DNA of 64,000 nucleotides from assembly GCA_043810165.1 (NCBI GenBank), contig JBDROJ010000019.1:17524-81523 (forward strand). The letters run 5' to 3'. Numbering within the stretch: position 1 is the stretch's first letter; each line of letters opens with the position of its first letter. The position numbers were made by a program, and so were the translations under genes. The notes under the pieces were generated by a model, which saw only the letters and a program-made list of their open reading frames with translations, did not search any database and was not told the origin of the DNA. Source of the stretch: a bacterium (lineage in GTDB: Bacteria; Patescibacteriota; Patescibacteriia; Magasanikbacterales; GWA2-37-8). Shown in pieces: positions 1 to 64,000 of this stretch.

Positions 1-495
1 AGCGATTTTAATTTGTTCAGATAAAATGTCGTCTCTTTCTTGTACTTGGCCTTTTTTAACACTGGCAACAAATTCATTTTTCTCCACCATTTCGGCGATC
101 TCTTTTATACCACTGGTTCCACTGATAGGCACTGCTCGAGCCCGAGTAATCTTGAACCCGTTATATTCACCTGGGTTATGTGAGGCTGACACCTGTAAAC
201 CGCCATCATAACCATATTTGGCCACAGCAAAATAAAAAGTGGGAGTGGATGCCAAACCTATTTCAACCACATTAACACCTTGATCAATTACCCCGCGCAC
301 AACTTCTTTTTTCAAACTAGGCGAAGAATTGCGCATATCATGGCCAATCACTACGGTAATTTCTTCTTTTTTAACCTCTGCTTTAATCAATTCAGCATAA
401 GCTTGACCAACCCTATAGGCGATATCCTCATCTAACTCCTTCGGATAAATTCCACGGATATCATAGGCTTTAAAAATTTGTTTGGGAAAACTCAT
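1..495 (-). CDS. Phosphohexomutase (phosphoglucosamine/phosphomanno-mutase family), N-terminal part; the 3' end lies beyond the window start
   Basis: Reverse-strand translation from the ATG at 495 gives MSFPKQIFKAYDIRGIYPKEL...SASHNPGEYNGFKI. It has the alpha-D-phosphohexomutase N-terminal motif and the active-site Ser in a TASHNP-type loop. It is absent from the ORF track only because it is truncated. Confidence 0.75.
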   Translation of the reverse strand, partial: MSFPKQIFKAYDIRGIYPKELDEDIAYRVGQAYAELIKAEVKKEEITVVIGHDMRNSSPSLKKEVVRGVIDQGVNVVEIGLASTPTFYFAVAKYGYDGGLQVSASHNPGEYNGFKITRARAVPISGTSGIKEIAEMVEKNEFVASVKKGQVQERDDILSEQIKIA

Positions 496-515
496 ATTTT
501 TTATGTTATTCTAGC

Positions 516-544
516 TTGATTTAATAGTGTTTTCATTATATAAT
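516..544 (+). promoter_or_regulatory. Sigma70-like promoter upstream of clpC/B (TTGATT-17nt-TATAAT)
   Basis: TTGATT at 516-521 and TATAAT at 539-544 with 17-nt spacing, ~30 nt upstream of the 577 ATG. Confidence 0.45.
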
Positions 545-576
545 GATAAAAGAAAAAATACAAATTAAAATTACAT

Positions 577-3099
577 ATGAATATCATTGAACGCTTTTCA
601 ACCCATCTGCGCGAAGCCATGACTCGTAGCATCACCATGGCTACCGAGCTAAATCAACCTCTGGTTCAGCCTATCCATCTTTTATTTACTTTATGTACTT
701 TAAAAGGATCTGTGGCCAGTGAAATTGCCAGCCGATTGCAAATAAACGACGAGATTATTGAACAAATGATCATTAAACTTCCATCTGAAACAAAAAAAAT
801 GCCGGGCCGAAAAAAAAGACAAATAGCCCAAGCTGAATTAAGCTCTCTATCTCCAAGCGCTAAACAAGCTCTTGAAAAATCTATAATGTACGCTCATCAA
901 CGCCAACATAATTATGTTGGCACCGAACACCTACTTCTAGCATTGATTGATTTAAAAGATAAACTAATCGGCCAAGTATTAAGCATGAGTGGAATAAATC
1001 CTGATGAAATAAAAAACCAACTGGATACTGTTTTAAATAATGCCACTCAATTTCCACAAGTAGCTGAATTATCTGAAACCATGAATAGGATGCAGGAAAG
1101 CCTTGGTGACCCTGTCATGAATACACCCTCAATGACCATGGATAATTCAAAATCAAAATCTCAACAATCTGCTTTGGATTTTTTTGCAACCAATCTGACC
1201 GATCCGGAAATTCAAAAAAATATTGACCCGGTTATCGGACGCAAAGATGAGATTGAACGCCTGACGCAGATACTCTGCCGGCGCACAAAAAACAATCCTG
1301 TACTATTAGGCGATCCCGGAGTTGGTAAAACCGCCATTGTAGAAGGATTGGCTAAAAAAATAAATGAAGGGAAAGTGCCTGGCATATTATTAAATAAAAA
1401 AATATATGCCCTGGATATGGGCATGTTAATTGCCGGCACGACCTTTCGCGGTGAATTTGAATCCCGCCTGCAACATATTATTGAAGATATCGCCAAAAAT
1501 CCAAACATTATTTTGTTTATTGATGAAATCCATAACATTGTTGGTGCTGGCTCAAATCAAGGCACCATGGACGCATCAAATATATTAAAACCTGTATTGG
1601 CGCGCGGACACATCCGATGTATCGGCGCTACCACTCCAACTGAATTTAAAAAATATATAGAAAACGACTCTGCCCTGGAACGCCGATTTCAACCTATTTA
1701 TGTCAAACAATCCAGCGTGGAGGACACTATCAAAATCCTCAAAGGGATAAAAATCAATTATGAAAAATACCACAATGTAAAAATTACTGATAAAGCCGTA
1801 AAAGCGGCCGCTTATTTGGCTGATAGATATATTACTGATAAATTATTGCCTGACAAAGCCATTGATCTGCTTGATGAAACAGCGGCCAGTAAAAAAATGG
1901 CCGGCAAAATTACTCCTCAACAGAGCAATCTCTTAAAATTAGAGCAAGAATTGGAAAAAACCACAGTAGCCAAAGAAAAAGCTACCTTTGATGATAATTT
2001 TCAACAAGCTGTTAAATTAAAAGCCCAAGAACACAAGTTGGCAAAACAAATCCAACAGCTACAAAACCAAAATGCCAAAAAACAATTAACCAAAAAACCA
2101 ATTGGTTCAATTACTAATAAGGATGTGCTTAAACAATTAAGCAAGGTAATTAACACTCCGGTAGATGAATTAATTTTAGATAAAAAAGAAAAATTAAAAA
2201 ACCTGGAAACAGAATTAAAAAAATCAATTATAGGCCAAGATCGAACTATCACCCAGGTAAGTCAGACAATCCGCCAAGCTCAACTGCAAATTTCCAATCC
2301 TGAACGGCCCATGGCTTCTTTTATGTTTGTTGGTGAAAGCGGAATGGGCAAAACCGAGCTAGCCAAAACTCTAAGCCAAGTACTGTATCCCAGCCAAGAT
2401 GCGCTCATTGCATTAAACATGAGTGAATTTAATGAAAGTCATAGCGTATCTAAATTGTTGGGCTCACCTGCCGGATATATTGGCTACAAAGAAAGTAATC
2501 AATTCACTGACAAGATAAAAATGAATCCTTATTGTGTGATTCTACTTGATGAAATAGACAAAGCCCATGCTGATGTAACCAAGCTATTATTACAAATTCT
2601 AGAAAATGGAGAAATTACTGACTCAACGGGCAGGAAAATTTCTTTAAAACATGCTATAATAATACTAACCACTACTGCCGGTGCCCAACAGGCAAAAAAA
2701 GGTGGTATTGGTTTTGGTGATACAAAAAATCACCAAGCTGAAATTGAAAAAAAGGTGATTGAACATCTAAAAGAATACTTCAGTATAGAGATGATAAACC
2801 GAGTAGATAAAATATGTTTGCTTAATACTTTGCAAACCCAGGAATTGGCTAAAATCGCCCAGTTAGAAATCAAGATGTTTAATGATCAGCTAAAAAAATA
2901 CAAAACTAAAATTCACGCCGAAGATCAAACCATTGAATGGTTGATCAAACAGATATCTCAATCAGATCTGGATGCCAGAACCGTGCGTGGCCATGTCAGA
3001 CAAGAAGTGGAAAGATTAATGTCAGATTTATTGTTAAATGAAAAAGTAAAACCCAAATATCACCTAGAAGCAATTGGCAACCAACTGCTAATAAAATGA
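577..3099 (+). CDS. clpC: Clp/Hsp100 AAA+ chaperone ATPase (ClpC/ClpB-like), two AAA modules
   Basis: Clp_N-like N-terminus. First Walker A is GDPGVGKTA and the second is VGESGMGKTELAKTL. A short coiled-coil middle region and a length of 840 aa fit ClpC better than ClpB. Confidence 0.85.
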   Translation: MNIIERFSTHLREAMTRSITMATELNQPLVQPIHLLFTLCTLKGSVASEIASRLQINDEIIEQMIIKLPSETKKMPGRKKRQIAQAELSSLSPSAKQALEKSIMYAHQRQHNYVGTEHLLLALIDLKDKLIGQVLSMSGINPDEIKNQLDTVLNNATQFPQVAELSETMNRMQESLGDPVMNTPSMTMDNSKSKSQQSALDFFATNLTDPEIQKNIDPVIGRKDEIERLTQILCRRTKNNPVLLGDPGVGKTAIVEGLAKKINEGKVPGILLNKKIYALDMGMLIAGTTFRGEFESRLQHIIEDIAKNPNIILFIDEIHNIVGAGSNQGTMDASNILKPVLARGHIRCIGATTPTEFKKYIENDSALERRFQPIYVKQSSVEDTIKILKGIKINYEKYHNVKITDKAVKAAAYLADRYITDKLLPDKAIDLLDETAASKKMAGKITPQQSNLLKLEQELEKTTVAKEKATFDDNFQQAVKLKAQEHKLAKQIQQLQNQNAKKQLTKKPIGSITNKDVLKQLSKVINTPVDELILDKKEKLKNLETELKKSIIGQDRTITQVSQTIRQAQLQISNPERPMASFMFVGESGMGKTELAKTLSQVLYPSQDALIALNMSEFNESHSVSKLLGSPAGYIGYKESNQFTDKIKMNPYCVILLDEIDKAHADVTKLLLQILENGEITDSTGRKISLKHAIIILTTTAGAQQAKKGGIGFGDTKNHQAEIEKKVIEHLKEYFSIEMINRVDKICLLNTLQTQELAKIAQLEIKMFNDQLKKYKTKIHAEDQTIEWLIKQISQSDLDARTVRGHVRQEVERLMSDLLLNEKVKPKYHLEAIGNQLLIK

Positions 3100-3108
3100 T
3101 AATTTCCT

Positions 3109-4668
3109 ATGCCTGACCAGAATACCACAGACAATAACGAAAACCTGGACGACCAACTTTTATATACACCACCTGATTCTGAAGACCAACAAGATCAAGA
3201 CACAGAAGATCAAAATCAAACCAGCTCCAAGCCTGGTAAAGTTAGTAAACTTCCAGACAAATCAGTAGATCTGGGTGATATAAGTTCCGGACAAAAAAAA
3301 CAAATTGATAGTGAAATTAAAATACCACTGGATGATTTAGAAATACAAGGGAAATTGCCGGCCAGGGCACCTGAAGAATTAGGTGAAGATGAACCACCAG
3401 ATGAGCCAGGAAAACAAAATCAAACAAAACCAGAACCCGAGCAAAACGAACAGGATCAAAATTTGCCCGCTAAAAAACCGGATCATAAAAAATCGGAAAA
3501 GCAAAAATCTGCAGATAAACCTTCAAAATCAGATCAATCCAAAGATCAACAACAAGAAGAAAAACCCGAGCAAGAGCCTGAAGAATCAGAACAAGACGAG
3601 TCAGAAGAGGAAGAAGGAGAAGAACAACCCGATGATGGAGAAGCCGAGCCAAGCGCAGAGCAAGGCCAAGGACAACCAGGAGAACAAAGCGAGCAAGGCC
3701 AAGAAGATGAGCAGGAACCCGAACAAGAAGAAGACGAAGAATCAGATCAAGACGAGCCAGAACAAGATCAGCCAACTGAAGAACCTCCAACCCAACCGGA
3801 TGAGCAACTGCCAAAACCACCAGAACCACATAAGCCAAAACCAAAATCCGAGCCAGAATCTGATTCAAAAAAAGAAGATTTAGAAGATAAAAAGAAAGAA
3901 TTGGAAGAAGATCTAGAAAAAGGAGACCAAGAAAAAAAAGAAGATCGTCAACAACCCGAAACCAAACCAGAAGAAAAATCCAAACCTGTTGAAAAAAAAG
4001 AACCACCCAAGGCCAAACCAAAAAAAAAGAAAAAGCCCAGTACCACCCCACAGCAACTAGATCCAAAACAGCAACAAGATGCACAAACTCAAATGCAACA
4101 ACAGCAACAAGCTGAACGAATGAAACAACAAAAAGAACAAGATGAGGATCAACAACAAAAATCTCAACAACCCGAGCAAGGAGAATATGAGGGACAAGAA
4201 TCCGAACAAGAAGAACAAGAGCAAGGAGAGCAAGAACAAGAAGGAGAGGCAGAAGCACAGGCTGAACAAGCCGAACAAGCTCAAAAATCACTTAAGGAAA
4301 TCAATCAACAAATATTAACAAAAGAAAAACAAATCAAACAGTTAAAAAAATCGATCGCACCAGCGCAAAGAAAAATATGGTTAAAAACATGGGCGCTGAG
4401 AGGTATGAAATTTTGGTATTTCCTAGTTATAATGGCTGAAATTATCCTTGCTATTTCAATTATAGGCTGGGCAGTAATAGAATACGTAGAAAAATACAGG
4501 CAAAAATTAAGTAAACAAATTAAAAAAATTAAAAAAGAATTAAAAGCAGAACAGAAAGCTATTCAAAACACAGTAGACAAGATAAAAGGCTTGCAAAGAG
4601 AACTAAATTTATTATACAGAGAAAAACTTGAAGCTCAAGGCATGTTGATTCCTAATGCACGCATTTAA
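3109..4668 (+). CDS. Highly acidic low-complexity (E/D/Q/K/P-rich) protein with a C-terminal transmembrane helix and coiled coil
   Basis: 519-aa ORF starting 10 nt after the clpC stop. It is extremely compositionally biased (EQ/ED repeats, a KKKKKKP stretch). The C-terminus WYFLVIMAEIILAISIIGWAV is hydrophobic and is followed by a coiled-coil segment. Confidence 0.6.
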   Translation: MPDQNTTDNNENLDDQLLYTPPDSEDQQDQDTEDQNQTSSKPGKVSKLPDKSVDLGDISSGQKKQIDSEIKIPLDDLEIQGKLPARAPEELGEDEPPDEPGKQNQTKPEPEQNEQDQNLPAKKPDHKKSEKQKSADKPSKSDQSKDQQQEEKPEQEPEESEQDESEEEEGEEQPDDGEAEPSAEQGQGQPGEQSEQGQEDEQEPEQEEDEESDQDEPEQDQPTEEPPTQPDEQLPKPPEPHKPKPKSEPESDSKKEDLEDKKKELEEDLEKGDQEKKEDRQQPETKPEEKSKPVEKKEPPKAKPKKKKKPSTTPQQLDPKQQQDAQTQMQQQQQAERMKQQKEQDEDQQQKSQQPEQGEYEGQESEQEEQEQGEQEQEGEAEAQAEQAEQAQKSLKEINQQILTKEKQIKQLKKSIAPAQRKIWLKTWALRGMKFWYFLVIMAEIILAISIIGWAVIEYVEKYRQKLSKQIKKIKKELKAEQKAIQNTVDKIKGLQRELNLLYREKLEAQGMLIPNARI

Positions 4669-4690
4669 CAAAAAAAATAATAACTAATAT

Positions 4691-5926
4691 TTGCGTATGC
4701 TAAATACCAAAAGAACTATTTTAATTATTCTGCTTTTATTGGCAACTATTTTAATAGGCCTAGCCATATACTTTTTTCTTTTCAAACAACAATCCCCTTT
4801 TGACTTTTTTACTAATGATCAGACAACCACAACAACAGTTGAAACTTTGCCCGGATCAGGACAACGAGTGGTAACATCAACAGACGGGACAATAATCGGA
4901 GCAGAAACTCTGCCAACTGCGCAAATAACGCAACAACCTGTCCAACCCAGCTATTTTCAACCCAAAGCCGTGGAAAAAATAACTTCAGATTATGCGATCT
5001 TTCCTTCTCTAAATCAAGACGGCGGATATCGCTACCACAATGCATCAGATGGTAAATTCTATAGCATCACAGATAGTGGAGAAAGTAAATTACTAGCAGA
5101 CAAAGTTTTTTATAATGTAAGTAAAGTAACTTGGGCAGAAACCAAAGACAAGGCCGTAATTGAATATCCAGATGATTCAAAAATTATCTATGATTTTGAA
5201 AACAACAAGCAAGTAAGCCTGCCAAAGCATTGGGAAGATTTTTCCTTTTCACCCGAAGGCAGTGAAATCGTGGCCAAAAGTTTGGGTATTTCCACGGAAA
5301 ACCGATGGCTGATTACCATGAATGATGACGGAACCGGTTTAAAAACCATTGAACCCATGGGAAACAACGCTGATTATGTAACCGTGGATTGGTCGCCTAG
5401 CAGGCAAGTCATAGCATTTTCCAACACAGGCGAAGCCATTGGCGCTGATCGCACTGAAATACTACTGGTTGGTTTAAATAAAGAAAATTTCAAGGCTCTC
5501 ACCATTGAAGGCAATGGTTTTGAATCAGAATGGTCCCCTACCGGCAAAAAATTATTATACAGTGCTTACAGCGCCCGCAGTGAATACAAGCCCGAGTTAT
5601 GGATATCAGATGCTTATGGCGACAGTGTTAACGAAAATCGCCAAATGCTTAATATCAACACATGGCCTGACAAATGCTCTTTTGGCGATGATAACACTAT
5701 TTATTGTGCTGTACCCAGAAGCTTACCCGAAGGTGCAGGCATGTCCAAAGCCATCGCCAATAGCATATATGACGATCTATATAAAATAGATCTAAGCACC
5801 GGCTTAAAAACTCCAATTTCATTGGATGATAATTATACTATTCAGAATATCTCTTTTGATAAAAAAAATAACAAACTGCTTTTCACTGATATTTATGATT
5901 CAGGAGTGTTTGAAGTAAGCTTATAA
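4691..5926 (+). CDS. TolB-like / PD40 beta-propeller repeat protein with an N-terminal membrane anchor
   Basis: N-terminal hydrophobic segment ILIILLLLATILIGLAIYFFLF. Repeated DWSP / EWSPTGKKLLYSA motifs are typical of TolB/PD40 propeller blades. Confidence 0.6.
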   Translation: MRMLNTKRTILIILLLLATILIGLAIYFFLFKQQSPFDFFTNDQTTTTTVETLPGSGQRVVTSTDGTIIGAETLPTAQITQQPVQPSYFQPKAVEKITSDYAIFPSLNQDGGYRYHNASDGKFYSITDSGESKLLADKVFYNVSKVTWAETKDKAVIEYPDDSKIIYDFENNKQVSLPKHWEDFSFSPEGSEIVAKSLGISTENRWLITMNDDGTGLKTIEPMGNNADYVTVDWSPSRQVIAFSNTGEAIGADRTEILLVGLNKENFKALTIEGNGFESEWSPTGKKLLYSAYSARSEYKPELWISDAYGDSVNENRQMLNINTWPDKCSFGDDNTIYCAVPRSLPEGAGMSKAIANSIYDDLYKIDLSTGLKTPISLDDNYTIQNISFDKKNNKLLFTDIYDSGVFEVSL

Positions 5927-5941
5927 TTAATTTATGTCTTT

Positions 5942-6598
5942 ATGACTCACAAAAAATTGCATTTGGGCATTCTGGTTCTAATACTGCTAGTAGTATTTTT
6001 ATTAGGCAAAGAAATTAAAAAAACGGCTGGCATCACTACTAAAAAAGAAATTATCCCAATTATATCAAGCGGAACCGTGGACATACCAATATACAAGACC
6101 GATCCGATTTATGGCAACCCGGGCGCACAATTAACCATAATTGAATTTATTGATTTTAATTGTAAAGACTGTGTTAAAATTCACAATCAATTAACAGATT
6201 TTGTGGACAAAAATCAACAAAAAGCCAGAATAGTATGGAAAGGTGTGCCAGAACCAACTATTTTTTCCATTCCAAACTTTTTAGCGCACCAAGCTATTTT
6301 ATGTGCACAAAAACAAAACAAAGCTTGGCAATTTATAAAAATATTAATGCAGGATAAAAAAAATACCACGCCTGAAGGCCTAAAAAATACTGCTCAAGGA
6401 TTAAATCTTAATACAGTTGACTGGTGGAAATGCACTGAATCCATTGAATCAAGATACATAATAAATACTTCAACTAATATAGCAACTGAACTTGGTATTA
6501 GTTATTCATTACCCACGATTTTTGTAAATAATCACTGGGTTAATGTAAACGAAGACATCAAATTGGAAGAGATTTTAAAACAGTTTGTTGAGAAATAA
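5942..6598 (+). CDS. DsbA-like thiol:disulfide oxidoreductase (thioredoxin fold, CxxC)
   Basis: N-terminal signal/anchor and an FNCKDCVKIH CxxC motif in a thioredoxin-like context. Size is ~218 aa. Confidence 0.55.
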   Translation: MTHKKLHLGILVLILLVVFLLGKEIKKTAGITTKKEIIPIISSGTVDIPIYKTDPIYGNPGAQLTIIEFIDFNCKDCVKIHNQLTDFVDKNQQKARIVWKGVPEPTIFSIPNFLAHQAILCAQKQNKAWQFIKILMQDKKNTTPEGLKNTAQGLNLNTVDWWKCTESIESRYIINTSTNIATELGISYSLPTIFVNNHWVNVNEDIKLEEILKQFVEK

Positions 6599-6604
6599 AA
6601 ACCT

Positions 6605-8530
6605 ATGATATCAGTCAAAACTAAAATACTAATCTACCTAATATTTCTGGTATCTTTTTTTTCCTTTACACATCAATCGGTAGCAGCACAAGATTATTGT
6701 ATCGGCTGGTTGGCCAATAAAAATACCATCACATGCCTAGGAGTGTCTCATTACAAAGACTGCCAACCGGTCAGTAACTCCCTAACTAAATATAAAGCGA
6801 TTATTCCCTGGGGTTCAGAGTCACAGCCTACCCCTACTTTACCAAAAGACTTTCACCTACTAACCTCAAATATATATTCTGATGCAACAAAGTGTAATAC
6901 TGCTATTGCCAGTATTAATACAAAAGGATTTTGCGTTCACCACAAAAAAAATAGATGTATATCCAAACACATCGATAGTCCGGCTGACTGTTCCAAGTCA
7001 AATCCTACCAATTACAAAACATATAAAGAGTGCTACGATATACTAACAGGTAAAACAAAAACCACTTGCACCAAACACGCAGACTGTGTAGGTGGCCGCT
7101 TTTGTCTGTTATCTAAGTGTTACGCCATAACCGATTTACATATTCATACAGATAAAAAATGTAAGACGGATAAAGATTGTACTTTTGACAGTAAGCCGGG
7201 AGTCTGTAAATCAATGTATAGTCTTGGCTCTACCGCGTTTTCTGCTGGCAAGTCACCTAATGTGCCTGATGTATACCAAAGCTATTGTTTCCTTCTTGAC
7301 CCTGTTGTCACACCAATAAAAAAAACAATCACCTGGAAATCAAAAATACCTGACATTAGTATTAGAATACCAGGCCTAACCTTTGCTAGCATTCAAGACT
7401 CTATTACATTAGATGATGACGGACGCAAAATTATTAACATTCCTTGGGTCGGTCAATACATAACAGCAGTATATAAATTTGCCTTGGCCTTGGCCAGCGT
7501 AGTGGCTGTAGTTATGTTAATAATTCAAGGCGTAACAATCATGATGTCTGGTGGGGGTGAAGCCAAACAAGGTGCATATAAAAAAATACTACAAATATTT
7601 GTTGGCTTAGGCATAATGTGGGGATCTTATGCTATCTTGTATAATATCAATCCAGACTTGGTTAAATTCAAAGCTTTAGCTGTGACGATGGTTGAAAAAG
7701 AAGAAGCTAAATTTGAATCAGATTCAGTTAATCTTGGTACTGGGTCGGCAGCTGGCTCATCAGCCGCTGGCGCTTCAGGACCAAGTTACTCATCATCTAA
7801 AAATAAATACATAATACCATCTTACAAACAATGGAAGGGTGCTTGGGCCAAAGAAACTTTACCAATGAGCAGTAGCAAAATGAGCAGTAAAGGCTGTGTT
7901 TTTGTCTCTTATGCAATTGCCCTTCAAGCATTATACAATGATGGAACAAACCCATCTTCTTTAAAAAAATTATATACAGATGCTAAACAAGGCGATAATG
8001 TCAATATTGATCTTTACTACCAAAAAGATTTTATGAAAAATAGGTATCCGGGTTTAAAGGTTACTAGGATGAAGCGACCAGCAAAAATCAGCGACTTTAC
8101 CAGTGCCTTGGATCAAGGCAAACTCATAGCAGTCCGTGTTTATACAAGCGCCTTTACAGGCGGAGGACATCAATTTGTTATATATGATTATTATGAAAAA
8201 GGTGGTAAATATTATGTAAAAGTTTCAGACCCAGGCACGGGTGATAGTGCATATACTCGTTGCACCAAGGATATGAGTGGAAAATACGCTAAAGATGACG
8301 CAAAAATAAAAGACAAATTAAAAAAAGATAGAGATTTGAGTGAACAAGGTAAAACTAGTGGGTTCCTATGTGGTGATCCATATAAATTATCTCTTCAATC
8401 ACGTTGCCAGAATACTAATTGTGCTGGCCCAAAAGGAGTGGCTTTTGGACCAAATAATTATCCTTTGGAATACATAATGCGTGTAGGTGTAATGATGAAA
8501 GACTCTTTTGTATTTGAAAGAACTAACTGA
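6605..8530 (+). CDS. Secreted cysteine-rich protein, paralog A. It has an N-terminal signal peptide, Cys-rich repeats, a conserved double-TM hairpin, and a C-terminal papain-like (CHAP/C39-like) Cys...His domain
   Basis: Signal peptide ILIYLIFLVSFFSFTHQSVAA. Cys motifs such as TCTKHADCVGGRFCLLSKCY. The central ~130-aa block TITWKSKIPDISIRIPGLTFASIQ...VYKFALALASVVAVVMLIIQGVTIMMSGGGEAKQGAYKKILQIFVGLGIMWGSYAILYNINPDLVKFKALAVTMVEKEE is nearly identical to the one in the next gene. The C-terminus has GCVFVSYAIAL (candidate nucleophile Cys) and GGGHQFVIYDYY (candidate His). Confidence 0.55.
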   Translation: MISVKTKILIYLIFLVSFFSFTHQSVAAQDYCIGWLANKNTITCLGVSHYKDCQPVSNSLTKYKAIIPWGSESQPTPTLPKDFHLLTSNIYSDATKCNTAIASINTKGFCVHHKKNRCISKHIDSPADCSKSNPTNYKTYKECYDILTGKTKTTCTKHADCVGGRFCLLSKCYAITDLHIHTDKKCKTDKDCTFDSKPGVCKSMYSLGSTAFSAGKSPNVPDVYQSYCFLLDPVVTPIKKTITWKSKIPDISIRIPGLTFASIQDSITLDDDGRKIINIPWVGQYITAVYKFALALASVVAVVMLIIQGVTIMMSGGGEAKQGAYKKILQIFVGLGIMWGSYAILYNINPDLVKFKALAVTMVEKEEAKFESDSVNLGTGSAAGSSAAGASGPSYSSSKNKYIIPSYKQWKGAWAKETLPMSSSKMSSKGCVFVSYAIALQALYNDGTNPSSLKKLYTDAKQGDNVNIDLYYQKDFMKNRYPGLKVTRMKRPAKISDFTSALDQGKLIAVRVYTSAFTGGGHQFVIYDYYEKGGKYYVKVSDPGTGDSAYTRCTKDMSGKYAKDDAKIKDKLKKDRDLSEQGKTSGFLCGDPYKLSLQSRCQNTNCAGPKGVAFGPNNYPLEYIMRVGVMMKDSFVFERTN

Positions 8531-8569
8531 CAAAAAAACTATACTGCAATCAATGCTTAAACAATTTAT

Positions 8570-10567
8570 TTGTTTAAAAATTTAAAAATGAATTATAATT
8601 TAACAAAAAAACTACTTAATTTTACTTTCCTACTGTTTGTAATTGGTTTTGTTTTTTTATGGACGGGGCAAGTCTTTGCTACCGTTGGATACTGCGCAGT
8701 CTGGAATAGTGTTACAAATAAAAATGAATGTGTAAAAACAAGTGCTGTTAGCTGTGACTCCGCGACTGGCCAATATATACCTTTGCGTAGCCTGTTAATT
8801 GTGAACTTTAATGGCTATACAAAACAAGCTTGTGAAACCGTTCTCAAAAATGTAGAAAACCAAGGCTATTGCGTTTCCCAAGCAACGCAACAATTTAGTA
8901 GTCAATGTGTGTCTCGTTATTTTAATCCATATTTAAAATGTAAAAGCATCATTTACACAGTTTCATTTGGAGAATGTATGCAAGCCCTTAATAAAACTGC
9001 TAGTGCCTGCAAAAAACACAGTGATTGTGTAGGCTATGATAGCTACTGTTTAGGAGGTAAATGTGTTAACACAAAGACGGACTTACAATTTTCCCAAGAG
9101 ACTTGCCACAAAGATTCTGATTGTGTAAAAAATGGTAACCAAGGTATTTGTAACTACAAAGGAATCCCAGGTGGAAAATTTTTAGCAAAATACTACTGCT
9201 ATTATAAAAAAGGAGCTATTACCCCTCAACCAACAAAAACAATAACCTGGAAATCCAAAATACCTGAAATTAGTATCAGAATACCAGGCCTGACCTTTGC
9301 TAGTATTCAAAATTCTATTACTGTAGATACTGATGGACACAAAGTTATTAATATCCCCTGGATCGGACAGTATATAACAGCAGTATATAAATTTGCCTTG
9401 GCCTTGGTCAGTGTAGTGGCTGTGGTTATGTTAATAATTCAAGGTGTAACCATCATGATGTCTGGTGGAGGTGAAGCCAAACAAGGTGCATATAAAAAAA
9501 TACTACAAATATTTGTTGGTCTAGGCATAATGTGGGGCTCTTATGCAATGCTATATAATATTAATCCAGATTTGGTTAAATTTAAAGCTTTGGCTGTGAC
9601 GATGGTTGAAAAAGAAGAATCAACAGAGGAAGTGCCAAACTCGAATGATAATGTAAAATATAATTTAAAAGGAGAAAAAACTTTTGGGCCAATATTAGAA
9701 AAAGTTTCCAAAAAGGTAGGTATAGAATACTGTTTAGTAAGCGCACAGATATCAAGGGAATCTGGCTGGTCAACAGGCGCACATACCTCGTATGCTTTTG
9801 GTTTGGGGCAAGTGAGTTGGTATTATGCTACCACTTTATTATCTAGCCCAACCAAAAAAGCACAGATAGTATCTTACCATTCCAAAAACGACAGCAGTAC
9901 TTATCCGGTAGTACCTAGCGGGTTAACATATGATGCAGACGTTAAATCTCTACCAAAAGATCAAAGAGACGCACTAAAACAAAAAGTGGGTGATTGGCTA
10001 ATGGCTGATGCCGAAGCCAATATTATTATTACGACTTTATCTAAAAAATCAAGCCTCTCAAACACAAGTGCCTTTCATAAAGGCAATCCTATACTAGCCG
10101 CTGTAAATCATTATTATGGAATGGGTGCTTACTCTAAATTCTTAAAAAAAATGAAAGAATACAGGGCCAAAGGTTTAGTATCTGATACACAATGTACTGA
10201 AGCAGGATCTGTTAGCTTAACTGAATTTCTACAAGCTGCCAAAGATGGTAATACCACTAAACTGGAAGATCTTTATAATAAATCCTGCATACCACCCAAC
10301 AAATTCGCTTGGACTAATTATAAAACCAGCGGGGCCATGCCATATTTCTGTCCTCCAACCAAAAAAGGAGATACTATGCAATGTTGTACAAAAGAATCTT
10401 TATCAACTGGGACATGCATAATGCCAACACATACAGCCAATGGTAATAAAGGATTTTGTTTTGATGGTGTTAGAAAAGGTGAACCATGTAACTCAACTGG
10501 AGCTTTAAATTACGTGAAAAAGTACAGCACCTTCCTACAACAATGCTTAAACAGAAAAAAAACGTAA
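8570..10567 (+). CDS. Secreted cysteine-rich protein, paralog B. It has the same central double-TM hairpin as paralog A and a C-terminal lytic transglycosylase (SLT-like) domain
   Basis: Signal peptide FLLFVIGFVFLWTGQVFA. Cys motifs CKKHSDCVGYDSYCLGGKCV and CHKDSDCVKNGNQGICNY. The central block is ~95% identical to paralog A. The C-terminus IEYCLVSAQISRESGWSTGAHTSYAFGLGQV matches the SLT catalytic E-S...GLMQ pattern. Confidence 0.55.
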   Translation: MFKNLKMNYNLTKKLLNFTFLLFVIGFVFLWTGQVFATVGYCAVWNSVTNKNECVKTSAVSCDSATGQYIPLRSLLIVNFNGYTKQACETVLKNVENQGYCVSQATQQFSSQCVSRYFNPYLKCKSIIYTVSFGECMQALNKTASACKKHSDCVGYDSYCLGGKCVNTKTDLQFSQETCHKDSDCVKNGNQGICNYKGIPGGKFLAKYYCYYKKGAITPQPTKTITWKSKIPEISIRIPGLTFASIQNSITVDTDGHKVINIPWIGQYITAVYKFALALVSVVAVVMLIIQGVTIMMSGGGEAKQGAYKKILQIFVGLGIMWGSYAMLYNINPDLVKFKALAVTMVEKEESTEEVPNSNDNVKYNLKGEKTFGPILEKVSKKVGIEYCLVSAQISRESGWSTGAHTSYAFGLGQVSWYYATTLLSSPTKKAQIVSYHSKNDSSTYPVVPSGLTYDADVKSLPKDQRDALKQKVGDWLMADAEANIIITTLSKKSSLSNTSAFHKGNPILAAVNHYYGMGAYSKFLKKMKEYRAKGLVSDTQCTEAGSVSLTEFLQAAKDGNTTKLEDLYNKSCIPPNKFAWTNYKTSGAMPYFCPPTKKGDTMQCCTKESLSTGTCIMPTHTANGNKGFCFDGVRKGEPCNSTGALNYVKKYSTFLQQCLNRKKT

Positions 10568-10585
10568 AATATAACCTGATTTCAA

Positions 10586-11938
10586 ATGCCAAACAACAAA
10601 ACAATCTTTGTTTGCAATAACTGCGACGCCCAATTTGCAAAATGGACGGGTAGGTGTTTGGAATGCGGAAAATGGGGAACCATACAAGAAGGTCAAGACC
10701 CTAGTATCAAATCTCAAAATGAAAAATCAAATTCAAATCAATATAGTGCTATAAAAACAGTGGGCCTGGATGAAATCAAAGACCAAGATATTGAACGAAT
10801 ACAAACCGGGATTGAAGAATTGAATCGTGTGTTGGGTGGGGGCTTGGTACCTGGCAGTTTAATTTTACTGGGCGGAGAACCCGGTGTTGGAAAATCCACT
10901 CTAGCTCTGCAAATTGCCGACATTATCCACAACACAATGTATATCTCAGGTGAAGAATCGGTTGGACAAATAAAATTACGAGCCAATAGACTAAAATTAT
11001 TTTCTAAAAGTCTTAAATTGGCTAATGAAACAAATATTGACAGCGTTATCGCCACTGTTGCGAAAGAAAAACCAACTCTATTAGTGATTGATTCAATCCA
11101 AACCATTTCAACTGATGAAGTCGCGGGCACATCAGGCAATGTCAACCAAGTTCGCGCCTGCACTGTCAAATTAATGGAAGTTGCAAAAAAAACCAAAACA
11201 ATTATTATTATGGTCGGCCAAATTACTAAGGATGGTGATTTAGCTGGACCCAAAACTTTAGAACATCTAGTTGACACCGTGCTATATTTAGAAGGTGATA
11301 AATTTCACCAATTTAGACTTTTGCGCACTGCAAAAAATCGCTTCGGATCCACTGACGAAGTTGGCGTATTTTCTATGCAAGAATTTGGTCTGCAAGAAGT
11401 AGCCAATCCTTCCCAGGCTTTTATTTCAGGCCGTCCCAAAGATGTACCGGGCACAACGGTTACCTGCCTGTTAGAAGGCACTCGTCCCCTGCTAGTGGAA
11501 ATCCAAGCATTGGTTAGTAAAACTAATTTTGGCTATCCACAAAGACGCACGTCCGGCTTTGATTTAAACCGCTTGCAAGTTTTAATTGCCGTACTATCAC
11601 GCCGAACTGGCCTGCCACTGGATTCATATGATGTATTCTTGAATGTGGCTGGTGGTATGAAAGCCAATGAACCAGCCGCTGATTTGGCAGTGGTTTTAGC
11701 AATTGCTTCAGCGTTGAAAAACAAAGTGCTTCCATCAAATTTAGCTTCGTTTGGCGAGATTGGCTTGGGCGGAGAAATACGCGCAGTCAGCCAAGCCAAA
11801 AGACGCTTACAGGAAATTAAAAAACTGGGTTTTGAATTTGCTGTAATGCCTCATTCCACTGAACAAACAAAAATTACGGGCTTAAAAATTGCACCCGTAA
11901 AAAACGTAAAAGAATTAGTTGAAAAGATTATTAAGTAA
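10586..11938 (+). CDS. radA: DNA repair protein RadA/Sms
   Basis: N-terminal zinc finger CNNCDAQFAKWTGRCLECGKWGT, Walker A GGEPGVGKST, and a Lon-protease-like C-terminal domain. Confidence 0.9.
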   Translation: MPNNKTIFVCNNCDAQFAKWTGRCLECGKWGTIQEGQDPSIKSQNEKSNSNQYSAIKTVGLDEIKDQDIERIQTGIEELNRVLGGGLVPGSLILLGGEPGVGKSTLALQIADIIHNTMYISGEESVGQIKLRANRLKLFSKSLKLANETNIDSVIATVAKEKPTLLVIDSIQTISTDEVAGTSGNVNQVRACTVKLMEVAKKTKTIIIMVGQITKDGDLAGPKTLEHLVDTVLYLEGDKFHQFRLLRTAKNRFGSTDEVGVFSMQEFGLQEVANPSQAFISGRPKDVPGTTVTCLLEGTRPLLVEIQALVSKTNFGYPQRRTSGFDLNRLQVLIAVLSRRTGLPLDSYDVFLNVAGGMKANEPAADLAVVLAIASALKNKVLPSNLASFGEIGLGGEIRAVSQAKRRLQEIKKLGFEFAVMPHSTEQTKITGLKIAPVKNVKELVEKIIK

Positions 11939-11943
11939 ATCTC

Positions 11944-12080
11944 TTTGTCATTGCGAGGAGGAGTGTAAGCGTTTCTGTCATTGCGAGCGTAAGCGAAGCA
12001 ATCCCGTTTTTACAGAATCAACGGGATTGCTTCGCTTACGCTCGCAATGACAGACATGCCTTGCTCGCAATGATAGAACA
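11944..12080. repeat. Nested palindromic repeat element, copy A (TGTCATTGCGAG family)
   Basis: tctgtcattgcgagcgtaagcgaagcaatcccgtt[loop]aacgggattgcttcgcttacgctcgcaatgacaga, flanked by extra tcattgcgagg / ctcgcaatga half-sites. Lies between radA and recG. Confidence 0.8.
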
Positions 12081-12082
12081 AA

Positions 12083-14146
12083 TCATTCCAAATGCACTTG
12101 ATCCTCCCATTGTTTAAATTTGTCAGCTATTTGAGGATACTGCTTCAAATCACTCATTACTATCCGCGCCATATCGCGCGCTTTTTTAATTAATTCATGA
12201 TCAGTTAACCGCGCCAAGCTTAAATTCATCATACCGCTCTGTGTTGTTCCATATACTTCGCCAGGACCGCGTATTTCCAAGTCTTTTTCTGCTAAATTAA
12301 AACCATCTCTGGTTTTCTCAAAATACTTAAGGCGATGACCAGCTTTTGGAGAATAATTTTCTACAAATAAAAAACAATAAGACTGATGAACAGACCGACC
12401 TACTCTGCCTCTAAACTGATGCAGTTGGGCCAGGCCAAATCTTTCTGCTCCTTCAATCATCATTACGCTGGCATTGGGAATATCAACCCCCACTTCAATA
12501 ACAGAAGTTGAAACCAATATATCCAATATGCCTTGTTTAAACTTGTGCATGGTTTCTTCTTTCTCTTTAGATTTCATTTTACCATGCAGATAGCCTACCC
12601 GAAGTTTGGGGAAAACTTGTTTAGATAATTTTTCATACTCGCTTAAAACGCTTTTCTTTTCGCTGGCTTCCAGATCTTCAATCAAAGGGCAAACCACAAA
12701 TACTTGCCTGCCATTTTTAACTTGCGTGCGGATAAAATCATAAGCCTTGCTTCTGTTCAGCGGTTCTACAAGGCGGGTTAAAACCGGCTTGCGCCCCGGA
12801 GGCAATTCATTAATAATGGAAACATCAAGATCTCCATATAACATCAAAGCCAGCGATCGCGGTATGGGCGTGGCTGTCATGCTTAAAAAATGCACGCCAA
12901 TGCCTTTTTGTTTCATATTCTTTCTTTGTTCCACTCCAAAACGATGTTGTTCATCAACTATAACCAAGCCCAATTTGCCAAAATCAACGCCTTTGGATAA
13001 AAGAGCATGCGTGCCCACAACTATCTGTATCTTGTTATCACCTAATAAATCTAAAAACTCGCCTCTTTGCCTGGCTTTGGTTTTTTTAATTAGTTGCTTA
13101 TCATTAATCTCAAGCTGTGCCTGCGTCATTAATCCGATGCAAAGTTTCTTGCCTAATAATTTATTAATTTCATGATAATGCTGAACTGCCAATATTTCAG
13201 TTGGCGCCATTAAAACGGCTTGTAAACCATTCAATGTAGTGTTATACATGGCCATGGCCGCGACCACGGTCTTTCCAGATCCCACATCACCAGAAAGGAG
13301 CCGATTCATGGGAGTTGTTTTGTCTAAATCTTGTAAAATTTCCCAACTAGAGACTTTCTGTGGCTTGGTTAAAATAAATGGCAGGCTTTTTACAAACTGT
13401 TTAATTTGTTTTTCTCTAAAAGGCAAACGGCAAGCTCTGCTAGACTGCTTTTCCGATCGTGACATTTCCGCTTTAAGCTGTATTAAAAATAATTCATCAA
13501 ATTTTAATCGGTCAGTGCTTTGTTTTAATTCTTTTTCATTGTCCGGAAAATGAATGCCTTTCAATGCCTTGGGCAAAGAAATTAAATTGGCTTGACTTAA
13601 AATTTTATCTGGCAACCAATCGCGAACTTGTTCAGCCAAACCAATGGCCTGGCTAACCAAAAATCTAATTTGTTTTTGCGTCAAATTGGAAGTCAACGCA
13701 TACATGGGCACTAGACGAGCTGTATGAGTAGTTTGACCACCCTGTTCTTTTTCATAAACCGGCCCAACCATCTGACAACCCAACATATCTTGTTTAACTT
13801 TTCCAGATAGAAAAACAGTATCGCCCGGTTTTAAAACTTTGGTAATAAAAGGTTGTCCAAACCAAACCACACGCAAACTGTCTGTATCATCAGATACCAA
13901 CGCTTGGGTCAATATCCTGCGCTTGCGTGCACTGCGTTTGTTGTTAATTAACTCAATCTTAACTTTTAAACTGGCTGTCTGATCATTTTGCAGGTCTTTT
14001 ATCTTAACTACTTGCCGGTAATCTTCATATCTGAAAGGGAAATGATACAACAAATCACGAGCAGTGTTAATGCCCAATCTTTGCAAGCGTTTTGCCGTTG
14101 TCTTGCCAACCTGATTTAATTTTTCCACTGTTGTTTGCAAATTCAT
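12083..14146 (-). CDS. recG: ATP-dependent DNA helicase RecG
   Basis: 687 aa with an N-terminal wedge/OB region, helicase motifs (GDVGSGKT, DEQHRFGV) and the C-terminal RecG TRG region. Confidence 0.85.
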   Translation of the reverse strand: MNLQTTVEKLNQVGKTTAKRLQRLGINTARDLLYHFPFRYEDYRQVVKIKDLQNDQTASLKVKIELINNKRSARKRRILTQALVSDDTDSLRVVWFGQPFITKVLKPGDTVFLSGKVKQDMLGCQMVGPVYEKEQGGQTTHTARLVPMYALTSNLTQKQIRFLVSQAIGLAEQVRDWLPDKILSQANLISLPKALKGIHFPDNEKELKQSTDRLKFDELFLIQLKAEMSRSEKQSSRACRLPFREKQIKQFVKSLPFILTKPQKVSSWEILQDLDKTTPMNRLLSGDVGSGKTVVAAMAMYNTTLNGLQAVLMAPTEILAVQHYHEINKLLGKKLCIGLMTQAQLEINDKQLIKKTKARQRGEFLDLLGDNKIQIVVGTHALLSKGVDFGKLGLVIVDEQHRFGVEQRKNMKQKGIGVHFLSMTATPIPRSLALMLYGDLDVSIINELPPGRKPVLTRLVEPLNRSKAYDFIRTQVKNGRQVFVVCPLIEDLEASEKKSVLSEYEKLSKQVFPKLRVGYLHGKMKSKEKEETMHKFKQGILDILVSTSVIEVGVDIPNASVMMIEGAERFGLAQLHQFRGRVGRSVHQSYCFLFVENYSPKAGHRLKYFEKTRDGFNLAEKDLEIRGPGEVYGTTQSGMMNLSLARLTDHELIKKARDMARIVMSDLKQYPQIADKFKQWEDQVHLE

Positions 14147-14235
14147 AGCATTCTCATTATATCACAGCTCCAGATATTTTAAAAAACACCTGAATACAAT
14201 ATCAAGGTGTTTTAAAGTATGGTATATTTTAAATC

Positions 14236-14649
14236 TTAAGCGGCCTTTTCAATCATTTGAGCTGTTGGATATTTTCTTAATCTGGCCATTTCTTGTTTAA
14301 GTAATTCTATCTGTCTTACAAGTTTTTCCTCTTTCAAACTCAAGCTTCTTTCATCCAAATCCCTGCGTATAGAATCTAGCTTAATATTTCTCTTCTCCAA
14401 TGCTTTAATTCTATCCAAATCTAATTCACGGCCTCTCTTCAAAAACAATTTGTCTAGTTCTATTTCAAGATCAAGAAATTTTGTACGCACCCTATCCCAT
14501 TTTTCGTAGCTATCCTCGCCCTTTTCAATATCAAGTTCTTCATATATATCTGTTGGCATGTCTTTTTGATACGTCTCAACTTGACTGCCCATTTCAGGAT
14601 CAGTTATATGAACATTGCCTTGCTCAAAGTTGTTTATCTCTAAATCCAT
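14236..14649 (-). CDS. Hypothetical coiled-coil protein
   Basis: 137-aa ORF that is charged and heptad-rich (LEIELDKLFLKRGRELDLDRIKALEKRNIKL). No recognisable catalytic motif. Confidence 0.4.
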   Translation of the reverse strand: MDLEINNFEQGNVHITDPEMGSQVETYQKDMPTDIYEELDIEKGEDSYEKWDRVRTKFLDLEIELDKLFLKRGRELDLDRIKALEKRNIKLDSIRRDLDERSLSLKEEKLVRQIELLKQEMARLRKYPTAQMIEKAA

Positions 14650-14710
14650 ATTTTTTTAATTAAGAAACCGCTAACAAACTACTTCTGGCATCTATTCCTG
14701 TCTAAATCTG

Positions 14711-14782
14711 TGCCCTCGGCAGGAATCGAACCTGCATTGTCAGTTCCGCAAACTGATGTCCTATCCATTGAACGACGAGGAC
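14711..14782 (-). tRNA. tRNA-Arg, anticodon GCG
   Basis: Hand-folded cloverleaf: GTCCTCG/CGAGGGC acceptor, T-loop GGTTCGATTCC, anticodon stem TCAGT/ACTGA with loop TTGCGGA. The overlapping 77-aa ORF (14679..14912) is spurious. Confidence 0.6.
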
Positions 14783-14805
14783 CTGAACTACGGCAGGAAA
14801 CTATA

Positions 14806-15327
14806 TCACAACTTGAATAATCTGGCAAGCCTGTCGCTGAATGGCTCATCTTCATTTTCAAATTCTTCCACCATATATTGGGCAAGATAATCGTGTATAG
14901 CCCTGGGATCATTATCTAATAAAGGTATTTGCAGACGATGCTTTATCACGCTTCTCATGCCAAAATACAGATTTTTTACTTCCGGTGGATTGTAAATTAT
15001 CCAAAAATTCTCAAGCTCGCTATAACGATAAAATTTATTGCCTAACACGATGCCTGTTTCAGTAATCGCAAAATCTACTTCCATGGGATCCTGCATGGAA
15101 TGCAAAAACAAAATAATGGCGAACAAAACTATTACTAATATAAATAGATAATTTCCTGTAAATAATCCGAAAATCAGTAACAATGCGCCGGCCAATCCCA
15201 TCATGGTATACCATCGTCTGTCTGATCCAGGCTTTTCATATTCTCTTACCTGCCACTTATAAATTAGTTTACCGGTATTTACATCTTCTTTGGCCAAATT
15301 TTTAGGCATATACAAAAAAATTAACAA
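14806..15327 (-). CDS. Hypothetical membrane protein (two TM helices, possible bacterial PH-domain type)
   Basis: 173 aa with a hydrophobic pair MMGLAGALLLIFGLFTGNYLFILVIVLFAIILFL. Confidence 0.4.
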   Translation of the reverse strand: MLIFLYMPKNLAKEDVNTGKLIYKWQVREYEKPGSDRRWYTMMGLAGALLLIFGLFTGNYLFILVIVLFAIILFLHSMQDPMEVDFAITETGIVLGNKFYRYSELENFWIIYNPPEVKNLYFGMRSVIKHRLQIPLLDNDPRAIHDYLAQYMVEEFENEDEPFSDRLARLFKL

Positions 15328-15335
15328 TTAAATTG

Positions 15336-15409
<74 letters not shown>

Positions 15410-15511
15410 TCTTGTTAAAATAATAACACAATATACTGCTTAAATCAATGCCTAAGCCAATTTGATAAGCTAGCTTTATTATGTTATTATTAGTTTAAGT
15501 AAAAAGACATA

Positions 15512-17125
15512 ATGGAAAATAATAATGAACCGCTGGATCAAATCCCGGATCAACCACAAATCAATCTACTACGACCGCGTAAAATGCACGGATGGTATCA
15601 AGAAGAGCCTAAACCTAAAAGGTCATTTTTGTTTTATTTAATTCCGGGCATAATAATTGTTTTGATGTTCAGTGCTTTTTCTTTGGCAAAAAAACACAAT
15701 GATAGTTTGTCTGGTAATATTGCTGATTACGACCAGATTACACTACAACCTAAAAAAACCGGCATACTATCCAGCATCAAAAATTTTATTTTCCGCCAAG
15801 AAGATGCCATGCCAGGCGAGTCAAAAGGCAGAATCAATATTTTACTACTCGGCGTTGGTGGGGCAGGACATGATGGCCCTTATTTAAGTGATACTAATAT
15901 AATTGCGAGCATCAACACTGAAACCAATGAAGTGGCCATGGTTTCTGTGCCAAGAGACTTATCCGCCAATATAGAAGGATATGGCTGGACTAAAATAAAT
16001 CATGCCAGTGCTTATGGAGAAATGAAAAAGGAAGGTTATGGCGGGGAATTTGCCAGGCAAACTTTTGAGAAAAATTTTGGTATAAAAATACCATATTACT
16101 TAAGCATAGACTTCAAAGCATTCACTGAAATCATTGACGCTGTTGATGGAATTGGTATAAATGTAGAACACTCCTTTGTAGATTACTCTTATCCAGGCCC
16201 GAATTATAGTTATCAAACCATATATTTCAAACAAGGTCCTGAAAAAATGGGAGGAGAACGAGCTTTGACTTATGCTCGCTCGCGAAAGGGCACAAATGGA
16301 GAAGGTTCTGATTTTGCCCGCGCCAAGAGACAGCAAATTGTTATTGCGGCCTTAAAAAATAAAGTGCTATCAGCCGATACTTATTTGAATCCTTTAAAAA
16401 TTAAAAAGATCATAGATTCTTTGTCCACTCATATTTCGACAAACCTAGATTTTGGACAATTAATGTATCTGGCTGGCTTGTCCAGAAAAATTGATGACAA
16501 AAATATAAAAACCTTGGTATTATCAAATGGCCCAGATAGTTATTTAAAAAATATGATTGGCTATGATGGCGCCTATCTTCTGGTACCTAAAACCGGCAAC
16601 TTTGATCAGATCCAAACCGCCATCAACAATGTATTCAGTACTAGCACCGATGACCTGATCGATTCTCTGTCAGCCACGCCTCAAACAGACCAACTTTTTC
16701 CATCAGCCAAAATTGAAATCCAAAATGGCACTTGGCGTGTAGGATTGGCAGCAATTACCCAAAGAAATTTAGAAGACCAAGGGTTTGCTATTTTTACAGT
16801 TGGTAATAGTTACAAACGCCCTGTGGCCAGCACCACTCTATATATACTTAATACTGAAATTGAGCAGGGTTTTATTGATGCTCTTGAAAGAGAAATGGGC
16901 ATGGAAGCCACCACCAGCCTGCCAATATGGCTATCCACGTTAAGCAGTGATGAGTTGACTTATTTGACTAATAGTACTACAATTCCAATTTCAACAAGTA
17001 GCACTACGTCATCAACTATCATATCTGCCACGACTACTGAAGATACAGATATACATCAAGACAAATATGACCCACAAACTGATATTTTAATAATTCTAGG
17101 AGACGATTATGGCCAGTCCAGCTAA
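15512..17125 (+). CDS. LytR-CpsA-Psr (LCP) family cell-envelope phosphotransferase with a C-terminal LytR_C-like domain
   Basis: N-terminal TM, then an LCP core (INILLLGVGGAGHDGPYLSDTNIIASIN...VSVPRD...INHA...YARSRKG). Confidence 0.75.
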   Translation: MENNNEPLDQIPDQPQINLLRPRKMHGWYQEEPKPKRSFLFYLIPGIIIVLMFSAFSLAKKHNDSLSGNIADYDQITLQPKKTGILSSIKNFIFRQEDAMPGESKGRINILLLGVGGAGHDGPYLSDTNIIASINTETNEVAMVSVPRDLSANIEGYGWTKINHASAYGEMKKEGYGGEFARQTFEKNFGIKIPYYLSIDFKAFTEIIDAVDGIGINVEHSFVDYSYPGPNYSYQTIYFKQGPEKMGGERALTYARSRKGTNGEGSDFARAKRQQIVIAALKNKVLSADTYLNPLKIKKIIDSLSTHISTNLDFGQLMYLAGLSRKIDDKNIKTLVLSNGPDSYLKNMIGYDGAYLLVPKTGNFDQIQTAINNVFSTSTDDLIDSLSATPQTDQLFPSAKIEIQNGTWRVGLAAITQRNLEDQGFAIFTVGNSYKRPVASTTLYILNTEIEQGFIDALEREMGMEATTSLPIWLSTLSSDELTYLTNSTTIPISTSSTTSSTIISATTTEDTDIHQDKYDPQTDILIILGDDYGQSS

Positions 17126-18473
17126 AATAATAAAACAAAATTTACCCACAGTAACCATTGTTGGCCGAGTTAATGTTGGCAAATCCACTCTATTCAATAA
17201 ATTAACCGAGCGAGACCACGCTCTGGTTTCAACTATTCCTGGAACAACGCGTACTCGTAATATTGGCACAGTGGCTTGGAGAGGAAAAAATTTTAGATTG
17301 ATCGACACTGGTGGGCTAAGTTTTTCTGACGACGTTCCATTGGAAAAAGATATCATACAACAAACTGAAATGGCGCTGAAAGAATCGGATCTAGTAATTT
17401 TCTTAGTGGATATTAAAACAGGAATCTTACCCCAAGAACGCGAACTATCAAAACGCCTTAGAAAATACAAAGACAGATTGATGTTTGTGGCCAATAAAGT
17501 TGATAGTAAAAAATTAGAAGATCTGGCTCTTGAAAAAGAATTTCTAGTATTGGGATTGGGTGCTCCGTTTCCGGTTTCAGCTACCAATGGCGCCAACCTT
17601 GGAGAACTGCTTGATGTTATAATTAAAAAATTAAACAAGCTTTCAAAAAGACCTAAAAAAATTAAGTCCTCAAATCCAATCAGGGTAGCCTTGATAGGCA
17701 AACCCAACGTGGGCAAATCAACTCTGTTTAATGCTTTAATAGGCAAAGACGAAGTCGTGGTCAGTCCAATGGCTCATGCAACCCGCGAACCATTTGATAC
17801 TTTGGTTGAATATGGCAAACAGCCGATGCTATTTATTGACACAGCCGGGATAAGAAGAAAAACTAGAGTAAAACAAGGGCTGGAAGCACAAGGCATTGAA
17901 AAAAGCATCAAAAGCACCAAAAAATCAGATGTTGTCTTGCTACTATTGGATACAAGCGAACCCATAAGCAGTCAAGACAAGCAATTAGGAGGCCTGCTCA
18001 AAGAAAATACCCGCAGTGTGATTATTATAATAAATAAATGGGATACGGCTGATGCCAATGACGATCATTTTAGAAAACAAGTAAGGCAATTGGTCTATGG
18101 CGCTTTCCCTCATCTTGATTTTGCGCCAATACTATTTATCAGCGCAAAAACTAAATACAGAATACACCAAATATTTCCTGAAATATTAAAAGCATGGCAA
18201 GGCAGAAATACAGAAATCACTAACAACGCTCTGGATAAATTTGTACAAAAAATTGTTAAAATACACAAGCCGTCTCGAGGAAAAGGGACTAGATATCCTA
18301 AAATTCTAGGCCTTAAACAATTAAACGCCAATCCTCCAATTTTTGAGCTAACCTTAAAAGCCGGTACTTCAATGCATACCTCTTATGTCCATTTTATGAA
18401 AAATCAATTGCGAGAAAAATTCAATTTTTATGCTACACCCATTGTGATAAAATTGCATAAAAGAAGAAAATAA
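17109..18473 (+). CDS. der: Ribosome-associated GTPase Der/EngA (tandem GTPase domains + KH-like)
   Basis: Two G1 motifs GRVNVGKSTLFN and GKPNVGKSTLFN, each followed by a DTGG/DTAG motif. Confidence 0.9.
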   Translation: MASPAKIIKQNLPTVTIVGRVNVGKSTLFNKLTERDHALVSTIPGTTRTRNIGTVAWRGKNFRLIDTGGLSFSDDVPLEKDIIQQTEMALKESDLVIFLVDIKTGILPQERELSKRLRKYKDRLMFVANKVDSKKLEDLALEKEFLVLGLGAPFPVSATNGANLGELLDVIIKKLNKLSKRPKKIKSSNPIRVALIGKPNVGKSTLFNALIGKDEVVVSPMAHATREPFDTLVEYGKQPMLFIDTAGIRRKTRVKQGLEAQGIEKSIKSTKKSDVVLLLLDTSEPISSQDKQLGGLLKENTRSVIIIINKWDTADANDDHFRKQVRQLVYGAFPHLDFAPILFISAKTKYRIHQIFPEILKAWQGRNTEITNNALDKFVQKIVKIHKPSRGKGTRYPKILGLKQLNANPPIFELTLKAGTSMHTSYVHFMKNQLREKFNFYATPIVIKLHKRRK

Positions 18474-18474
18474 T

Positions 18475-18996
18475 ATGAAGATAATAATAGGTTTAGGAAA
18501 TCCCGGCGCCAAGTATGCCAAAACCCGCCACAATGTCGGCTGGATGATTTTGGACGAGCTATCAGATGGCAAATGGCATGAAAGTAAAAAGTCTAAAGCT
18601 ATGTATTTGAAGACTGAGATTGATGGTGAACAAGTTGAATTGATAAAGCCGTTAACTTTTATGAATAATTCTGGCCATTCGGTGTCACATACAATCAAAA
18701 ATCATAATTTAAAATTAGACAAAGATTTAATTGTAATACATGATGATAAAGATATTGAACTTGGAAAAATAAAAGTACAAGCTGACCGCAGTTCTGCTGG
18801 ACACAAAGGCGTACAATCAATTATTCAACAATTGGGCACGCAAAATTTCATCCGTGTACGAGTTGGCATTGCCAACAAAAAATCTCTAACACAATCCACT
18901 GATAAATTTGTTTTAAAAAAATTCGGCTGGCTGGAAAAGACAAAGCTTAAACAAACCATTGACCAAGCTGTGCTGGAAATTAAAAAACTTCTATAA
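18475..18996 (+). CDS. pth: Peptidyl-tRNA hydrolase
   Basis: MKIIIGLGNPGAKYAKTRHNVGWMILDEL is the canonical Pth N-terminus with the catalytic His. Confidence 0.9.
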   Translation: MKIIIGLGNPGAKYAKTRHNVGWMILDELSDGKWHESKKSKAMYLKTEIDGEQVELIKPLTFMNNSGHSVSHTIKNHNLKLDKDLIVIHDDKDIELGKIKVQADRSSAGHKGVQSIIQQLGTQNFIRVRVGIANKKSLTQSTDKFVLKKFGWLEKTKLKQTIDQAVLEIKKLL

Positions 18997-19001
18997 ACAA
19001 T

Positions 19002-19880
19002 ATGAAGGAGGGAACAATTCAAACTGTTAAATTGGGGATGCCCGGCTATCCTAATTTATTATCTCAAATAAGTGATCCGCCAAAGGTCTTGTATTTTCGC
19101 GGTGATTTAAAATTAGCTGATCAGCCAAGTCTAGGCATAGTTGGAAAACGCAAATACAGCGCTTACGGACGACAGATCTGCGAACAGATAACAAGCTCGC
19201 TAGCCAGGCAAGGCTTGGTTATTGTAAGCGGGCTAGCCCTGGGAATTGACAGCTTTGCGCATCAATCTGCTTTAAATAATCAAGGCAAAACCATTGCTAT
19301 TCTTGGTTCCGGAGTGGACAAATATACAATTTATCCTGCTAGCAATCGTTTACTTGCCGAACAAATAATTCAGCAAGGCGGACTGGTTATGTCTGAATAT
19401 GCACCGGGAACCATGCCAACCGCTTATTCATTCCCCATGCGCAACCGCATCATTGCCGGGTTGAGCCTTGGTACTTTGGTTGTGGAAGCGGCCATAAAAT
19501 CAGGCGCTCTAATTACATCTTCCTGCGCTTTGGATTATAATAGAGAAGTGTTTGCTATTCCACATCCAATCAACTCAATAACAGGAGAAGGCGCAAATAA
19601 TCTGCTTAAACAAGGGGCTCATCTTGTAACCTGCGCTCAAGATATTATCCAAGTGCTTAAATTAGAATATTTAAAAAATCCAAATGAAAACAGAAAACCA
19701 AATATTAATAACGAACTTGAAAACAAAATTTGGTTGGAACTTTCTCAAAAGCCAATGCACATAGATAATATAATAAAACAGACAAAACTTGACAGCTCCA
19801 CGGTTAGTGGTACACTAATGCTTATGGAAATCAAAAAATTAGTAAAAAACTTAGGAGGAATGATGTATATTAAAAATTAA
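19002..19880 (+). CDS. dprA: DNA processing protein DprA (Smf)
   Basis: Rossmann-like DprA core GLALGIDSFAHQSAL...AIPHPINS and a C-terminal winged-helix-like tail. Confidence 0.8.
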   Translation: MKEGTIQTVKLGMPGYPNLLSQISDPPKVLYFRGDLKLADQPSLGIVGKRKYSAYGRQICEQITSSLARQGLVIVSGLALGIDSFAHQSALNNQGKTIAILGSGVDKYTIYPASNRLLAEQIIQQGGLVMSEYAPGTMPTAYSFPMRNRIIAGLSLGTLVVEAAIKSGALITSSCALDYNREVFAIPHPINSITGEGANNLLKQGAHLVTCAQDIIQVLKLEYLKNPNENRKPNINNELENKIWLELSQKPMHIDNIIKQTKLDSSTVSGTLMLMEIKKLVKNLGGMMYIKN

Positions 19881-19889
19881 CTAACTCAT

Positions 19890-20558
19890 ATGCTAACACA
19901 AAAAAGAAAAAAAGTCTTGTTTGTAGCTATATTCGCGGTCATCGGTTTTGTGGCCATGCAGTTTAAGTTCACTGAAATCGTGGGTTCAAGCCTGCGTTTC
20001 AGCCTATTTGATTTTTATGGACCGATTGTGGCCGGATTTATTGGATCAGTTTGGGGATTGGCCACTGTAGTAATTATGCAAATCATAAATTGGGCATGGC
20101 ATGGATTTGCCATGGATGCAGGAACCATAATTCGCTTCTTTCCAATGTTATTGGCCGTCCTATACTTTGCTAAAAAATCAAAATGGATTTTGGTGGTACC
20201 GGTAATTGCCATGATATCTTTTTGGATTCACCCTGAAGGCAGGCAGGCATGGTATTATGCCCTGTATTGGCTCATACCTATAATCATGTATTTCTGGCAC
20301 GATAAATTTATCTTTGCCCGCGCTCTTGGCACCACTTTTACAGCTCATAGTGTCGGTGGCATGCTCTGGGTTTGGATTTTTAATTTGAAAGCTTCTGTTT
20401 GGATCGGCCTGATACCTATTACTTTCATGGAACGCTGTTTGATGGCCGTTGGTATTATTATTACATATATTGCCTTCAACTATATTTTAAGTCTGGTGGG
20501 CAAGAAAATAAAACTACCAAACTTCGTAAAACTAAATGAAAAATACTCGGCTAAATAA
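19890..20558 (+). CDS. Hypothetical polytopic membrane protein (5-6 TM; possibly an ECF-transporter S-component-like)
   Basis: 222 aa made up of hydrophobic helices. No soluble domain. Confidence 0.35.
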   Translation: MLTQKRKKVLFVAIFAVIGFVAMQFKFTEIVGSSLRFSLFDFYGPIVAGFIGSVWGLATVVIMQIINWAWHGFAMDAGTIIRFFPMLLAVLYFAKKSKWILVVPVIAMISFWIHPEGRQAWYYALYWLIPIIMYFWHDKFIFARALGTTFTAHSVGGMLWVWIFNLKASVWIGLIPITFMERCLMAVGIIITYIAFNYILSLVGKKIKLPNFVKLNEKYSAK

Positions 20559-20567
20559 TCAGTTTGA

Positions 20568-20752
20568 TCTGTCATTGTGAGGAGTGTAGTGTTACTGTCA
20601 TTGCGAGCGTGGCATTTCTGTCATTGCGAGCGTGGCATTTCTGTCATTGCGAGCGTAAGCGAAGCAATCTCGTCATCATAGAACCAACGGGATTGCTTCG
20701 TCGCTCCACTCCTCGCAATGACAGTGAATCGCTCGCAATGACAAACAAAAAT
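20568..20752. repeat. Nested palindromic repeat element, copy B (three tandem left half-sites)
   Basis: gtcattgtgaggag...ctgtcattgcgagcgtggcatttctgtcattgcgagcgtggcatttctgtcattgcgagcgtaagcgaagcaatctcg...cgggattgcttcg...cctcgcaatgacag...gctcgcaatgacaaac. The 64-aa ORF 20564..20758 lies inside it and is spurious. Confidence 0.8.
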
Positions 20753-20754
20753 TT

Positions 20755-22068
20755 ATGAACTACACTCAAGCCTACAATTACTTAATATCCTTAAATAATC
20801 TCCCTCGCAATGAATACATGAAGGATCCGCGACACTGTAGCTGGTATCTAAAACGGCTACAGTTTTTTTTGAATATTATTGGCAATCCAGAAAAAAAAGT
20901 CCCTCATTATATTCACGTCACCGGCACAAGTGGCAAAGGTTCGGTTTGTTTATTGCTTGATTCAATACTGCGAGCCAATGGACAAAAAGTCGGCGTTTTA
21001 ACTTCTCCGCATCCGTCAGTTATTACTGAAAGATGGGATATAAACGGCAAGCCAATGAGCCAAAAACAATTCAGCCAAAATATCAGCCAATTAAAATCCA
21101 AACTTGATCAGTATGTTAGAAAGACTCCGTATGACATGCTTTCCTACGGGGAATTTTCCACGGCCATGGCGCTATATCACTTTGCCAAGCAAAAAGTGGA
21201 TTGGGCCGTATTGGAAGTGGGCTGTGGAGGACGTTATGATTCTACAAATATAATCCCGCATAAAGACACAGCCGTGATAACCAATATAGGATTGGATCAC
21301 AAGGGCATAATCGGCAATACCAAGACAAAGATCGCCTACGAAAAATCCGGAATCATTAAAAAAGGATGTAAAGTCTTTACAATGGAAAAAAATAAAAAGA
21401 TTATAGAAGTCATAAAAAAAGAAAATAAAAAAAATAAAACTGAATTTAATATAATCAAGAATACAAGCAAAATTTTACAACAAGATCTGGACGGCATTAA
21501 ATTTAATCATGCAGGTGAAAACTATTTTCTCCCGATTCTGGGAAAACATCAAATAGACAACGCTGTTCTGGCCATTGAAATCGCTCTCTCTTTAAAAATT
21601 CCTGTAAACAATATTAAACAAGGATTAAAAAAAGTTAAGATCCCTGTATGCATGGAAATCGTTTCAAAAAAACCATTGATTATTTTGGACGGAGGACATA
21701 ACCCGGAAAAAATCAAAACTACTGTGGCCACAGCAAAGTTTATAAACAAGCCGATACATCTGATAGTTGGCTTCTCTTACAACAAACAATGGCTCAACAT
21801 GATTAAACAGCTATCCGAATTGGATCCACTGTCCATAGCCTGCACGCGCTTTACTGAAAATTATTTCCGTAAAGCAACCAATCCAAAAGACATAGCTGAT
21901 GAATTTAAAAAATATCTACCTAAAATAAAAACAGAGGTCTTTCTAGACCCAAAGGACGCGCTTGCGTGGTCAAAAAAACAAATAGAAACCAACGATTTGA
22001 TTCTAACAACTGGTTCAGTATTTTTAGGCGGAGAATTGCGAAAACTTTTTAAAAACACTCTGTGTTGA
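20755..22068 (+). CDS. folC: Mur-ligase-family folylpolyglutamate synthase / dihydrofolate synthase-like protein
   Basis: P-loop VTGTSGKGSV, NIGLDHKG motif, and Mur ligase middle and C-terminal domains. Confidence 0.7.
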   Translation: MNYTQAYNYLISLNNLPRNEYMKDPRHCSWYLKRLQFFLNIIGNPEKKVPHYIHVTGTSGKGSVCLLLDSILRANGQKVGVLTSPHPSVITERWDINGKPMSQKQFSQNISQLKSKLDQYVRKTPYDMLSYGEFSTAMALYHFAKQKVDWAVLEVGCGGRYDSTNIIPHKDTAVITNIGLDHKGIIGNTKTKIAYEKSGIIKKGCKVFTMEKNKKIIEVIKKENKKNKTEFNIIKNTSKILQQDLDGIKFNHAGENYFLPILGKHQIDNAVLAIEIALSLKIPVNNIKQGLKKVKIPVCMEIVSKKPLIILDGGHNPEKIKTTVATAKFINKPIHLIVGFSYNKQWLNMIKQLSELDPLSIACTRFTENYFRKATNPKDIADEFKKYLPKIKTEVFLDPKDALAWSKKQIETNDLILTTGSVFLGGELRKLFKNTLC

Positions 22069-22216
22069 CAATTCAACAAAACTCGGATATTATAATGAAT
22101 AAAACATTTTAGTATAGAAGTAGTATTGAGTTACCTTCGACATTCGACTCAAATTAGTCGCAATATTAAGATGTTTATGAGACTAATTTAAAAAACTTAA
22201 TATGAGTTCATAAACT

Positions 22217-24418
22217 ATGTCCACATTAGTAATAGTAGAATCCCCGACCAAAGCAAAAACCATCTCTAAATTTTTAGGAAAAGACTTTATTGTAAAGTCT
22301 TCTTTTGGCCATCTACGCGATCTGCCAAAAAGCAAACTTGGGGTGGATGTGAAAAATGGTTTTAAACCTCAATATATAATCAGCCAAGGCAAAGGAAAAA
22401 CTGTTAAAGAACTTAAAGAAGCCTCTAAAAAAACCAAAGATATTCTATTCGCTACTGATGAAGATAGAGAAGGCGAAGCCATATCATATCATCTGGCTCA
22501 TATTCTGGGCATTAAACCTGAAAAGGCTCAAAGAATTGTATTTCATGAGATAACCAAGCATGCAATAACAGAGGCGCTGGAGCACCCGCGGGCTTTAGAT
22601 CTTAAATTATTTGATGCTCAACAAGCACGCCGAATCTTGGATAGACTGGTGGGTTATCAGCTATCACCTTTCTTATGGAAAAAAGTTGCACGAGGCTTAT
22701 CAGCTGGAAGAGTTCAATCTGTGGCTGTGCGACTTGTGGTTGAACGCGAACGTGAAATTGACGCATTCAAACCGCAAGAATATTGGACCGTGGAAGGATT
22801 ATTTTCCAAAGACAAAAAAGGTCAAATCACTGCCAAGTTAATTTCAATTAAAAGCAAAAAAGTTGGCAAGCTGAATATTAAAAACAAGAAACAAGTAGAC
22901 GAAATTTTATCCGATCTGGATGGCGCAAAATATGAGATCGCCAACGTGGAACAAAAAAAGAAAATACGCAATCCTTTGGCTCCTTTCACCACTTCCACTC
23001 TACAACAAGAAGCCAACCAGCGCTTGGGCTTTTCAGCTAAACAAACAATGCGCTTGGCTCAACAATTATATGAAGGAATTAGAATAACCGGCAATGGACA
23101 GGTGGGCTTAATCACATATATGAGAACCGATTCAGTAAACTTATCAGAAAAATTTTTGAATGAGTCTAGGGATTTTATTAAAAAAGAATATGGCAATCAA
23201 TATGCTTTGGACAAGCCAAGATTTTTTAAGAAAAAATCTAAAAATGCCCAAGAAGCGCATGAAGCAATTCGGCCAACTCACGCCGAATATTCCCCAGAAT
23301 CCATTGAAGAAAATCTTACCCCTCAACAATTCAAGCTATATAATCTGATCTGGAGAAAAGCCATGGCCAGCCAAATGTCTCCGGCTGAATTAAATGCCAC
23401 CATTATTGATATTTCAAGCAATAACGACTATATATTCCGAGCTAATGGACAGGTAATTGTGTTTGATGGGTTTTTAAAACTTTATCCTGATAAGACCAAA
23501 GAAAATTTATTGCCTCAGCTTAGTAGTGGAGATAAAATGGATTGTAGAGAAATAAAAACCGAACAGCACTTTACTGAACCGCCTGCCCGCTATTCAGACG
23601 CCACTTTGGTAAAGGCCTTGGAAGAATATGGCATCGGCCGGCCTTCAACTTATGCGCCCACCTTGGCCACCATAGAAAGCCGAAATTATGTGGAACGCAC
23701 CGAAAACAAGAAATTTAAACCAACTGATATAGCATATATTGTCAATGATCTATTAGTTGAACATTTTGACAAAATAGTTGACTATCAATTTACAGCTGAT
23801 ATGGAAAATTATCTGGATGATATAGCTACTGGAGAAAAACAATGGAAGGAAGTTCTCACCAATTTTTACGTACCATTTAAAGAAAATTTAGACAAAAAAG
23901 ACAAAGAATTAACCAAAAAAGAAATTACCGAAGAAAAAACTGATGAGATATGCGACAAATGTAAATCAGCCATGGTAATTAAGCACGGACGCTTTGGCAA
24001 ATTCTTGGCTTGTGGCAATTATCCTGAATGTAAAAATACCAAGAACATTACCAAAGAAGGAAAAATCGAAGATAACGAACCTGAATTATCCGATGAAAAA
24101 TGCGAAAAATGTGGATCGCCAATGGCCAAAAAACACGGTCGCTACGGCGCTTTCTTGGGCTGTTCAAATTATCCAGATTGCAAAAACATTAAAAATATTG
24201 AAAACAAAATCGGGGTTAAATGTCCAGAATGTGACAAGGGTGATATTGTTGAAAGAAAAAGCAAACGTGGCAAAACTTTTTATGGCTGTAATAGTTATCC
24301 AAAATGCAAATTTGCTTTGTGGAGCAAGCCAACTGGCGAACAATGCAAAAAATGCAAAAGCTTAATGATCTACGGAGCTAAAGATACTACTAAGTGCAGT
24401 AATAAGGAATGTAAATAA
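22217..24418 (+). CDS. topA: DNA topoisomerase I with C-terminal zinc-ribbon repeats
   Basis: TOPRIM N-terminus (VIVESPTKAKTI, DEDREGE), a YMRTDS active-site Tyr region, and four C4 zinc ribbons (CDKCKS...CGNYPECK etc.). Confidence 0.9.
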   Translation: MSTLVIVESPTKAKTISKFLGKDFIVKSSFGHLRDLPKSKLGVDVKNGFKPQYIISQGKGKTVKELKEASKKTKDILFATDEDREGEAISYHLAHILGIKPEKAQRIVFHEITKHAITEALEHPRALDLKLFDAQQARRILDRLVGYQLSPFLWKKVARGLSAGRVQSVAVRLVVEREREIDAFKPQEYWTVEGLFSKDKKGQITAKLISIKSKKVGKLNIKNKKQVDEILSDLDGAKYEIANVEQKKKIRNPLAPFTTSTLQQEANQRLGFSAKQTMRLAQQLYEGIRITGNGQVGLITYMRTDSVNLSEKFLNESRDFIKKEYGNQYALDKPRFFKKKSKNAQEAHEAIRPTHAEYSPESIEENLTPQQFKLYNLIWRKAMASQMSPAELNATIIDISSNNDYIFRANGQVIVFDGFLKLYPDKTKENLLPQLSSGDKMDCREIKTEQHFTEPPARYSDATLVKALEEYGIGRPSTYAPTLATIESRNYVERTENKKFKPTDIAYIVNDLLVEHFDKIVDYQFTADMENYLDDIATGEKQWKEVLTNFYVPFKENLDKKDKELTKKEITEEKTDEICDKCKSAMVIKHGRFGKFLACGNYPECKNTKNITKEGKIEDNEPELSDEKCEKCGSPMAKKHGRYGAFLGCSNYPDCKNIKNIENKIGVKCPECDKGDIVERKSKRGKTFYGCNSYPKCKFALWSKPTGEQCKKCKSLMIYGAKDTTKCSNKECK

Positions 24419-24440
24419 ATAACAATTTCTTCTTAAATAA

Positions 24441-24474
24441 AAAACTACCATTTTAATCAGGTAGTTTTTTATTA
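24441..24474 (+). terminator. Rho-independent terminator of topA
   Basis: aaaaactacc-attttaatca-ggtagtttttt hairpin followed by a T-run. Confidence 0.6.
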
Positions 24475-24611
24475 TTGTGTCCCCCGACCAGAATAATCAG
24501 GGAATATCTTCTTGGTACCAACAAGAATGAGCCCGCTTTTTGCTTTGACGGTAGCGAGCAGGAACCGTGATGTCGTTAAAAACGACTGGTTGGAAACGTG
24601 AAGTAGAGAAT

Positions 24612-24815
24612 CTAGTTGGCGCTTACCAACGAAAGGATCTTCTTGAGGGTGATGACCCGACCCAACACAGAGACATACACTCCCTTGGTCATGGACGCAC
24701 CCACACGTACTTGCGGAGCAACTTGCACTGATCCGCCCACGCCTTTGCGACCGATATTCAGGCGTTTTCCTTTGCGCTGAATGGACTTGCCGAACTTGAA
24801 CCAGCCACTAAGCAT
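24612..24815 (-). CDS. Small basic protein (67 aa), translationally coupled to the upstream zinc-ribbon gene. It has a weak bL27-like flavour
   Basis: ATG at 24815 lies 5 nt after the upstream TAG, with an AGGAAG SD overlapping the end of the upstream gene. The sequence is MLSGWFKFGKSIQRKGKRLNIGRKGVGGSVQVAPQVRVGASMTKGVYVSVLGRV.... GC-rich codon usage. Confidence 0.4.
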   Translation of the reverse strand: MLSGWFKFGKSIQRKGKRLNIGRKGVGGSVQVAPQVRVGASMTKGVYVSVLGRVITLKKILSLVSAN

Positions 24816-24819
24816 AGCA

Positions 24820-25496
24820 CTACTTCCTGCTACTGGACTTGGTGCGACCACGGGAAGACGGCTTCTTCGGCTCCTTGGGTAGAGCAACCACGTCGTCGCC
24901 ATCCTCGTCGCCCTCCATGTAATGCTTGGCGTAATGCTTGGCCGTCTCACAGAACATCTCCTCGATGGGCTCGGCCAGGGCGTCCATCATCTTGCCCATG
25001 TTGAAGTCCAACGAGTGCTTGGCACCGGCCAGGAGCTGATCCTGCAGTGGAAGCTTCTTCTCGCTGTGCATGGACCATGCCGTACCCGCGCCAAGGATGA
25101 GCACGTTGGCCAAGGTCCGCTCCACCGCTCGCAAGGTCTGGCTGGAGTCGATGAACTCCTCGGGGTAAGGCAGGTTGTACTTCTTACACACTGCCCGCAG
25201 ACCGCGCACGAACGGGCTGGTGACCACACGGTTACCCAGAGCCATCTTGCCACCCTTGGCAAACGAACCGCCGATGATCTCGCCCATCTTTCTCAGGAAC
25301 CTGGGTTTCTCGTTCTCTTCCATCTTCTTCTTCTCGTTTTTAGGGTTGATATCTTCGTCGTACTCACTGTCTTCAGAGTCAAACCAGCCAATCTCTTCAC
25401 CACACAACAGGCACTTCTCAGCGAATTCCTCCACACTTGCTTCACAGGCCGGACAAACCCAATCAGATATTTCTTCTGTTCCTGTGTTAACTTCCA
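24820..25496 (-). CDS. Zinc-ribbon protein of unknown function, encoded in a GC-rich island
   Basis: A perfect SD (AGGAGG, reverse complement of 25501-25509) lies 6 nt upstream of the ATG at 25496. The N-terminus is MEVNTGTEEISDWVCPACEASVEEFAEKCLLCGEE (a C4 ribbon). GC content is ~53% against ~33% in the surroundings. I recognise no family motif. Confidence 0.55.
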
Positions 25497-25696
25497 TACT
25501 GACCTCCTGTTTTTTCTCTTGTTCTAAATGATTGTTCACTATCTGGAGTTGGTTTTCAACGAACTAATTCATCACTTGATCAATCCTTAATTATATATTA
25601 AATAACCCATTCTGTCAATACTTTCCACAGAATTACCTATTTATATAGCTTTATGTAAAATTAGCAAAATATTATATGTCATCTGTGTCGAAATAC

Positions 25697-25725
25697 TTGA
25701 CAAATTCATAATTATGCTGTATATT
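25697..25725 (+). promoter_or_regulatory. Sigma70-like promoter (TTGACA-17nt-TATATT) for the TrmB regulator gene
   Basis: TTGACA at 25697-25702 and TATATT at 25720-25725, ~35 nt upstream of the 25759 ATG. Confidence 0.5.
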
Positions 25726-25758
25726 AACAAATAATAGCATACACTTATCCCCTAAAAT

Positions 25759-26490
25759 ATGAACAACATTAGCCAAATTCTAAAAAACCTAGGTTTAAAT
25801 AGCAAAGAAACCAAAATATACCTGGCTCTTTTAGAGCTAGGTACAGGCACAGTTCAACAAGTGGCCCGAGAAGCTAAAATCAAAAGAACTAATGTTTATG
25901 ACCACCTAGGCGACATGAAAGCCATGGGCTTGCTTAGTGAAATTAAACATGATAAAAAAACTTTACTTATCCCAGAAAATCCCCAGATTTTAAAACAAAA
26001 AGCATGTGAAAACCTAGAAAACATTAACCATGCCATGCCAGAACTGCTTGGCATCTTTAATACTCCTGGCTCTAAACCAACCATTAAATTTTATGAAGGC
26101 AAACAAGGTTTAAAGCAGGCTTTTGAACGAATATTACAAGAAGTAGACAGTGGTATTTATGCCATAACAGATGCAGAACAAATGATGGCCACAATGGATG
26201 AAAAATACATGTGGAATTGGGCTGTTAGAAGAGCAAACAAAGACATAACTTACCAAGCTATTATAAAAGAGGGTAAAAAAGGAAAAATGGCCAAAAAATT
26301 AGACAAAAAACAAAAAAGAGAAACTAAACTAGTAAAGGATGTTAAATTCTCTACTGAAATACTGATATTTGATAATAAGGTAGCCATGATGAGTTACAAA
26401 AAACCTTACAGTGCCACTATTATCGAAGATATCGCCGTTGCCGACACCATGAGAGCAATGTGGAAGGGCTGGTGGAATAGTTTGAAATAA
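25759..26490 (+). CDS. TrmB-family transcriptional regulator
   Basis: N-terminal wHTH ILKNLGLNSKETKIYLALLELGTGTVQQVAREAKIKRTNVYDHL is typical of TrmB. A paralog sits at 54916..55671. Confidence 0.65.
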   Translation: MNNISQILKNLGLNSKETKIYLALLELGTGTVQQVAREAKIKRTNVYDHLGDMKAMGLLSEIKHDKKTLLIPENPQILKQKACENLENINHAMPELLGIFNTPGSKPTIKFYEGKQGLKQAFERILQEVDSGIYAITDAEQMMATMDEKYMWNWAVRRANKDITYQAIIKEGKKGKMAKKLDKKQKRETKLVKDVKFSTEILIFDNKVAMMSYKKPYSATIIEDIAVADTMRAMWKGWWNSLK

Positions 26491-26531
26491 TCTCTTGATT
26501 TACCCTCTATTCTAGGCTATACTACCAATAT

Positions 26532-28043
26532 ATGCGTCAAAAAATTGACATACAAAAAAATCCGCATCCAAGAGAACTCTTTAAAGAGCTCAAAACCTAT
26601 TGTCATAGTGACGATATTGTTCTTGTCAGGCTTGCTTATGATTTCGCAGAAAAAGCACATCGAGGACAGGTACGCAAATCAGGCCAGCCATATATTAGCC
26701 ACCCGCTGGCAACAGCCCTTCTATTGTCACAAATAAAAATTGACATCAATATTATCATTGCCGCTCTTTTACATGACGTGCCAGAAGATACGCCAGTAAC
26801 TCTTGAGGAAGTAGAAAAAAACTTTGGCGCAGATGTATCCTCTATGGTTAAGGGAATTACCAAATTGGGGCATCTTAAATATCGCGGAGTAGAAAGATAC
26901 ATAGAAAACTTGCGCAAAATGTTTATAGCAATGGCCGAAGATATTCGTGTCATGCTTATTAAATTTGCTGATAGAATTCATAATTTATCTACTTTGGAAA
27001 ACCTTTCTCCTAAAAAAAGATACCGCATTGCTTTAGAAAGTTTGGAAATTTACGCCCCCATAGCCAATCGACTCGGCATCGGTGAATTCAAACATATGTT
27101 GGAAGACTATGCCTTCCCCCATATATACCCCAAGGAATATGAAAAAACCTTGCAAATACGGCAAAATTACTTGACCGGCCAAGAAATTCATCTAGAAAAT
27201 ATCATGGAAATAATCAGACAAGAGTTAAATAAAGCCGATATAAAATGCATAGACGTGCATGGTCGAGAAAAAACCTTGTATAGCCTTTACAAAAAAATAC
27301 AGCGCAAAGGCTGGGACGAATTAGATAAAATATATGATATTGTTGCCTTAAGAATAATAGTACCGAATATTGGGGATTGCTATGCCACTCTAGGGATAAT
27401 ACACAAACTATGGAGGCCACTAAAAGGCAGAATTAAAGATTATATTTCTCAACCCAAACCAAACGGATACAAATCTATTCATACCACGGTATTCTGCGAG
27501 AATGGCAAAATAGTAGAATTTCAAATTCGCGATCAGCAAATGCATGGAGAAGCTGAATTTGGCGTGGCCTCGCACTGGCACTATGACGAAAACGGGGCTA
27601 GTTTACCAAACAAAGATATTTACTGGGCCAAAGAATTAGCTGAAGTCCAAAAAAGTATCTTATCAAAACTTTCTGACCTGGATGATTTAAAAGTTGATTT
27701 CTTTAAAAACCGTATTTTTGTATTCACACCGCGCGGAGATGTTATTGATCTGCCTGAAGATGCTACTCCAGTGGACTTTGCTTATCATATCCATACTGAT
27801 ATAGGACATCATTGCAACGGAGCCAAAATAAATGATCAAATGGTAAGCTTAGACACTCTTTTAAATAGTGGCGACGTAGTAGAAATTACAGTGGACAAAA
27901 ATCGCAAGGGCCCGAGCCCGGATTGGTTGAAATCCGTAAAAACTCATGTGGCTCGAAGTAGAATAAAAAACAAATTAAAAGAACAAAAGGGACATTGGCT
28001 GATACAAAAAATTATAAATAAGAAAAACAAAAACTCCGACTGA
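26532..28043 (+). CDS. rel: RelA/SpoT-family (p)ppGpp synthetase/hydrolase, short form (HD + synthetase + TGS; no ACT/CTD)
   Basis: HD motif HDVPEDT, synthetase region (RIKDYISQPKPNGYKSIHT), and a TGS-like VFTPRGDVIDLPEDATPVDFAYHIHTDIGHHCNGAKIN. Only 503 aa. Confidence 0.8.
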   Translation: MRQKIDIQKNPHPRELFKELKTYCHSDDIVLVRLAYDFAEKAHRGQVRKSGQPYISHPLATALLLSQIKIDINIIIAALLHDVPEDTPVTLEEVEKNFGADVSSMVKGITKLGHLKYRGVERYIENLRKMFIAMAEDIRVMLIKFADRIHNLSTLENLSPKKRYRIALESLEIYAPIANRLGIGEFKHMLEDYAFPHIYPKEYEKTLQIRQNYLTGQEIHLENIMEIIRQELNKADIKCIDVHGREKTLYSLYKKIQRKGWDELDKIYDIVALRIIVPNIGDCYATLGIIHKLWRPLKGRIKDYISQPKPNGYKSIHTTVFCENGKIVEFQIRDQQMHGEAEFGVASHWHYDENGASLPNKDIYWAKELAEVQKSILSKLSDLDDLKVDFFKNRIFVFTPRGDVIDLPEDATPVDFAYHIHTDIGHHCNGAKINDQMVSLDTLLNSGDVVEITVDKNRKGPSPDWLKSVKTHVARSRIKNKLKEQKGHWLIQKIINKKNKNSD

Positions 28044-28065
28044 TAAATAAACCGGAGTTTTTTAT
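28031..28065 (+). terminator. Rho-independent terminator overlapping the rel stop codon
   Basis: aactccg...cggagtt hairpin followed by TTTTTATTT. Confidence 0.5.
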
Positions 28066-28069
28066 TTCT

Positions 28070-28930
28070 TTAACCTGCCAATTTTTTAATTAAATCACCG
28101 AGCTCTTCCTTTGAATAGTATTCAATCATAATCTTGCCCTTGTTAGCTTTTTGAGTAATAAGGACTTTTGTACCCAAGGCTGTACGTAGTTTGTCTTCCA
28201 AATAAATCAAATTTGGATCGCGACGATTACCGTGCTTTTTGCTATTAGCCACTTTATTTCCAACCGCCCTTTCCACCTCTCTTACAGTAATAGATTTACC
28301 CATCAGAGATGATAACATTTCCAATTGTTGCTGTTTATCTTTTAAACCAAGCAAGGCTCTAGCCTGTCCCATACTTATTTTTTTTTCAGTAAGAGCTTCT
28401 TTAATTTCTTCTGGCAAACCTAATAATCTTATAGAATTGGATATAGTACTTGGAGTTTTGCCTACTTTAGCAGATATCTCTTGCTGACTTAAACCAAACT
28501 CTTCAGATAAGCGACTATAAGCAAAAGCTTCTTCCAACGGAGTCAAATCTTCACGCTGAATATTTTCAATCAAAGCCACTTCCAATTTTTGCTGATCAGC
28601 CAATTTTTTAATGACAACCGGTATCTCAAGTAAACCTGCAATTTGACTAGCCCGCCATCTTCTTTCTCCAGATATCAATTCATAACCGCCATCAATTTTT
28701 TCACTCACTAAAACCGGCTGTAAAACTCCGTGTTCTTTAATGGATGTCGCTAATTCATCCAGTTCTCTTGGATTAAAATACTTTCTAGGCTGATCCGGGT
28801 TTGGCCCAACCGAACTAACTGGTATATTCCAGATTTTTTGTCCGTCCTGATCATCAATTTGACCTTTTTTAAGAGTACGGCGACTGGCAGATGTGGCAAT
28901 TAATGCTCCTAAACCTTTTCCTAAAGCCAT
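28070..28930 (-). CDS. parB: Chromosome partitioning protein ParB/Spo0J
   Basis: ParB box ISGERRWRAS and an HTH region. Confidence 0.85.
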   Translation of the reverse strand: MALGKGLGALIATSASRRTLKKGQIDDQDGQKIWNIPVSSVGPNPDQPRKYFNPRELDELATSIKEHGVLQPVLVSEKIDGGYELISGERRWRASQIAGLLEIPVVIKKLADQQKLEVALIENIQREDLTPLEEAFAYSRLSEEFGLSQQEISAKVGKTPSTISNSIRLLGLPEEIKEALTEKKISMGQARALLGLKDKQQQLEMLSSLMGKSITVREVERAVGNKVANSKKHGNRRDPNLIYLEDKLRTALGTKVLITQKANKGKIMIEYYSKEELGDLIKKLAG

Positions 28931-28950
28931 AGTAAATAATATAAAAAAAT

Positions 28951-29112
28951 AATTAATATTGTCATCGCCGACAAAGCATGCCTGTCATCGCGAGCGTTGT
29001 TTTCTTGTCATTGCGAGCGGTTCACTGTCATTGCGAGGAGCAAAGCGACGAAGCAATCTCGTGTTTCTATAGTGACGGGATTGCTTCGCTTACGCTCGCA
29101 ATGACAGACACA
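28951..29112. repeat. Nested palindromic repeat element, copy C
   Basis: cctgtcatcgcgagcg...cttgtcattgcgagcgg...ctgtcattgcgaggagcaaagcgacgaagcaatctcg[loop]gacgggattgcttcgcttacgctcgcaatgacag. Lies between parB and parA. Confidence 0.8.
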
Positions 29113-29154
29113 CCAAACTCGAAATAAATTTCTCAACCTTCTTTGTTCTATATT

Positions 29155-29922
29155 TTATCCTTCAAAATACTCTAGAAATTCTTTGCCTAGACGTTCATAA
29201 GCCTTAGCACCTTTGCCCTTGCGATCATAATGAAAAATGCTAGCACCATAACTGGGAGCTTCAGCCAAACGCACGGTGCGAGGTATTACTGAACGAAATA
29301 TACTGTCTGGAAAATACTTGTATAATTCGTTCATCACGTCAGATGATAAACGATTACGCTTATCAAACATAGTTAGAACCGCTCCGATTATGTTTAAACT
29401 CGGCTTTAATCCTTCCCTAATCATTTCAATGGTGCGCAATAATTGGCCAAGCCCTTCCAAAGCATAATATTCTGCCTGCACAGGAATTAAAAGATGGTCA
29501 GCCGCTATTAAACCGTTTAAGGTCAGAACACCCAAAGAAGGCGGACAATCTATTATGATATAATCATACGCATGGCTAACTTCACTAAGTATATCAGCTA
29601 ATCTATTTTCCCGATTTTCTTCGTTAACTAATTCCACGGCCGCTCCGGCCAAATCAGGTGTGGCCGGCACCACACGCAAGCCTTCGTGAGCAGTATTTTG
29701 CACTACATCATGCAAGCGAACCTGTCCGGCTATACTATGATATAGCCCTTTGTCCAGATTCTGATAATCAATTCCTAGACCGGAAGTGGCATTGCCTTGA
29801 GGATCCAGATCTACAAGCAACACAAACTTACCAGCTTCAGCCAAGGCCGAAGCCAGATTTATAGCAGTAGTGGTCTTACCCACTCCACCTTTTTGATTAA
29901 CAATCGCAATAATTTGTGACAT
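29155..29922 (-). CDS. parA: Chromosome partitioning ATPase ParA/Soj
   Basis: Deviant Walker A KGGVGKTTT. 255 aa. Confidence 0.85.
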   Translation of the reverse strand: MSQIIAIVNQKGGVGKTTTAINLASALAEAGKFVLLVDLDPQGNATSGLGIDYQNLDKGLYHSIAGQVRLHDVVQNTAHEGLRVVPATPDLAGAAVELVNEENRENRLADILSEVSHAYDYIIIDCPPSLGVLTLNGLIAADHLLIPVQAEYYALEGLGQLLRTIEMIREGLKPSLNIIGAVLTMFDKRNRLSSDVMNELYKYFPDSIFRSVIPRTVRLAEAPSYGASIFHYDRKGKGAKAYERLGKEFLEYFEG

Positions 29923-29961
29923 ATTTTATGCAGATATTATAACATAAATTCTCTGCAAAAA

Positions 29962-30957
29962 CTAATAAACCGTTAATAGAACAATCTCTGGCGGAGTGAA
30001 TAATCTAGCTCTGGTACCGGTTTCACCTGCTCCGCTAGTTACATACATGTCCAAACCATCATATTCAACCCAGCCTTGATGCCATTTACGCGGAATTACA
30101 TTATCCACCGGAATTATCGGCCCAATAAAAGGCAAGCGAACCTGTCCGCCATGAGTATGGCCTGACAGCATTAAATCAACATCATAACCGCTTACATCAA
30201 AAACAGCAACTGGATTATGAATTAAGGCGATAACCGGTAAATCCTTATTTTTAATTTTTAACACGCCCAAATCTAAATTCTGCGCCCAATAAGAATCACC
30301 TCCGAATAAATAAAAACTTTGATCGCCCACTGCAATCTCTTCCAGTTCATTAACCAAATACCTAACCCCTAATTCTTCCATGGCTTCTTTTGTATTCTGA
30401 CTCCAATCGGGCAAACGAAATTTGGAATCATATAATGAGGCATTATCACTCACGCCGTATTCATGATTGCCGTGCACCGCATAAACCGGAATCTGTTCAG
30501 CTAATTTCTGCAAAGGTTGCAAGTAAACAGTTTCATCTTTTCCATCTCCGGAATTATTAATATGATCACCGGCCATCAAAACCAAATCCGGCTTGAGCGA
30601 TAATATTTTTTTAACTACTTTATTAACTTGATCACTATCCCTATAAGGCCCAACTTGTATATCGGCCATCAACACAATTTTTATTGGCTTATTAATCTTT
30701 TTCAAGTCAATGCCCTCCTCTTTTACTAATAAGAATCTCGGCTCAATAAAACTTCCATACAAAACAATAACCGCGCCTGATAATAACAACAAAAAAAAAA
30801 TCAAAGATACTTTGCGACAATGATATTCCCAACTCTTGGGATCTTTTTGCCGGTGGTATAACAAAATAACTGCAGGCAGGGCAGTTGAGACAACTAATAT
30901 GGCTATTAAAGAATCAAAAAAAATGTTCATGCATAGTATTATAAATAATTTTGTCAT
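29962..30957 (-). CDS. Membrane-anchored calcineurin-like metallophosphoesterase
   Basis: Two N-terminal TM helices followed by GDHINNSGDG, GNHEY and GHTHGGQ metal-binding motifs. Confidence 0.7.
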   Translation of the reverse strand: MTKLFIILCMNIFFDSLIAILVVSTALPAVILLYHRQKDPKSWEYHCRKVSLIFFLLLLSGAVIVLYGSFIEPRFLLVKEEGIDLKKINKPIKIVLMADIQVGPYRDSDQVNKVVKKILSLKPDLVLMAGDHINNSGDGKDETVYLQPLQKLAEQIPVYAVHGNHEYGVSDNASLYDSKFRLPDWSQNTKEAMEELGVRYLVNELEEIAVGDQSFYLFGGDSYWAQNLDLGVLKIKNKDLPVIALIHNPVAVFDVSGYDVDLMLSGHTHGGQVRLPFIGPIIPVDNVIPRKWHQGWVEYDGLDMYVTSGAGETGTRARLFTPPEIVLLTVY

Positions 30958-30982
30958 TTTTGTCTAATGCAAATACACTCAC

Positions 30983-31014
30983 AAAAAAGCATCCCGACTA
31001 AGTCGGGATGCTTT
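30983..31014 (-). terminator. Rho-independent terminator downstream of 31031..32323 (minus strand)
   Basis: aaagcatcccgac-taa-gtcgggatgcttt hairpin. The T-run follows on the minus strand. Confidence 0.5.
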
Positions 31015-31030
31015 TAAATAATTTAACTAC

Positions 31031-32323
31031 TTATTTATCTTTTTCAACTTTGGAAAAACCTACAAAATTAGCGGATTCAGTTGAACGATCCGCGTTAATC
31101 TCTTGTCCTTCTATTCTTATTACCCTATCTTTGAGATTACCACGGTTGTCCAAATCAGTAGAATCGGCTCTACTTAATTGATTAGCCCTGGTGTCTAGGC
31201 CTTTGTCTTCAAGACCCCCACTAATCGGATCTGTATCCATAACACCAACATCAACTGTGTCATCTTCAAATTCTACGGGTTGAGTACTTCTCTGAACTTC
31301 TTGTTTCTTCGCTAATTCTCTCATACGATCTTCAATAGCCATGGCTTCATCTTCATCAGGGTTAGACTGTTTATCTATTTCTTTTTCAAATGGAGTTCGG
31401 TCATCTGGTAAAGGCCTCATACGATATGTTTTTCCATCATGTTCTAAATATCCTGGCTTTACATCAGTAATACCATCTGGTTGTGCGGGCATTTTATATT
31501 GCACGGGAGAGTGTTCAGGTAGGTCATCCGGTAATTCAGGGGCAGATTTACTTAAGCCTGCAACAAATACGAGAACGGCCGGCAAAAGAGCTACTCCAGA
31601 TATCACTTTATTTTTTCTGATAAAATCAAGCAAAGTCTGGCTGTCCATTTCTTCCAGATTTTCAATTTTTTGAACTCCAAATGATTTGGCCAGTAATTCT
31701 AAACTTTTTCTTGAAGTTTCCTTTTTGTATTTGAGAGATTTAAGCTCATCTAATATTTTAGCTCTCTCTTTCCTGGCAAAAAATACTCTAAACATGCCGA
31801 GTTTTTTCAATTCGGATGTTTTATTTGCTATCTGATTTTGGAATGTTTTAACCTCTTGGCTGATAGTAGACCAACTTTCTAAATTATCTTGAATTTTTTT
31901 AACCTGTTCTGTATATTCCTTTGTATATCTTTCATCATCTTCTGACATAACTACCTTGTTAACAGAACTTACTCCATGTTTTTTTTCATATTCCCCTCTG
32001 ATATATCCTGCACTTTCTTTGAACTGTTGTTTAATCTCCATATCTCTAATTTGCTCTGGCGAAAGCGTTGGGGGATATAAAGGCGGAGGAATCTCTTGCA
32101 ATAGGCTGGAATCTAATTCCTCAACTTCTTCTAGATCGCGGTCTTTTAAAGCAATAACGCCCTCTTCTGGTTCAACTATTTTAAGAGGATATGTTTTTTC
32201 TTGAGCTTGCGCAGCTTTTTTCTTTGCTTCTTCAGCTGCCAACCACACTATTTCTTTTTTGTTGTTTTCTTTATTCCCTAATTCTTGGGCTAAAGAATCA
32301 CTATTTACATGTTCAAAACTCAT
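31031..32323 (-). CDS. Hypothetical membrane-associated coiled-coil protein
   Basis: 430 aa, charged with a coiled-coil N-terminal half. A single TM (ISGVALLPAVLVFVAGL) sits mid-protein and the C-terminal region is acidic. Confidence 0.4.
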   Translation of the reverse strand: MSFEHVNSDSLAQELGNKENNKKEIVWLAAEEAKKKAAQAQEKTYPLKIVEPEEGVIALKDRDLEEVEELDSSLLQEIPPPLYPPTLSPEQIRDMEIKQQFKESAGYIRGEYEKKHGVSSVNKVVMSEDDERYTKEYTEQVKKIQDNLESWSTISQEVKTFQNQIANKTSELKKLGMFRVFFARKERAKILDELKSLKYKKETSRKSLELLAKSFGVQKIENLEEMDSQTLLDFIRKNKVISGVALLPAVLVFVAGLSKSAPELPDDLPEHSPVQYKMPAQPDGITDVKPGYLEHDGKTYRMRPLPDDRTPFEKEIDKQSNPDEDEAMAIEDRMRELAKKQEVQRSTQPVEFEDDTVDVGVMDTDPISGGLEDKGLDTRANQLSRADSTDLDNRGNLKDRVIRIEGQEINADRSTESANFVGFSKVEKDK

Positions 32324-32534
32324 ATTTTTAAAAATTATATTAAAATTACCTAAAAAGGTTGGATTTTGAAAAAAATTGGCTAATTTTAGCTAAATACATT
32401 TATATTATACCATAAAAAACCGGTTTTGTCAATGCCTTTGGCTAAAAATACAAAAACAGCCCGGTTTTAACCAAAGCTGCATGCTTTGATCCACACCTCA
32501 TATAGTGTCCACTTTTTGGGGTACAGTTCAATTG

Positions 32535-32616
32535 TGCCGCGGGAGGGAATCGAACCCTCATGAGTTGCCTCACACGATTTTGAGTCGTGCGCGTCTACCA
32601 ATTTCGCCACCACGGC
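32535..32616 (-). tRNA. tRNA-Leu, anticodon CAA (type II, long variable arm)
   Basis: GCCGTGG acceptor, D-arm GCGAAATTGGTAGACGC, anticodon loop CTCAAAA, long variable arm, T-arm GAGGGTTCGATTCCCTC. The 65-aa ORF 32467..32664 is its spurious translation. Confidence 0.65.
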
Positions 32617-32664
32617 ATATTCTATACGCCTACACAGTATAGAATAATTTTCTAATTTAGTCAA

Positions 32665-33969
32665 TTAAGGCTTTAACCTAGTAATAGTCCGCGGAAAAGG
32701 AATACACTCACGAATATGCTCTACCCCGGCTAACCAGCGCACAGTACGCTCTAGACCTATACCAAAGCCTGAGTGGGGCACACTACCGTATTTTCGTAGG
32801 TCCAAATACCATTGATAATCTTCAACTGGTAAATTCTCGTCTTTTATTCTCTGTAATAAAATTTCATGATCGTCTTCACGCTGACTACCCCCTATCAACT
32901 CGCCCGACCCTTCAGTGCCAATCAAGTCGTTATTCAAAACCAAATCCGAATTTTCCAAATCACGCTTCATATAAAATGGCTTAATATTTTTAGGCCAGCG
33001 TTCAATAAAGACAGGCACATCAGAACCTTTGGTTAACATGCCCTCGTCGTCATTGCCCAGGTCTTCACCGTGTTTAATATCAGAACCTAGTTCATTTAAT
33101 TTTTTGATAGTATCTTCATAAGTCAAGCGTGTAAATGGCTTATCCAAAACTTTTTTTAACGGCTCCATATCTCTTTCCATTATCTCAAATTCTGCCTGAC
33201 AATGCTCTAAACAATATTTGACAATGTGCTTCACCAACCCTTCTTGTATATCCATGTTTTCTTGGTGTTCAACAAAAGTAGCTTCAGCATCCATCATCCA
33301 AAATTCTGTTAAGTGACGCTTTGTCTTGCTTTTCTCGGCTCGAAAAGTAGGACCAAAATCATAACAACGTCCTACTGATGATATGGCCGCCTCAATATAT
33401 AGCTGGCCGGATTGAGATAGATAGGCTTCACCCAAATCAAAATACGGAACCGGGAATAAAGTGGTAGTTCCTTCGCAAGCATTGGGCGTAAAAATCGGCG
33501 AATCAACTTTGATGAAATCTTTCTGGTGCAGGTATTCATTAATGGCCATAATAACAGCATCGCGAATGCGTAAAATTGCCCATTGCTTTTTGCTACGCAA
33601 CCATAAATGACGATTTTCCATCAAAAAATCAGGACCATGTTCTTTTTTGGCAATCGGGTAATCATCAGCCAACTGAATAATCTTCAAACCACTAACCTGT
33701 AATTCATAAACACCTTCTTTTTTAGGGTGTTTAGTGACTAGGCCAGAAACTTCAACCGAAGATTCTTGGGCAACTTGTTCAACCACCTGCCAAATTAAAT
33801 CATCAACTTGATCTTTTACCACAACTCCTTGCACCCAGCCGAAGCCATCGCGCAATTGCAAAAAAGCAATTGAACCTGATGAACGCTTGTTGTACAACCA
33901 TCCTTTAATAACTACTTCTTTATCTATGTATTGCGATATATCTTTAATTAATACTTGCATAAGCTTCAA
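32665..33969 (-). CDS. asnS: Asparagine--tRNA ligase (class IIb)
   Basis: N-terminal OB-fold anticodon-binding domain. Class II motifs include FRAEKSKTKRHLTEFWMMDAEATF (AsnRS-type) and a C-terminal GFGIGLERTV. Confidence 0.75.
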   Translation of the reverse strand: MKLMQVLIKDISQYIDKEVVIKGWLYNKRSSGSIAFLQLRDGFGWVQGVVVKDQVDDLIWQVVEQVAQESSVEVSGLVTKHPKKEGVYELQVSGLKIIQLADDYPIAKKEHGPDFLMENRHLWLRSKKQWAILRIRDAVIMAINEYLHQKDFIKVDSPIFTPNACEGTTTLFPVPYFDLGEAYLSQSGQLYIEAAISSVGRCYDFGPTFRAEKSKTKRHLTEFWMMDAEATFVEHQENMDIQEGLVKHIVKYCLEHCQAEFEIMERDMEPLKKVLDKPFTRLTYEDTIKKLNELGSDIKHGEDLGNDDEGMLTKGSDVPVFIERWPKNIKPFYMKRDLENSDLVLNNDLIGTEGSGELIGGSQREDDHEILLQRIKDENLPVEDYQWYLDLRKYGSVPHSGFGIGLERTVRWLAGVEHIRECIPFPRTITRLKP

Positions 33970-34657
33970 TGTTAAATCTATTTATTTTTTTTTCACTATG
34001 ATATTGAATAAACTCATGAATTAATTCAAATATCTCTGGCTTGTTAATTAATTTATTTATTTCATCCCAATCACCGGTAATCTTTTGCAGATAATTGTAC
34101 TGCCCACGATTCAAGGCAACGACTGCTTGAGATTGCTTGCATTCTCCACAAACCACCCCTCCACCCAAGATACTAAAACCAACAAAATTTCCTGTTGTGC
34201 CACACTCAATACAATTTTCCAAATCCATTTGAAATCCTAAAATTTTAAACAACTGTATAATAAAACCAAAAATCAAACTTTCACATACCGTATCATTCCT
34301 CTCCAAAAAACACAACCAGTCAAACAATATAAAGAATACTTCTTGGTCTTTTTCTCCTACACTGACCAATTTATCCACTAATTTTACTACATAATCAACC
34401 ATCAAAATTTTTTTCAAATCTTTCCTGCTATTTTTAAATAATTCTAATGGTTGTACTTTGGTTAAATGATCGACCTCTTTTCCCTTGGCGATTTCTATTT
34501 CGACTAACGCGCCTGGCAATAAATTGCCCGAATTCTTGCTAGTTATTTTCTTTACCCCTTTGGCTAATAAATCCAGCTTGCCAAGGTCTTTGGTATAAAA
34601 AGAAATAATCTGATCCACCTCTCTAAAATCTCTGCGAGTCAAAACTAAAGCCTGCAT
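33944..34657 (-). CDS. recO: DNA repair protein RecO
   Basis: N-terminal OB fold (MQALVLTRRDFREVDQIISFYT) and a C-terminal Cys4 zinc motif (CIECG...CGEC). Confidence 0.65.
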   Translation of the reverse strand: MQALVLTRRDFREVDQIISFYTKDLGKLDLLAKGVKKITSKNSGNLLPGALVEIEIAKGKEVDHLTKVQPLELFKNSRKDLKKILMVDYVVKLVDKLVSVGEKDQEVFFILFDWLCFLERNDTVCESLIFGFIIQLFKILGFQMDLENCIECGTTGNFVGFSILGGGVVCGECKQSQAVVALNRGQYNYLQKITGDWDEINKLINKPEIFELIHEFIQYHSEKKINRFNIEAYASIN

Positions 34658-34660
34658 AAA

Positions 34661-35905
34661 TTACAAAAATGATGATATCAATAATACAACAGTGGCAAAT
34701 ATTATCCCAATAATAGTAAGCCAAGCAATGGCGTTGAATATTGGCTTGTTGGTATAATCGCCCATTATCTTCTTGTTATTGATAATCTTCATCACAAAAA
34801 TTAAAATCACTGGCAATAAAATTCCATTCACATCCTGTGACAATATCATCACCTTAATTAAAGGGATAGCCGGAATTAAAACCAGTATAGCCGGAATGAT
34901 TATGGCAATGGCAATGATGGTATAAAATTCTTTAGCTTTATCCCAACCAATATTAAAACCATATTCCCAGCCAAAAGCCTCGCAGATAGCATAGGCTGTG
35001 GCCGCCGGCAATATGAATGCTCCCAACATGGAAGCTGCGAACAAACCAAAACCAAATAATATTTCAGAAAAATGGCCGGCTATTGGTTTTAAAGCAATGG
35101 CGGCATCTTTGGCGCTTTCAATACTAATTCCGTGCTTATATAATGTGGCGGTAGCACTAATAATTATAAAAAAGCTTACAAGATTAGTAATCAGAGCACC
35201 CACAAATACCTCCCCCTTTTCCACCTTATAATGTTTAATGTCCAAACCTTTATCAACCACATATGATTGTATAAAAAATTGTCCCCAAGGTGTAATAGTA
35301 GTACCAATCAAAGCCATCAAAGTAATAAAATACGGATAAGTAAAATCCATGGTCGGATGAACTAGATCATCCAAAGCTTGGCCAAAATCAGGATTAACTA
35401 AAAAGCCATTAATAATATAGACAATATAAAAAGCGGAAAAAATTAAAAATACTCTTTGAGTGGCTTTAAATGACCCTTTGGACAAAACCAGCCAAACAAT
35501 TAAAGCCCCTATTGGAACAGTGATGTATTTGCTAACTCCAAATAATTCAAGAGAGGCGCCAATACCAGCAAATTCAGCTGATATTGTACCCAGATTAGCT
35601 ATTAACAAAGCAATCATGGCAAAAGCAGTCCAACGAATACCAAAAACTTCTCTAATCACCCCGCCCAATCCCTGCCTGGTTCGCAAACCGATTCGCACAC
35701 CCATCTCTTGCGTAACAGCCAAAGAAAAAGTGAGCAAAAATAATACCCAGAGCATTCGCGTGCCAAATTCTGCACCCACCACCGAATAAGTGCTGATGCC
35801 ACCAGCATCATTATCAGCATTGGCTGCAATTATTCCCGGGCCAATAATACTAAAGAAAATAATAATTCTGGCCCAAAGATATTTTATACCTTTCTTCTTA
35901 ACCAT
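34661..35905 (-). CDS. mntH: NRAMP-family divalent metal (Mn2+/Fe2+) transporter
   Basis: GPGIIAANADNDAGGISTYS (the Nramp DPGN-type motif) and ~11 TM helices. Confidence 0.8.
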   Translation of the reverse strand: MVKKKGIKYLWARIIIFFSIIGPGIIAANADNDAGGISTYSVVGAEFGTRMLWVLFLLTFSLAVTQEMGVRIGLRTRQGLGGVIREVFGIRWTAFAMIALLIANLGTISAEFAGIGASLELFGVSKYITVPIGALIVWLVLSKGSFKATQRVFLIFSAFYIVYIINGFLVNPDFGQALDDLVHPTMDFTYPYFITLMALIGTTITPWGQFFIQSYVVDKGLDIKHYKVEKGEVFVGALITNLVSFFIIISATATLYKHGISIESAKDAAIALKPIAGHFSEILFGFGLFAASMLGAFILPAATAYAICEAFGWEYGFNIGWDKAKEFYTIIAIAIIIPAILVLIPAIPLIKVMILSQDVNGILLPVILIFVMKIINNKKIMGDYTNKPIFNAIAWLTIIGIIFATVVLLISSFL

Positions 35906-36870
35906 CTTAAAAATTTATATAAAAAATACTTATTTTTATTGATAACCACATCACAAGTGCCTGGACTCTGAATAATTTCTCCGCCAAATCCTAATTTAAA
36001 TCTGGTTACTCCGGCATATTGATGATTCTTGTTATAATTTTGGTCTTGATCCAAAGGAGCGATCCCAAAAAAATCATAATATTTGCACTGGGCTTGCTTT
36101 GCCTTCTTTATGCCCAGCCATTGCAATAAATATGGAGCCATTAATTTACGATGTTCATAATCAGAAGCGCCGTACAGGTAAGTGAACATATTGCCGAAAC
36201 TCGTAAATACGCTACTGGCTATAATCTTGCCTTCATATTCAATTGATATCTGATGGCTCAAATCAGAATTTAAAACTTCTTGGTAGCGCTGTTTGGGATG
36301 CAGTCGAAATCCATCGCGCTTGGCTGTTTCTTCAGACAGATTAATAAAACTATCCGGATCTTTTTTTTCAATTATTTTTAATGCCTTGCGCTCGGCCAAA
36401 CCGATATTGTATCTGGTCTTGGATTTCATTGCCTGTAAAATCTCGTGTTCAGGCCTGCTAATATCCAAAATCACGGTAGCGCGAGGCGTAGTATCTAAAG
36501 TTTTAACAACTTGAAAATCTATATTTTCTAAAGGATGAGGTAATTCAACTCTAAAAAAACTACAACCTTGCTCTTTAATATATTCTATCAGGCAATTAAA
36601 CGCCTGATAATTAAAGACTGAATGAGCTGAACCGCTAACCGGTCCTTTGGCGCAAAATGCATATTTTAAGCCAAAAGGAAGTCGCTGATAGACAATCTGG
36701 CCTCGCATGGCTATGCCAGTGCCGTCATCCACGGATAATCTTTGCACTTTTTTGCTTTCGGCTAACAAAATATCTCCCCATGCCCAGGATTGGATAAAAT
36801 TCCCATGCTGGCTATTGGCTTTCAGCCAGTTATCCCAATCTGATTTTTGTTCTATTCTGTTAATTTTCAT
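35884..36870 (-). CDS. FemAB-family peptidoglycan interpeptide-bridge aminoacyltransferase
   Basis: 328 aa with FemAB-like N- and C-terminal GNAT-fold halves (WGDILL...KGPV...; FGNMFTYLYGASD). Confidence 0.55.
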   Translation of the reverse strand: MKINRIEQKSDWDNWLKANSQHGNFIQSWAWGDILLAESKKVQRLSVDDGTGIAMRGQIVYQRLPFGLKYAFCAKGPVSGSAHSVFNYQAFNCLIEYIKEQGCSFFRVELPHPLENIDFQVVKTLDTTPRATVILDISRPEHEILQAMKSKTRYNIGLAERKALKIIEKKDPDSFINLSEETAKRDGFRLHPKQRYQEVLNSDLSHQISIEYEGKIIASSVFTSFGNMFTYLYGASDYEHRKLMAPYLLQWLGIKKAKQAQCKYYDFFGIAPLDQDQNYNKNHQYAGVTRFKLGFGGEIIQSPGTCDVVINKNKYFLYKFLRWLRRKV

Positions 36871-37028
36871 AAGCCAAGATTAGACTACAAACACGCGTTC
36901 GTGGCTATTTTACCTTATTTAATAAAAAAGATCAATGTTCAATTCGGTCTAAACCAAGGCTTAAACCAGTCTTGCCAAATATAAAATTCTATGATAGCAT
37001 ACTACCATTATATTTAGTTATTAATTAA

Positions 37029-37235
37029 TTGATTATGTCAGTCCCATCCCAACGCAGAAACTCATCTTGCAAAAAAAGAAGGGCTTCACACCATGCCTTG
37101 AAGGAGATAGGCCAACAAACTTGTCCTAAATGTAAAAAACCGGTTCGACCGCATCGCGCTTGTTCTAACTGTGGCACCTATAAGGGCAAAACAGTAGTTG
37201 ATACAAGGAAAAAAATAAAAAAGGCTGTTAAATAA
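37029..37235 (+). CDS. rpmF: 50S ribosomal protein L32
   Basis: [21 protein letters not shown]...[22 protein letters not shown] (Zn-ribbon bL32). The true start may be the second or third Met. Confidence 0.85.
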
Positions 37236-37242
37236 AAGTATT

Positions 37243-37671
37243 ATGTCTAGCCGTCACCTAGCTCGATCCATTGCCATGCAAACTTTGTTTGAATGGGATT
37301 TTCGAGAACAATCACAGGATGAGCTAAAAAATATTCTCGAGCATAATATTAAAGAATTTGGTGCCGGTTTTAGTGAAGATGACTTTATTCAAGAAATTGT
37401 AAAAGGAGTAATTAAGAACCAAGAACAATTGGACAAATTAATTATAGAATACGCCCCTCAATGGCCTATTGACCAAATAACAATAGTTGATCGCAATGTT
37501 TTGCGCATAGGCATATATGAATTAAAATTTGCCGACCAAGAAATACCTCCTAAAGTTGCCATAAATGAAGCGATTGAAATGGCCAAAAATTATGGCGGTC
37601 CTGCTTCAGGCAAATTTGTTAATGGAGTGCTGGGCGCAGTATATAATGATATGAAGAAAAAAGAAAAATAA
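37243..37671 (+). CDS. nusB: Transcription antitermination factor NusB
   Basis: [14 protein letters not shown]... all-helical, 142 aa. Confidence 0.8.
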
Positions 37672-37672
37672 T

Positions 37673-38455
37673 ATGACAAATCTAAGCGAACAAACATTGT
37701 CTCGTCCTGACGTGCAAGCAAAACAGTTTGAGAATTTGGAAGAAAAAATTGGCGTCAATTTTGAGCACCCTGAATATCTGGTACAAGCTTTTGTACATCG
37801 CTCTTATTTAAATGAAAACCGAGATTTCCCTCTGGGCCACAACGAACGGCTTGAGTTTTTAGGCGATGCTGTGCTGGAATTAGTTGTAACTGAATATCTA
37901 TTTAACGAATACGGCAACCCTGAAGGAGAATTAACTAATTGGCGAGCCGCTTTAGTCAATGCTAAAATGCTTGCCAGTGTGGCTCATGAAATTGGTTTTG
38001 AAGAATACCTATTTTTAAGTCATGGCGAATCCAAAGATGCAGGAACCAAAGCTCGCGACTATATTTTAGCCAACACCATGGAAGCGTTGATAGGAGCAAT
38101 TTATGTTGATCAGGGATATGGGATGTCTCAACAATTTTTAGCTCGCTGGATATTACCAAAGCTACCATACATTTTAGAAAATGGATTATACATGGATGCA
38201 AAAAGCCGATTTCAAGAATCAGCTCAAGAACATATTGGCTTTACACCTACCTATAAAGTACTGAATGAACATGGCCCTGATCATATGAAGTCCTTTAAAG
38301 TAGGCTTGTTTTTAGAAAAAGAATTAATAGCTTCAGGAGAAGGAACCAGCAAGCAAGAGGCTCAAACAGAAGCGGCTGAAGCAGGATTAAAAGTCAAAAA
38401 ATGGAAAGGTCCGACGGTTAATGTTATCAGGAAAAGCCCTGAAGATCCCATATAG
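37673..38455 (+). CDS. rnc: Ribonuclease III
   Basis: Signature ERLEFLGDAVLELVVTEYLF and a C-terminal dsRBD. Confidence 0.9.
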   Translation: MTNLSEQTLSRPDVQAKQFENLEEKIGVNFEHPEYLVQAFVHRSYLNENRDFPLGHNERLEFLGDAVLELVVTEYLFNEYGNPEGELTNWRAALVNAKMLASVAHEIGFEEYLFLSHGESKDAGTKARDYILANTMEALIGAIYVDQGYGMSQQFLARWILPKLPYILENGLYMDAKSRFQESAQEHIGFTPTYKVLNEHGPDHMKSFKVGLFLEKELIASGEGTSKQEAQTEAAEAGLKVKKWKGPTVNVIRKSPEDPI

Positions 38456-38487
38456 CGAGCAGTCCAATCTTCCAAATTAAGATATGC

Positions 38488-38560
38488 GGGTCGCTAGCTC
38501 AGCTGGTAGAGCAGATCCCTCTTAAGGATAAGGTCCAGGGTTCGAATCCCTGGCGACCCA
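38488..38560 (+). tRNA. tRNA-Lys, anticodon CTT
   Basis: GGGTCGC/GCGACCC acceptor, D-arm GCTCAGCTGGTAGAGC, anticodon loop CTCTTAA, T-arm CAGGGTTCGAATCCCTG. Confidence 0.65.
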
Positions 38561-38564
38561 CAAA

Positions 38565-38592
38565 AATACCGGCTAGTAAGCCGGTATTTTAT
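38565..38592. terminator. Bidirectional rho-independent terminator
   Basis: ataccggc-tagtaa-gccggtat hairpin with T/A runs on both sides. Lies between tRNA-Lys and the convergent gene ending at 38598. Confidence 0.5.
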
Positions 38593-38597
38593 TATGA

Positions 38598-39860
38598 TTA
38601 ATTTTCAGATGATACCGTTTTCCAATCTATCAGGTATAACTTCGATTCATCAAACCTCGGTTCTCTGGGCTTATTAACTTTTGTATCCCAAGGTATAACG
38701 AAATTTCTTGATTCTTGATCATCATGAGTAATGCCCTTGGCTACACACAGATCCTTTATCCTCTGCATCTCTTCGGTAGGACTAAATCCAAAAAAATCTT
38801 CCTCAACTACGGACAACATTTTGCCACCTGTATTACGACTTTCTAGCCTGAAATCTTCACTAAAAGAATCAATCAATTTTTTATATTTATTCTTAAACGC
38901 TTCGCGCTTATCCTTGCCTATGACAGCTTGTATAAGTAAGTTATTGGTAAAATCTTGCCAATTATCAAATCCCAATGTTACAGAACATTGATTGGCCAAG
39001 TCCTCACCGTTTCCAACATGACTGATCACCTCATCAGTACTATCAATACGCTCCTTCATAATTTTTACTTGATTAATCCCAACAACCAAGCCCTTCATAT
39101 GACTAAACAACAAACTCTTTTTAACATTCACACTGTTATCAAGCCATAATTGGTACATATGATCTTTTACCTGTTCAGACAAACAAGTCAAATCATCAAT
39201 ATCAGCTTTAACAGTTTTTTCGCTATGCGATGAAGCAATAAAACTAATATCATCTAAACTAACAATGTTTAAAGATTTATACATCTCATCGTAAGCAGAT
39301 TGCAAATTTATACCTTCGACATGTTGAAAAAAAGCATAGTGATTACCCCAATGTTCAACTTCGCCTAAAACTTTTGGTGTAGGTATGCCGGCTTCATATG
39401 CTTGCCTAGAACGATTTACCTCTCCTTGGCCACGCTCTTCATCTAACCTCTTTACTAATACGAATTTCTTTTTTTCATCTTTATCTACTAATTCTACTTC
39501 TCTGACCTTTGAAGTATCATAATGAACAACGGTAACTAATTCTGACATTTTTCCTTTCTCGGGCAATTTACCTTTAGCGTCTTCACCGCGATAAATATAT
39601 GGTTGGTTTTCAATCCATTCAGTAGGATTATCAAAAAAACTCTGAGGCATTAAATCTGAAATTTCTTGATCTAATTCAATCCTGGTAGGAGCATCCTTTT
39701 CTGATTTATGAAAAACAAAATCTTCATCCAAAGCACAAAGCGAAAAATCTTCTCCTTCTGTCAAATCATCTTCGCCTCCACGAGAAGCCATAATATCTTT
39801 AAATATTTGGTACAAATGTTCTTTATCCATAAAAATACAATTATAATAATTTTTTAACAA
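38598..39860 (-). CDS. Protein-kinase-like (APH/choline-kinase-type) fold protein of unknown substrate
   Basis: N-lobe FVLVKRL (candidate Lys) ... EVNRSRQAYEAGIPTPKVLG. Catalytic-loop-like GITHDDQESRNFVIPWD (an HxDxxxxN pattern). Metal-binding-like LYLIDW (an IDW/DFG equivalent). Confidence 0.45.
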   Translation of the reverse strand: MLKNYYNCIFMDKEHLYQIFKDIMASRGGEDDLTEGEDFSLCALDEDFVFHKSEKDAPTRIELDQEISDLMPQSFFDNPTEWIENQPYIYRGEDAKGKLPEKGKMSELVTVVHYDTSKVREVELVDKDEKKKFVLVKRLDEERGQGEVNRSRQAYEAGIPTPKVLGEVEHWGNHYAFFQHVEGINLQSAYDEMYKSLNIVSLDDISFIASSHSEKTVKADIDDLTCLSEQVKDHMYQLWLDNSVNVKKSLLFSHMKGLVVGINQVKIMKERIDSTDEVISHVGNGEDLANQCSVTLGFDNWQDFTNNLLIQAVIGKDKREAFKNKYKKLIDSFSEDFRLESRNTGGKMLSVVEEDFFGFSPTEEMQRIKDLCVAKGITHDDQESRNFVIPWDTKVNKPREPRFDESKLYLIDWKTVSSEN

Positions 39861-40858
39861 TCGCCAAAAACACCCTCACAGCTACTTATACAAGATTCAT
39901 ACTTATTAGGACTACAAACCGTATTGTAATCTTGCCAACATGATTCATCGCAACCTGCCTCCATACCACAGCCATAAAATATATTATATTTATAACAACC
40001 ACCTCGACATTGTAATAATTGATACATTTTATTAGATGAATACCCATTGCATTTCTCTATAATATCTTTACCACAATTTATTTTACATATATATAATTTT
40101 GAACAAGAGTTACCACTGCCTCCTTGAGGGTTAGTCACTTGAGTTGAACCATCTTCACTCATACCTGGCTTACCTCCACCTTGTGTTGGTATATCTTTAA
40201 TCTGCAGTAAAGATTCTTCGTCTGAGAGAGGTGGCTTGTTCAAAAAATCTACTCTTTTATTTGATTCTGTGCTAGTCTGTAATTCTAATTTTTCTATCTT
40301 TTTGTCCAAGCTATCTTGCTCAGATTTTAATATATTCAATACGGCCTCTTGTTTTGAATCAGAAATTTGATCAACCAAGTCTAAATATTTCTTTTTTTCG
40401 TTGGTTAATTTTAGCTTGAGACGTTGTTTAGATGCCTGTGGAGCCTTATTAAATAATTCTACCAACATTTTCTGATGGTCCTGGTTCTTCTTGACTAATT
40501 TAATTAGTAATTCATCTGACTTGATATCCTTGTCAGGGAACTTTTTAATTTTTAATAAAACTCGATCTATTTCTTTGTCATAATCGCCAGTGACTTTCTC
40601 GGCTATTTCGGTTTTGCCTTTTTTATTCAATGAGTCAATCTCGGCCAATCGTTCTTCGGCTAATTCAATATGCCTTTCTGCCTTAGATTTACCAAAAGTA
40701 AAAAAAGTTCTAACACTCTCTCCAACTCGATCCAAAAAATACCATGGACTATCTGGTAGCATGCCCGGTTTTACTCTTGTATTTGTTTGCGCCAAGGCAG
40801 AAGTACAAAACAATAACAATGTTGCGAAAATTAGACCTAGTATTATCTTTTTAAACAT
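39854..40858 (-). CDS. Secreted coiled-coil protein with a C-terminal cysteine-rich domain
   Basis: Signal peptide MFKKIILGLIFATLLLFCTSALA. Long coiled-coil middle. C-terminal ~80 aa contain ~18 Cys (CSKLYICKINCGKD...CRGGCYKYNIFYGCGMEAGCDESCWQDYNTVCSPNKYESCISSCEGVFGDC). Confidence 0.5.
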   Translation of the reverse strand: MFKKIILGLIFATLLLFCTSALAQTNTRVKPGMLPDSPWYFLDRVGESVRTFFTFGKSKAERHIELAEERLAEIDSLNKKGKTEIAEKVTGDYDKEIDRVLLKIKKFPDKDIKSDELLIKLVKKNQDHQKMLVELFNKAPQASKQRLKLKLTNEKKKYLDLVDQISDSKQEAVLNILKSEQDSLDKKIEKLELQTSTESNKRVDFLNKPPLSDEESLLQIKDIPTQGGGKPGMSEDGSTQVTNPQGGSGNSCSKLYICKINCGKDIIEKCNGYSSNKMYQLLQCRGGCYKYNIFYGCGMEAGCDESCWQDYNTVCSPNKYESCISSCEGVFGDC

Positions 40859-40864
40859 AAAACT

Positions 40865-41494
40865 TTATTTAAATTCTAACATTTTTTGATAAAGACTATT
40901 AATTTTTTTGATCACTTCTTGGTCATTCATAATTTCTTCGCTTTTCTCTATAACCTTATCTACAACCTCTTTATTACCTGCTTCTAATTCAAACCACAGC
41001 TGTCTAATATCTTCTAATCCTATCTTTTTTTTACCGGCATACACTCCTTGGATGGTCTTGTTAAAACGTTTAATTGATTCAACCGACTCACCGCATGGGT
41101 TCTCCAAATAATTAAGCATGGGCAAATACGGCTGGATGTCAAAATGACCAAATAATTCTATATCCAATACACCCAGTATGGCTTGTCTAGTAAACCAATA
41201 TCCACTGCCAACTTTAGTTGAATTAGCATCAATAGACAACTCGTTCAAATTTTTTTTCATGATTCGATTGAAATTTCTATCACACAAAAAATGGACAGCC
41301 CAACCTTTTTTAAAATCAGTATCAGCAAACTCTGGTGACAGGGTGTTGTCATTGTGAGTTAAGTGTCTACCAACTCCAGTAAAACGCCGGCTATCTGGAT
41401 AAACTGCGCCAGAAATATACTTAGTTAGATCCTGAACTCGATACTGGTCTTTTTTGTCCAAAGCGAATTTTATATGAGTAGCTTGCAAAGGCAT
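40865..41494 (-). CDS. Hypothetical protein; weak resemblance to the Zn-dependent phospholipase C / S1-P1 nuclease fold
   Basis: QATHIKFALD ... GWAVHFLCDRNFNRI resemble the His/Asp metal-ligand spacing of PLC-like folds. Low confidence. Confidence 0.3.
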   Translation of the reverse strand: MPLQATHIKFALDKKDQYRVQDLTKYISGAVYPDSRRFTGVGRHLTHNDNTLSPEFADTDFKKGWAVHFLCDRNFNRIMKKNLNELSIDANSTKVGSGYWFTRQAILGVLDIELFGHFDIQPYLPMLNYLENPCGESVESIKRFNKTIQGVYAGKKKIGLEDIRQLWFELEAGNKEVVDKVIEKSEEIMNDQEVIKKINSLYQKMLEFK

Positions 41495-41616
41495 GACAGT
41501 AAATTATGTCTTCTACAATTCTAACATGTGATAGAAAAAAAATCCATCCGGCTAATCTTAAACAAGTAATTATTGACTTTTTCATCTTTATATGATAACT
41601 TTCTAATTAATCTGAT

Positions 41617-41688
41617 GCCCCTGTAGTGAAATGGATATCACAACGGTCTTCGGAACCGTTGTTGGGGGTTCGAATCCTCCCGGGGGCA
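41617..41688 (+). tRNA. tRNA-Arg, anticodon TCG
   Basis: GCCCCTG/CGGGGGC acceptor, D-arm GTGAAATGGATATCAC, anticodon loop CTTCGGA, T-arm GGGGGTTCGAATCCTCC. Confidence 0.6.
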
Positions 41689-41708
41689 CATTTTTTTAAA
41701 TTACCACT

Positions 41709-41963
41709 ATGATTTGGCAAGACATCGCAATTAGTATTGCTGGCGTTGTATTCGCTCTGGCTTTAATACCACAAGTATATTGTGGATTCAAAGAAAAAAG
41801 CGGGCCAATAAAATTACAGACTTCAATACCAACTTTTGTCGGAATATTTATTATAGTCATTGCCTACATTACTCTAACTTTATATCTCTCAGCTTTTATT
41901 TCTTTTCTTACTGGCATACTTTGGTTCTTATTATTCGTACAAAGAATAATTTACAAAAAATAA
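41709..41963 (+). CDS. Small hypothetical membrane protein (two TM)
   Basis: 84 aa, hydrophobic (IAISIAGVVFALALIP...IFIIVIAYITLTLYLSAFISFLTGILWFLLFV). Confidence 0.4.
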   Translation: MIWQDIAISIAGVVFALALIPQVYCGFKEKSGPIKLQTSIPTFVGIFIIVIAYITLTLYLSAFISFLTGILWFLLFVQRIIYKK

Positions 41964-42245
41964 AAAAGTAATTAATAAAACATCGTGGTATTTATCGCGA
42001 TGTTTTTGATTTTAAAAAAATATTTTTGTCACAACAAACTAAAACTGTGCATAACTTTGCTTGACGCTATTCTCTTTTTGTTAAAAAAGTTTTATAATAT
42101 AGGCAGGTCGAAAAGATTTTTTACATACATGCTTGTCATGTAAAAAGTTTACCAAACAAAAATTTTTCGCCGCGGCGGGAAAAAATTTTTTTATATTCTA
42201 ATAAGTCCTTCTTCTAAAAGGACAGATGGAAGGGAGGTGTATACT

Positions 42246-42392
42246 ATGCCAGCTAAAAAGAAAGTAGCTAAGAAAAAAGTTGCTAAAAAGAAAGTAGCTA
42301 AGAAAAAAGTTGCTAAAAAGAAAGTAGCTAAGAAAAAAGTTGCTAAAAAGAAAGTAGCTAAGAAAAAAGTTGCTAAAAAGAAGAAGAAATAA
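42246..42392 (+). CDS. 48-aa lysine-rich tandem-repeat peptide MPA(KKKVA)9KKKKK, histone-H1-tail-like / nucleoid-associated candidate
   Basis: ATG at 42246 is preceded by GGAAGGGAGG 7 nt upstream. Four copies of a 30-nt unit GCTAAAAAGAAAGTAGCTAAGAAAAAAGTT follow. The TAA stop is at 42390 and is followed by a strong terminator. Not in the ORF track because it is under 60 aa. Confidence 0.6.
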   Translation: MPAKKKVAKKKVAKKKVAKKKVAKKKVAKKKVAKKKVAKKKVAKKKKK

Positions 42393-42405
42393 GCTAATAT
42401 AAGCT

Positions 42406-42437
42406 AAAAAATCCCTCTGTTTAGAGGGATTTTTTTA
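42406..42437. terminator. Bidirectional rho-independent terminator (peptide gene / convergent PHP gene)
   Basis: aaaaatccctct-gttt-agagggattttttt. Confidence 0.6.
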
Positions 42438-42440
42438 TGG

Positions 42441-43706
42441 CTAAATCAATCTGTTTTGCTGTGGTTTGTTAGTGCCATCCGGCAAAACATCTACCTTACC
42501 AAACTCACCATCATAACCTGGACTGACTTTTACTGCACCAGAGCGCATATTTTTTATGGCTAACCAAATATTTTTGTCACTGACATATTTTTTGATTTCT
42601 TTTTCGGTTGCAGATATTAAGATATGGAATTCATTGCCTATATTTTCGATCATTTGCTGGTATTCTTTTTCTACTTTCTTACTCTTTGGGCCAACAGTAA
42701 AAACGCGACCAATCACTTCACGCAAAGGAACAATGTATCGGTGCGGTATAAACTTTTCTTTTTTTATTTGTTCTTCGTCTCTGTCAGCCAATTCATCAAT
42801 TCGGTGCAAAACTCCAACTGTTAATTTCTTTTTACACTTAGGACAAAGATATTTTTCTTTTTTAGTTTGTTTTGGTTTAAAACAAATTTTACAATCACGA
42901 TGACCATCGTGGTGATACTTTCCTTCTTCTGGATAAAATTCAATTGTATATAAAAATTTTTCTTTGTCACCAGTTTCAATAATTTTTTTAATTTCTTGAT
43001 AAGTAATTTCTTTTTCACTGGCAAAAGCAAAAACATTAGCTTCCCTACCTAGATTATACAAACTATGTGCATCTGAATTTGAAATCAAAGTTATGTTATC
43101 TAGAGAACTTAAACAGTGATTCATTGTTGGATCGCTGGATAAACCAGTCTCAATGGCTTTAATATGTGGGGTTAATTCTTCAAAACATTCTTCTAAACTA
43201 TCGTAGCCAGATTTAGAACCAAAAATAGCAAACCAAGGCGTCCAAGCATGGGCTGGAATCATCATCATATCCTTGTCTATTTCCAAAATAATTTCTAATA
43301 TCTGCTTACCACTCAAACCCATAATAGGACGGCCATCTGATCTGATATTCACTCCTCTATCTTCCAATTCTTTATTGAACTTCTCCACCGCCTTGATATT
43401 TGGAGCCAAAAGCATGAGATGTAAACGTCTGCAAGAATCTTTATGCTTGTAAATACAAGAAATTTCAGTCCCTAAAATAAACCTGGTCTCACTACTATCA
43501 TCTTTTAATTTAAAAATGCCTTGATTCTCTTCTACCAAACTATCTTTAATATGCTCAAACCAATCCGGATGAGTAAAATCAGATGTAGATACTATATCTA
43601 TACCTTTGACCTCACAGGCTTTAGCAATTTTAGGCAACTCCAAATCTTTGGAACAAGAACGGGAATATTTAGAATGTATGTGTAAGTCTACTATTTTTTG
43701 AATCAT
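42441..43706 (-). CDS. PHP-domain protein with a C-terminal zinc finger (TIGR00375 / endonuclease-Q-like)
   Basis: N-terminal VDLHIHSKYSRSCS PHP motif with further His/Asp metal ligands (HAWTPW, NSDAHS). CPKCKKKLTVGVLHRIDE with an upstream C..C forms a Cys4 ribbon. 421 aa. Confidence 0.5.
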   Translation of the reverse strand: MIQKIVDLHIHSKYSRSCSKDLELPKIAKACEVKGIDIVSTSDFTHPDWFEHIKDSLVEENQGIFKLKDDSSETRFILGTEISCIYKHKDSCRRLHLMLLAPNIKAVEKFNKELEDRGVNIRSDGRPIMGLSGKQILEIILEIDKDMMMIPAHAWTPWFAIFGSKSGYDSLEECFEELTPHIKAIETGLSSDPTMNHCLSSLDNITLISNSDAHSLYNLGREANVFAFASEKEITYQEIKKIIETGDKEKFLYTIEFYPEEGKYHHDGHRDCKICFKPKQTKKEKYLCPKCKKKLTVGVLHRIDELADRDEEQIKKEKFIPHRYIVPLREVIGRVFTVGPKSKKVEKEYQQMIENIGNEFHILISATEKEIKKYVSDKNIWLAIKNMRSGAVKVSPGYDGEFGKVDVLPDGTNKPQQNRLI

Positions 43707-43710
43707 AATA

Positions 43711-44451
43711 TTATATTTTCCTCTCCTCTGGCCCGGTATATTCAGCTTCTGCTGTACTTAAACGACGTAAACCGTCTTTACTGTTCATCTCTTCGTAGAT
43801 ATGAGCTACCAAACCGGGCACGCGACCAATAATGAAAAATCCTTTGGCCATACGCCAATCAAAACCCATATCAGACATGACTGCACCCATAGCACCATCG
43901 ATATTAAGAGGTAGTCTTTTGGACAAAACCTGATTTAATTCTTTGTGTACTTTTTCAGCTAATTGACAATGTTTGCTATAAATACCAGTTTCTTTGGCTA
44001 CTTCAAACAGAGCTTGGCTACGTGGATCATGTTCTAAAATTTTATGACCATAACCTGGAATACGAATTTTCTGTTGTTTTAATTGCTTGATCAAACCAGC
44101 CACATCCGATTTGGCAACATTTTCTTGAAAAAATTTGGCCGCACCTTCAATAGCACTACCATGTAGTTTACCCATAGACAAGATACCAGCAGCCAAAGCC
44201 GTATGCATGCTATTACCAGTAGAAACAACTGTACGTGCTGTCATGGCCGAAGAAACGCCAATACCATGATCAATAGCAGCTGTAAACAAAGCGTTCATCA
44301 TTCTAGTCTGGTTAGTATCAGGTAACTCACCTTTTAAAACCAAAAAAATAGTTTCTGCAAAACTTTTTTCATGGATCAGATCTTTGAGATCGTAACCACG
44401 AATGGTTTCTTTCCCATCACTTACATTACTAATCGATGTTTTCCATTGCAT
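43711..44451 (-). CDS. Short citrate-synthase-family protein (citryl-CoA lyase-like)
   Basis: 246 aa with the citrate synthase signature IPGYGHKIL and an Asp-containing C-terminal region. Directly downstream of the SCS-like alpha and beta genes. Confidence 0.55.
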   Translation of the reverse strand: MQWKTSISNVSDGKETIRGYDLKDLIHEKSFAETIFLVLKGELPDTNQTRMMNALFTAAIDHGIGVSSAMTARTVVSTGNSMHTALAAGILSMGKLHGSAIEGAAKFFQENVAKSDVAGLIKQLKQQKIRIPGYGHKILEHDPRSQALFEVAKETGIYSKHCQLAEKVHKELNQVLSKRLPLNIDGAMGAVMSDMGFDWRMAKGFFIIGRVPGLVAHIYEEMNSKDGLRRLSTAEAEYTGPEERKI

Positions 44452-44462
44452 ATGGTTTTAAA

Positions 44463-45395
44463 TTATGAATAAGGTTTAGCTAGTTCAACTAAATGTTCGT
44501 ATGTATCGGCTATCATTACTCCTACTTCTGATAAAGCCTTTTCCTTTTCAGCCGCACCTTTACCCCGTTCTACAATCGCACCAGCATGACCGACATTCAT
44601 TCCCTCGGGTAAAACACCCGCAAACTTACCACCTATATATATGGCCAAAGGCTTGGTAAATTCTTGTTTATTTATCAAATCAACAATTTCAAACTCATAA
44701 CTACCACCGTGCTCTCCAAAAATCACTACCACTTTAGTTTGTTCATCTTTTTCAAACATTTTTAACAAGTCAGCGTAAGTAGTACCCATTAATAGATCTC
44801 CACCCACATGAACCACTGTACTTTGGCCTAGACCTGCTTTGCGAATCTGCCAAGCCAATTCATTAGTCATACCGCCGGAACGAGAAATTGCACCCACACT
44901 GCCTGGTTGGAATATTTCTTCAACCAACGGGCCACCCACTACCCCAACTCTGGCTTTGCCCGCTGAAATATACCCTAATGAACTTGGCCCTATAATACGA
45001 ATATCCTTTTCTTTGGCAGCTGCCAGACAATAAGCTGTGTCTTGAATAGGCACTCTTTCCGTCATGATATTTATAACAGAAATGTCATTTTCAATTGCTT
45101 CCATAATTGCCTGCTTGGTGGCAAAAGGAGGCACATAAATGGCGCTGGTGATATTGTGACGAGATTGCTTCGCTTCGCCTGCCTGCCGGACAGGCAGGCT
45201 CGCAATGACAGATAATACTTCGGCCACGGTATCAAAAACCGGCACGCCAAAAACTTGTTCACCGGCTTTGCCAGGGCGCACGCCACCTACCAATTTGGTG
45301 CCATAGTCAAGCATGGCTTGAGTGGCTCGCTGGCCTTCTTTGCCTGTTATACCTTGGATCAAAACTTTTGTATCTTGATTTATCAAAATACTCAT
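44463..45395 (-). CDS. Succinyl-CoA synthetase alpha-like subunit (CoA-binding; citryl-CoA synthetase small-subunit candidate) carrying an in-frame repeat-derived insertion
   Basis: MSILINQDTKVLIQGITGKEG...phospho-His loop MNVGHAGAIV. It aligns with SucD, except for an extra ~17 aa (SLPVRQAGEAKQSRHNI) encoded by a copy of the TGTCATTGCGAGC...GAAGCAATCTCG repeat. Confidence 0.7.
   Translation of the reverse strand: MSILINQDTKVLIQGITGKEGQRATQAMLDYGTKLVGGVRPGKAGEQVFGVPVFDTVAEVLSVIASLPVRQAGEAKQSRHNITSAIYVPPFATKQAIMEAIENDISVINIMTERVPIQDTAYCLAAAKEKDIRIIGPSSLGYISAGKARVGVVGGPLVEEIFQPGSVGAISRSGGMTNELAWQIRKAGLGQSTVVHVGGDLLMGTTYADLLKMFEKDEQTKVVVIFGEHGGSYEFEIVDLINKQEFTKPLAIYIGGKFAGVLPEGMNVGHAGAIVERGKGAAEKEKALSEVGVMIADTYEHLVELAKPYS
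45160..45215. repeat. Repeat element copy D, inserted in-frame inside the SCS-alpha-like CDS
   Basis: Minus-strand sense reads tctgtcattgcgagc-cctgcctgtccggcaggcagg-cgaagcgaagcaatctcgtcac. The family flanks are present around a perfect 8-bp-stem GC hairpin. Local GC is much higher than the surrounding gene. Confidence 0.7.
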
Positions 45396-46033
45396 ACTTG
45401 TTTGGAAAATATTTGTTTATTTTTCTTAATTTTCTTCAAGTCCCAATTCCACCATTCTAATTTTACCAACTTGTTTTTAGTTTGTTCCGAAAAACGATCG
45501 CTGACTTTTTTGGCCGGCACACCAGCCCACACTTCATAAGGACCAATCTTGGTGTTTTGTTTCACTACTGAACCGGCTCCCACTACAGCGCCATTACTAA
45601 TCTCTGTTCCAGATAATATCACTGAATTAGCTCCAATCCAAACATCATTTCCTATTTTTACTTCAGTGCCTAGGTCTTTAAAATCCTTGTCCCCTATAAT
45701 ATGCCTAATCGGGTAAGTAGTAATTTTTTTAACATCATGATCGTTGGTAGAGACAATAAAAACACTCCTGGCTATTGAACAAAATTTACCGATACTAATG
45801 CCATGTTCAGATGAAGCAAATAGCTCGGTAGAATTATTGCAATATGAATAATCTCCGATACTTACCTTGCCAGTTATAGCGACATTTCTTAACAACTGCA
45901 CTCTCTTGCCAAATCTAACCAAGCCCTTTAAAAAATCTTTCTTACAAATATATACCGGCGGTTTTAACTTTATACTTGGATTTTTTATCCTAATATAATT
46001 GAGAATAAAAAACTGTTTGATTATTTCCCACAT
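45392..46033 (-). CDS. Left-handed beta-helix (hexapeptide-repeat) acetyltransferase, CatB/Vat/MAT-like
   Basis: Hexapeptide repeats IGDYSY..., IGKFCSIARSVFIV, IGNDVWIGANSVILSGTEISNGAVVGAGSVV. Confidence 0.65.
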   Translation of the reverse strand: MWEIIKQFFILNYIRIKNPSIKLKPPVYICKKDFLKGLVRFGKRVQLLRNVAITGKVSIGDYSYCNNSTELFASSEHGISIGKFCSIARSVFIVSTNDHDVKKITTYPIRHIIGDKDFKDLGTEVKIGNDVWIGANSVILSGTEISNGAVVGAGSVVKQNTKIGPYEVWAGVPAKKVSDRFSEQTKNKLVKLEWWNWDLKKIKKNKQIFSKQV

Positions 46034-46042
46034 ACTTTTTAT

Positions 46043-47188
46043 TTAATTATTAATCATCTGTGCCAATATTTGGGCTGTTTGACTCATGGATACTTCTTTG
46101 CCAAATAATTTTACTTGCAGACCATTACGCTTTGCGCAATCCTTCATTAACCGCATGCCTTGTTCTTCATTTGGCCCGGCCCGACGAACAACTATTGGAT
46201 AATTAGGCTTAACTTCATCCAGGGCATTAATAATCCCTTGAAAAGTTTCAGCCACATCAGTAAAATTAGCCACCCCACCAGCAATCCACAAACCTTTTAA
46301 ACCAGGTCTAGATAAAACAACCTTGGCTAATTGGCAAACCTTTTCTTTAGGAGGATTACCAGAATATTCAGTATAATTAGCTGGCTTTAATCCAACCTTG
46401 TACAAAGCATCCATATTGGCGATACTAGCACCTCCACCAGAAAACAAAACCGCTATATCTCCATCCATTTCAATGTATCTACTGGCCGTGCCACGATAAT
46501 AGTCTTTGCCTTGATCAATTTTCTTTACCACTATTTCGCGCTCGGTAAGTGACCGACCCATCATGGTGCGCGCTTCTAGATCATTCCAATCTTCATGTCT
46601 AAATATGGCGTCCTCATCCAAAGCAATTTTTGCATCAACTGCCAACCACTTTCCATCTTTTGTTTTTACCAGGGGGTTAATCTCTACCAAACGAGCGTCT
46701 TCCTCTATAAAACACCTCCATAATTCCTTGGCCAAAGGAATATCGATATCTATCACTTCTTTTCTTATATCCAGGTAGTATTTCTCTATCTCTTGATCTG
46801 GAACAACTTCAATATCAACCCCACCTTGCTGACTGTAAACCAAAACCGGTTGTTTTTTGTTGGTATCATAGGTAATAGACAGGTAATATTCTTCTGCAAT
46901 ATCTAATTTCTCTTCAATGCGTACTGCCGTCACATACTGGTTCCTCACTTGCATGTCAAATAATTCTTTACAAGCTTGTTTAACTTGTTGGGCTGAAGAA
47001 CAAGGTCTGATAGCATTATTTTTACCACGACCTCCGGATAATACTTGCGCCTTTACCATTACATTCTCAGTCTCTAATCCTTCGTATGCTTGTACATAAT
47101 CATCACCACGCCTAACAACCACACCTTTGGGTATGGATATACCATATTTATCAAAAATATTTTTCCCTTCAAACTCGTAGAGATTCAT
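46043..47188 (-). CDS. Succinyl-CoA synthetase beta-like ATP-grasp subunit (citryl-CoA synthetase large-subunit candidate)
   Basis: MNLYEFEGKNIFDKYGISIPKG matches the SucC N-terminus. ATP-grasp and CoA-ligase domains. 381 aa. Confidence 0.7.
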   Translation of the reverse strand: MNLYEFEGKNIFDKYGISIPKGVVVRRGDDYVQAYEGLETENVMVKAQVLSGGRGKNNAIRPCSSAQQVKQACKELFDMQVRNQYVTAVRIEEKLDIAEEYYLSITYDTNKKQPVLVYSQQGGVDIEVVPDQEIEKYYLDIRKEVIDIDIPLAKELWRCFIEEDARLVEINPLVKTKDGKWLAVDAKIALDEDAIFRHEDWNDLEARTMMGRSLTEREIVVKKIDQGKDYYRGTASRYIEMDGDIAVLFSGGGASIANMDALYKVGLKPANYTEYSGNPPKEKVCQLAKVVLSRPGLKGLWIAGGVANFTDVAETFQGIINALDEVKPNYPIVVRRAGPNEEQGMRLMKDCAKRNGLQVKLFGKEVSMSQTAQILAQMINN

Positions 47189-47194
47189 AATATC

Positions 47195-47521
47195 TTAAAA
47201 ATCCATTCTAAATTCCTTGCCCCAATCTTTAAAACCTAAACTCTCATACCATTGATGCACATGAGTTTTAAAATAACGGGTAGTGCCAATTAGTTTGTAA
47301 CAATCTCGGTCTTTGGCCTCTTGAATTACAGCTTTAACAAGCTCGGTGCCAACACCTTGCTTGCGGTAATCTTCCTCAACAAATACATATTCTAACAGTC
47401 CGTATGGCTGTTCACGCACATTATATATTAAATACAAAAAAGCATAGCCAGCGATTCTTTCTCCATCTTTGGCTAAAATTTTAATAGCCTTAGAAGCTTG
47501 TTCTTGTTTTTCTATTTGCAT
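47195..47521 (-). CDS. GNAT-family N-acetyltransferase
   Basis: 108 aa with the acetyl-CoA-binding motif RKQGVGTELVKAV. Confidence 0.6.
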   Translation of the reverse strand: MQIEKQEQASKAIKILAKDGERIAGYAFLYLIYNVREQPYGLLEYVFVEEDYRKQGVGTELVKAVIQEAKDRDCYKLIGTTRYFKTHVHQWYESLGFKDWGKEFRMDF

Positions 47522-48465
47522 ATAATTTCTTTTAAAATTTTTCCTAATTTAATTGTGCAAAGACCGCCAGCTTCTTTCTCATAATCGCCTGATACTATAT
47601 TGTAATCCACTAAATCAGTTTCATTATATTCAATTAAGTCCCACTTCTTTTTATTATACTTTTGTTTTTGGTCTTCACTTAATTTTGCATTATTAAATAC
47701 AACACTGTCTAATTTACGCGGTAGATAAGTCTGCAATTGTGAAATAAATTCACTTAATTTAGTAGGTCCTGTCTCTCCGTCTATCTCATAAGCATTACCA
47801 ACTATATATATAAATTTAGCTGAAGAATCGGTCATGGCTTGCTTTAAACCCTGGGGCAACAGGGTAGCCACAATACTACAATATAAACTACCCGGACCGA
47901 TGAATATATAATCAGCTTGCTCAATCGCCTGTTTAGCACCCGCATAAACCCGTGCATCCGGCTCCAACCAGGCTTTTTTGATTCTTATTTTTTTATCATA
48001 ATCGGGCCGGTCAATTAGGCCCTCTGTTTTTATAATATCGCCATTTTCTAATTCAACTGCCAAATCAGTTTTGTCTAAAGTTGTTGGATAAACCTTGCCC
48101 ACCGCCTGCACGACCTGTTCTAAAGCTCGTACCGCGCAGACATAGTCTCCCCCATACTGTTCAGCCAATACTAAAAATAAATTGCCCAAATTATGGCTGT
48201 CTAATTTACCAACATTCTTAAATCTGACACGATTAAACATTGCCTTGAGCATGCTATAATCATGCATGGACATGGCCAAAACTGCACGCAGAATATCACC
48301 CGGAGGCAGAGTGTCAAATTCATGACGTAAACGGCCAGAAGATCCGCCAGAATCGCTCATGGAAACAACCGAAGAAATATTTAATAAATCTAAATTCTGT
48401 TTTAAGGCTTGAGTGGTAATGGCTGAACCATTGCCTCCGCCTATTACTACTGCATTTTTTTTCAT
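47512..48465 (-). CDS. YvcK/CofD-family protein (UPF0052 gluconeogenesis factor-like)
   Basis: MKKNAVVIGGGNGS...SMSDSGGSSGRLR matches the YvcK/CofD GGGxG...DDGGSSG signature. The ORF-track N-terminal extension (to 48534) runs into repeat copy E and is probably not translated. Confidence 0.6.
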   Translation of the reverse strand: MKKNAVVIGGGNGSAITTQALKQNLDLLNISSVVSMSDSGGSSGRLRHEFDTLPPGDILRAVLAMSMHDYSMLKAMFNRVRFKNVGKLDSHNLGNLFLVLAEQYGGDYVCAVRALEQVVQAVGKVYPTTLDKTDLAVELENGDIIKTEGLIDRPDYDKKIRIKKAWLEPDARVYAGAKQAIEQADYIFIGPGSLYCSIVATLLPQGLKQAMTDSSAKFIYIVGNAYEIDGETGPTKLSEFISQLQTYLPRKLDSVVFNNAKLSEDQKQKYNKKKWDLIEYNETDLVDYNIVSGDYEKEAGGLCTIKLGKILKEIICK

Positions 48466-48477
48466 AAATTTTTGTTT

Positions 48478-48640
48478 TGTCATTGTGAGGAGCGTAGCGT
48501 TGCTGACATTGCGAGGAGCGTAGCGACGAAGCAATCTCGCCTAGTTATATTGTAACGAGATTGCTTCGCTTACGCTCGCAATGGCAGGAAGACTTGGCTC
48601 GCAATGACAGCAACGCTACGCTCCTCGCAATAACAGATTA
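48478..48640. repeat. Nested palindromic repeat element, copy E
   Basis: ttgtcattgtgaggagcgtagcgttgctgacattgcgaggagcgtagcgacgaagcaatctcg[loop]cgagattgcttcgcttacgctcgcaatggcag...gctcgcaatgacagcaacgctacgctcctcgcaataacag. Confidence 0.8.
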
Positions 48641-49294
48641 TAAACCTAAATATTTAGAAATCTTTTTATCTTCCAAAGAATCAACCACCAAATCAGCCTG
48701 ACTAAAATCTCCAAAACTCCATCTCTTATCAGGCACAGCAATACAAGTCATTCCAGCTCGCTTTGCTGACACCACCCCATTTTCTGCGTCTTCAAAAACT
48801 AAACAGTCTTCAGGTTTCACTTGCAGACGCTCGGCTGTATACAGATAAATCCTTGGATCAGGCTTGCCCACAAAATTTACATGATCAGCTGATACTAATT
48901 CGTCAAAATACTCATGCCAACCAAAACGACCCACAACTAATTTGACACTGTCCAACGGTGCTCCTGAAGCGATTGCTTGCTTTATTTTCTCTTTCTTAAT
49001 ATTTCTAATTAAGTCAACTACTCCAGGCATAATTTTTGTTTTTTTCTGATAAAGTTCTTCTATCCTCTTATTTCTAAAGACAAATAAATCATCAATCGGT
49101 TGATCTATATTAAATTTTTCTTTCAACCAGGCCATACCTTCTTCTACACTCCTACCGGTTAAATATTTTATGGTATCTTCGGTTAACTCAAAGTCTATCT
49201 GTGAAAACAACTCCTTATCCAATTCAATCCAATGGATCATGCTGTCCACCAGCAAACCATCCATGTCATAAATTACCGCTTTAAATTTATTCAT
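48638..49294 (-). CDS. HAD-superfamily hydrolase (subfamily IA, beta-phosphoglucomutase-like)
   Basis: KAVIYDMDGLLVDS motif I with downstream motifs II/III. Confidence 0.65.
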   Translation of the reverse strand: MNKFKAVIYDMDGLLVDSMIHWIELDKELFSQIDFELTEDTIKYLTGRSVEEGMAWLKEKFNIDQPIDDLFVFRNKRIEELYQKKTKIMPGVVDLIRNIKKEKIKQAIASGAPLDSVKLVVGRFGWHEYFDELVSADHVNFVGKPDPRIYLYTAERLQVKPEDCLVFEDAENGVVSAKRAGMTCIAVPDKRWSFGDFSQADLVVDSLEDKKISKYLGL

Positions 49295-49296
49295 AT

Positions 49297-51120
49297 TTAT
49301 TCTACAGTTACGCTCTTGGCTAAATTTCTCGGTCTATCCACGTCTTTTCCCAACAAAACAGCCATATGATAAGCAAACAACTGTAAAGGTATGGAATTTA
49401 ATAATGGCTCCAATAATTCCATGGTCTTTGGCACATAAATCAAATCATCGGCAAGTTCTTTTGCCTGTTCATCATCTTCATTAACCACCAAAATTACCGG
49501 AGTTTCTCTGGCTCTAACTTCTTCAATATTGCTCCTAACTTTTTCATACAACTGATTCTTAGTCATCAATGCCACTACCAGCAAATCCGGAGACAATAAC
49601 GCATTGGCACCATGCTTCATCTCGCCAGCTGGATAACATTCACTATGAATATATGATATTTCTTTTAATTTATGAGATCCTTCCAATGCAACAGGAAAAT
49701 TAATGCCTCTCCCCAAATATAGTGCGTCACTAAAACCCTTATATTTATTAACTAATTGTTTAATGGTGTCATTAGTTTCTAAAACCTTATTCATTTTTTC
49801 TGGGATCTCTAATAAAGCTTGCAATAAGCGCTGTCCTGTGGCCAAACTGACCCTGTTTAAACGGCCGAACTGTAAAGCTAATAATATCATTATGGCTATC
49901 ATATTGGTGTAAGCTTTTGTGGAAGCAACTGCCAGCTCCGGACCGGCATGAATATAACTACCGCCATCTGTCTCGCGTGCGATAGTAGAACCGACAACAT
50001 TGACTATGCCTCTAACAAACGCCCCGCGACGCTTGGCCTCCCGCAAGGCCGCCAATGTATCAGCGGTTTCCCCGGATTGAGACACGGCAAATACCAAAGT
50101 ATTTTTATTAACAATGGGATCGCGATAACGAAATTCACTGGCCACGTCAACTTCAACCGGAATTCCTGACAATCTTTCAAAAGCGTACTTGCCGATCATG
50201 GCTGCATAATTGGCTGTACCACAGGCAATAAAAATAACCCGATTTATCTGATGCATTTGCTCTTCAGTCATATTCAAACCGCCCAAATGAGCGGTGCCCT
50301 CTTCCAAATTATATCGTCCGCGAATTGCATCTTCAAATACAGTGGGTTGGTCAAAAATTTCTTTAAGCATAAAATGATCATAGCCTTGCTTTTGAGCTTG
50401 ATCTTCATCCCAATCAATATGCTCAACCTGTTTGGTTATTTCTTTGTCTTTTAAAGTATATGTTTTGTAGCCTTCATAATTAATTTCAACAATTTCCCCA
50501 TCATCAAGAAAAAATACCTCCTTGGTATGAGTTAAAAGAGGAGATGTGTCTGAAGCCACAAAGTATTCCCCTTGATCAAATCCAACCACCAACGGACTAC
50601 CCAAACGAGCGGCCACCAGCTTGCCTTCCTCTTTGCAATGCATGGCCACCAAGCCATAAGTTCCTCTCACTTTTGTCAAGGCCTTTTCCATGGCCAAGCG
50701 CAAATCACCTTCATAAAAATACTCAATCAGATGAGCCAGTACTTCTGTATCAGTTTCTGAAACAAATTTATGGTCTTTTAAATATTCATCCTTTAATTCG
50801 CGATAATTTTCAATTATTCCATTGTGTACAACCACCAGATCCTTGGTACAACCCCAATGAGGATGGGCATTTTCATCAGTAACACCGCCGTGCGTGGCCC
50901 AGCGAGTATGAGCTATGCCTACTGTACCGCGCAGGCTCGCATTTTTTAGCTTTGCCTCCAAATTACCTATTCTTCCTGATGATTTTTCAATGCAAATCTC
51001 ATGATCTTGGCAGATTGCCACGCCAGCACTGTCATAACCCCTATATTCAAGCCGGCGCAAACCTTGAATTAATATGGGCAAAGCTTGTTTTTTACCAATG
51101 TATCCAATTATTCCACACAT
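49297..51120 (-). CDS. glmS: Glutamine--fructose-6-phosphate aminotransferase
   Basis: N-terminal MCGIIGYIG (Ntn Cys), two SIS domains, and C-terminal ...SVTVE. Confidence 0.9.
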   Translation of the reverse strand: MCGIIGYIGKKQALPILIQGLRRLEYRGYDSAGVAICQDHEICIEKSSGRIGNLEAKLKNASLRGTVGIAHTRWATHGGVTDENAHPHWGCTKDLVVVHNGIIENYRELKDEYLKDHKFVSETDTEVLAHLIEYFYEGDLRLAMEKALTKVRGTYGLVAMHCKEEGKLVAARLGSPLVVGFDQGEYFVASDTSPLLTHTKEVFFLDDGEIVEINYEGYKTYTLKDKEITKQVEHIDWDEDQAQKQGYDHFMLKEIFDQPTVFEDAIRGRYNLEEGTAHLGGLNMTEEQMHQINRVIFIACGTANYAAMIGKYAFERLSGIPVEVDVASEFRYRDPIVNKNTLVFAVSQSGETADTLAALREAKRRGAFVRGIVNVVGSTIARETDGGSYIHAGPELAVASTKAYTNMIAIMILLALQFGRLNRVSLATGQRLLQALLEIPEKMNKVLETNDTIKQLVNKYKGFSDALYLGRGINFPVALEGSHKLKEISYIHSECYPAGEMKHGANALLSPDLLVVALMTKNQLYEKVRSNIEEVRARETPVILVVNEDDEQAKELADDLIYVPKTMELLEPLLNSIPLQLFAYHMAVLLGKDVDRPRNLAKSVTVE

Positions 51121-51130
51121 AATTTTAAAA

Positions 51131-51628
51131 TTAATATTTTATCCCTAATTCAAATGCTTTTTGATTTTCTTCCCAGCCAATTTTAGCGCTCAATTTTTTA
51201 CTTAATGAATCACTCAACAAATCCAAGTTCATTATATTTTGATCAGCCAATTTTTTTCCTAATAAGCCGAGAAAAAATATATTGTATGATTGTTCTTGAA
51301 TCTGGTTTTGTTTAAAATTTTCCAAATAATCTTCAATATACAAAACTTCAGCGTCTTCAATATAATGTTGAGTTCGTTCTCTGGCTTGTTCTGACATAAT
51401 CAATAAAATATCAGGTTTTGTAAATCTGGGATAAACAATTTCTTTATTACTAATCTGCACAAAAGCCAATGACACGCCACCGCGCTGTTCCAAACCAAAA
51501 TTAGGAATATCAGTAACATAAAATCCGTTAGCAAAAGCAGTTTGTGTTAATAGGTTGGCGATTGTTTGCAAGCCTTGCCCGCCGTCGCCGGCAAAAATAA
51601 TTTTTATGTTCATATTATAATTCACCAA
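51131..51628 (-). CDS. 2-oxoacid:ferredoxin oxidoreductase gamma subunit
   Basis: IIFAGDGGQGLQTIANLLT is the POR gamma signature. 165 aa. Confidence 0.7.
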   Translation of the reverse strand: MVNYNMNIKIIFAGDGGQGLQTIANLLTQTAFANGFYVTDIPNFGLEQRGGVSLAFVQISNKEIVYPRFTKPDILLIMSEQARERTQHYIEDAEVLYIEDYLENFKQNQIQEQSYNIFFLGLLGKKLADQNIMNLDLLSDSLSKKLSAKIGWEENQKAFELGIKY

Positions 51629-52289
51629 TTTTAAAAACTTCTTTAATGCCGTCTAGACGATCCAAGGTATCCTTACCTCTTGTCCTCCAATTAGTGGGGC
51701 AAAAAGATAAAACTTCAACCATGGCAAAATGTCCAGCTTGTTGAGTTTTAACGGCTTTTTCAAGATATTCCATAAGATCTTTTGGGTCATTTACAGCTGT
51801 GCGCGCCAAATATGCATCTTTATTGGCTACTTGCTTTATTAATTCAAGTCCGAACAAAGGCTCTTGATCTATGCCTTGCGGATTAGTACTGGTAATTTGT
51901 CCGACCAAACTGGTGGGAGCAGTCTGCCCTCCGGTCATGGCATAAAGTGTATTATTTATCACAATAATACTTACAGCTTCATCGCGCTTGGCCGAATGCA
52001 ATAAATTTTGCAAGCCGATAGCATAAGCTCCGCCATCTCCGGTCAAGCCCAAACTGATTGAATCGGGTTGAGCGCCTTTAAAACCAATCATAGTAGGCGT
52101 AACCCGGCCATGGTGAGTTTGAAAGGTATTGATGGGCAAAAAATTAATTGCTAAAAGCGAACAGCCGATATCAAGACCAAGTACAGCCTGATCAATCAAG
52201 CCTAATTTTTCTAATACTTTATTCAGAGTCATTAATACCATGGGATAACCGCAACCTGGACAAAATTTTGACAATTTGGGATTATACAT
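51615..52289 (-). CDS. 2-oxoacid:ferredoxin oxidoreductase beta subunit (TPP-binding)
   Basis: CPGCGY...GDGG-containing TPP-binding motif (LTGDGGAYAIG). Confidence 0.7.
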   Translation of the reverse strand: MYNPKLSKFCPGCGYPMVLMTLNKVLEKLGLIDQAVLGLDIGCSLLAINFLPINTFQTHHGRVTPTMIGFKGAQPDSISLGLTGDGGAYAIGLQNLLHSAKRDEAVSIIVINNTLYAMTGGQTAPTSLVGQITSTNPQGIDQEPLFGLELIKQVANKDAYLARTAVNDPKDLMEYLEKAVKTQQAGHFAMVEVLSFCPTNWRTRGKDTLDRLDGIKEVFKIGEL

Positions 52290-53307
52290 ATCTTTTTACA
52301 ATTTCTTCTGGCTCTATACCCAGACCTGGATAATGCCAGCCATTTAATTCAATATTAATTTGAGAATCCAGATCATCTCTAACCAGCCTTTCTAGCTGGC
52401 CTGCTGATGATTCAATCACTGTAATTTTTTTGATTCTAGATGCGACTTCACTCAATTGTTTTTTGGGAAAAGGACGAATACTGATCGGGCGGAACAAACC
52501 AACTTTCTTTCCTTGTTCACGCAAATCATCCACCGCCTGTTTAGCGCTTGCCCCGACTATGCCATGGGCTATAAATAATTCTTCAGCATCTTCAACCATA
52601 TATTGTTCAGCCGATTCTATTTGAGGCCTAATTTTATCAAAATCCTGCTGATCTTTATTTAATTTTTCATATAATTCTTCCTCTAAAGTATATATACTGG
52701 GCAGATGGACATTCTGTCCGGGACTAACCAGAGGATATGATTTAACATTTTCCTGATTAGGCTGTCTGACAAGATCAACCACGCCTTTCATTTTTAGCAA
52801 GTACCCATCGGTCAAAACTATGGCGGGAAAACGATATTTCCAGACATCATTAAAAGCCTTGATTGTTAAATTATAAAGTTCATTTAAGTTGGAAGGAGAA
52901 TATACCAAGCGCATGCCTTCGCCATTACCCCCATAGCAAGACAATATTACTTCTTGCTGAGAATAAATTACAGTGCCAGAACTTGGGCCACCGCGCTGGC
53001 CAATAATAGCCACAAAAGGCAGACGCATACCTTCGGCCATGCTCATGCCATCTTGCATTAAAACATGACCAGGACCGGCCGTGGCTGTAAAAGCCTTTTG
53101 CCCGCCTAATACTGCGCCGCACACTGCAAAACCTGCTGATATTTCATCTTCAGTCTGTAGATATGGCAAACCGCGCCCAATCCAACCGCTAAACACCTCG
53201 CTACTTGGAGTAATCGGATAGCCATACATGATATCAGCGCCTGCATCCACGCAAGCTTGCAAAGTCACCTCGGCTCCGGTTAATAATTGTTTTTTATTTT
53301 CAGTCAT
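52282..53307 (-). CDS. 2-oxoacid:ferredoxin oxidoreductase alpha subunit
   Basis: POR alpha domains. The likely start is MTENKKQLLTGAEV (the ORF-track extension to 53376 overlaps the upstream gene). No delta/ferredoxin subunit is adjacent. Confidence 0.65.
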   Translation of the reverse strand: MTENKKQLLTGAEVTLQACVDAGADIMYGYPITPSSEVFSGWIGRGLPYLQTEDEISAGFAVCGAVLGGQKAFTATAGPGHVLMQDGMSMAEGMRLPFVAIIGQRGGPSSGTVIYSQQEVILSCYGGNGEGMRLVYSPSNLNELYNLTIKAFNDVWKYRFPAIVLTDGYLLKMKGVVDLVRQPNQENVKSYPLVSPGQNVHLPSIYTLEEELYEKLNKDQQDFDKIRPQIESAEQYMVEDAEELFIAHGIVGASAKQAVDDLREQGKKVGLFRPISIRPFPKKQLSEVASRIKKITVIESSAGQLERLVRDDLDSQINIELNGWHYPGLGIEPEEIVKRYV

Positions 53308-53309
53308 AA

Positions 53310-54080
53310 TTACAAAAATAATTTTTTTCTTTTGTCCGCTTCTTCCAATTCTTCTTTGGTATTCACGCCAAACCACTCTCTCCTGTCCTGCAATTTAACA
53401 ACTCGCACAGACAAGCCTTCTTTTTGAGCCATCATAAAGGCAGTAGGCAACCCATACTCGCCCAGCTTTTCAATAATCGGCATATTGGGAAACATATTCT
53501 TATACCACCTTCTATTAAAACAAAAAGTTCCGGTGCTGGTTTCAGTGGTGTGCCTATTCTCTTCGGTCAGGTATTCTTTCTCAATTATATCTATCTCATG
53601 GCCGTTTCTAATTATACGCCCGTAAGCAAAAGAAGAAGAATCAATGCTAGTGGAAAGCAAAGATACCATGGCTTGTTCCTCAATATGCTGATTTATTAAA
53701 TTTTCAATTGTAGTTGATTTAAAAAAGGCACTATCATCTCCGTTCATGACCAATATATTATCAACTTCATCAGGTAATGCTTTTATACCAATATACGTGG
53801 CGTGGGCTGTGCCCAACTGTTCTTCTTGCACCGCATAAGTAACCTTGTCACCAAAAAAATCCATAACTTTTTCTTTGTGAAAACCAACTACCAAAGAAAT
53901 TTTTTCTTTGGTAAACCCAAGCCGGTATAAGGTGTCGACAATATAACTGACGATTGGCTTTCCTCCTATTTCCAGCATCGTCTTGGGCGTATCATTGCAT
54001 TGCAGACGCGTGCCTTGTCCAGCTGACAAAACCACGGCTCCAAAATTACCTATTATCCCTGATATATTCATATATTTCAT
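53310..54080 (-). CDS. Sugar-1-phosphate nucleotidylyltransferase, GlmU N-terminal (uridylyltransferase)-like, without an LbH acetyltransferase domain
   Basis: AVVLSAGQGTRL, PKTMLEIGGKPIV, QEEQLGTAHAT and a GDD-like NGDDSAF. 256 aa. Confidence 0.6.
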   Translation of the reverse strand: MKYMNISGIIGNFGAVVLSAGQGTRLQCNDTPKTMLEIGGKPIVSYIVDTLYRLGFTKEKISLVVGFHKEKVMDFFGDKVTYAVQEEQLGTAHATYIGIKALPDEVDNILVMNGDDSAFFKSTTIENLINQHIEEQAMVSLLSTSIDSSSFAYGRIIRNGHEIDIIEKEYLTEENRHTTETSTGTFCFNRRWYKNMFPNMPIIEKLGEYGLPTAFMMAQKEGLSVRVVKLQDRREWFGVNTKEELEEADKRKKLFL

Positions 54081-54696
54081 TTAAAGTTTTAAAATATGGT
54101 AATTGGCTTTTAATATATTCTTGCTCGTCTATGTCTTCGGATTTTTTTAGAATGTAATTAATTTTTGGATGATTCTTTTTGACATTGAGAGTTTCATCCG
54201 GACGATTGTTTATAAACCAGATTTTTGATAAATTTTTTCCATTTGCCAATTCTGCAACCACATCGCTTTTGTCTGTGCGCGTTAATATAAATCTATCAAA
54301 GTATTCTTCAAAACCCGATCCTTTGGCTTTTAAAGTTTGAAAATCCGTATCGCCAAAACTTAATAAAATCATTGGTTCTCCCAAACTTTTCATTTGTCCT
54401 AAAAAAGACAGAGAATCCGAAAATAAAAAAGTTTTTAAAATTTCTGAACTAATTGTTTTTTCCAAAGCTTGAAAAACTTCCTCTTGATCAAAACCATGCT
54501 TGGATAAAACTTGAGCGTGCTTTATATTATTATAGCCAATCGGTTCCTGATTGCGCGCTTCAGAATAAGTCTTGTCATACAGGTCTTCAGTAACGCCCAA
54601 TTTATTTAGAACAGACAAACGAACTTCTTTAAAACCGTGCACGCCCCTTGTATTGAATAATGTATCATCAAGGTCAATTATGAACATAGAACTCAT
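54046..54696 (-). CDS. HAD-like hydrolase
   Basis: MFIIDLDDTLFNT is a DxD motif I. Confidence 0.5.
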   Translation of the reverse strand: MSSMFIIDLDDTLFNTRGVHGFKEVRLSVLNKLGVTEDLYDKTYSEARNQEPIGYNNIKHAQVLSKHGFDQEEVFQALEKTISSEILKTFLFSDSLSFLGQMKSLGEPMILLSFGDTDFQTLKAKGSGFEEYFDRFILTRTDKSDVVAELANGKNLSKIWFINNRPDETLNVKKNHPKINYILKKSEDIDEQEYIKSQLPYFKTLNEIYEYIRDNR

Positions 54697-54726
54697 ATTA
54701 AATTTTTTAGATTAGTCTCGTGGATA

Positions 54727-54882
54727 ATGGGCGTTTCTGTCATTGCTAGCGTAGCGCTATTGTCATTGCGAGGAGCGGAGCGACGAAGCAATCTCGCTGC
54801 CCTAGAACCAACGAGATTGCTTCGCTTACGCTCGCAATGACAGAAACGCTATACAGGCTCGCAATGACAGATTTGACTAATT
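54727..54882. repeat. Nested palindromic repeat element, copy F
   Basis: gtttctgtcattgctagcgtagcgctattgtcattgcgaggagcggagcgacgaagcaatctcg[loop]cgagattgcttcgcttacgctcgcaatgacagaaacgct...gctcgcaatgacag. Confidence 0.8.
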
Positions 54883-54915
54883 TAGATTAAATGTTAAAAG
54901 TGATTTAATACTATT

Positions 54916-55671
54916 TTATAATTTATTCCACAAATTATCAAAAATATTTTTCTGCGTTTGAAATATTCCTTCATTTTCCACAACCACCCCCACAGGCTCA
55001 TCTTTGGCATTAAGAGAAATATACGCGGTCTTGCCCGGATATATTAAAATATATGTTGGCGTACTGTCTTCAGCTGAAAGCCATTTGCGCTCGTCCATGC
55101 CGCGCAGCTCTCCGCCATCGCCGATGGCGATTACTTTAACAGCAATTCCTTTTGAAATGCGCACATCGCTGAAAGTTTCAAAACCATCATATAGGTATTC
55201 TCGAATTCCGGCAGATGAATAAATACGATAAATTTTTTCTCCACTATTTTCACAAACATCAAGCAGGTCTTCCATTATTTTTACTATTTGATTTTTATTA
55301 TAATAACGGGCGATCGGACGTTCTCCACCTTTATCATAAATTGACCTAAGTTCTGGAATCATCTTATCTAATTTTTTGTCTATTTCTTCTAATTCTTCAG
55401 ACTTATCCAGAACCAAACCATGCAGTTTTTCCGGATCTTCAACCACGAATAACTGTTTTTTTTCTTTCTTATAAAATCCAACCAAACCCTTGTCTTTCAA
55501 CCATTTTAAATTATCATATACCGTACCACGGTTCAAATCAGTCTTTTCGGCTATTTTACGCACCGAAGATGGGCCCAAACTCAATAAAGCCAGGTAAATA
55601 TTGGCTAACTTGTCAGAAAATCCTAAACTTTTGAGTAGGTTGATATCCATATAATAGGCTATGTTAAGCAT
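54916..55671 (-). CDS. TrmB-family transcriptional regulator (second copy)
   Basis: N-terminal wHTH LLKSLGFSDKLANIYLALLSLGPSSVRKIAEKTDLNRGTVYDNL. Confidence 0.65.
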   Translation of the reverse strand: MLNIAYYMDINLLKSLGFSDKLANIYLALLSLGPSSVRKIAEKTDLNRGTVYDNLKWLKDKGLVGFYKKEKKQLFVVEDPEKLHGLVLDKSEELEEIDKKLDKMIPELRSIYDKGGERPIARYYNKNQIVKIMEDLLDVCENSGEKIYRIYSSAGIREYLYDGFETFSDVRISKGIAVKVIAIGDGGELRGMDERKWLSAEDSTPTYILIYPGKTAYISLNAKDEPVGVVVENEGIFQTQKNIFDNLWNKL

Positions 55672-55758
55672 AATACATAACTAAAAAACTGTCAAGTTTT
55701 TCCCGACAGTTTCTTGTGGATAAGTTATTGGGAGCTATTTCTAAATCTTCATCTTATC

Positions 55759-56772
55759 CTATACCTCCATTTCCGACTTATACTTACCAGATCGTGCCAA
55801 ACTAGTTAATTTTGCTCTACGTGTAAAAACTTCTTGTGCTTTTTCTACATTTTCTACTTTACCCAGCCATGTATTTAATGCAGAATGTTGAAGAGCTCTT
55901 CCAAATGAATAACTTAATTCCCAAGGATGTTCTCCCATTACATTCATGGCATTCAAATTAGTACAAGCTTGAGCTTCTGTTTGTCCTCCAGATAAAAATA
56001 CTATACCTGGCACTTCCGCCGGCACTGATTCATTAAAGCATTTAACAGTCATACTGGCCACTGTTTGGGGACTATCAATTCCATCAAAATCTTGTCCAGA
56101 CAATACCATATTAGGTTTTAAAACAATGCCATCTAATTTAACACCTCGACTCACTAATTTTTCAAACACCGCCTTAAGAACATTCTTAGTCACTTCATAA
56201 CAATGCTCTATATCATGAGCCCCATCCATTAAAACTTCCGGTTCAACAATTGGGACCAAACCAATTTGTTGACATAAATAAGCATATTCTGCTAAATCTT
56301 TAGCATTGCGTTGTACGCATATATCACTAGGTAAATCATTTGCAATACTATAAACTGCTCGCCATTTAGCAAAACGAGCACCTAAATTATAATATTCCTT
56401 TAATCTATCGTCCAAACCTTCTAAACCTCTGGTAAATTTTTCTACTTCTGAACCACCAAACAATTCTGTACCCTGGTCAACCTTAATACCAGCTAAAACT
56501 CCTTTTTGATTTAATAAATCCGGAAAAGTTACACCTGCCAAAGTACTCTGTCTTAATGTTTCATCAAACATAATTACCCCGCTAATGTAGTGTTCCATTC
56601 CTGGAGCCGTTAAAATTAATTCGCGATAAGCCCTACGATTCTCCTCGGTTGATTCCGCACCAATGGAATCAAAACGCTTCTTAATAGTTGGGGTACTCTC
56701 ATCAGCCGCCAAAATCCCCTTAGATTTAGCCACCATGCTAGTGGCAATACCCTGCAATGTTTTTTCTGACAT
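55759..56772 (-). CDS. fba: Fructose-bisphosphate aldolase, class I
   Basis: KGILAADESTPTIKKRF is the class I FBA signature, with a Schiff-base Lys region. Confidence 0.85.
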   Translation of the reverse strand: MSEKTLQGIATSMVAKSKGILAADESTPTIKKRFDSIGAESTEENRRAYRELILTAPGMEHYISGVIMFDETLRQSTLAGVTFPDLLNQKGVLAGIKVDQGTELFGGSEVEKFTRGLEGLDDRLKEYYNLGARFAKWRAVYSIANDLPSDICVQRNAKDLAEYAYLCQQIGLVPIVEPEVLMDGAHDIEHCYEVTKNVLKAVFEKLVSRGVKLDGIVLKPNMVLSGQDFDGIDSPQTVASMTVKCFNESVPAEVPGIVFLSGGQTEAQACTNLNAMNVMGEHPWELSYSFGRALQHSALNTWLGKVENVEKAQEVFTRRAKLTSLARSGKYKSEMEV

Positions 56773-56795
56773 AAATATAAAAATTAAAAAATTAA

Positions 56796-58001
56796 CTATT
56801 TTTTATCAACTTTAATCGCCATAATTCTGGCCAGATGTTCCAATTCACCTGCCAATGGTCTGGCATAATTTCTAAAGGCAGTGGTCACATAATTATCGCC
56901 CTGGATAAATACATCTGGCATGGTCTTGGTTTTTCCAGCCACCTCTTCCAATTCAATTAATTTATAGTGTACAGCATAATCACCCACGCGATCAATGGCC
57001 ACCGAGCCATCAACATCATCCCAAACCGAATATTGCACAGCTCGCTCGCCCACTTCACGCGCTTCATGTCTATCCCGCGCGCTAACACAACCCAAAAATG
57101 AACGTTGTAAATAGCCAAAAGTATCAGCTCTCACTCTTTTTATATTTGTTCTGCTTCTAATTAAATCAGCCAATAGGTCGCCTAACACGCCACTGCCTGA
57201 TAATTGAGTATTGCCATGGGCATCTTGTTCTTTGCTTTTCATTAGGTCGGCCATAATATAATTGCCTTCAGCATCATGGATTCCCTCTGACACAGCTATC
57301 ACACAACGACCGTATTTATCATAAACAGATTGTACATCATTAACAAATTTTTCCGGATCAAAAGTTCTCTCCGGCAAGTAAATCAAATGCGGTCCATCAT
57401 CAGGAAACCTCTGAGCCAAAGAAGATGAGGCCGTCAAAAATCCTGCATGCCTGCCCATAATTACTCCAATATATACGCCGGGTAAGGACAGATTATCTAA
57501 ATTTACTCCGGCAAAAGATTGGGCCACAAACTTTGCAGCCGAGCCATAACCAGGGCAGTGATCGGTGCCTACTATATCATTATCAATTGTCTTGGGAATA
57601 TGGATAACGCGCAATTCATAATTGGCAGATTTGGCTTGCTCATTAACTATATGGCAAGTTGAAGCCGAGTCATTGCCACCAATATAATAAAAATAACGGA
57701 TATCATGTTTTTGCATAACCGCAAACATTTGCTCGCAGTATTTTTCATCCGGCTTGTCGCGGGTGGATCCAATTGCCGAACCAGGAGTATTGGCAACTCT
57801 TTCCAAATTATGAGTTGTTGATTGGGTTAAATCAATAAAACTTTCATCCCTAATTCCGCTTACTCCAAATCTGGCGCCGTAAATTCGTTCAATTTCAATA
57901 AATTTTCTAGCCTCTAAAATTACACCTGCCAAGCTTTGGTTTATAACCGCAGTAGGCCCGCCCCCTTGAGCCACCAAAGCTTTTCCTTTTAATTTTGACA
58001 T
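56796..58001 (-). CDS. pfk: 6-phosphofructokinase (PFK family; possibly PPi-dependent)
   Basis: GGGPTAVIN, TIDNDI, and GGNDS in place of the canonical GGDGS. Confidence 0.75.
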   Translation of the reverse strand: MSKLKGKALVAQGGGPTAVINQSLAGVILEARKFIEIERIYGARFGVSGIRDESFIDLTQSTTHNLERVANTPGSAIGSTRDKPDEKYCEQMFAVMQKHDIRYFYYIGGNDSASTCHIVNEQAKSANYELRVIHIPKTIDNDIVGTDHCPGYGSAAKFVAQSFAGVNLDNLSLPGVYIGVIMGRHAGFLTASSSLAQRFPDDGPHLIYLPERTFDPEKFVNDVQSVYDKYGRCVIAVSEGIHDAEGNYIMADLMKSKEQDAHGNTQLSGSGVLGDLLADLIRSRTNIKRVRADTFGYLQRSFLGCVSARDRHEAREVGERAVQYSVWDDVDGSVAIDRVGDYAVHYKLIELEEVAGKTKTMPDVFIQGDNYVTTAFRNYARPLAGELEHLARIMAIKVDKK

Positions 58002-58032
58002 AGATAAGACGATTAATTTAATTAAAAATATT

Positions 58033-58692
58033 TTATCTTATTCCGTTCCATTCGGCAATAAATTCATCAATAAAACTTAACAAAAATTCGCTCCTTCTCT
58101 TGGCTATTTTTTTGCCAGTTTTGGTATTCATCATCTCCGACAATCTCAAAGACTTCTCAAAAAAATAATTCAAGCTGGTGCCTTCATATTTTTTCTTCTG
58201 ATAATCTAATTTATTTAAACCAGTACGCGGTTTAATATCTGGGTCATACATCATGCGTCCGATTTGTCCGCCTGTTGCAAAACCCCTGGCTATACCTATT
58301 GCTCCAACAGTCTCAAGCCAATCCGCATCTTGAATAATTTTGCCTTCAATGGTTGATGGCACTTTGGTTTCACTACCCTTGTATTGCGATTCTGATACTA
58401 TACGCATAATCCGGCGCTGTGTATCTCGATTTATTTCCAAAATATCCATCATGGCATCTAATACCAAATTACCCTTGTATTCATTATAATCATGCTTTTT
58501 GTAATCACCAAGGTCATGCACCAAAGCGGCTAATTCAATCACCGATAGATTTCCACCTTCTTCCCTTTGCAATATCCTGGCCATGCGCAAAACCCTTTGG
58601 GCATGATACCAATCATGACCTGTTGGCTCGCCCCAAAGCTTGGATTTTACATAAGTGGCCACTCTTTTCACCAATATTTCTGATGTAGTCAT
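58033..58692 (-). CDS. HD-domain phosphohydrolase
   Basis: HD motif H...HD (WYHAQRV...VHDLGD). The likely start is MTTSEILVKR; the longer ORF-track N-terminus overlaps the 5S rRNA. Confidence 0.6.
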   Translation of the reverse strand: MTTSEILVKRVATYVKSKLWGEPTGHDWYHAQRVLRMARILQREEGGNLSVIELAALVHDLGDYKKHDYNEYKGNLVLDAMMDILEINRDTQRRIMRIVSESQYKGSETKVPSTIEGKIIQDADWLETVGAIGIARGFATGGQIGRMMYDPDIKPRTGLNKLDYQKKKYEGTSLNYFFEKSLRLSEMMNTKTGKKIAKRRSEFLLSFIDEFIAEWNGIR

Positions 58693-58751
58693 ATATATGT
58701 TATTTTCTGTGTTTAGCTTAGCAGAAATAGTGAAAATTGGCAATAAAAAAA

Positions 58752-58876
58752 GACCATTGTCCTGGCGCCGGCTTACTTTTGCTTTACAGCTATCATCAGC
58801 GTTGGGAAGCTTAACTACCGTGTTCGGGATGGGAACGGGTGTAACCTTCTCACTTGAGGCACCAAGACAATGGTCT
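58752..58876 (-). rRNA. rrf: 5S ribosomal RNA
   Basis: Helix I inverted ends agaccattgtc...gacaatggtct. The minus-strand sense contains CCCGTTCCCATCCCGAACACGGTAGTTAAGC, the 5S loop B/C consensus. Confidence 0.8.
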
Positions 58877-59212
58877 CTTGTTTTTTCCAGGGTATTGTTT
58901 TTAAGCACTGCTTAGTGTTTTTGTCGTATGCTCGGCTTATTAGTACGCCTCGGCTTAACTCTTTACAGAGCTTAGACCTGGCGCCTATCAACCTCGTAGT
59001 CTACAAGGAGCCTATAACGAATATTAATCTTGAGGACGGCTTCACGCTTAGATGCTTTCAGCGTTTATCCGCGCCAAACGTAGCTACCCAGCAATGCCCT
59101 TGGTAGGACAACTGGTACACTAGAGGTTCGTCCACTCCGGTCCTCTCGTACTAGGAGCAGGTCCTCTCAATATTCAACGCCCACAGCGGATAGGAGACCG
59201 AACTGTCTCACG

Positions 59213-59974
59213 CATGTTCTTCCATTATTACTAATGGCACAGACTATACCTTCATCCTCTCCAACAACAATGGAGGAGGAGCTGACGTGTGATAAGTGAT
59301 ATAAGTTATTTTTTGAACACCTATCTCATCCTTCTGTCTGCCAGAAACAGACATCCAGAATCAGTCGTTACGGGGGTATAATTTATGTTGTCTTAAAAAA
59401 TTCTTCAAAACATCAGAGGTATTAGTTCTCTTTTTGGAATAATTTAATTCCTTGAACTTATCAACCAATTCAGCTGCCTTAACAAATTTTTCTATGGAAA
59501 ATTTTCCTTGTAGAATTTTATTTATTTGAAAAGCAACTAAAACATGTTCTTTTTTGAGAATTATATAAGGCTTCAATAATTTCAAAATCTTAATTACCGA
59601 CTTAAAACCAACTATGGTATATTCGGTCATATCATCATTGCGATCTCTGATATAACCTACTCCTGCAAATGTTTCTTTAAGCCATTCTAAATGACTCTTT
59701 ATGACTCTTTTTATCAGTCTTCTGGTAGAAAACTACGCTGGCACGGATCTGAAATCCATACACATAGTCTTTTCTACGGACTAATTGGAACATTATACAG
59801 CCATCTCCATCTAGAAATCCTGCGATATAAGATTTTGTTGTGGACGAAATTATTGACATAAATCAACCTTCCCACGGCATTGCCCTCTAAAAAGTTCGGT
59901 AAATTTAGTAGGGTTTCACCGTTATGAGTCAGATTTATTGTATCATATTTCTACGATAGAACGCAATGTAGTTT
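59213..59974 (-). mobile_element. Intron (probably group I) in 23S rRNA at the E. coli ~2593 (I-CreI-type) site, carrying a LAGLIDADG homing endonuclease ORF
   Basis: The conserved 23S run ...CAGAACGT|CGTGAGACAGTT... is split. Plus 59201-59212 ends ctgtctcacg and the exon resumes at 59975 acgttctgaaccc. R/S-like elements (CCGTAACGACTGA, GGTATAGTCTG) sit in the 3' part. Confidence 0.7.
59361..59859 (-). pseudogene. LAGLIDADG homing endonuclease (single-motif, I-CreI-like) disrupted by a 10-bp tandem duplication
   Basis: IAGFLDGDGC motif in ORF 59677..59859. A second ORF 59361..59630 continues the protein. Removing one copy of the tandem atgactcttt|atgactcttt (59691-59710) fuses them into one ~163-aa frame (...KKSHLEWLKETFAGVGYIRDRNDDMTEYTIVGF...). 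Confidence 0.7.
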
Positions 59975-60007
<33 letters not shown>

Positions 60008-60020
60008 TGGCGAACAGCCA

Positions 60021-60080
<60 letters not shown>

Positions 60081-61374
60081 CGCCGTCTATATGGACTATC
60101 GGGCGAGATCAGCCTGTTATCCCCGGAGTAGCTTTTATCCGTTGATCTTCCACCTTCCTATGTAGGGTGGTCGGTTCACTAACTTCTGGTTTCCCAACTG
60201 CTCGGGTTGTAGCCCTTGCAGTAAAGCTGGCTTTTGCGTTTGCACGTCCAGCTCGGTTTCCATCCGAGCTAAGCCAACCTTTGTAAACGCCTCCGTTACT
60301 TTTTGGGAGGCATCCGCCCCAGACAAACTACCCACCAGACACTGTCTCCCCTTCCTGATTCAAGGAAGGAAATTAGGTACAAAACTAAACAAGGGTGGTA
60401 TCTCACTGGCGATCCGAAGATCTTCCACCTATACTGAACATGTTTAGCCTTATACCAATATCAAGTTGTAGTAAAGCTTCACGGGGTCTTTTCGTCCGGC
60501 TGTGGGTAACCGGCATCTTTACCGGTCTTGCAATTTCACCGAGTCCCTCGTTGAGACAGTCTCCCCATCGTTACGCCATTCGTGCGGGTCGGAACTCACC
60601 CGACAAGGAATTTCGCTACCTTAGGACGATTATAGTTATCGCCGGCGTTCATCAGCGCTTCAGTTTCCTGCTTTGTCATAAAGACTAACAAGTCGCCTTA
60701 ACGTTCTGACACTGGCCAGGCGTCGCCCCCTATACTTCAGCTTACGCTTTTGCAGGGAGCTGTGTTTTTGATAAACAGTCGCAGGGAGTCTTTTGTTGTA
60801 GCCCCGATTTGAGTCGGGGCGGGCCTTATCCCGAAGTTACGGCCGCTGTTTTGCCGAGTTCCTAAACGAGGGTTATCTCGTACGCCTTGGTCTTCTCGAC
60901 CTACCTACCTGTGTTGGTTTACGGTACGGTTACCTATAGCCTAGCGGTTTCTAGCTTTTCTAGGCATTCTCTTACCTCAAATTGACTCTACCCGAAGGCT
61001 TTGTCTCCATCTTGCGATACGTGTATAACCGAAACACGCTTAAAGATTAAAAATGCGCACTAAAAACCAAACTATAAGCAGTGCAGGAATATTAACCTGC
61101 TGATCCATCGGTTACGCCTTTCGGCCTGGCCTTAGGACCGACTAACCCTGGGATGATTCACGTTGCCCAGGAAACCTTGGGTTTTCGGCGGGCAGGATTC
61201 TCACCTGCCTTTTTGTTACTTATGCCTGCATACTCGCTTCCTAACGCTCCACCAGTCCTCGCAGATCCGGCTTCAACGCAGATAGGAATGTTCCTCTACC
61301 ACGCCTCGACTAAGTCGAGACATTCGCAGCTTCGGTACCATGTTTAGCCCCGTTACATTCTCGGCGCTAAAACT

Positions 61375-61441
<67 letters not shown>

Positions 61442-62012
61442 GAGAATTAAAACCACCTTGCGTGCACTTAACATGGATTTTGGGACCTTAGCTAGCGATC
61501 TGGGCTGTTTCCCTTTTGACTATGAAGCTTAGCCCTCACAGTCTGACTCCTAAGTTTTTGACTACCGGCATTCGGAGTTTGATTGAGGCGGGTATCCCGA
61601 AGGACCCCGACCTCATCCAGTGCTCTACCACCGGCAGGAACACTTAAGGCTAGCCCTAAAGCTATTTCGAGGAAAACCAGCTATTACCGAGTTCGATTGG
61701 AATTTCTCCGCTATCCACAGCTCATCCCCGCGTGTTGAACGGCGCGTGGGTTCGGACCTCCCCCCGATTTTCATCGGGGCTCATCCTGGCCATGGATTGC
61801 TCACTCGGTTTCGGGTCGTGTAACAGAAACTATTGACGCTGGTTAAAACTCGCTTTCGCTGTGCCTACGGACCATAGGCCCTTAAGCAAGCTACTGCTAC
61901 ACACTCGCAGGCTCATTCTTCAATAGGAATACTATCATCCCGACTAAGTCGGGACTTTAGCTCTTTGTAAGCATATGGTTTCAGATACTATTTCATCGCC
62001 CTCAACGGGCTA

Positions 62013-62049
<37 letters not shown>

Positions 62050-63097
62050 ATCACCAAAAGTATTTAGCCTTAGACCATAGTCGGCCTAGATTCAGACAGG
62101 ATTTCACGAGTCCCGCCCTACTCAAGGACACTAACCATGATTGCAATTATTCTTTTCGCGTACGGGGCTTTCACCCTCTTTGACGGCTCTTTCCATAGCC
62201 TTCTGCTAAAAATAATGCTCTCACCTGATTTAACAGAAAATCAGCGTTAGGCCTTACAACACCGTATAAAAAACGGTCTGTTCCTTTAAACTACAGTTCA
62301 AAATCAATTCGAAAATCAATCAATCACCATAGAAACTTTTATACGGTTTGGGCTGTTCCCTTTTCGCTCGCCGCTACTTAGGGAATCTCTTCGATTTCTT
62401 TTCCTCTGGGTACTGAGATGTTTCACTTCCCCAGGTCTTCTTTATATACCTATGTATTCAGTATATAATGCCGCGTAAAACGCAGCGGGTTCCCCCATTC
62501 GGACATTCCCGGATCAAAGGTTGCTTGCCACCTCCCCGAGACTTTTCGCAGGCTGCCACGTCCTTCTTCGTCTTTTGGTGTCTAGGCATCCACCATATGC
62601 TCTTAGTAAAATTGCATACGACAAAAACACTAAATTGTGCTTTTGTTTCATCCTGTACCGAGCCTATTGAAGACAAGCTCCGGTCAGGACGATTTATTTT
62701 GCCTGAATCAAACGGACGAAGTCTACGCTTGCTTGCGCTTGACTTATATTTTGATTCAGGACCCTGGTTGAGTTGTCAAAGTACTTTCAAGTCCTATTCA
62801 TGAACTACCATCTTGACAATGCATGTAAAAGACTGGAAAAAAAGAACCGCTAGTAAGCGGCCTTTAAAACAATAACTGTTTTGAGTTTAACCGCTTGGAT
62901 GAATTGAGTAAAAAATTTGTACTTGTTTTAACATTTTGTTTGCAAGTTATTTTACCCAGAGGTCCAAACTGTTTAAGCTCTGATTGGACGTGGTGTCCAG
63001 ATGCATATCGGGACAATTTCACGTGCTCATAATAATACATTAAAACAAAAAACTTGTCAAGCTGACAAGTTTGCACAGGTGTGGATAAATAATGGAG

Positions 63098-63367
63098 CTA
63101 TAATACGGCTAAACAAGCACCATGTTCTTCAATAATTTCTTGCACCAAACCATGATTTTTTAGATAGCCTTTTACTTTTTCCCCCAACCTACCAGTACCT
63201 CCACCATAAACTATCCTAATTACTTTTTCATTATTTTTGTCATGGTGGTCGAATAAAAAAATCTCTAAACGATCAAGAGCGTCACTTGGATACAAACCGT
63301 GTAGATCCAAAATCGGAAGATCATCGCTTAGTTGAGCGGCAAATATTTTGGCGTCATGATTATTCAT
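63098..63367 (-). CDS. Smr-domain protein
   Basis: LDLHGLYPSDALDRL...IVYGGGTGRL resembles the Smr (MutS2 C-terminal) domain LDLHG...HGkGtG pattern. Confidence 0.5.
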   Translation of the reverse strand: MNNHDAKIFAAQLSDDLPILDLHGLYPSDALDRLEIFLFDHHDKNNEKVIRIVYGGGTGRLGEKVKGYLKNHGLVQEIIEEHGACLAVL

Positions 63368-63812
63368 GATATCCTAGTCTTTTTTTAATCTTTTCCAAAA
63401 AACTTCTAATTTTTGTTTTGGCCATCTCGTTCATATTATCTTCCAAATTATAATGACTGCGGGATATCAATTCTTCCACCAAGACTTCTCTTATGCCTCT
63501 TAATATATGCTCGGGAAAATTAAGCAGATCAGCTGGTTCTGGTCCATTTAGTACTAACTCAACTATCCTCTGTTTGACGATATTAGATGCATCTTGACTA
63601 CTACTATATTGCTTTTCATAACCAGGCTCTGCTTCCAAGGTTTTTTCATCTGTAAATTCTGACTCCACATCTTCTGTGGCTCTGCTCAATAAGTTACTTA
63701 ATGAAACCGCGTTTAGTTCTACGGTTTTACTACAATCTCGAGATCTAGGCGATTTTTGATTTTCTGCCTCTCCAAAACCGCTAGAGATTGATGTTTTTTT
63801 ATCAGCCGACAT
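63360..63812 (-). CDS. Hypothetical protein
   Basis: 150-aa ORF overlapping the Smr gene start by 8 nt. No recognisable motif. Confidence 0.35.
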   Translation of the reverse strand: MSADKKTSISSGFGEAENQKSPRSRDCSKTVELNAVSLSNLLSRATEDVESEFTDEKTLEAEPGYEKQYSSSQDASNIVKQRIVELVLNGPEPADLLNFPEHILRGIREVLVEELISRSHYNLEDNMNEMAKTKIRSFLEKIKKRLGYHE

Positions 63813-63831
63813 ATTGTTTTAGAATTAATTG

Positions 63832-63913
63832 TGCTGGGGAGAGGACTCGAACCTCCACGCCCGAAGGCAATAGCTCCTAAGGCTACCGCGGCTACCAATT
63901 ACGCCACCCCAGC
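63832..63913 (-). tRNA. tRNA-Leu, anticodon TAG (type II)
   Basis: GCTGGGG/CCCCAGC acceptor, D-arm GCGTAATTGGTAGCCGC, anticodon loop CTTAGGA, long variable arm, T-arm GGAGGTTCGAGTCCTCT. Confidence 0.6.
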
Positions 63914-64000
63914 ATTAACTTTATCAGTTATATCATAAATCAAATAAAAAATCAATAAAAAGACAGGCTTGTAAACCTGTCTTTTTAAATAAATGTTGGT

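Follow-up and report, generated by a model that had tools for sequence, protein, structure and literature searches.

Two adjacent genes in the window, the 64,000-nucleotide stretch of DNA from an ultra-small bacterium of the Patescibacteria that we analysed, encode proteins in which a membrane hairpin related to the VirB2-like pilins of Patescibacteria is followed by a putative cell-wall hydrolase domain, a different one in each protein. We interpret the two proteins, A and B, as peptidoglycan hydrolases that work outside the cytoplasm, are tethered to the membrane by a module of VirB2-like pilin origin and act most likely on the cell's own sacculus, and give this reading a probability of about 50%. 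We found no description of a fusion between a pilin-type block and a peptidoglycan hydrolase in the searchable literature.

The gene pair and its shared pilin-type block

Genes A (6605..8530; 641 aa; P0002, annotated "pilin" by NCBI) and B (8570..10567; 665 aa, TTG start; P0001) lie on the forward strand, exactly where the preliminary description had placed them, and both proteins are present in NCBI, where they come from an 85.5-kb MAG contig. In A, a signal-like N-terminus is followed by a Cys-rich ectodomain, a pilin-type hairpin and a C39-like cysteine peptidase domain. B, which has two full-length orthologs (P0003 and P0118), consists of a signal-like N-terminus, a Cys-rich ectodomain, the pilin block that it has in common with A, a domain with an SLT motif and a Cys-rich tail. 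The signal peptides proposed earlier correspond to hydrophobic, signal-like segments called from a Kyte-Doolittle hydropathy scan, ending in ...SVAA before QDYC in A and in ...QVFA before TVGYC in B.

The extended pilin blocks of A (7322..7705, forward strand; aa 240-367) and B (9236..9619, forward strand; aa 223-350) are 128 aa long and as similar as had been claimed, with 93% amino acid and about 90% nucleotide identity and sharp edges in the nucleotide alignment. In 30-codon windows, nucleotide identity is 0.82-0.96 within the block and about 0.3-0.5 in the flanks. The 39 nucleotide differences between the blocks comprise 29 synonymous and 10 non-synonymous changes (dS 0.46, dN 0.034, dN/dS about 0.07), and we therefore ruled out an assembly duplication as the origin of the pair. 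Gene conversion or strong constraint had been offered as explanations for the block, and both apply, the first on the evidence of the dS value combined with sharp edges and the second on that of dN/dS. A recombination event homogenised the hairpins of A and B; in the tandem pairs of two other genomes, block identity is only 52-54%.

In the block of A, the strands IRIPGL/IPWVGQY come first, followed by TM1, the loop SGGGEAKQGAYKK, TM2 and, at the end, INPDLVKFKALAV. The double-TM hairpin described earlier is present as two hydrophobic helices linked by this loop, and AF2 models place the helices at aa 280-314 and 319-348 in A (hairpin pLDDT 63-79) and at aa 263-297 and 301-331 in B. Its VirB2-like character was also upheld. 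The hairpin falls within PF18895, the family of VirB2-like pilins of Patescibacteria, which was matched by 15 of the 17 family members tested (best E 3.5e-9). A and B themselves score 15-18 bits, below the cut-off of 26.6, and the isolated A block matches Pfam T4SS_pilin with an E of 0.0026. Two relatives with multiple hairpins reach 62 bits (P0019) and 53 bits (P0146). A profile of the block found no VirB2 or TraA match in the PDB, and the B model gave a weak Foldseek match to the archaeal conjugative pilin 8dft_A (probability 0.18).

VirB2-like pilins of Patescibacteria and their tandem "pilin arrays" have been described (Quiñonero-Coronel et al. 2025, PMC12102498; Wang et al. 2023, PMC10633639). 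A and B resemble these pilins in the two-helix hairpin with a short loop and a signal sequence in front, in the family-level HMM relationship, in occurring as tandem paralogs and in being restricted to Patescibacteria. They differ in length (640-665 aa against about 100-150 aa), in the large ectodomains on both sides of the hairpin, in the extra conserved flanks of the block (IRIPGL, IPWIGQY and INPDLVxFKxLKV) and in gene position, between clpC and radA and not near virB4. Block identity between genomes is 40-67%, whereas T4SS pilin arrays have a mean of 25% and a maximum of 54% (PMC12102498), so a membrane-embedded interaction module fits better than an exposed pilus subunit. Conservation of the hairpin exceeds the need of a simple anchor, which we count against our best explanation.

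Catalytic domains and their exchange across the family

The C39_2-like papain-fold cysteine peptidase domain of A (7790..8239, forward strand; aa ~396-545) keeps the aligned Gln, Cys, His and Asp, with a putative triad of Cys431, His522 and Asp542. This C-terminus had been described as CHAP/C39-like; the papain-like Cys/His peptidase assignment stands, but the type is C39_2 and not CHAP. The peptidase likely cuts peptide stems or cross-links. To our knowledge, peptidoglycan hydrolysis is not an established activity of C39_2 peptidases, so this substrate is drawn from the family context.

The probable lysozyme-like or lytic-transglycosylase-like domain of B (9674..10174, forward strand; aa ~369-535) has a candidate catalytic Glu397 in RESGW, followed by GLGQV, and would cleave glycan strands. 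It contains an ES-x5-A-x-T-x4-GLGQ motif. E28-S-G-W and G-x-G-Q-V are invariant across B and its two orthologs, and MAFFT aligns these motifs with ESG..GLFQ of Pfam-SLT-positive relatives. Matches to SLT-bearing relatives (hhalign E 0.007), to Pfam Glucosaminidase (E 0.033) and Phage_lysozyme2 (0.17) and, for P0003, to a PHROG "transglycosylase" (E 0.017) are all weak and none is statistically significant; the AF2 model is all-helical in this region, with low confidence. The motif and these converging weak matches favour the SLT assignment made earlier, but no significant match was found for the C-terminal domain in Pfam, PDB or fold searches. The Cys-rich extension that follows (10175..10564, forward strand) has 9 Cys, and its pattern SCIPP..CC..C..C..C..C is conserved in both orthologs. 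In the Pfam scan of window ORFs, neither A nor B had an enzyme domain above threshold, and few relatives, if any, were detected for their C-termini, which are unrelated to each other. We infer that both proteins are active enzymes.

The extended block marks a large family: in a search with its profile, 32,134 clusters passed E ≤ 1e-3 and 438 passed E ≤ 1e-30. In 145 of 148 single-block top matches, the block is followed by a domain of 150 aa or more, and the C-termini of the family form 27 sequence clusters. Many relatives carry canonical enzyme domains above threshold. Judged by sequence matches, the C-terminal position is occupied by almost every peptidoglycan hydrolase class, including VanY, M15_4, SLT, C39_2, Amidase_2, M23, NlpC/P60, GH73 and GH18 (the cassette of P0006), with weak matches to CHAP and 3D. 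The gene of P0019 has a neighbour with a role in peptidoglycan, a gene for a YkuD L,D-transpeptidase. Catalytic domains (amidase, M23, NlpC/P60, GH73, SLT, VanY) are likewise mixed and joined to a targeting module in the modular autolysins and endolysins of phages and Gram-positive bacteria. Where these use LysM, SH3b or choline-binding repeats, A and B have a membrane hairpin and a disulfide-rich domain, and a dedicated DsbA is encoded alongside them.

The locus between clpC and radA

The neighbourhood of a propeller gene, a DsbA-like gene and one or more hydrolase genes was recovered in related genomes. The order clpC, variable TM protein, TM-anchored propeller, DsbA-like protein, hydrolase(s), radA is conserved in at least 11 MAGs, at independent related loci, consistent with the earlier suggestion of a stand-alone envelope module. 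The module genes form an operon structure, on one strand with gaps of 6-39 bp. Upstream, the module is bounded by a clpC-like AAA+ chaperone gene (577..3099, forward strand; 9-bp gap to the next gene), whose orthologs have Clp_N/AAA/AAA_2 Pfam matches and a conserved position. The downstream boundary is radA/sms (10586..11938, forward strand; 18-bp gap after B), assigned by Pfam and also conserved in position; recG, on the other strand, is transcribed towards it. In Firmicutes, clpC and radA are neighbours by ancestry, and here the module seems to have been inserted between the two, which argues against the link to DNA uptake that had been drawn from radA.

The fast-evolving gene between clpC and the propeller gene (3109..4668, forward strand) encodes an acidic low-complexity protein of 519 aa with one TM helix (aa 439-457) close to the C-terminus, a K/E-rich coiled coil after it and no Pfam match. 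At the same position in seven related loci, the genes are all divergent in sequence and none has a Pfam match; most have a TM near the C-terminus and four a K/E/Q-rich tail, as in the window gene. The next gene (4691..5926, forward strand; 411 aa) encodes a TM-anchored (aa 10-28, N-terminal), probable beta-propeller protein, which may be a conserved partner of the hydrolases. It is the most conserved protein of the module (55-60% identity in most loci, 37% in the most distant), always encoded just upstream of the DsbA-like gene. Its orthologs have faint Tricorn_N/PD40 matches, and no match was found in the PDB, including with a five-sequence profile. Matches behind the earlier label "TolB-like" exist, but all are below threshold (TIGR02800 21 bits against a cut-off of 343; PD40 E 0.05).

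The DsbA-like thiol:disulfide oxidoreductase (5942..6598, forward strand; 218 aa) is TM-anchored, with its CxxC at C74-K-D-C77 (nt 6161-6172). Its identity, proposed earlier, was borne out by Pfam (Thioredoxin_4 8.5e-16, 59 bits; DSBA 1e-5) and by PDB 3gyk (2.4e-8), in which CPYC aligns with CKDC. In every syntenic locus, a Thioredoxin_4 gene lies directly upstream of the hydrolase gene(s), as a conserved partner. The protein would oxidise the many Cys of the A and B ectodomains. The ectodomain of A (6689..7321, forward strand; aa 29-239) has 16 Cys, as does the region upstream of the block in B, and the positions are collinear in domains that are 28% identical. The motif C-K-[KH]-x-D-C-V-G reported earlier occurs in both, and the A ectodomain has a weak Pfam match to DUF7107 (E 0.002). 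Across the family the domain is hypervariable in sequence and length (1-438 aa); of 148 members, 121 have an even number of Cys above zero in it and 5 an odd number. Known thioredoxin-fold partners are B. subtilis BdbDC for ComGC/ComEC and F-plasmid TrbB/TraF. These are likewise membrane-associated thiol oxidoreductases encoded with, or needed for, Cys-containing surface-filament or envelope proteins. Here, in contrast, the presumed substrates carry enzyme domains and have at least 16 Cys, and no pilus or competence genes adjoin the locus.

The hydrolase type at the syntenic slot differs from genome to genome (C39_2, SLT-like, Amidase_2, VanY, M23, GH18 and types without assignment). Most syntenic genomes have a single copy of one of these many types. 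Pairs in other genomes include VanY with an unknown domain, and the pairing of a glycosidase with a cysteine peptidase recurs in L016.

Topology, substrate and competing readings

The Sec-type N-terminus would export the Cys-rich domain, and the hairpin would insert so that its loop, which is short and basic, lies in the cytoplasm. A cytoplasmic loop places the C-terminal enzyme outside as well, so that both terminal domains would face outward. The conserved strands before TM1 and after TM2 may pair on the outer face as a fixed "neck" onto which the exchangeable catalytic cassette would be spliced. A and B are best read as DsbA-oxidised hydrolases with such a cassette, not as a split VirB1. 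The most likely target is the cell's own wall, because the gene sits in a core slot of the chromosome and the proteins have a short tether and short linkers; cutting it would make space for growth, division or insertion of an envelope machine. However, housekeeping autolysins usually retain one catalytic type among close relatives. A type that changes between genomes, together with a hypervariable Cys-rich domain, is more typical of inter-organism conflict and argues against this reading.

Alternatively, the tethered enzymes could cut host peptidoglycan at the contact zone between episymbiont and host, opening access for feeding or other machines, with cassette and Cys-rich binding domain diversifying to match host wall chemistry. 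We consider this rather unlikely, although it would account for the variable catalytic type at one slot, the variability of the Cys-rich domain within the family and between A and B, and the GH18 cassette, which does not count among the classical autolysin domains. The Patescibacteria in cultivation live as obligate epibionts, and S. epibionticum depends on surface proteins that bind or degrade polysaccharides as essential factors (PMC10633639). The cassette-like change of the C-terminal enzyme at a sharp junction with a conserved N-terminal or trafficking module also recalls polymorphic effectors and toxins (LXG, Rhs, CdiA-CT), many of whose effector domains target peptidoglycan; peptidoglycan-hydrolase effectors of the T6SS and the bacteria-killing X-T4SS offer a comparison (PMC6536674). 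Unlike such effectors, A and B remain membrane-anchored, have no immunity-like small gene beside them (gaps of 39 and 18 bp) and lie near neither a secretion-system gene nor a recognition signal. Their linkers of about 20-30 aa give little reach past the own wall, and the locus is a core, housekeeping-flanked slot present in every relative examined, not an accessory island.

It is more doubtful still that the hairpin acts as a genuine pilin of the VirB2 type, extracted from the membrane by a T4SS encoded elsewhere, with A and B either as the missing VirB1-like wall-openers in T4SS assembly or as hydrolases that are built into or cap a pilus and so reach a target cell. The homology to PF18895 pilins and the Foldseek match would agree with this. 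In VirB2-type pilins (F and T pilus structures) both termini point outward, so terminal fusions are geometrically possible. Most Patescibacteria having VirB2 homologues lack a recognisable VirB1, and in about 40% of assemblies the pilin genes are at a distance from virB4 (PMC12102498). The glycosidase and cysteine peptidase pairing, found again in L016, mirrors the SLT and CHAP of PrgK (pCF10), TraG (pIP501) and TcpG (pCW3), which are also membrane-anchored and extracytoplasmic and join a glycan-strand cleaver to a papain-fold cysteine peptidase. However, those proteins have a single N-terminal TM and both domains on one polypeptide, encoded within a T4SS operon; A and B are anchored by a central pilin-type hairpin, carry one enzyme each, with a C39_2-like peptidase instead of CHAP, and most of their relatives have other enzyme classes. 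As reported earlier, no VirB4 or VirD4 is nearby; a scan of the 36 larger ORFs of the window (1-59 kb) and of flanks of up to ±10 kb in related loci detected no T4SS gene. A and B are 5-6 times the size of a pilin, with 200-300-aa domains at both ends of each subunit, and their block is far more conserved than pilin arrays and lacks a VirB2/TraA match in the PDB. The prevalence of single copies with one, varied enzyme type, not an SLT and peptidase pair, further contradicts the proposal of a VirB1 split across duplicated genes.

Least probable is that the C-terminal domains have lost catalysis and bind the wall or a ligand within a structural complex of the envelope that includes the propeller protein, as the sub-threshold Pfam scores and scarce relatives of A and B might suggest, given the aligned residues kept in A, the invariant E-S and G-x-G-Q in B and its orthologs, and the canonical enzyme domains of many relatives.

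Whichever wall is cut, related Patescibacteria genomes carry one pilin-derived membrane module at the same chromosomal spot, with different cell-wall-cutting enzymes.

A tandem gene pair sharing a pilin-type hairpin

Genes A (6605..8530, 641 aa) and B (8570..10567, 665 aa, TTG start) lie on the forward strand with 39 bp between them in the ORF list, as first described. Both proteins have NCBI entries that derive from a single MAG contig of 85.5 kb, and the annotation of A reads 'pilin'. BLASTP aligned the two over their first ~376 residues only (47% identity), and the rest was without similarity. The genes are mosaics: a block of 128 codons (residues 240-367 of A, nt 7322-7705; residues 223-350 of B, nt 9236-9619) is 93% identical at the protein level, the N-terminal domains are 28% identical and the C-termini are unrelated. 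The preliminary description had the block far more conserved than its flanks, and a codon-wise scan bore this out, with 0.82-0.96 nucleotide identity inside and near-random identity on either side. Base-level comparison gave the shared tract abrupt edges (~7317-7705 in A, ~9231-9619 in B). After a signal-like segment, ~210 aa (A) and ~185 aa (B) precede the block, and ~275 and ~315 aa follow it. The N-terminal regions are Cys-rich, as claimed, with 16 collinear Cys in each protein and the CK[KH]xDC motif in both.

The block holds 29 synonymous and 10 non-synonymous differences (dS 0.46, dN 0.034, dN/dS ~0.07). Judged from these sequence comparisons, the mosaic pattern indicates that two processes must have acted jointly: gene conversion or recombination limited to the block, and later strong purifying selection. 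Two further genomes (loci L010 and L016) also have a tandem pair in this slot, with block identities of only 52-54%, and homogenisation of the block is thus specific to the window genome. We rejected an assembly duplication as the source of the second gene, given the 39 substitutions in the block, the unrelated flanks and the analogous pairs in other MAGs.

AF2 placed two long helices in the block (280-314 and 319-348 in A; 263-297 and 301-331 in B), joined by SGGGEAKQGAYKK, with short strands directly before the first helix and directly after the second. This two-helix hairpin with a short loop, together with the N-terminal signal (h-region in the hydrophobicity scan), has the layout of a pilin. 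A and B themselves scored 14.8-18.2 bits on PF18895 (T4SS_pilin; E 0.0026-0.03), below the 26.6-bit gathering score, and were also below threshold on the NCBIfam mycoplasma pilin-like conjugal protein. PF18895 was matched by 15 of 17 aligned relatives (best E 3.5e-9), and the block profile reached two proteins with several tandem hairpins, P0019 and P0146, that score 62 and 53 bits on it. The VirB2-like hairpin was borne out through these relatives and the AF2 helices; as for the more specific VirB2/TrbC label, the PF18895 relationship stood, whereas TrbC (PF04956) was matched by only 2 of the 17, with E of at least 0.013. A PDB profile search with the block found no solved VirB2 or TraA structure, only generic TM noise such as GPCRs. 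The tie to canonical VirB2 therefore runs via PF18895 and the literature on Patescibacterial T4SSs, which describes arrays of small, divergent VirB2-like pilins and scarce VirB1 homologues (PMC12102498).

Canonical pilins are small stand-alone hairpin proteins encoded with virB4 and other T4SS genes, whereas A and B are 641 and 665 aa long and have no such neighbours in the regions scanned. Pfam searches detected no T4SS genes in 36 larger window ORFs across 1-59 kb, nor up to ±10 kb around related loci. The remainder of the window consists of housekeeping genes. It includes three ATP-citrate-lyase-like reverse-strand genes (43711-47188, 52282-53376 and 55759-58001) that carry, one each, a citrate-synthase C-terminal domain, CoA_binding/Ligase_CoA, and ATP-grasp_2 plus Citrate_bind; nearby are a PFOR subunit, a class-I aldolase and a PFK, a metabolic set unusual for a Patescibacteria-like genome. 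The 23S rRNA (59937-62616, reverse strand) is a shortened LSU, covering all 2925 positions of the model with just 2680 nt. The 5S rRNA (58760-58866, reverse strand) lies inside a mechanical ORF (58033..58908) with an HD-domain Pfam match, and the start of this ORF or the overlap is questionable.

The hairpin as carrier of exchangeable enzyme domains

An exhaustive search with a 125-position block profile, counted as clusters at 50% identity, matched 32,134 clusters at E ≤ 1e-3, 8466 at ≤ 1e-10 and 438 at ≤ 1e-30. Nearly all of the best 150 matches span the whole profile, including the flanks IRIPGL, IPWIGQY and INPDLVxFKxLKV, and these proteins are 350-850 aa long. Among the 148 single-block proteins in this best-matching set, 145 have at least 150 aa behind the block and 124 have a hydrophobic N-terminus. 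Of these 148, 121 have an even, non-zero number of Cys in the N-terminal ectodomain, 22 have none there and only 5 have an odd number. Six family proteins (P0019, P0026, P0032, P0091, P0136, P0146) and the product of 589-2427 at locus L015 have 2-6 tandem pilin hairpins per polypeptide, amounting to up to ~12 TM helices, with an SLT domain behind the hairpins in some; on one side of the P0019 gene lies a gene for a YkuD L,D-transpeptidase and on the other one for a Tricorn-like propeller.

Clustered by sequence, the C-terminal regions of the top 154 family proteins gave 27 clusters. Pfam calls on cluster representatives assigned VanY (39 members), SLT (18), Peptidase_C39_2 (16) and Amidase_2 (11+2), as well as Peptidase_M15_4, M23, NlpC/P60, GH73 glucosaminidase and GH18. 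CHAP and 3D gave weak matches, and further C-terminal types had no assigned domain.

The preliminary description proposed a papain-like Cys/His module, CHAP- or C39-like, at the end of A. Direct Pfam searches of A returned neither Peptidase_C39_2 (PF13529) nor CHAP. Compared by hhalign with the 16 C39_2-bearing relatives, its C-terminus aligned with 95.9% probability (E 5.4e-9, 131 columns); a 4-member C39_2 set gave 75%. The Gln in YKQW, Cys431 (KGC), His522 (GGGH) and Asp542 (SDPG) align to the Q, GCGPTS, GHY and NDPG of C39_2, and the catalytic set (Cys, His, Asp/Asn and oxyanion Gln) is thus conserved in A. The module has a papain-like fold and is C39_2-like. Direct phmmer comparison of A and B with PDB sequences gave noise only, and a metagenome scan with the A C-terminus found no relatives. 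Two related loci encode small stand-alone Peptidase_C39/C39_2/C70 proteins of 153-168 aa (L002 1706-2212, L004 2070-2531) a few kb upstream of the module, and such genes could be donors of the C39 cassette.

B had been described as ending in an SLT-type lytic transglycosylase. Family-1 lytic transglycosylases carry the signature ES…GLMQ, which the B motif RESGWSTGAHTSYAFGLGQV fits. The E, S, G, W and G-x-G-Q-V are invariant across B and its full-length orthologs P0003 and P0118, which keep RESGW…GxGQV and the Cys-rich tail, and the motif aligns, with the Glu-Ser/G-L-x-Q spacing, to ESGL..GLFQ of two Pfam-SLT-positive relatives (P0007, P0008). SLT (PF01464) was not matched at E ≤ 1 with the full protein or at E ≤ 10 with the isolated domain, whose sole Pfam matches were weak (Glucosaminidase, E 0.033; Phage_lysozyme2, E 0.17). 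Comparison by hhalign with SLT-bearing relatives was also weak (E 0.007, probability 5.5%). The AF2 model is helical in the motif domain (pLDDT ~35-70), and its mean pLDDT of 50 is too low for fold assignment; Foldseek of this model against PDB gave nothing meaningful. A PDB profile search and a metagenome scan with the B family likewise found no relatives. The catalytic motif of the proposed transglycosylase thus stands, whereas a significant Pfam, PDB or fold match is missing, and the domain is probably lysozyme-like or SLT-like.

Two further lines were discarded. The B-family HMM matched VanY-type C-termini among 150 family members as readily, and as weakly, as SLT-type ones, and therefore lends no support to SLT. 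A phage or defence origin is without support, since PHROGs gave a single weak 'transglycosylase' match (P0003, E 0.017).

A conserved locus between clpC and radA

We collected related loci from gene-context look-ups and a genome scan with a 4-sequence block alignment. The proposed neighbourhood of propeller, DsbA and hydrolase genes recurs at 11 independent loci, in the same order and on one strand: clpC (577..3099 in the window), a low-complexity, charged protein that mostly has a C-terminal TM (3109..4668), a propeller-like protein (4691..5926), a Thioredoxin_4/DsbA protein (5942..6598), one or two block proteins and, where the contig reaches, radA (10586..11938). The enzyme is exchanged at the conserved junction. 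The slot holds an SLT-motif type at L001, SLT at L008, C39_2 at L004 and L005, Amidase_2 at L007 and L009, M23 at L017, GH18 at L018 and a 'U5' type of no assigned class at L002; the pairs are VanY + U5 at L010 and SLT + C39_2 at L016, the latter being the window's glycosidase and C39 combination in reversed order. Public records label the MAGs of L008, L009, L010 and L014 'uncultured Gammaproteobacteria bacterium' despite a Patescibacteria-type locus, and they are probably mislabelled.

Conservation within the module is highest for the propeller-like protein (~405-411 aa, TM-anchored): most loci have a copy with 55-60% identity to that of the window, and the most distant one has 37%. Its earlier designation as TolB-like fared poorly (TIGR02800, 21 bits against a cut-off of 343; PD40, 13.9 against 20.9). 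Orthologs had only faint Tricorn_N/PD40 matches and the family profile had no match in PDB; a beta-propeller is plausible from the sequence. The DsbA-like assignment was confirmed by Thioredoxin_4 (59 bits, cut-off 23.2) and DSBA (25.8 bits, cut-off 25.6). The CKDC of this protein aligns to CPYC of 3gyk (E 2.4e-8), and it has an N-terminal TM (aa 7-25) and probably lies outside the cytoplasm.

The gene that follows clpC and precedes the propeller gene (window 3109-4668, forward strand; L001 6317-8011, L002 7378-7974, L004 6923-7969, L005 7425-8129, L016 5177-6616) is present at every locus and fast-evolving (198-564 aa), with no Pfam match and no cross-locus tblastn match. Most copies have a TM near the C-terminus; high charge (35-47% D/E/K/R) marks the window's copy and four more, and four besides the window's have a K/E/Q-rich tail. 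A promoter and terminator scan of the module found promoter-like sites no more often than by chance and no forward-strand terminator-like site in intergenic gaps.

In this clade (L001-L010, L016-L018) a 4-5-gene envelope module separates clpC from radA, which are direct neighbours in the ctsR-mcsA-mcsB-clpC-radA-disA operon of B. subtilis. The neighbourhood of radA is therefore most simply ancestral, which suggests that the module was inserted into an ancient clpC-radA pair. The DNA-uptake role once considered because of radA is accordingly not supported. Genomes at a greater distance, a Candidatus Falkowbacteria MAG among them, have a different tandem flavour (L011 8844-10873, L012 621-2554, L013 7784-10864), in which a longer Cys-rich family protein is preceded by a short one (277-341 aa) that has no Cys. 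The two genes are immediate neighbours in L011 and L012, and ~860 bp lie between them in L013; L011 and L013 also have a DsbA-like gene another 2-3 kb upstream.

Proposed function and significance

With conserved synteny and no T4SS gene in the window ORFs scanned or the flanks, the locus retains its earlier interpretation as a stand-alone envelope module. The N-terminal signal would place the Cys-rich domain outside and the hairpin would bring the chain back out, leaving both ectodomains extracytoplasmic, in agreement with their Cys content and with wall-acting enzymes. The DsbA-like protein may oxidise these ectodomains, and the conserved strands flanking the hairpin may serve as a platform bearing the enzyme. 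We favour, with a probability of about one half, membrane-tethered peptidoglycan hydrolases that act on wall near the membrane of the cell that makes them, with its own sacculus as the likeliest target, because the position is a core syntenic one, linkers are short, immunity genes are absent and the hairpin is much more conserved than the exposed Patescibacterial pilin arrays of the literature (PMC12102498).

In the main rival reading the enzymes would attack the wall of a host where the two cells touch; it is favoured by the hypervariable Cys-rich domain and the turnover of enzyme type, and we regard it as less likely, though the strongest alternative. A T4SS-linked or pilus-borne role draws on the PF18895 homology and is improbable, given that no T4SS gene turned up in the window ORFs and flanks scanned. 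More doubtful still is its 'armed pilin' form, in which the extended hairpin would be a polymerising VirB2-type pilin put into a pilus or onto its tip by a T4SS encoded elsewhere; every subunit would then present a Cys-rich domain that binds the host, along with an enzyme that cuts the wall and can be exchanged, ultra-small episymbionts would gain a filament drilling the host cell wall, and cassette exchange would follow host wall chemistry. A VirB1 component split over two genes, as first suggested, is not supported: PrgK, TraG and TcpG combine SLT and CHAP in one polypeptide behind an N-terminal TM inside a T4SS operon, whereas A and B each have a single enzyme domain and a central hairpin anchor, A being C39_2-like.

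We found no description of pilin-hydrolase fusions in full-text searches of the non-subscription literature. Co-occurring Pfam domains are already part of the database annotation of some family members; what is new is therefore that the extended block is recognised as a carrier module, along with its wide range of cassettes, the conserved DsbA/propeller operon and the genome-to-genome exchange of cassettes.

Few Patescibacteria-specific proteins are more abundant than VirB2-like pilins, the T4SS is essential in the sole species tested, and the VirB1-type wall-opener is missing from most Patescibacteria genomes. In the widespread, well-defined subfamily described here (438 or more clusters at 50% identity), the pilin hairpin has come to carry almost all classes of peptidoglycan hydrolase. 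The carrier gene shares a conserved operon with genes for a dedicated disulfide oxidoreductase and a propeller protein, and its enzyme cassette is swapped between related genomes. These proteins are testable candidates for own-wall remodelling by wall-bearing cells poor in division machinery, as in the reading we favour, or for breaching of the host wall. Surveys that score PF18895 matches as 'pilins' mix enzymes with filament subunits.

Follow-up and report, generated by a model that had tools for sequence, protein, structure and literature searches.

Oriented hairpin repeats in a Patescibacteria genome and their association with a small GIY-YIG nuclease gene

Six repeat loci and their common unit

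The window analysed here is a 64-kb stretch of bacterial DNA containing six repeat loci, E1 to E6, which inspection of the sequence located where an earlier note had placed them (Table 1). The note ascribed one architecture to all six and put them in intergenic gaps between housekeeping genes. Five of the six are indeed head-to-head inverted dimers (U-loop-U', with the tags outside) carrying extra truncated outer half-units, and the flanking genes are as it described (RadA-like|RecG, ParB|ParA and CofD (YvcK-like)|HAD), but E4 is a single minus-strand unit that has no inverted partner and lies inside sucD. The long nested stems are real, with arms of 40 nt (95% match) in E1 and 47 nt (85% match) in E5, and DNA folding energies of the elements from -36 to -62 kcal/mol. 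The description of the elements as far more GC-rich than the host was right in direction but overstated in size (47-59% for the elements vs 38% for the window).

Table 1. Repeat elements of the window and their parts
Feature	Position	Strand	Description
E1	11944..12080	.	head-to-head dimer, gap between converging RadA-like gene and recG
E1 outer half-unit	11946-11957		truncated
E1 U	11975-12008		full; outer box 11976-11987, inner box 11994-12006
E1 loop	12009-12019		
E1 U'	12020-12053		
E1 outer right half-unit	12064-12075		degenerate
E2	20568..20752	.	dimer, gap between unknown ORF and Mur-ligase-family gene
E2 left half-unit	20570-20581		degenerate
E2 left half-units	20596-20607, 20619-20630		exact 23-nt tandem repeat
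E2 U	20641-20674		full
E2 U'	20686-20724		
E2 outer right half-unit	20732-20743		start codon of next gene 12 nt past it
E3	28951..29112	.	dimer, gap between parB and parA
E3 left half-units	~28959-28971, 28983-28994, 29006-29017		degenerate/truncated
E3 U	29025-29062		full
E3 U'	29075-29107		
E4	45160..45215	-	solo U, in frame within sucD (44463-45395, minus)
E4 outer box	45199-45210		
E4 inner box	45160-45172		
E4 inner hairpin	between the boxes		CCTGCCTG-TCCGG-CAGGCAGG
E5	48478..48640	.	nested dimer, gap between HAD hydrolase and cofD/yvcK-like genes
E5 outer truncated pair	48478-48500 / 48614-48635		
E5 extra right half-unit	48598-48609		
E5 U	48503-48541		full
E5 U'	48554-48587		
E6	54727..54882	.	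dimer, gap between TrmB-like regulator gene and unknown gene (HAD-like by synteny)
E6 outer left half-unit	54738-54749		
E6 U	54760-54798		full
E6 U'	54810-54843		
E6 outer right half-unit	54858-54869		

The window has 30 matches to the 12-mer TGTCATTGCGAG when up to two mismatches are allowed, whereas shuffled sequence gives 4.1 +/- 2.1. For CGAAGCAATCYCG, exact matches number 11 against 1.5 expected, and one further match, with two mismatches, is at chance level. The window copies appear to share common descent, because a loop sequence is common to them.

The unit U reads (C/T)TGTC-ATTGC-GAG-(variable hairpin)-CGAA-GCAAT-CYCG. It opens with an unpaired (C/T)GTC tag, followed by the stem ATTGC/GCAAT with a C directly after it; we read tandem G.A pairs and a G-C pair as extensions of this stem. 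A variable inner hairpin of 3-26 nt takes the place of the loop. GTC and the trailing C are retained in nearly all variants and are the most conserved positions, the base before GTC being T in 71% and C in 25%; TGTC-AT...AT-C is present in all units. The stem occurs as ATTGC/GCAAT (419), ATCGC/GCGAT (16), ACTGC/GCAGT (8), ATTAC/GTAAT (4) and ACCGC/GCGGT (2), with 1 in the non-reversed control, and in 21 distinct units the closing pair is A-T, C-G or T-A in place of G-C. Between the boxes there is likewise a covarying hairpin, which differs from one arm to the other within a single element. Because stem, closing pair and inner hairpin all covary, U evidently folds on its own. The fold is also asymmetric between strands, the triloop on the U strand being GNA in 56 cases and TNC in 1. 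Direct reading of the sequence shows five of the six reading frames of U to be open, and exact U units were found in viral contigs as well as across many bacterial phyla.

The half-sites that the earlier note saw beside the core do exist, and their sequence identifies them as U truncated within the inner hairpin. Growth by slippage, as it suggested, could plausibly have given the exact 23-nt tandem half-units of E2, but it leaves unexplained the half-units that mirror each other across an element. Neither nested insertion nor slippage nor fold-back copying accounts for all of these mirrored truncated half-units, each covering only some of them.

Insertion sites and the flanked GIY-YIG gene

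The window copies entered their sites by insertion, because syntenic relatives have empty sites. The HAD and CofD genes, which E5 separates in the window, overlap by 4 nt in two relatives (L201 and L202), and the TrmB|HAD gap that holds E6 is 5 nt long in L201. The E4-encoded peptide in succinyl-CoA ligase alpha (the sucD product) reads ...LSVIASLPVRQAGEAKQSRHNI..., and the window SucD is 14 residues longer than that of relatives without the insert; this loop of the protein repeatedly tolerates such inserts. Elements are often embedded in larger hairpins. Analysis of 102 isolated copies revealed no direct-repeat excess at any offset, i.e. no target-site duplication; a 7-nt repeat at E5, TTTAT(A/G)A, was considered as a duplication and rejected as it did not generalise over the same copies.

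Elsewhere, the repeats flank a gene. In a set of 80 metagenome loci picked solely by a 95-aa GIY-YIG protein, 61 of 78 carry U in the 150 nt upstream of the gene and 52 of 79 carry U' in the 150 nt downstream; both flank it in 43 of 77 loci and at least one does so in 70 of the 80, the background density of units being 0.19 per kb. The stop codon usually stands 3 nt ahead of GATTGCTTCG, and translated U forms the start of over-long gene calls. More distant homologs are flanked by other hairpins, with the GTC tag kept in all, and a subgroup with variant flanks also clusters by its GIY-YIG protein sequence (p about 0.007).

Protein P0010 shares 48% identity (E 3e-33) with the product of the N. 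gonorrhoeae ssnA homolog, a gene that has the NTS/dRS3 hairpins, CGTCATTCCCGCGCAGGCGGGAATCTAG, on its flanks. The ~95-aa protein has a predicted GIY-YIG fold, and NCBIfam holds no model specific to it. The gene flanked by the repeats belongs to the Ssn family of single-domain GIY-YIG nucleases and does not encode the IS200/IS605-type Y1 transposase (TnpA-REP/RAYT) that the earlier note had proposed as partner. The alternative that it offered of a protein-binding motif was right in kind. Ssn proteins are a GIY-YIG ssDNA nuclease family and their hairpins are termed Ssn-related motifs, or SRM (Chenal et al., Nat Commun 2025, PMC11893778). Assays cover four Ssn homologs; SsnA of N. meningitidis, the one tried with all types of substrate, binds the cognate hairpin solely as ssDNA of one strand, with no binding of RNA or duplex, and the cleavage point of SsnA lies a few nucleotides upstream of the tag (PMC11893778).

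The gene was recovered by a targeted phmmer search. All-against-all BLASTP of ORFs near 148 units gave no recurrent neighbour, because the gene is rare beside gene-less copies. It lies between units in only 2 of 240 loci picked by the repeat alone, so most copies are far from any ssn gene, and in 0 of 120 viral loci; gene-less copies outnumber gene-bearing ones by about 100:1. The 64-kb window itself contains no ssn gene. A small GIY-YIG gene in L201 was considered as a member and rejected, as it is not of the Ssn family.

Origin and spread of the repeats

We consider it probable (roughly 0.8) that the six loci are one family of oriented hairpin repeats of the SRM/CGTC-REP kind, inserted as gene-less derivatives. 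In other genomes U and an inverted U' bracket the gene for the ~95-aa Ssn-family nuclease; the window copies would be derivatives that lack it, i.e. five head-to-head dimers and one solo U tolerated in frame in sucD. A putative cognate Ssn may act on these copies, and its nicks in ssDNA (during replication, repair or DNA uptake) could drive their spread. This reading draws on the structure and its strand asymmetry, the empty sites, the association of repeat and gene, and the homology with the ssnA homolog of Neisseria, all observed here, and on the ssDNA-only binding and cleavage of Ssn substrates, which come from the literature (PMC11893778) and would apply to U by analogy. The GNA triloops of the U strand and the covarying stem favour such a single-strand, one-sided action on U indirectly.

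More tentatively, U-ssn-U' might be an autonomous transposable element of ~0.4 kb that makes no target duplication, prefers hairpin tips and therefore nests, sheds gene-less dimers at ~100:1, and crosses phyla partly on phages, even into reduced CPR genomes. We regard this as possible rather than likely; the empty sites, the missing target duplication and the hairpin-embedded flanks fit it without proving it. If true, U-ssn-U' would be the first IS-like element driven by a GIY-YIG single-strand nuclease, an IS-like idea for Ssn having already been raised by Chenal et al. (PMC11893778).

The excess of gene-less copies would also suit an unlikely converse, in which the palindromes are targets that spread by other means and the small GIY-YIG gene, like a free-standing homing endonuclease gene, was copied into their centres. 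Some genes do sit between two complete dimers and not between single units (L136 and L163), and elements often lie within larger hairpins, so hairpin tips may be insertion targets. However, the cuts made by the assayed Ssn homologs fall outside the hairpin, upstream of the tag, and not at the dimer centre, and in most loci the gene abuts single units, its stop codon merging into U'. A change of hairpin family also goes with a change of protein clade, as expected if the two travel as one unit, and no other candidate spreading agent recurs beside the palindromes.

That the copies are in the first place bidirectional terminators, mRNA stabilisers or structured regulatory RNAs, with spread as a secondary matter, is a little less probable again. 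Their location inside operons means that they must be transcribed, they fold very stably, and many REPs have been argued to be RNA elements (Di Nocera, De Gregorio and Rocco, BMC Genomics 2013, PMC3733652). However, any transcript of a dimer holds both U and its complement, yet the features of the U strand alone are conserved (GNA vs TNC); one copy is translated within sucD, and the SsnA protein does not bind RNA (PMC11893778). The terminator role raised in the earlier note finds neither a T-tract nor a terminator-like call at E1-E3, and the structured RNA that it named as a refutation was not found: a search of Rfam gave nothing at the gathering threshold and only generic hairpin matches at the E-value threshold.

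We attach very little weight to the copies being REPINs of the classical REP/RAYT kind, with a Y1 (HUH) tyrosine transposase, encoded at another site, to move them. In general appearance they agree (oriented hairpin, unpaired tag, inverted dimers, no target duplication), but the tag is (C/T)GTC and not GTAG, the flanked gene is of the GIY-YIG type, no other neighbour family recurs, and for CGTC units Di Nocera et al. found neither a flanked transposase gene nor any associated enzyme (PMC3733652). Least credible of all are the classical, Correia-like MITEs also suggested by the earlier note, i.e. deletion derivatives of a DDE-transposase IS with terminal inverted repeats and target duplication: inverted-repeat ends and the absence of an ORF would suit them, but the 102 isolated copies carry no duplication at any offset, no DDE gene is associated, and single units occur alone and self-fold.

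The family of gene-less hairpin repeats opens no new category, because both the kind of repeat (2013) and the partner enzyme (2025) are already published. What is new is the sequence family TGTCATTGCGAG...CGAAGCAATC, which is distinct and very widespread, with exact copies in many phyla and viral contigs, and its setting in a Patescibacteria/CPR genome with clean filled-versus-empty sites, which together with the insert-tolerant SucD loop provide handles on how the repeats spread. The family also accounts for many 'hypothetical' peptides and spurious N-terminal extensions of genes in annotated metagenomes, and it supplies new hairpin-nuclease pairs for the ssDNA tools proposed for Ssn enzymes.

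Comparison with known systems

Literature searches by unit sequence and translated peptides returned primers or nothing. Four known structures were rejected by eye: the hammerhead-like core (GAG-stem-CGAA is shared, CUGAUGA absent), the K-turn (the bulge is wrong), integron attC (no RYYYAAC/GTTRRRY boxes) and CRISPR or TIGR arrays (no spacers). The Rickettsia palindromic elements (RPE) resemble the window family, as judged from their description, in being tolerated in frame in conserved protein genes, here sucD and relatives, but differ in sequence and host. The REP/REPIN-RAYT and IS200/IS605 systems share tagged hairpins recognised as ssDNA, a lack of target duplication, and inverted dimers that greatly outnumber the flanked gene. 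They differ in enzyme (HUH vs GIY-YIG) and tag (GTAG vs GTC), and transposition chemistry is demonstrated for IS200/IS605, not for Ssn.

The window repeats most probably belong with the CGTC/TGTC-tagged REPs, now termed Ssn-related motifs, so that REP/BIME-like, as the earlier note had it, was the right neighbourhood. The CGTC-tagged REPs include Neisseria dRS3 and Rickettsia RPE-4/RPE-6 (PMC3733652). Like U, they have an unpaired terminal CGTC/TGTC tag, a stem whose first pairs are A-T and T-A, and a short unpaired tail; like the window family, they occur predominantly as head-to-head dimers (tags outside) with variable spacers, include in-frame intragenic copies and are spread over several phyla. 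Their stem is 8-9 bp, whereas that of U has 5 Watson-Crick pairs, a GA/GA-type interior and a G-C pair; their loop is 4-5 nt, against the 3-26-nt hairpin at the loop position of U; and their tail is CCA, against CYC.

U shares with SRM its oriented hairpin, the conserved (C/T)GTC upstream and the conserved C right after the palindrome. The published search motif, HGTCWYN(0-2)YYVSBRHN(0-5)WNVSBRGN(0-2)RNCYNB, was built from 29 genomes and is a search aid and not a definition; it has 0 matches in the window, examples of U failing it and the Neisseria NTS passing. As the pattern misses the TGTCATTGCGAG...CGAAGCAATC family, the present SRM census is likely an undercount. The window host also differs, the Patescibacteria/CPR group being unmentioned in PMC11893778.

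In Neisseria, incoming ssDNA bearing NTS is cut and transformation is thereby modulated (PMC11893778), a role that may or may not hold in the present genome. NTS are rarely found inside genes there, whereas one window copy is in frame in a gene. The stem of U differs in sequence from that of NTS and is interrupted by apparent tandem G.A pairs, and its loop is a hairpin of 3-26 nt. The outer parts are nonetheless alike: CGTCATT-CCCGC-loop-GCGGG-AATCYRG in NTS/dRS3 and TGTCATT-GCGAG-hairpin-CGAAGC-AATCYCG in the window, each flanking homologous GIY-YIG genes (~95 aa, 48% identity). The GTC tag and the post-stem C are important for cleavage and binding in Neisseria, and no positions of the window family are better conserved. 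In vitro, the NTS loop can be replaced or extended, in agreement with the variable inner hairpin of U.

The six loci and their repeat unit

All six repeat loci claimed in the earlier note were found at the positions it described. Within the window, TGTCATTGCGAG with up to two mismatches had 30 matches versus 4.1 expected, and CGAAGCAATCYCG had 11 exact matches versus 1.5 expected. The elements have a GC content of 47-59%, compared with 38% for the window, and inverted arms that measure 40 nt at 95% identity in E1 and 47 nt at 85% in E5. The architecture that the note ascribed to all six loci holds for five of them; these are dimers (U-loop-U', i.e. a single hairpin unit U, a loop and the inverted unit U') with their TGTC tags outward, whereas the remaining locus, E4, is a lone intragenic unit.

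Repeat loci and rRNA-region features of the window
Feature	Position	Strand	Context
E1	11944-12080		RadA-like gene / recG
E2	20568-20752		unknown ORF / Mur-ligase gene
E3	28951-29112		parB / parA
E4	45160-45215	minus	lone U, in frame within succinyl-CoA ligase alpha gene
E5	48478-48640		cofD (yvcK-like) / HAD hydrolase
E6	54727-54882		TrmB-like gene / unknown ORF
5S and 23S rRNA genes	58760-62616		separated by about 1.07 kb
89-aa ORF	59361-59630		in the 5S/23S gap; no Pfam match

U has the sequence (C)TGTC-ATTGC-GAG-(variable segment)-CGAA-GCAAT-CYCG. The dimers are flanked on each side by one to three truncated units, broken within the variable segment, and two of those in E2 form an exact 23-nt tandem repeat. 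The loop sequence (TTGGTTCTA-like) is common to all five dimers, which therefore go back to a single ancestor lacking the gene and not to independent deletions.

When E2 (20641-20724) is compared with E6 (54760-54843), the loop motif TAGAACCAA lies in the same orientation, but the arm type with the CGTAAG inner hairpin and the one with the GAGCGNAGCGA inner hairpin have changed places, a flip/flop-like relation. A 16-nt string, AAACAAAAATTTATGA, is identical at E2 (20743-20760) and E5 (48460-48478, minus strand), where it links the element's right end to the start codon of the gene that follows; it reflects either chance (AT-rich start contexts) or element-borne sequence. Same-orientation tandem arrays of units with a period of about 50-90 nt occur in two comparison loci, L004 (1370-1870, Chloroflexus MAG) and L094 (1537-2270); none was seen within the window. 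Elsewhere in the window, the 23S rRNA gene (2680 nt) spans the whole Rfam model (2925 positions), and the 5S and 23S genes have no adjacent 16S gene.

The flanked GIY-YIG gene and its hairpins

Clustering of the ORFs near 148 units gave no recurrent neighbour gene. A targeted search found an ORF of ~95 aa encoding a GIY-YIG protein exactly between U and U' in two comparison loci (L077 and L048). This protein family has at least 8000 matches and 18,208 clusters at 50% identity (E up to 0.001), with members 65-80% identical in Firmicutes, Dehalococcoidia, Cyanobacteria, Desulfobacteraceae, WOR-3 and KSB1, and its over-long gene calls open with translated repeat. In 80 metagenome loci retrieved via the protein alone, U lay within 150 nt upstream of the gene in 61 of 78 and U' within 150 nt downstream in 52 of 79; one or the other was beside the gene in 70 of 80, compared with a background density of 0.19 units per kb. 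Typically, GATTGCTTCG follows the stop codon at a distance of 3 nt. Among loci found through the repeat, only 2 of 240 have the gene between units, and the 64-kb window contains no ssn gene (the single-domain GIY-YIG nuclease family). By sequence, the U-flanked protein has a single relative in the PDB, which belongs to UPF0213; the fold predicted for the U-flanked protein matches those of UPF0213, the N-terminal domain of UvrC, and Slx1.

Less closely related homologs, carried by plasmids, chromosomes and viral contigs, have other hairpins alongside, with the GTC tag kept: TGTCATTCTGAG..CGAAGAATC in Planktothrix, TGTCATCCCGAG..CGAGGGATC in Spirosoma, CGTCATCCCAGGGCTTGACCCTGGGATCC in Rhizobium, GGTCCCAGCTTTCGCTGGGAT and GTCACCCCGGACTTGTTCCGGGGTG in viral contigs, and CGTCATTCCCGCGCAGGCGGGAATCTAG in Neisseria gonorrhoeae. 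A subgroup with a flank variant also groups by protein sequence. These two results show that gene and hairpins change together. The layout could also be read as homing, i.e. a gene entering palindromes already present, which is possible at a low probability.

On Planktothrix agardhii plasmid p1 (NZ_LR882964.1, 18450-19513) the neighbours of the ssn homolog are an MmeI-type restriction-modification gene on one side and DISARM drmA on the other, and its variant repeat (TGTCATTCTGAG..CGAAGAATC) shows three tandem truncated half-units followed by a full unit, a growth pattern shared with the window. In GCA_014729395.1 (locus L201, 16640-17260), from a relative of the organism that the window comes from, an 87-aa GIY-YIG ORF of non-Ssn type directly follows a tRNA gene; this ORF is flanked on both sides by the same 3' part of the tRNA, 41 nt long, as in a small tRNA-integrated element.

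Scanning one genome per species with TGTCATTGCGAG-N(2-26)-CGAAGCAATC gave at least 120 stretches, and the scan of viral contigs also gave at least 120. Judged by record titles, the 80 matches listed for the genomes include Alpha-, Gamma- and Deltaproteobacteria, Chloroflexi, Patescibacteria, Cyanobacteria, Bacteroidota (Flavobacterium, Mucilaginibacter, Chryseobacterium, Hymenobacter), Campylobacterales (Helicobacter rodentium), Planctomycetota, Omnitrophota, Gemmatimonadetes, Spirochaetaceae, Bacillota and Opitutaceae.

Hairpin signal and mode of insertion

The segment between the boxes of U is itself a hairpin in which pairing is kept and sequence is free (e.g. CCGCC-GCA-GGCGG, GGCGC-GCA-GCGCC, GCAC-GAA-GTGC). 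This inner hairpin is often unlike between the two arms of a single element, and each arm therefore folds independently. The outer stem covaries (ATTGC/GCAAT 419, ATCGC/GCGAT 16, ACTGC/GCAGT 8, ATTAC/GTAAT 4, ACCGC/GCGGT 2; control 1), and the closing G-C pair is swapped for A-T, C-G or T-A in 21 distinct units. The U-strand triloops are GNA in 56 cases versus the complementary TNC in 1, an asymmetry that argues against a purely double-stranded signal, which would be symmetric. C-GNA-G triloops and tandem G.A pairs (Y-GA-R context) are classic marks of very stable DNA hairpins. Together with the triloop asymmetry, these features lead us to infer from sequence that U is a single-stranded DNA signal. 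An explanation as a terminator or structured RNA fails: there is no T-tract and no terminator-like call at E1-E3, no Rfam family matches, and the triloops differ between strands. Side effects on transcripts are possible.

Comparison with relatives points to insertion. The HAD and cofD genes overlap by 4 nt in two syntenic relatives, versus the 163-nt E5 in the window, and the E6 site is a 5-nt gap in one syntenic relative. SucD (the succinyl-CoA ligase alpha protein) has 296 aa in uninserted relatives and 14 additional residues in the window; in many relatives, the surface loop that holds the window insert has different in-frame inserts of hairpin origin, among them a full dimer (VIASEAKQS...EIASSSSTSRNDN) and variants from other hairpin families. 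In many CPR relatives (SucD alignment A2, proteins P0121-P0233) this surface loop, between VFxTVxEA and SAIYVPP, has in-frame inserts from several hairpin-repeat families (VIAS..., VILS..., VILN..., VIPT...). The loop is either an insertion hot spot or the site of an old insert overwritten repeatedly.

In 102 isolated copies (from loci L001-L120 and L204-L323) conservation ends 1-2 bases beyond GTC...GAC, and no target duplication or flanking direct repeats were found. A classical MITE reading fails, as there is neither target duplication nor a matching partner. Inverted complementarity of the flanks of isolated elements is in excess (9 cases of 8 nt or more versus 1.1 expected), and many copies therefore lie inside larger hairpins, an embedding consistent with insertion at hairpin tips. 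Such insertion may be the cause of the nesting, although none of the single processes considered yields the mirrored truncated half-units. In locus L184 a gene-bearing element is enclosed by GAAAAACGAGG...CCTCGTTTTTC.

Relation to published tagged repeats

A REP superfamily tagged with CGTC or TGTC, which takes in Neisseria dRS3 and Rickettsia RPE-4 and RPE-6, was defined by Di Nocera et al. 2013 (PMC3733652). Its stems start with A-T and T-A pairs and the unpaired tail is short; head-to-head dimers with outward tags predominate, in-frame copies inside genes occur, and a dedicated transposase is apparently missing according to the authors (PMC3733652). Tagged repeats were linked to a nuclease family by Chenal et al. 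2025 (PMC11893778). SsnA of N. meningitidis is a 94-aa single-domain GIY-YIG protein (cd10448) that binds the NTS hairpin solely as single-stranded DNA, on one strand, and neither RNA nor duplex; it cleaves a few nucleotides upstream of the hairpin, with cleavage depending on the three nucleotides before the stem and binding on the C after it, and loop removal or extension is tolerated (PMC11893778). Motifs lie near the gene in 71% of Ssn homologs, the Neisseria system reduces transformation by NTS-bearing DNA, and the authors hypothesize that the NTS-ssnA-NTS layout resembles an insertion sequence (PMC11893778).

A REP/RAYT reading fails, given the tag and the flanked gene. The REP/BIME-like reading of the earlier note came close, the window units being of the tagged-REP/Ssn-related motif (SRM) family; the Y1 transposase it suggested as partner was wrong, the flanked gene being GIY-YIG. 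The published degenerate SRM pattern has no match in the window; it accepts NTS and rejects U, and the variants of Planktothrix and Spirosoma escape it as well. The window host is near Candidatus Magasanikbacteria (SucD 78-80% identical), a group that goes unmentioned in Chenal et al. 2025 (PMC11893778).

The hairpin beside ssnA in Neisseria is the dRS3/NTS repeat. Its outer parts align with the window unit, (C/T)GTCATT...AATCY-G, whereas the stem of the window unit differs in sequence and is interrupted, and its loop is a hairpin. The U-flanked GIY-YIG protein is 48% identical to the NTS-flanked N. gonorrhoeae homolog (E 3e-33). Because of these NTS-like outer parts and this homologous partner, we class the window repeats as one family of Ssn-related motifs; the window feature is real, and is a new sequence family among an already published kind of repeat.

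Follow-up and report, generated by a model that had tools for sequence, protein, structure and literature searches.

A short block of GC-rich DNA stands in an AT-rich Patescibacteria genome directly after topA, and it raises the question of what this DNA is and how it came to lie there. The window, i.e., the whole stretch of 64,000 nucleotides that was analysed, has 37.9% GC outside the block, whereas the block itself (positions 24478-25560, called the island here) has 52.8%; its 1-kb flanks stand at 35.3% and 33.0%. The first-pass annotation had put the contrast at ~53% against ~33%, of which the first figure holds and the second applies to the immediate flanks only (33-35%), the host being at ~38% over the window. 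Measured over 300 nt at a time, GC reaches a maximum of 0.61 within the island (window-wide mean 0.382, sd 0.050), the top value of the 64 kb, exceeding the 23S rRNA, a gene that together with its insertion (58920-62616) has 46% GC overall and 300-nt peaks of 0.54. The palindromic repeat elements, which had been thought to share the island's composition, reach only 47-52% GC at most, and nothing else in the window matches it. An origin of the island from rRNA or from a repeat element was rejected, as the remainder of the window contains nothing similar to it.

The two edges of the island differ. The left one is sharp and abuts the topA terminator hairpin (24436-24473), as had been noticed at first sight, but the return to host composition on the right is a gradient within ORF1 rather than a step: the GC3 of ORF1 rises from 0.25 over codons 1-20 through 0.5-0.6, which extends to codon 60, to 0.75-1.0 over codons 60-200. 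A maximum-likelihood two-state segmentation placed the island at 24529-25452, with 55.3% GC against 34.6%. The GC3 gradient prompted the idea that a native ORF1 N-terminus had been fused to foreign DNA; the AGGAGG upstream of ORF1 (see below) is of a non-host kind and argues that the 5′ end arrived with the rest. The best explanation, held with a probability of roughly three in four, is that the island is a true islet, gained by horizontal transfer, that carries a bicistronic operon of orphan genes, ORF1 and then ORF2.

Coding capacity and expression signals

A GC island in an AT-rich genome usually means a structured RNA, and the other GC-rich segments of the window are RNA genes or structured repeats, in line with which the island might be a GC-rich structured non-coding RNA with spurious ORFs. 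Against this, Rfam returned no family for the island at the gathering threshold (at E ≤ 1 only a 19-bit chance match), the fold z-scores of the minus strand, which is the transcribed one, stayed near zero across the island (-1.1 to +1.9), and the three-base periodicity of GC is strong (0.55/0.39/0.72 at the three positions, the values of ORF1). On the plus strand one island window had z = -2.3, and otherwise only the terminator window was significant. The structured-RNA reading is effectively refuted, with hardly any probability left to it.

Both minus-strand genes are complete. ORF1 (24820..25497) encodes 225 amino acids (pI 5.2) from an ATG at 25497, one nucleotide away from the start given before, to a TAG at 24820-24822. 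ORF2 (24612..24815) runs from an ATG at 24815 to a stop codon at 24612-24614 and encodes a protein of 67 amino acids and 7 kDa with a pI of 12.0 and a net charge of +12.5. The codon usage is GC3-rich and foreign, as had been proposed: GC3 is 0.71-0.72 in ORF1 and 0.64 in ORF2 (GC1/2/3 = 0.54/0.43/0.64), compared with 0.27-0.37 in five neighbouring host genes, and over the longest ORF1 span (24823-25539) its value of 0.71 exceeds the average of the remaining ORFs (0.319 ± 0.046) by ~8.5 sd. In both genes the called frame has the order GC3 > GC1 > GC2. An antisense ORF of 201 amino acids is also open; it was rejected as the true gene, its GC1/GC3 pattern being inverted. Two further ideas, that ORF2 continues ORF1 by way of a frameshift and that it is a truncated longer gene, were likewise rejected after three-frame translation. 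The islet ends in a 3′ untranslated tail (24478..24611, minus strand) of ~135 nt with 46% GC and two or three ordinary hairpins (fold z = -1.8), in which no ORF continues ORF2, all three frames being interrupted by stops, and for which the RNA families gave only a chance match to poplar-1 (19 bits, where the gathering score is 110).

The perfect AGGAGG that had been reported ahead of ORF1 is present at 25503..25508 (minus strand), 5 nt before the ATG. Among the 50 host genes examined in the window none has an AGGAGG in the 20 nt ahead of its start and only two have an AGGAG there, while AGGAGG as such is not enriched (15 sites in the window, 18.9 expected). The host is thus essentially without Shine-Dalgarno sites, and the one of ORF1 is foreign in type. 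Further upstream lies a predicted sigma-70 promoter, TTGACA-N17-TATAAT with 12 of 12 positions (25590..25618, minus strand), a perfect consensus that occurs just twice in the window, against an expectation of 0.04; it would give a leader of ~85 nt, and the DNA around it, with 28% GC, is host-like. At the other end a predicted bidirectional intrinsic terminator (24436..24473) is common to topA on the plus strand and the ORF1-ORF2 operon on the minus strand. It is a perfect 14-bp inverted repeat (AATAAAAAACTACC / GGTAGTTTTTTATT) with a 10-nt loop and T-runs on either strand; the hairpin forms in the minus-strand fold, and a simple scanner did not list it because its stem has fewer than three G-C pairs. 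ORF2 starts 4 nt past the TAG of ORF1 (first given as 5 nt) and has the AGGAAG described upstream of it, a geometry that makes translational coupling of the two genes plausible.

These signals also bear on whether the island could be a functionless foreign relic, i.e., a GC-rich fragment that was acquired but whose two ORFs are in decay or arose by chance and yield no functional protein. Stop codons are scarce in GC-rich DNA, as the open antisense ORF illustrates; ORF1 lies in a stop-free stretch of 239 codons, a length that speaks for coding, and chance does produce 225 codons or more, if in only 1.15% of dinucleotide shuffles. There are no homologues with which purifying selection could be measured, the AlphaFold confidence of the products is low, and the 135-nt tail 3′ of ORF2 is intermediate in GC content, all of which would suit a relic. 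It would not explain, however, why the codon-position pattern follows exactly the called frames and is inverted in the antisense ORF, why the zinc-ribbon motif of ORF1 is intact, with RanBP-type spacing and an E-value of 1.6e-5 to real zinc ribbons, or why an AGGAGG lies at the optimal distance (a chance of ~1e-3, given 15 sites in 128 kb of strand) next to a perfect promoter and a tidy junction between the ORF1 stop and the ORF2 start. A relic is therefore considered unlikely.

The topA-relA junction

The surroundings of the islet belong to a conserved gene order, with topA (22217..24418, plus strand) as the left anchor and a relA/spoT-family gene (26532..28043, plus strand) as the right one. 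In five Magasanikbacteria-like contigs (L002, L003, L004, L005 and L011) the order is topA, relA, parB(-), parA(-), with folC ahead of topA in L003, L004 and L005, and the topA-relA junction holds no extra genes; the spacers, measured in four of the five, are 106-250 nt long, and all four contain a TATAAT box as well as a hairpin that resembles a terminator. Here, the neighbours being folC, topA, a TrmB-like gene, relA and parB, the junction contains ORF2, ORF1 and the TrmB-like gene. The relA orthologues of the five relatives are 74-81% identical to that of the window. The relatives are distant ones (topA 72-75% identical), and the closest relative compared has a topA of 76% identity, so the comparison permits neither dating of the event nor a view of presence and absence within the species. 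The earlier proposal of a horizontal acquisition is supported by the foreign composition, the non-host type of Shine-Dalgarno site and the empty junction in the five relatives.

As context for the acquisition, GC-elevated ORFs with no Pfam match adjoin topA in L002 and L005 and lie ~5 kb downstream in L006. Homology among these orphans was looked for and not found.

The third gene missing from the relatives' junction (25759..26490, plus strand, 243 aa) encodes an HTH regulator of the TrmB family; it has a GC3 of 0.33 and no Shine-Dalgarno site. Its product matches PF01978 with 48.9 bits (cut-off 25.6) over residues 8-66, the winged-helix domain, and lies far below the NCBIfam cut-offs of the TrmB and TrmBL1 equivalogs, and is therefore not the sugar-sensing TrmB proper. 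Its predicted promoter, TTGACA-N17-TATATT with 11 of 12 positions (25697..25725, plus strand), is divergent to that of ORF1, and an imperfect 17-nt inverted repeat holds the -35 boxes of both, an arrangement from which regulation of the ORF1-ORF2 operon by the TrmB-like protein seems possible. The promoter of the relA/spoT gene (TTGATT..TATACT) follows directly 3′ of the TrmB-like stop codon. A viral origin of this gene was rejected, with no PHROG match and no relatives in viral contigs; a relative with 50% identity stands in an unrelated chromosomal context. Since the gene is absent from the relatives' junction and yet has host composition, the present arrangement calls for two or more events, or else for a mixed module.

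The same junction allows the hypothesis of an assembly chimera to be judged, according to which a metagenome assembler spliced a high-GC fragment of ~1 kb into a Patescibacteria contig. The MAG origin of the sequence, the abrupt left edge of the island and its absence from all relatives examined are what a chimera would lead one to expect. Such an error would, however, require two independent mis-joins within one intergenic gap of a conserved gene order, both flanks of which remain in synteny, and it would have to leave ORF1 and ORF2 complete instead of truncated at the junctions. Moreover, the frame of ORF1 continues through the compositional gradient into AT-rich DNA with a Shine-Dalgarno site and a perfect promoter, this promoter is divergent to that of the neighbour, and the operon stops at a bidirectional terminator. 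A common high-GC contaminant should also have homologues, and none were found; the suggestion that these might be ordinary core genes of a high-GC organism came to nothing, as the protein clusters returned self-matches only. Taken together, this makes a chimera highly unlikely.

The two products and the search for relatives

In ORF1 the N-terminal zinc ribbon (residues 13-32) is followed by a linker of acidic character (37-66), a helical domain of orphan type (~67-195) and a tail that is first acidic and then basic; the whole protein has a net charge of about -9. The C4 ribbon, which had been recognized from the start, has the spacing W-x-C-x2-C-x10-C-x2-C (CPAC-x10-CLLC), the same cysteine spacing as the ribbons of the RanBP2 type (PF00641), although the conserved Asn of the RanBP2 finger is substituted. 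By phmmer it matched P0003, with four PF00641 repeats, at E = 1.6e-5; the PF00641 profile itself did not report ORF1 at E ≤ 1, and Pfam gave only sub-threshold matches of the ribbon to Rubredoxin, DZR and Zn_Ribbon_1, as the PDB sequence search gave only marginal matches to rubredoxin knuckles. PADLOC reported for ORF1 only a stretch of LmuB (E = 2e-4, residues 3-60), which is the zinc ribbon. Within the window the sole candidate for a paralogue, the generic zinc ribbon of RadA at 10586, was dismissed as such. Beyond the ribbon the other 190 residues of ORF1 are without relatives, in which the protein differs from known C4 zinc ribbons.

In its N-terminal half (FKFGKSI..RLNIGRKGVGGSV) ORF2 is similar to DUF4236 (PF14020), a family typical of mobile elements; the C-terminus is predicted to form an amphipathic helix. 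The Pfam score is 19.0 bits (E = 0.002), below the gathering threshold of 27 bits, with residues 6-50 aligned to positions 1-45 of the 55 in the profile, and hhalign against a 13-member DUF4236 alignment gave a probability of 35% (P = 4e-4, 26 columns). Over residues 6-31 ORF2 can be aligned to the N-terminal half of the domain (F-x-F-x-K-S-I ... R-L-N-[IL]-x-x-x-G-[VI]-x-x-S-[VI]); from the motif MGFRFRKSI..PG.R.NLSK.G.S.S.G, K7, N18 and S27 are kept and R6, P13 and G29 are not. Unlike the family members, ORF2 has no conserved C-terminal half (G-T..T.GIPGTGLSY, with the invariant G41, G50 and G52), which hhalign left unaligned, and its residues 32-67 (VAPQVRVGASMTKGVYVSVLGRVITLKK...) contain no PGTG motif. 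When the window was translated in six frames, ORF2 scored best for DUF4236 among the 618 segments. Shuffling ORF2 2,000 times with its composition preserved gave one sequence that scored higher and two more that scored about equally, and the score is partly an effect of composition. The faint resemblance to the ribosomal protein bL27 that had been seen in ORF2 was not upheld, there being no Ribosomal_L27 among the Pfam and NCBIfam matches at E ≤ 1. No PDB sequence matched ORF2 at E ≤ 10. Single-sequence AlphaFold2 models of ORF1 (pLDDT 39.6) and ORF2 (pLDDT 62.6) were too poor for a fold search.

No full-length relative of ORF1 or ORF2 was found in ~15 billion proteins. A word-indexed search of 5.8 billion clusters returned self-matches only, and phmmer of ORF1 against 1.84 billion representatives gave only zinc-ribbon matches. 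Nothing in Pfam, PHROGs, NCBIfam or PADLOC scored above threshold for either protein, the PHROGs being empty for the TrmB-like regulator as well. Scans with back-translated patterns found no ORF1 in viral, metagenome or genome contigs and no ORF2 in viral ones. The tblastn and blastn searches against phages and plasmids, by which the proposed phage or plasmid cargo was followed up, were empty for the island apart from a 32-nt match to Novosphingobium, rejected as chance; tblastn matches of ORF2 to Azospirillum, inside an autotransporter, were discarded likewise. The pair had also been suggested to be toxin-antitoxin-like, for which the profiles give no backing: outside the zinc ribbon only sub-threshold DUF4236/PHA_gran_rgn matches appeared among PHROGs, PADLOC, Pfam and NCBIfam, and Pfam, NCBIfam and PHROGs held no toxin, antitoxin or defence domain for ORF1 or ORF2 (in PADLOC only the LmuB stretch). 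A check for flanking direct repeats or att sites found neither att-like direct repeats nor terminal inverted repeats at the island, there is no integrase, transposase or other phage gene near it, and the nearest tRNA that might have served as an insertion target is more than 7 kb away.

The DUF4236 similarity, together with the adjoining divergent HTH regulator, invites the interpretation that the locus is the remnant of a lysogeny or moron module of an unrecognised Patescibacteria mobile element, with the regulator divergent from a DUF4236-like operon. Plasmids often carry genuine DUF4236 genes (2,740 records) and phages have them too (50 records), in two temperate phages such a gene lies between repressor and integrase, short stand-alone members of 63-109 amino acids occur in phages, and the N-terminal half of ORF2 matches the family as described. 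What speaks against it is that ORF2 stays under the Pfam threshold and lacks the C-terminal GIPGTGLSY, that shuffled versions of it can score as high, and that neither PHROGs, viral contigs nor the vicinity supplied a phage gene or a relative of the three proteins; the regulator, moreover, is host-like in composition, and its 50%-identical relative lies in the chromosomal context mentioned above. This origin is accordingly a minor and rather improbable contender.

The acquired-islet reading can be phrased as a sequence of events. The donor would have had a GC content of ~60% or more and used Shine-Dalgarno translation initiation, and the DNA would have entered an AT-rich, essentially Shine-Dalgarno-less, Magasanikbacteria-like Patescibacterium at a site prone to insertions, with the topA terminator on one side and the relA/spoT promoter on the other. 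With the predicted signals, i.e., the sigma-70 promoter, the leader of ~85 nt, the AGGAGG and the terminator common with topA, the operon appears wired for expression, and the divergent TrmB-family regulator presumably restrains the strong ORF1 promoter. The geometry of the genes and the charges of their products suggest that the two proteins act together; the acidic ORF1 (about -9) might bind or neutralise the basic ORF2 (about +12.5), by analogy with small accessory modules of two proteins, for instance toxin-antitoxin-like or cargo-chaperone pairs.

Comparison with known islets and gene pairs

The acquisition itself is an ordinary kind of event, and with no assignable function the island alone therefore opens no long-standing question. 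Its value is that of a clean, well-bounded case in which foreign DNA has become fixed in the streamlined genome of a Patescibacterium. Three independent signatures set it apart as foreign, namely its GC content, its GC3 and its Shine-Dalgarno site, a signal of which the host makes hardly any use. ORF1 and ORF2 also enlarge the pool of true orphans, and a donor, once identified, might hint at the organism that hosts, or swaps DNA with, the presumed episymbiont. A long shot is that the two proteins are the first to be sampled from a rapidly evolving accessory module of two proteins, one that circulates among ultra-small Patescibacteria or comes from their higher-GC hosts or their viruses. If this were true, the module would pair a zinc-ribbon protein with a basic, DUF4236-like one, both controlled by a TrmB-type repressor, and would serve in conflicts between host and symbiont or against phages, the extreme GC content and the donor-type Shine-Dalgarno site would indicate the physical partner organism of the episymbiont, and such cassettes would land repeatedly on either side of topA (compare the GC-elevated orphans by topA in L002 and L005).

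Genomic islands and transferred genes are common in Patescibacteria (PMC12455944). Like the orphan-gene islets described there, and like prokaryotic islands generally, the present one has atypical GC content and codon usage; as with the catalogued islets, it is absent from the syntenic site of relatives, sits at a synteny breakpoint or variable spot and carries genes without assigned function from a novel gene pool. It differs from them in being very small (1.1 kb, two genes), in having no mobility gene, tRNA target or flanking repeats, in its extreme contrast (GC3 of 0.72 against 0.32) and in bringing a donor-type Shine-Dalgarno site into a host poor in such sites. Compared with type II toxin-antitoxin pairs, ORF1, as the upstream partner, exceeds with its 225 amino acids the typical size of an antitoxin and has no recognisable DNA-binding fold beyond the zinc ribbon. 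The likeness to such pairs lies in the small, adjacent genes whose stop and start nearly abut, in the combination of an acidic with a very basic product, and in the foreign accessory location with a transcription regulator nearby.

Composition and coding content of the island

The segment at 24478-25560, between topA (22217-24418, plus strand) and the relA/spoT gene (26532-28043, plus strand), has a GC content of 52.8%, against 37.9% in the remaining window and 35.3% and 33.0% in the flanking kilobases. In 300-nt windows it peaks at 0.61 (window-wide mean 0.382, sd 0.050), more than anywhere else in the 64 kb, the 23S rRNA gene included, and this bears out the GC-rich island reported after topA in the first-pass annotation. 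A two-state likelihood segmentation placed it at 24529-25452 (55.3% versus 34.6% GC). The left edge is abrupt, directly after the topA terminator hairpin (24436-24473), and the right edge is a gradient within the first island gene, ORF1.

In AT-rich genomes, GC islands are usually structured RNAs. An Rfam search of the island gave no match at gathering thresholds and a single 19-bit chance match at E <= 1, and fold z-scores on the transcribed strand ranged from -1.1 to +1.9; on the plus strand, one window reached z = -2.3 and otherwise the terminator-containing window alone stood out. With no family match and unexceptional folding, a structured RNA is excluded as far as the tools used allow, and its probability is close to negligible.

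The two minus-strand genes described earlier were both recovered as complete genes: ORF1 (225 aa) runs from an ATG at 25497, one base off the earlier start, to a TAG at 24820-24822, and ORF2 (67 aa) from an ATG at 24815 to a stop codon at 24612-24614. GC at the three codon positions is 0.55/0.39/0.72 for ORF1 and 0.54/0.43/0.64 for ORF2, with GC3 of 0.27-0.37 in five neighbouring host genes. Measured over the longest ORF, the ORF1 GC3 of 0.71 lies ~8.5 sd from the other ORFs of the window (0.319 +/- 0.046), in agreement with the foreign, GC3-rich codon usage claimed at first pass; at a 3-sd threshold just one further ORF stood out, a spurious one within the 23S rRNA gene. A 201-aa antisense ORF on the plus strand was rejected as a gene, its pattern (GC1 0.71, GC3 0.55) being inverted, as expected for a shadow frame. 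The 239-codon stop-free stretch of ORF1 is long for its composition, at least 225 codons being reached in just 1.15% of dinucleotide-preserving shuffles.

Several other features of the window were recorded. The 23S rRNA gene (58920-62616, minus strand) is interrupted near its 3′ end, especially at 59221-59630: in a focused Rfam search, LSU model positions 2494-2925 aligned over 58920-60100 with an excess of ~750 nt, which includes a weak group I intron match under the gathering score (59221-59358, 24 bits, E = 0.0013) and an 89-aa ORF (59364-59630). A 29-nt inverted repeat, 58903-58931 paired with 62614-62642, is the apparent processing stem of the 23S rRNA. A GC-rich (47-52%) family of palindromic intergenic repeats, REP/MITE-like in look and made of TGTCATTGCGAGCG and AAGCGAAGCAATC..CGGGATTGCTTCGCTT units, occurs at 11967-12078, 20567-20749, 28957-29130, 45138-45175, 48469-48644 and 54712-54866 and gives rise to spurious ORFs (e.g., 28978-29127); it was considered as kin of the island and found to be unrelated. 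Degenerate acidic Glu/Gln-rich repeats at 3542-4289 lie inside the gene 3109-4665, whose GC1 of 0.64 is unusually high, and a 300-nt direct duplicate (7318-7617 and 9232-9531, 90% identity) has one copy in each of two adjacent large tandem paralogues, 6605-8527 and 8570-10564.

Expression signals of the operon and its host

Shine-Dalgarno sites are barely used by the host. None of the 50 gene starts examined in the window has AGGAGG within 20 nt upstream, AGGAG is present at two of 50 host starts, and the 15 AGGAGG sites in the window, against 18.9 expected, show no enrichment. At many host genes a TATAAT-like box precedes the ATG by only 8-15 nt (e.g., 26532, 29922, 32323, 14146), a spacing that suggests leaderless or very short-leader mRNAs. 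Since host gene starts lack AGGAGG, the layout at ORF1, with AGGAGG (25503-25508, minus strand) 5 nt before the ATG, is unique in the window, and this site is a second, independent foreign signature. Only 4 nt separate the ORF1 stop from the ORF2 ATG, with AGGAAG upstream of ORF2, and ORF2 is probably translationally coupled to ORF1.

Upstream of ORF1 lies a consensus TTGACA-N17-TATAAT promoter (25618-25590, minus strand), one of two perfect matches in the window where 0.04 were expected; the second (32404-32432, minus strand) is upstream of the gene 31034-32323. Divergent from it is the promoter of a TrmB-like gene (25697-25725, plus strand), an 11-of-12 match, and the -35 boxes of both fall in an imperfect inverted repeat. 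The adjacent TrmB-family regulator may hold back the consensus promoter. The operon ends at a 14-bp perfect hairpin (24436-24473) with T-runs on both strands, which therefore terminates topA too. The operon is equipped with a full set of expression signals. A foreign relic without function, in which the ORFs are fortuitous, is unlikely when set against the codon periodicity, the intact zinc ribbon of ORF1, the presence of a Shine-Dalgarno site and promoter, and the tidy stop-start junction.

Two proteins and their relatives

ORF1 (25.2 kDa, pI 5.2) begins with a zinc ribbon, W-x-C-x2-C-x10-C-x2-C, in line with the N-terminal C4 ribbon read at first pass, followed by an acidic linker, a ~130-residue domain that is helical by low-confidence prediction, and a tail that is acidic and then basic. 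It matched itself only among 5.8 billion clusters, and an exhaustive scan of 1.84 billion representatives added only matches restricted to the ribbon (E = 1.6e-5 and 4.9e-4), one of them to a protein made up of four RanBP-type zinc-ribbon repeats (P0003). Searches of Pfam, PHROGs, NCBIfam, PADLOC and PDB gave sub-threshold zinc-knuckle matches at most. ORF2 (7.2 kDa, pI 12, charge +12.5) likewise had only itself as a relative, and the likeness to bL27 suggested earlier found no support in Pfam, NCBIfam and PDB sequence searches. Single-sequence AlphaFold models (pLDDT 39.6 for ORF1, 62.6 for ORF2) were too poor for use. Elsewhere in the window, a ~10-unit tandem 15-nt repeat (42222-42401) in a small plus-strand ORF encodes (A-K-K-K-V)n, a Lys/Ala-rich histone-H1-like tail.

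ORF2 scored 19 bits (E = 0.002; cut-off 27) against Pfam DUF4236, and at a similar level against NCBIfam PHA_gran_rgn. Genuine DUF4236 genes are abundant (2,740 plasmid and 50 phage records), and 13 diverse N-termini from such genes were aligned and the profile compared with ORF2. With hhalign, a probability of 35% (P = 4e-4) was obtained over 26 columns only, in the N-terminal half, and the conserved C-terminal half, G..GIPGTGLSY, was absent from ORF2. Against an HMM from the same alignment, ORF2 was the top scorer of the window's 618 six-frame segments, yet 1-3 of 2,000 composition-preserving shuffles of ORF2 scored as high. Given the sub-cut-off score, the absent C-terminal half and the equally high-scoring shuffles, ORF2 was not assigned to DUF4236, which it appears to resemble in the N-terminal half alone. 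In large conjugative plasmids of IncHI2 type (L012/L016, 2001-3224), DUF4236 genes lie within the tellurite-resistance (ter) cluster, flanked by an HpcH-family aldolase gene and terW, and in the temperate Roseburia phage Shimadzu and Faecalibacterium phage Epona (L020 1501-2088, L022 1501-2028), between repressor and integrase.

The topA-relA junction and the origin of the island

By its topA protein, the host belongs with the Magasanikbacteria-like Patescibacteria, the nearest relatives being just 72-76% identical. The order topA, relA/spoT, parB(-), parA(-) is kept in five related contigs (L002, L003, L004, L005, L011), whose relA is 74-81% identical to that of the window, and folC precedes topA in L003, L004 and L005. 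Their topA-relA spacers, measured in four of the five, span 106-250 nt, and every one of these carries a TATAAT box and a hairpin resembling a terminator. At this junction the window has three additional genes: ORF2(-), ORF1(-) and the TrmB-like regulator (25759-26490, plus strand; PF01978, 48.9 bits). The regulator is host-like in GC3 (0.33) and in having no Shine-Dalgarno site, and a 50%-identical relative lies in another low-GC contig, in unrelated context and with no GC-rich neighbour. Since ORF1 and ORF2 alone are compositionally foreign, the locus probably saw more than one event.

The genes after topA differ in L001, L006, L009 and L010, which makes the site a synteny breakpoint. Pfam-less minus-strand ORFs of elevated GC3 lie just upstream of topA in L002 (515-2762; 0.51-0.58 versus 0.22-0.28) and L005 (2585-3058; 0.40 versus 0.19-0.25) and ~5 kb downstream in L006 (13142-13561; 0.68 versus about 0.45), with no similarity among themselves or to ORF1/ORF2. 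The L002 spacer (5281-5526) holds a ~160-nt palindrome, GC-rich and almost perfect (TTTGTCATCTCGACCGGAGTCCCGAC ... GGTCGAGATGACA), a further small insertion at the junction. The topA flanks look insertion-prone in this lineage, and GC-elevated orphans seem to collect around them. An improbable reading is that the island is the first member to be sampled of an accessory or conflict module that circulates between Patescibacteria and their higher-GC partners, with these flanks as a recurrent landing pad.

Most likely, the island is a genuine bicistronic operon of orphan genes that was acquired horizontally from a high-GC donor using Shine-Dalgarno sites and became fixed at a variable site, with the topA terminator on one side and the relA promoter on the other. 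The recent acquisition proposed at first pass is borne out as an acquisition by the foreign composition, the foreign Shine-Dalgarno site and the relatives' topA-relA junction, which has no island genes. An assembly chimera is very unlikely, as it would require two mis-joins within one intergenic gap and, above all, would have to deliver complete genes and an operon exactly between host signals. The island comes without an integrase or transposase, and neither a tRNA target nor terminal repeats were found with it. A narrower form of the acquisition reading, a remnant of mobile-element lysogeny or a moron module, could draw on the position of DUF4236 genes in the two temperate phages; nothing viral was found at this locus, and the probability of this form is low.

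Gene transfer into Patescibacteria is reported to come mostly from other Patescibacteria, plus diverse other donors, in a phylum where genomic islands are common (PMC12455944). For the acquired operon, the complete lack of homologues is what a mobile gene pool that has been little sampled would give. The acidic ORF1 and very basic ORF2 may work as a pair, like toxin-antitoxin-like or cargo-chaperone modules. The extreme composition contrast, the imported Shine-Dalgarno site in a host poor in them and the absent homologues are notable to specialists; none of these features is a great surprise, and they point to no function. Small horizontally acquired orphan-gene islets are a well-known kind of event, of which this one is unusually clean.
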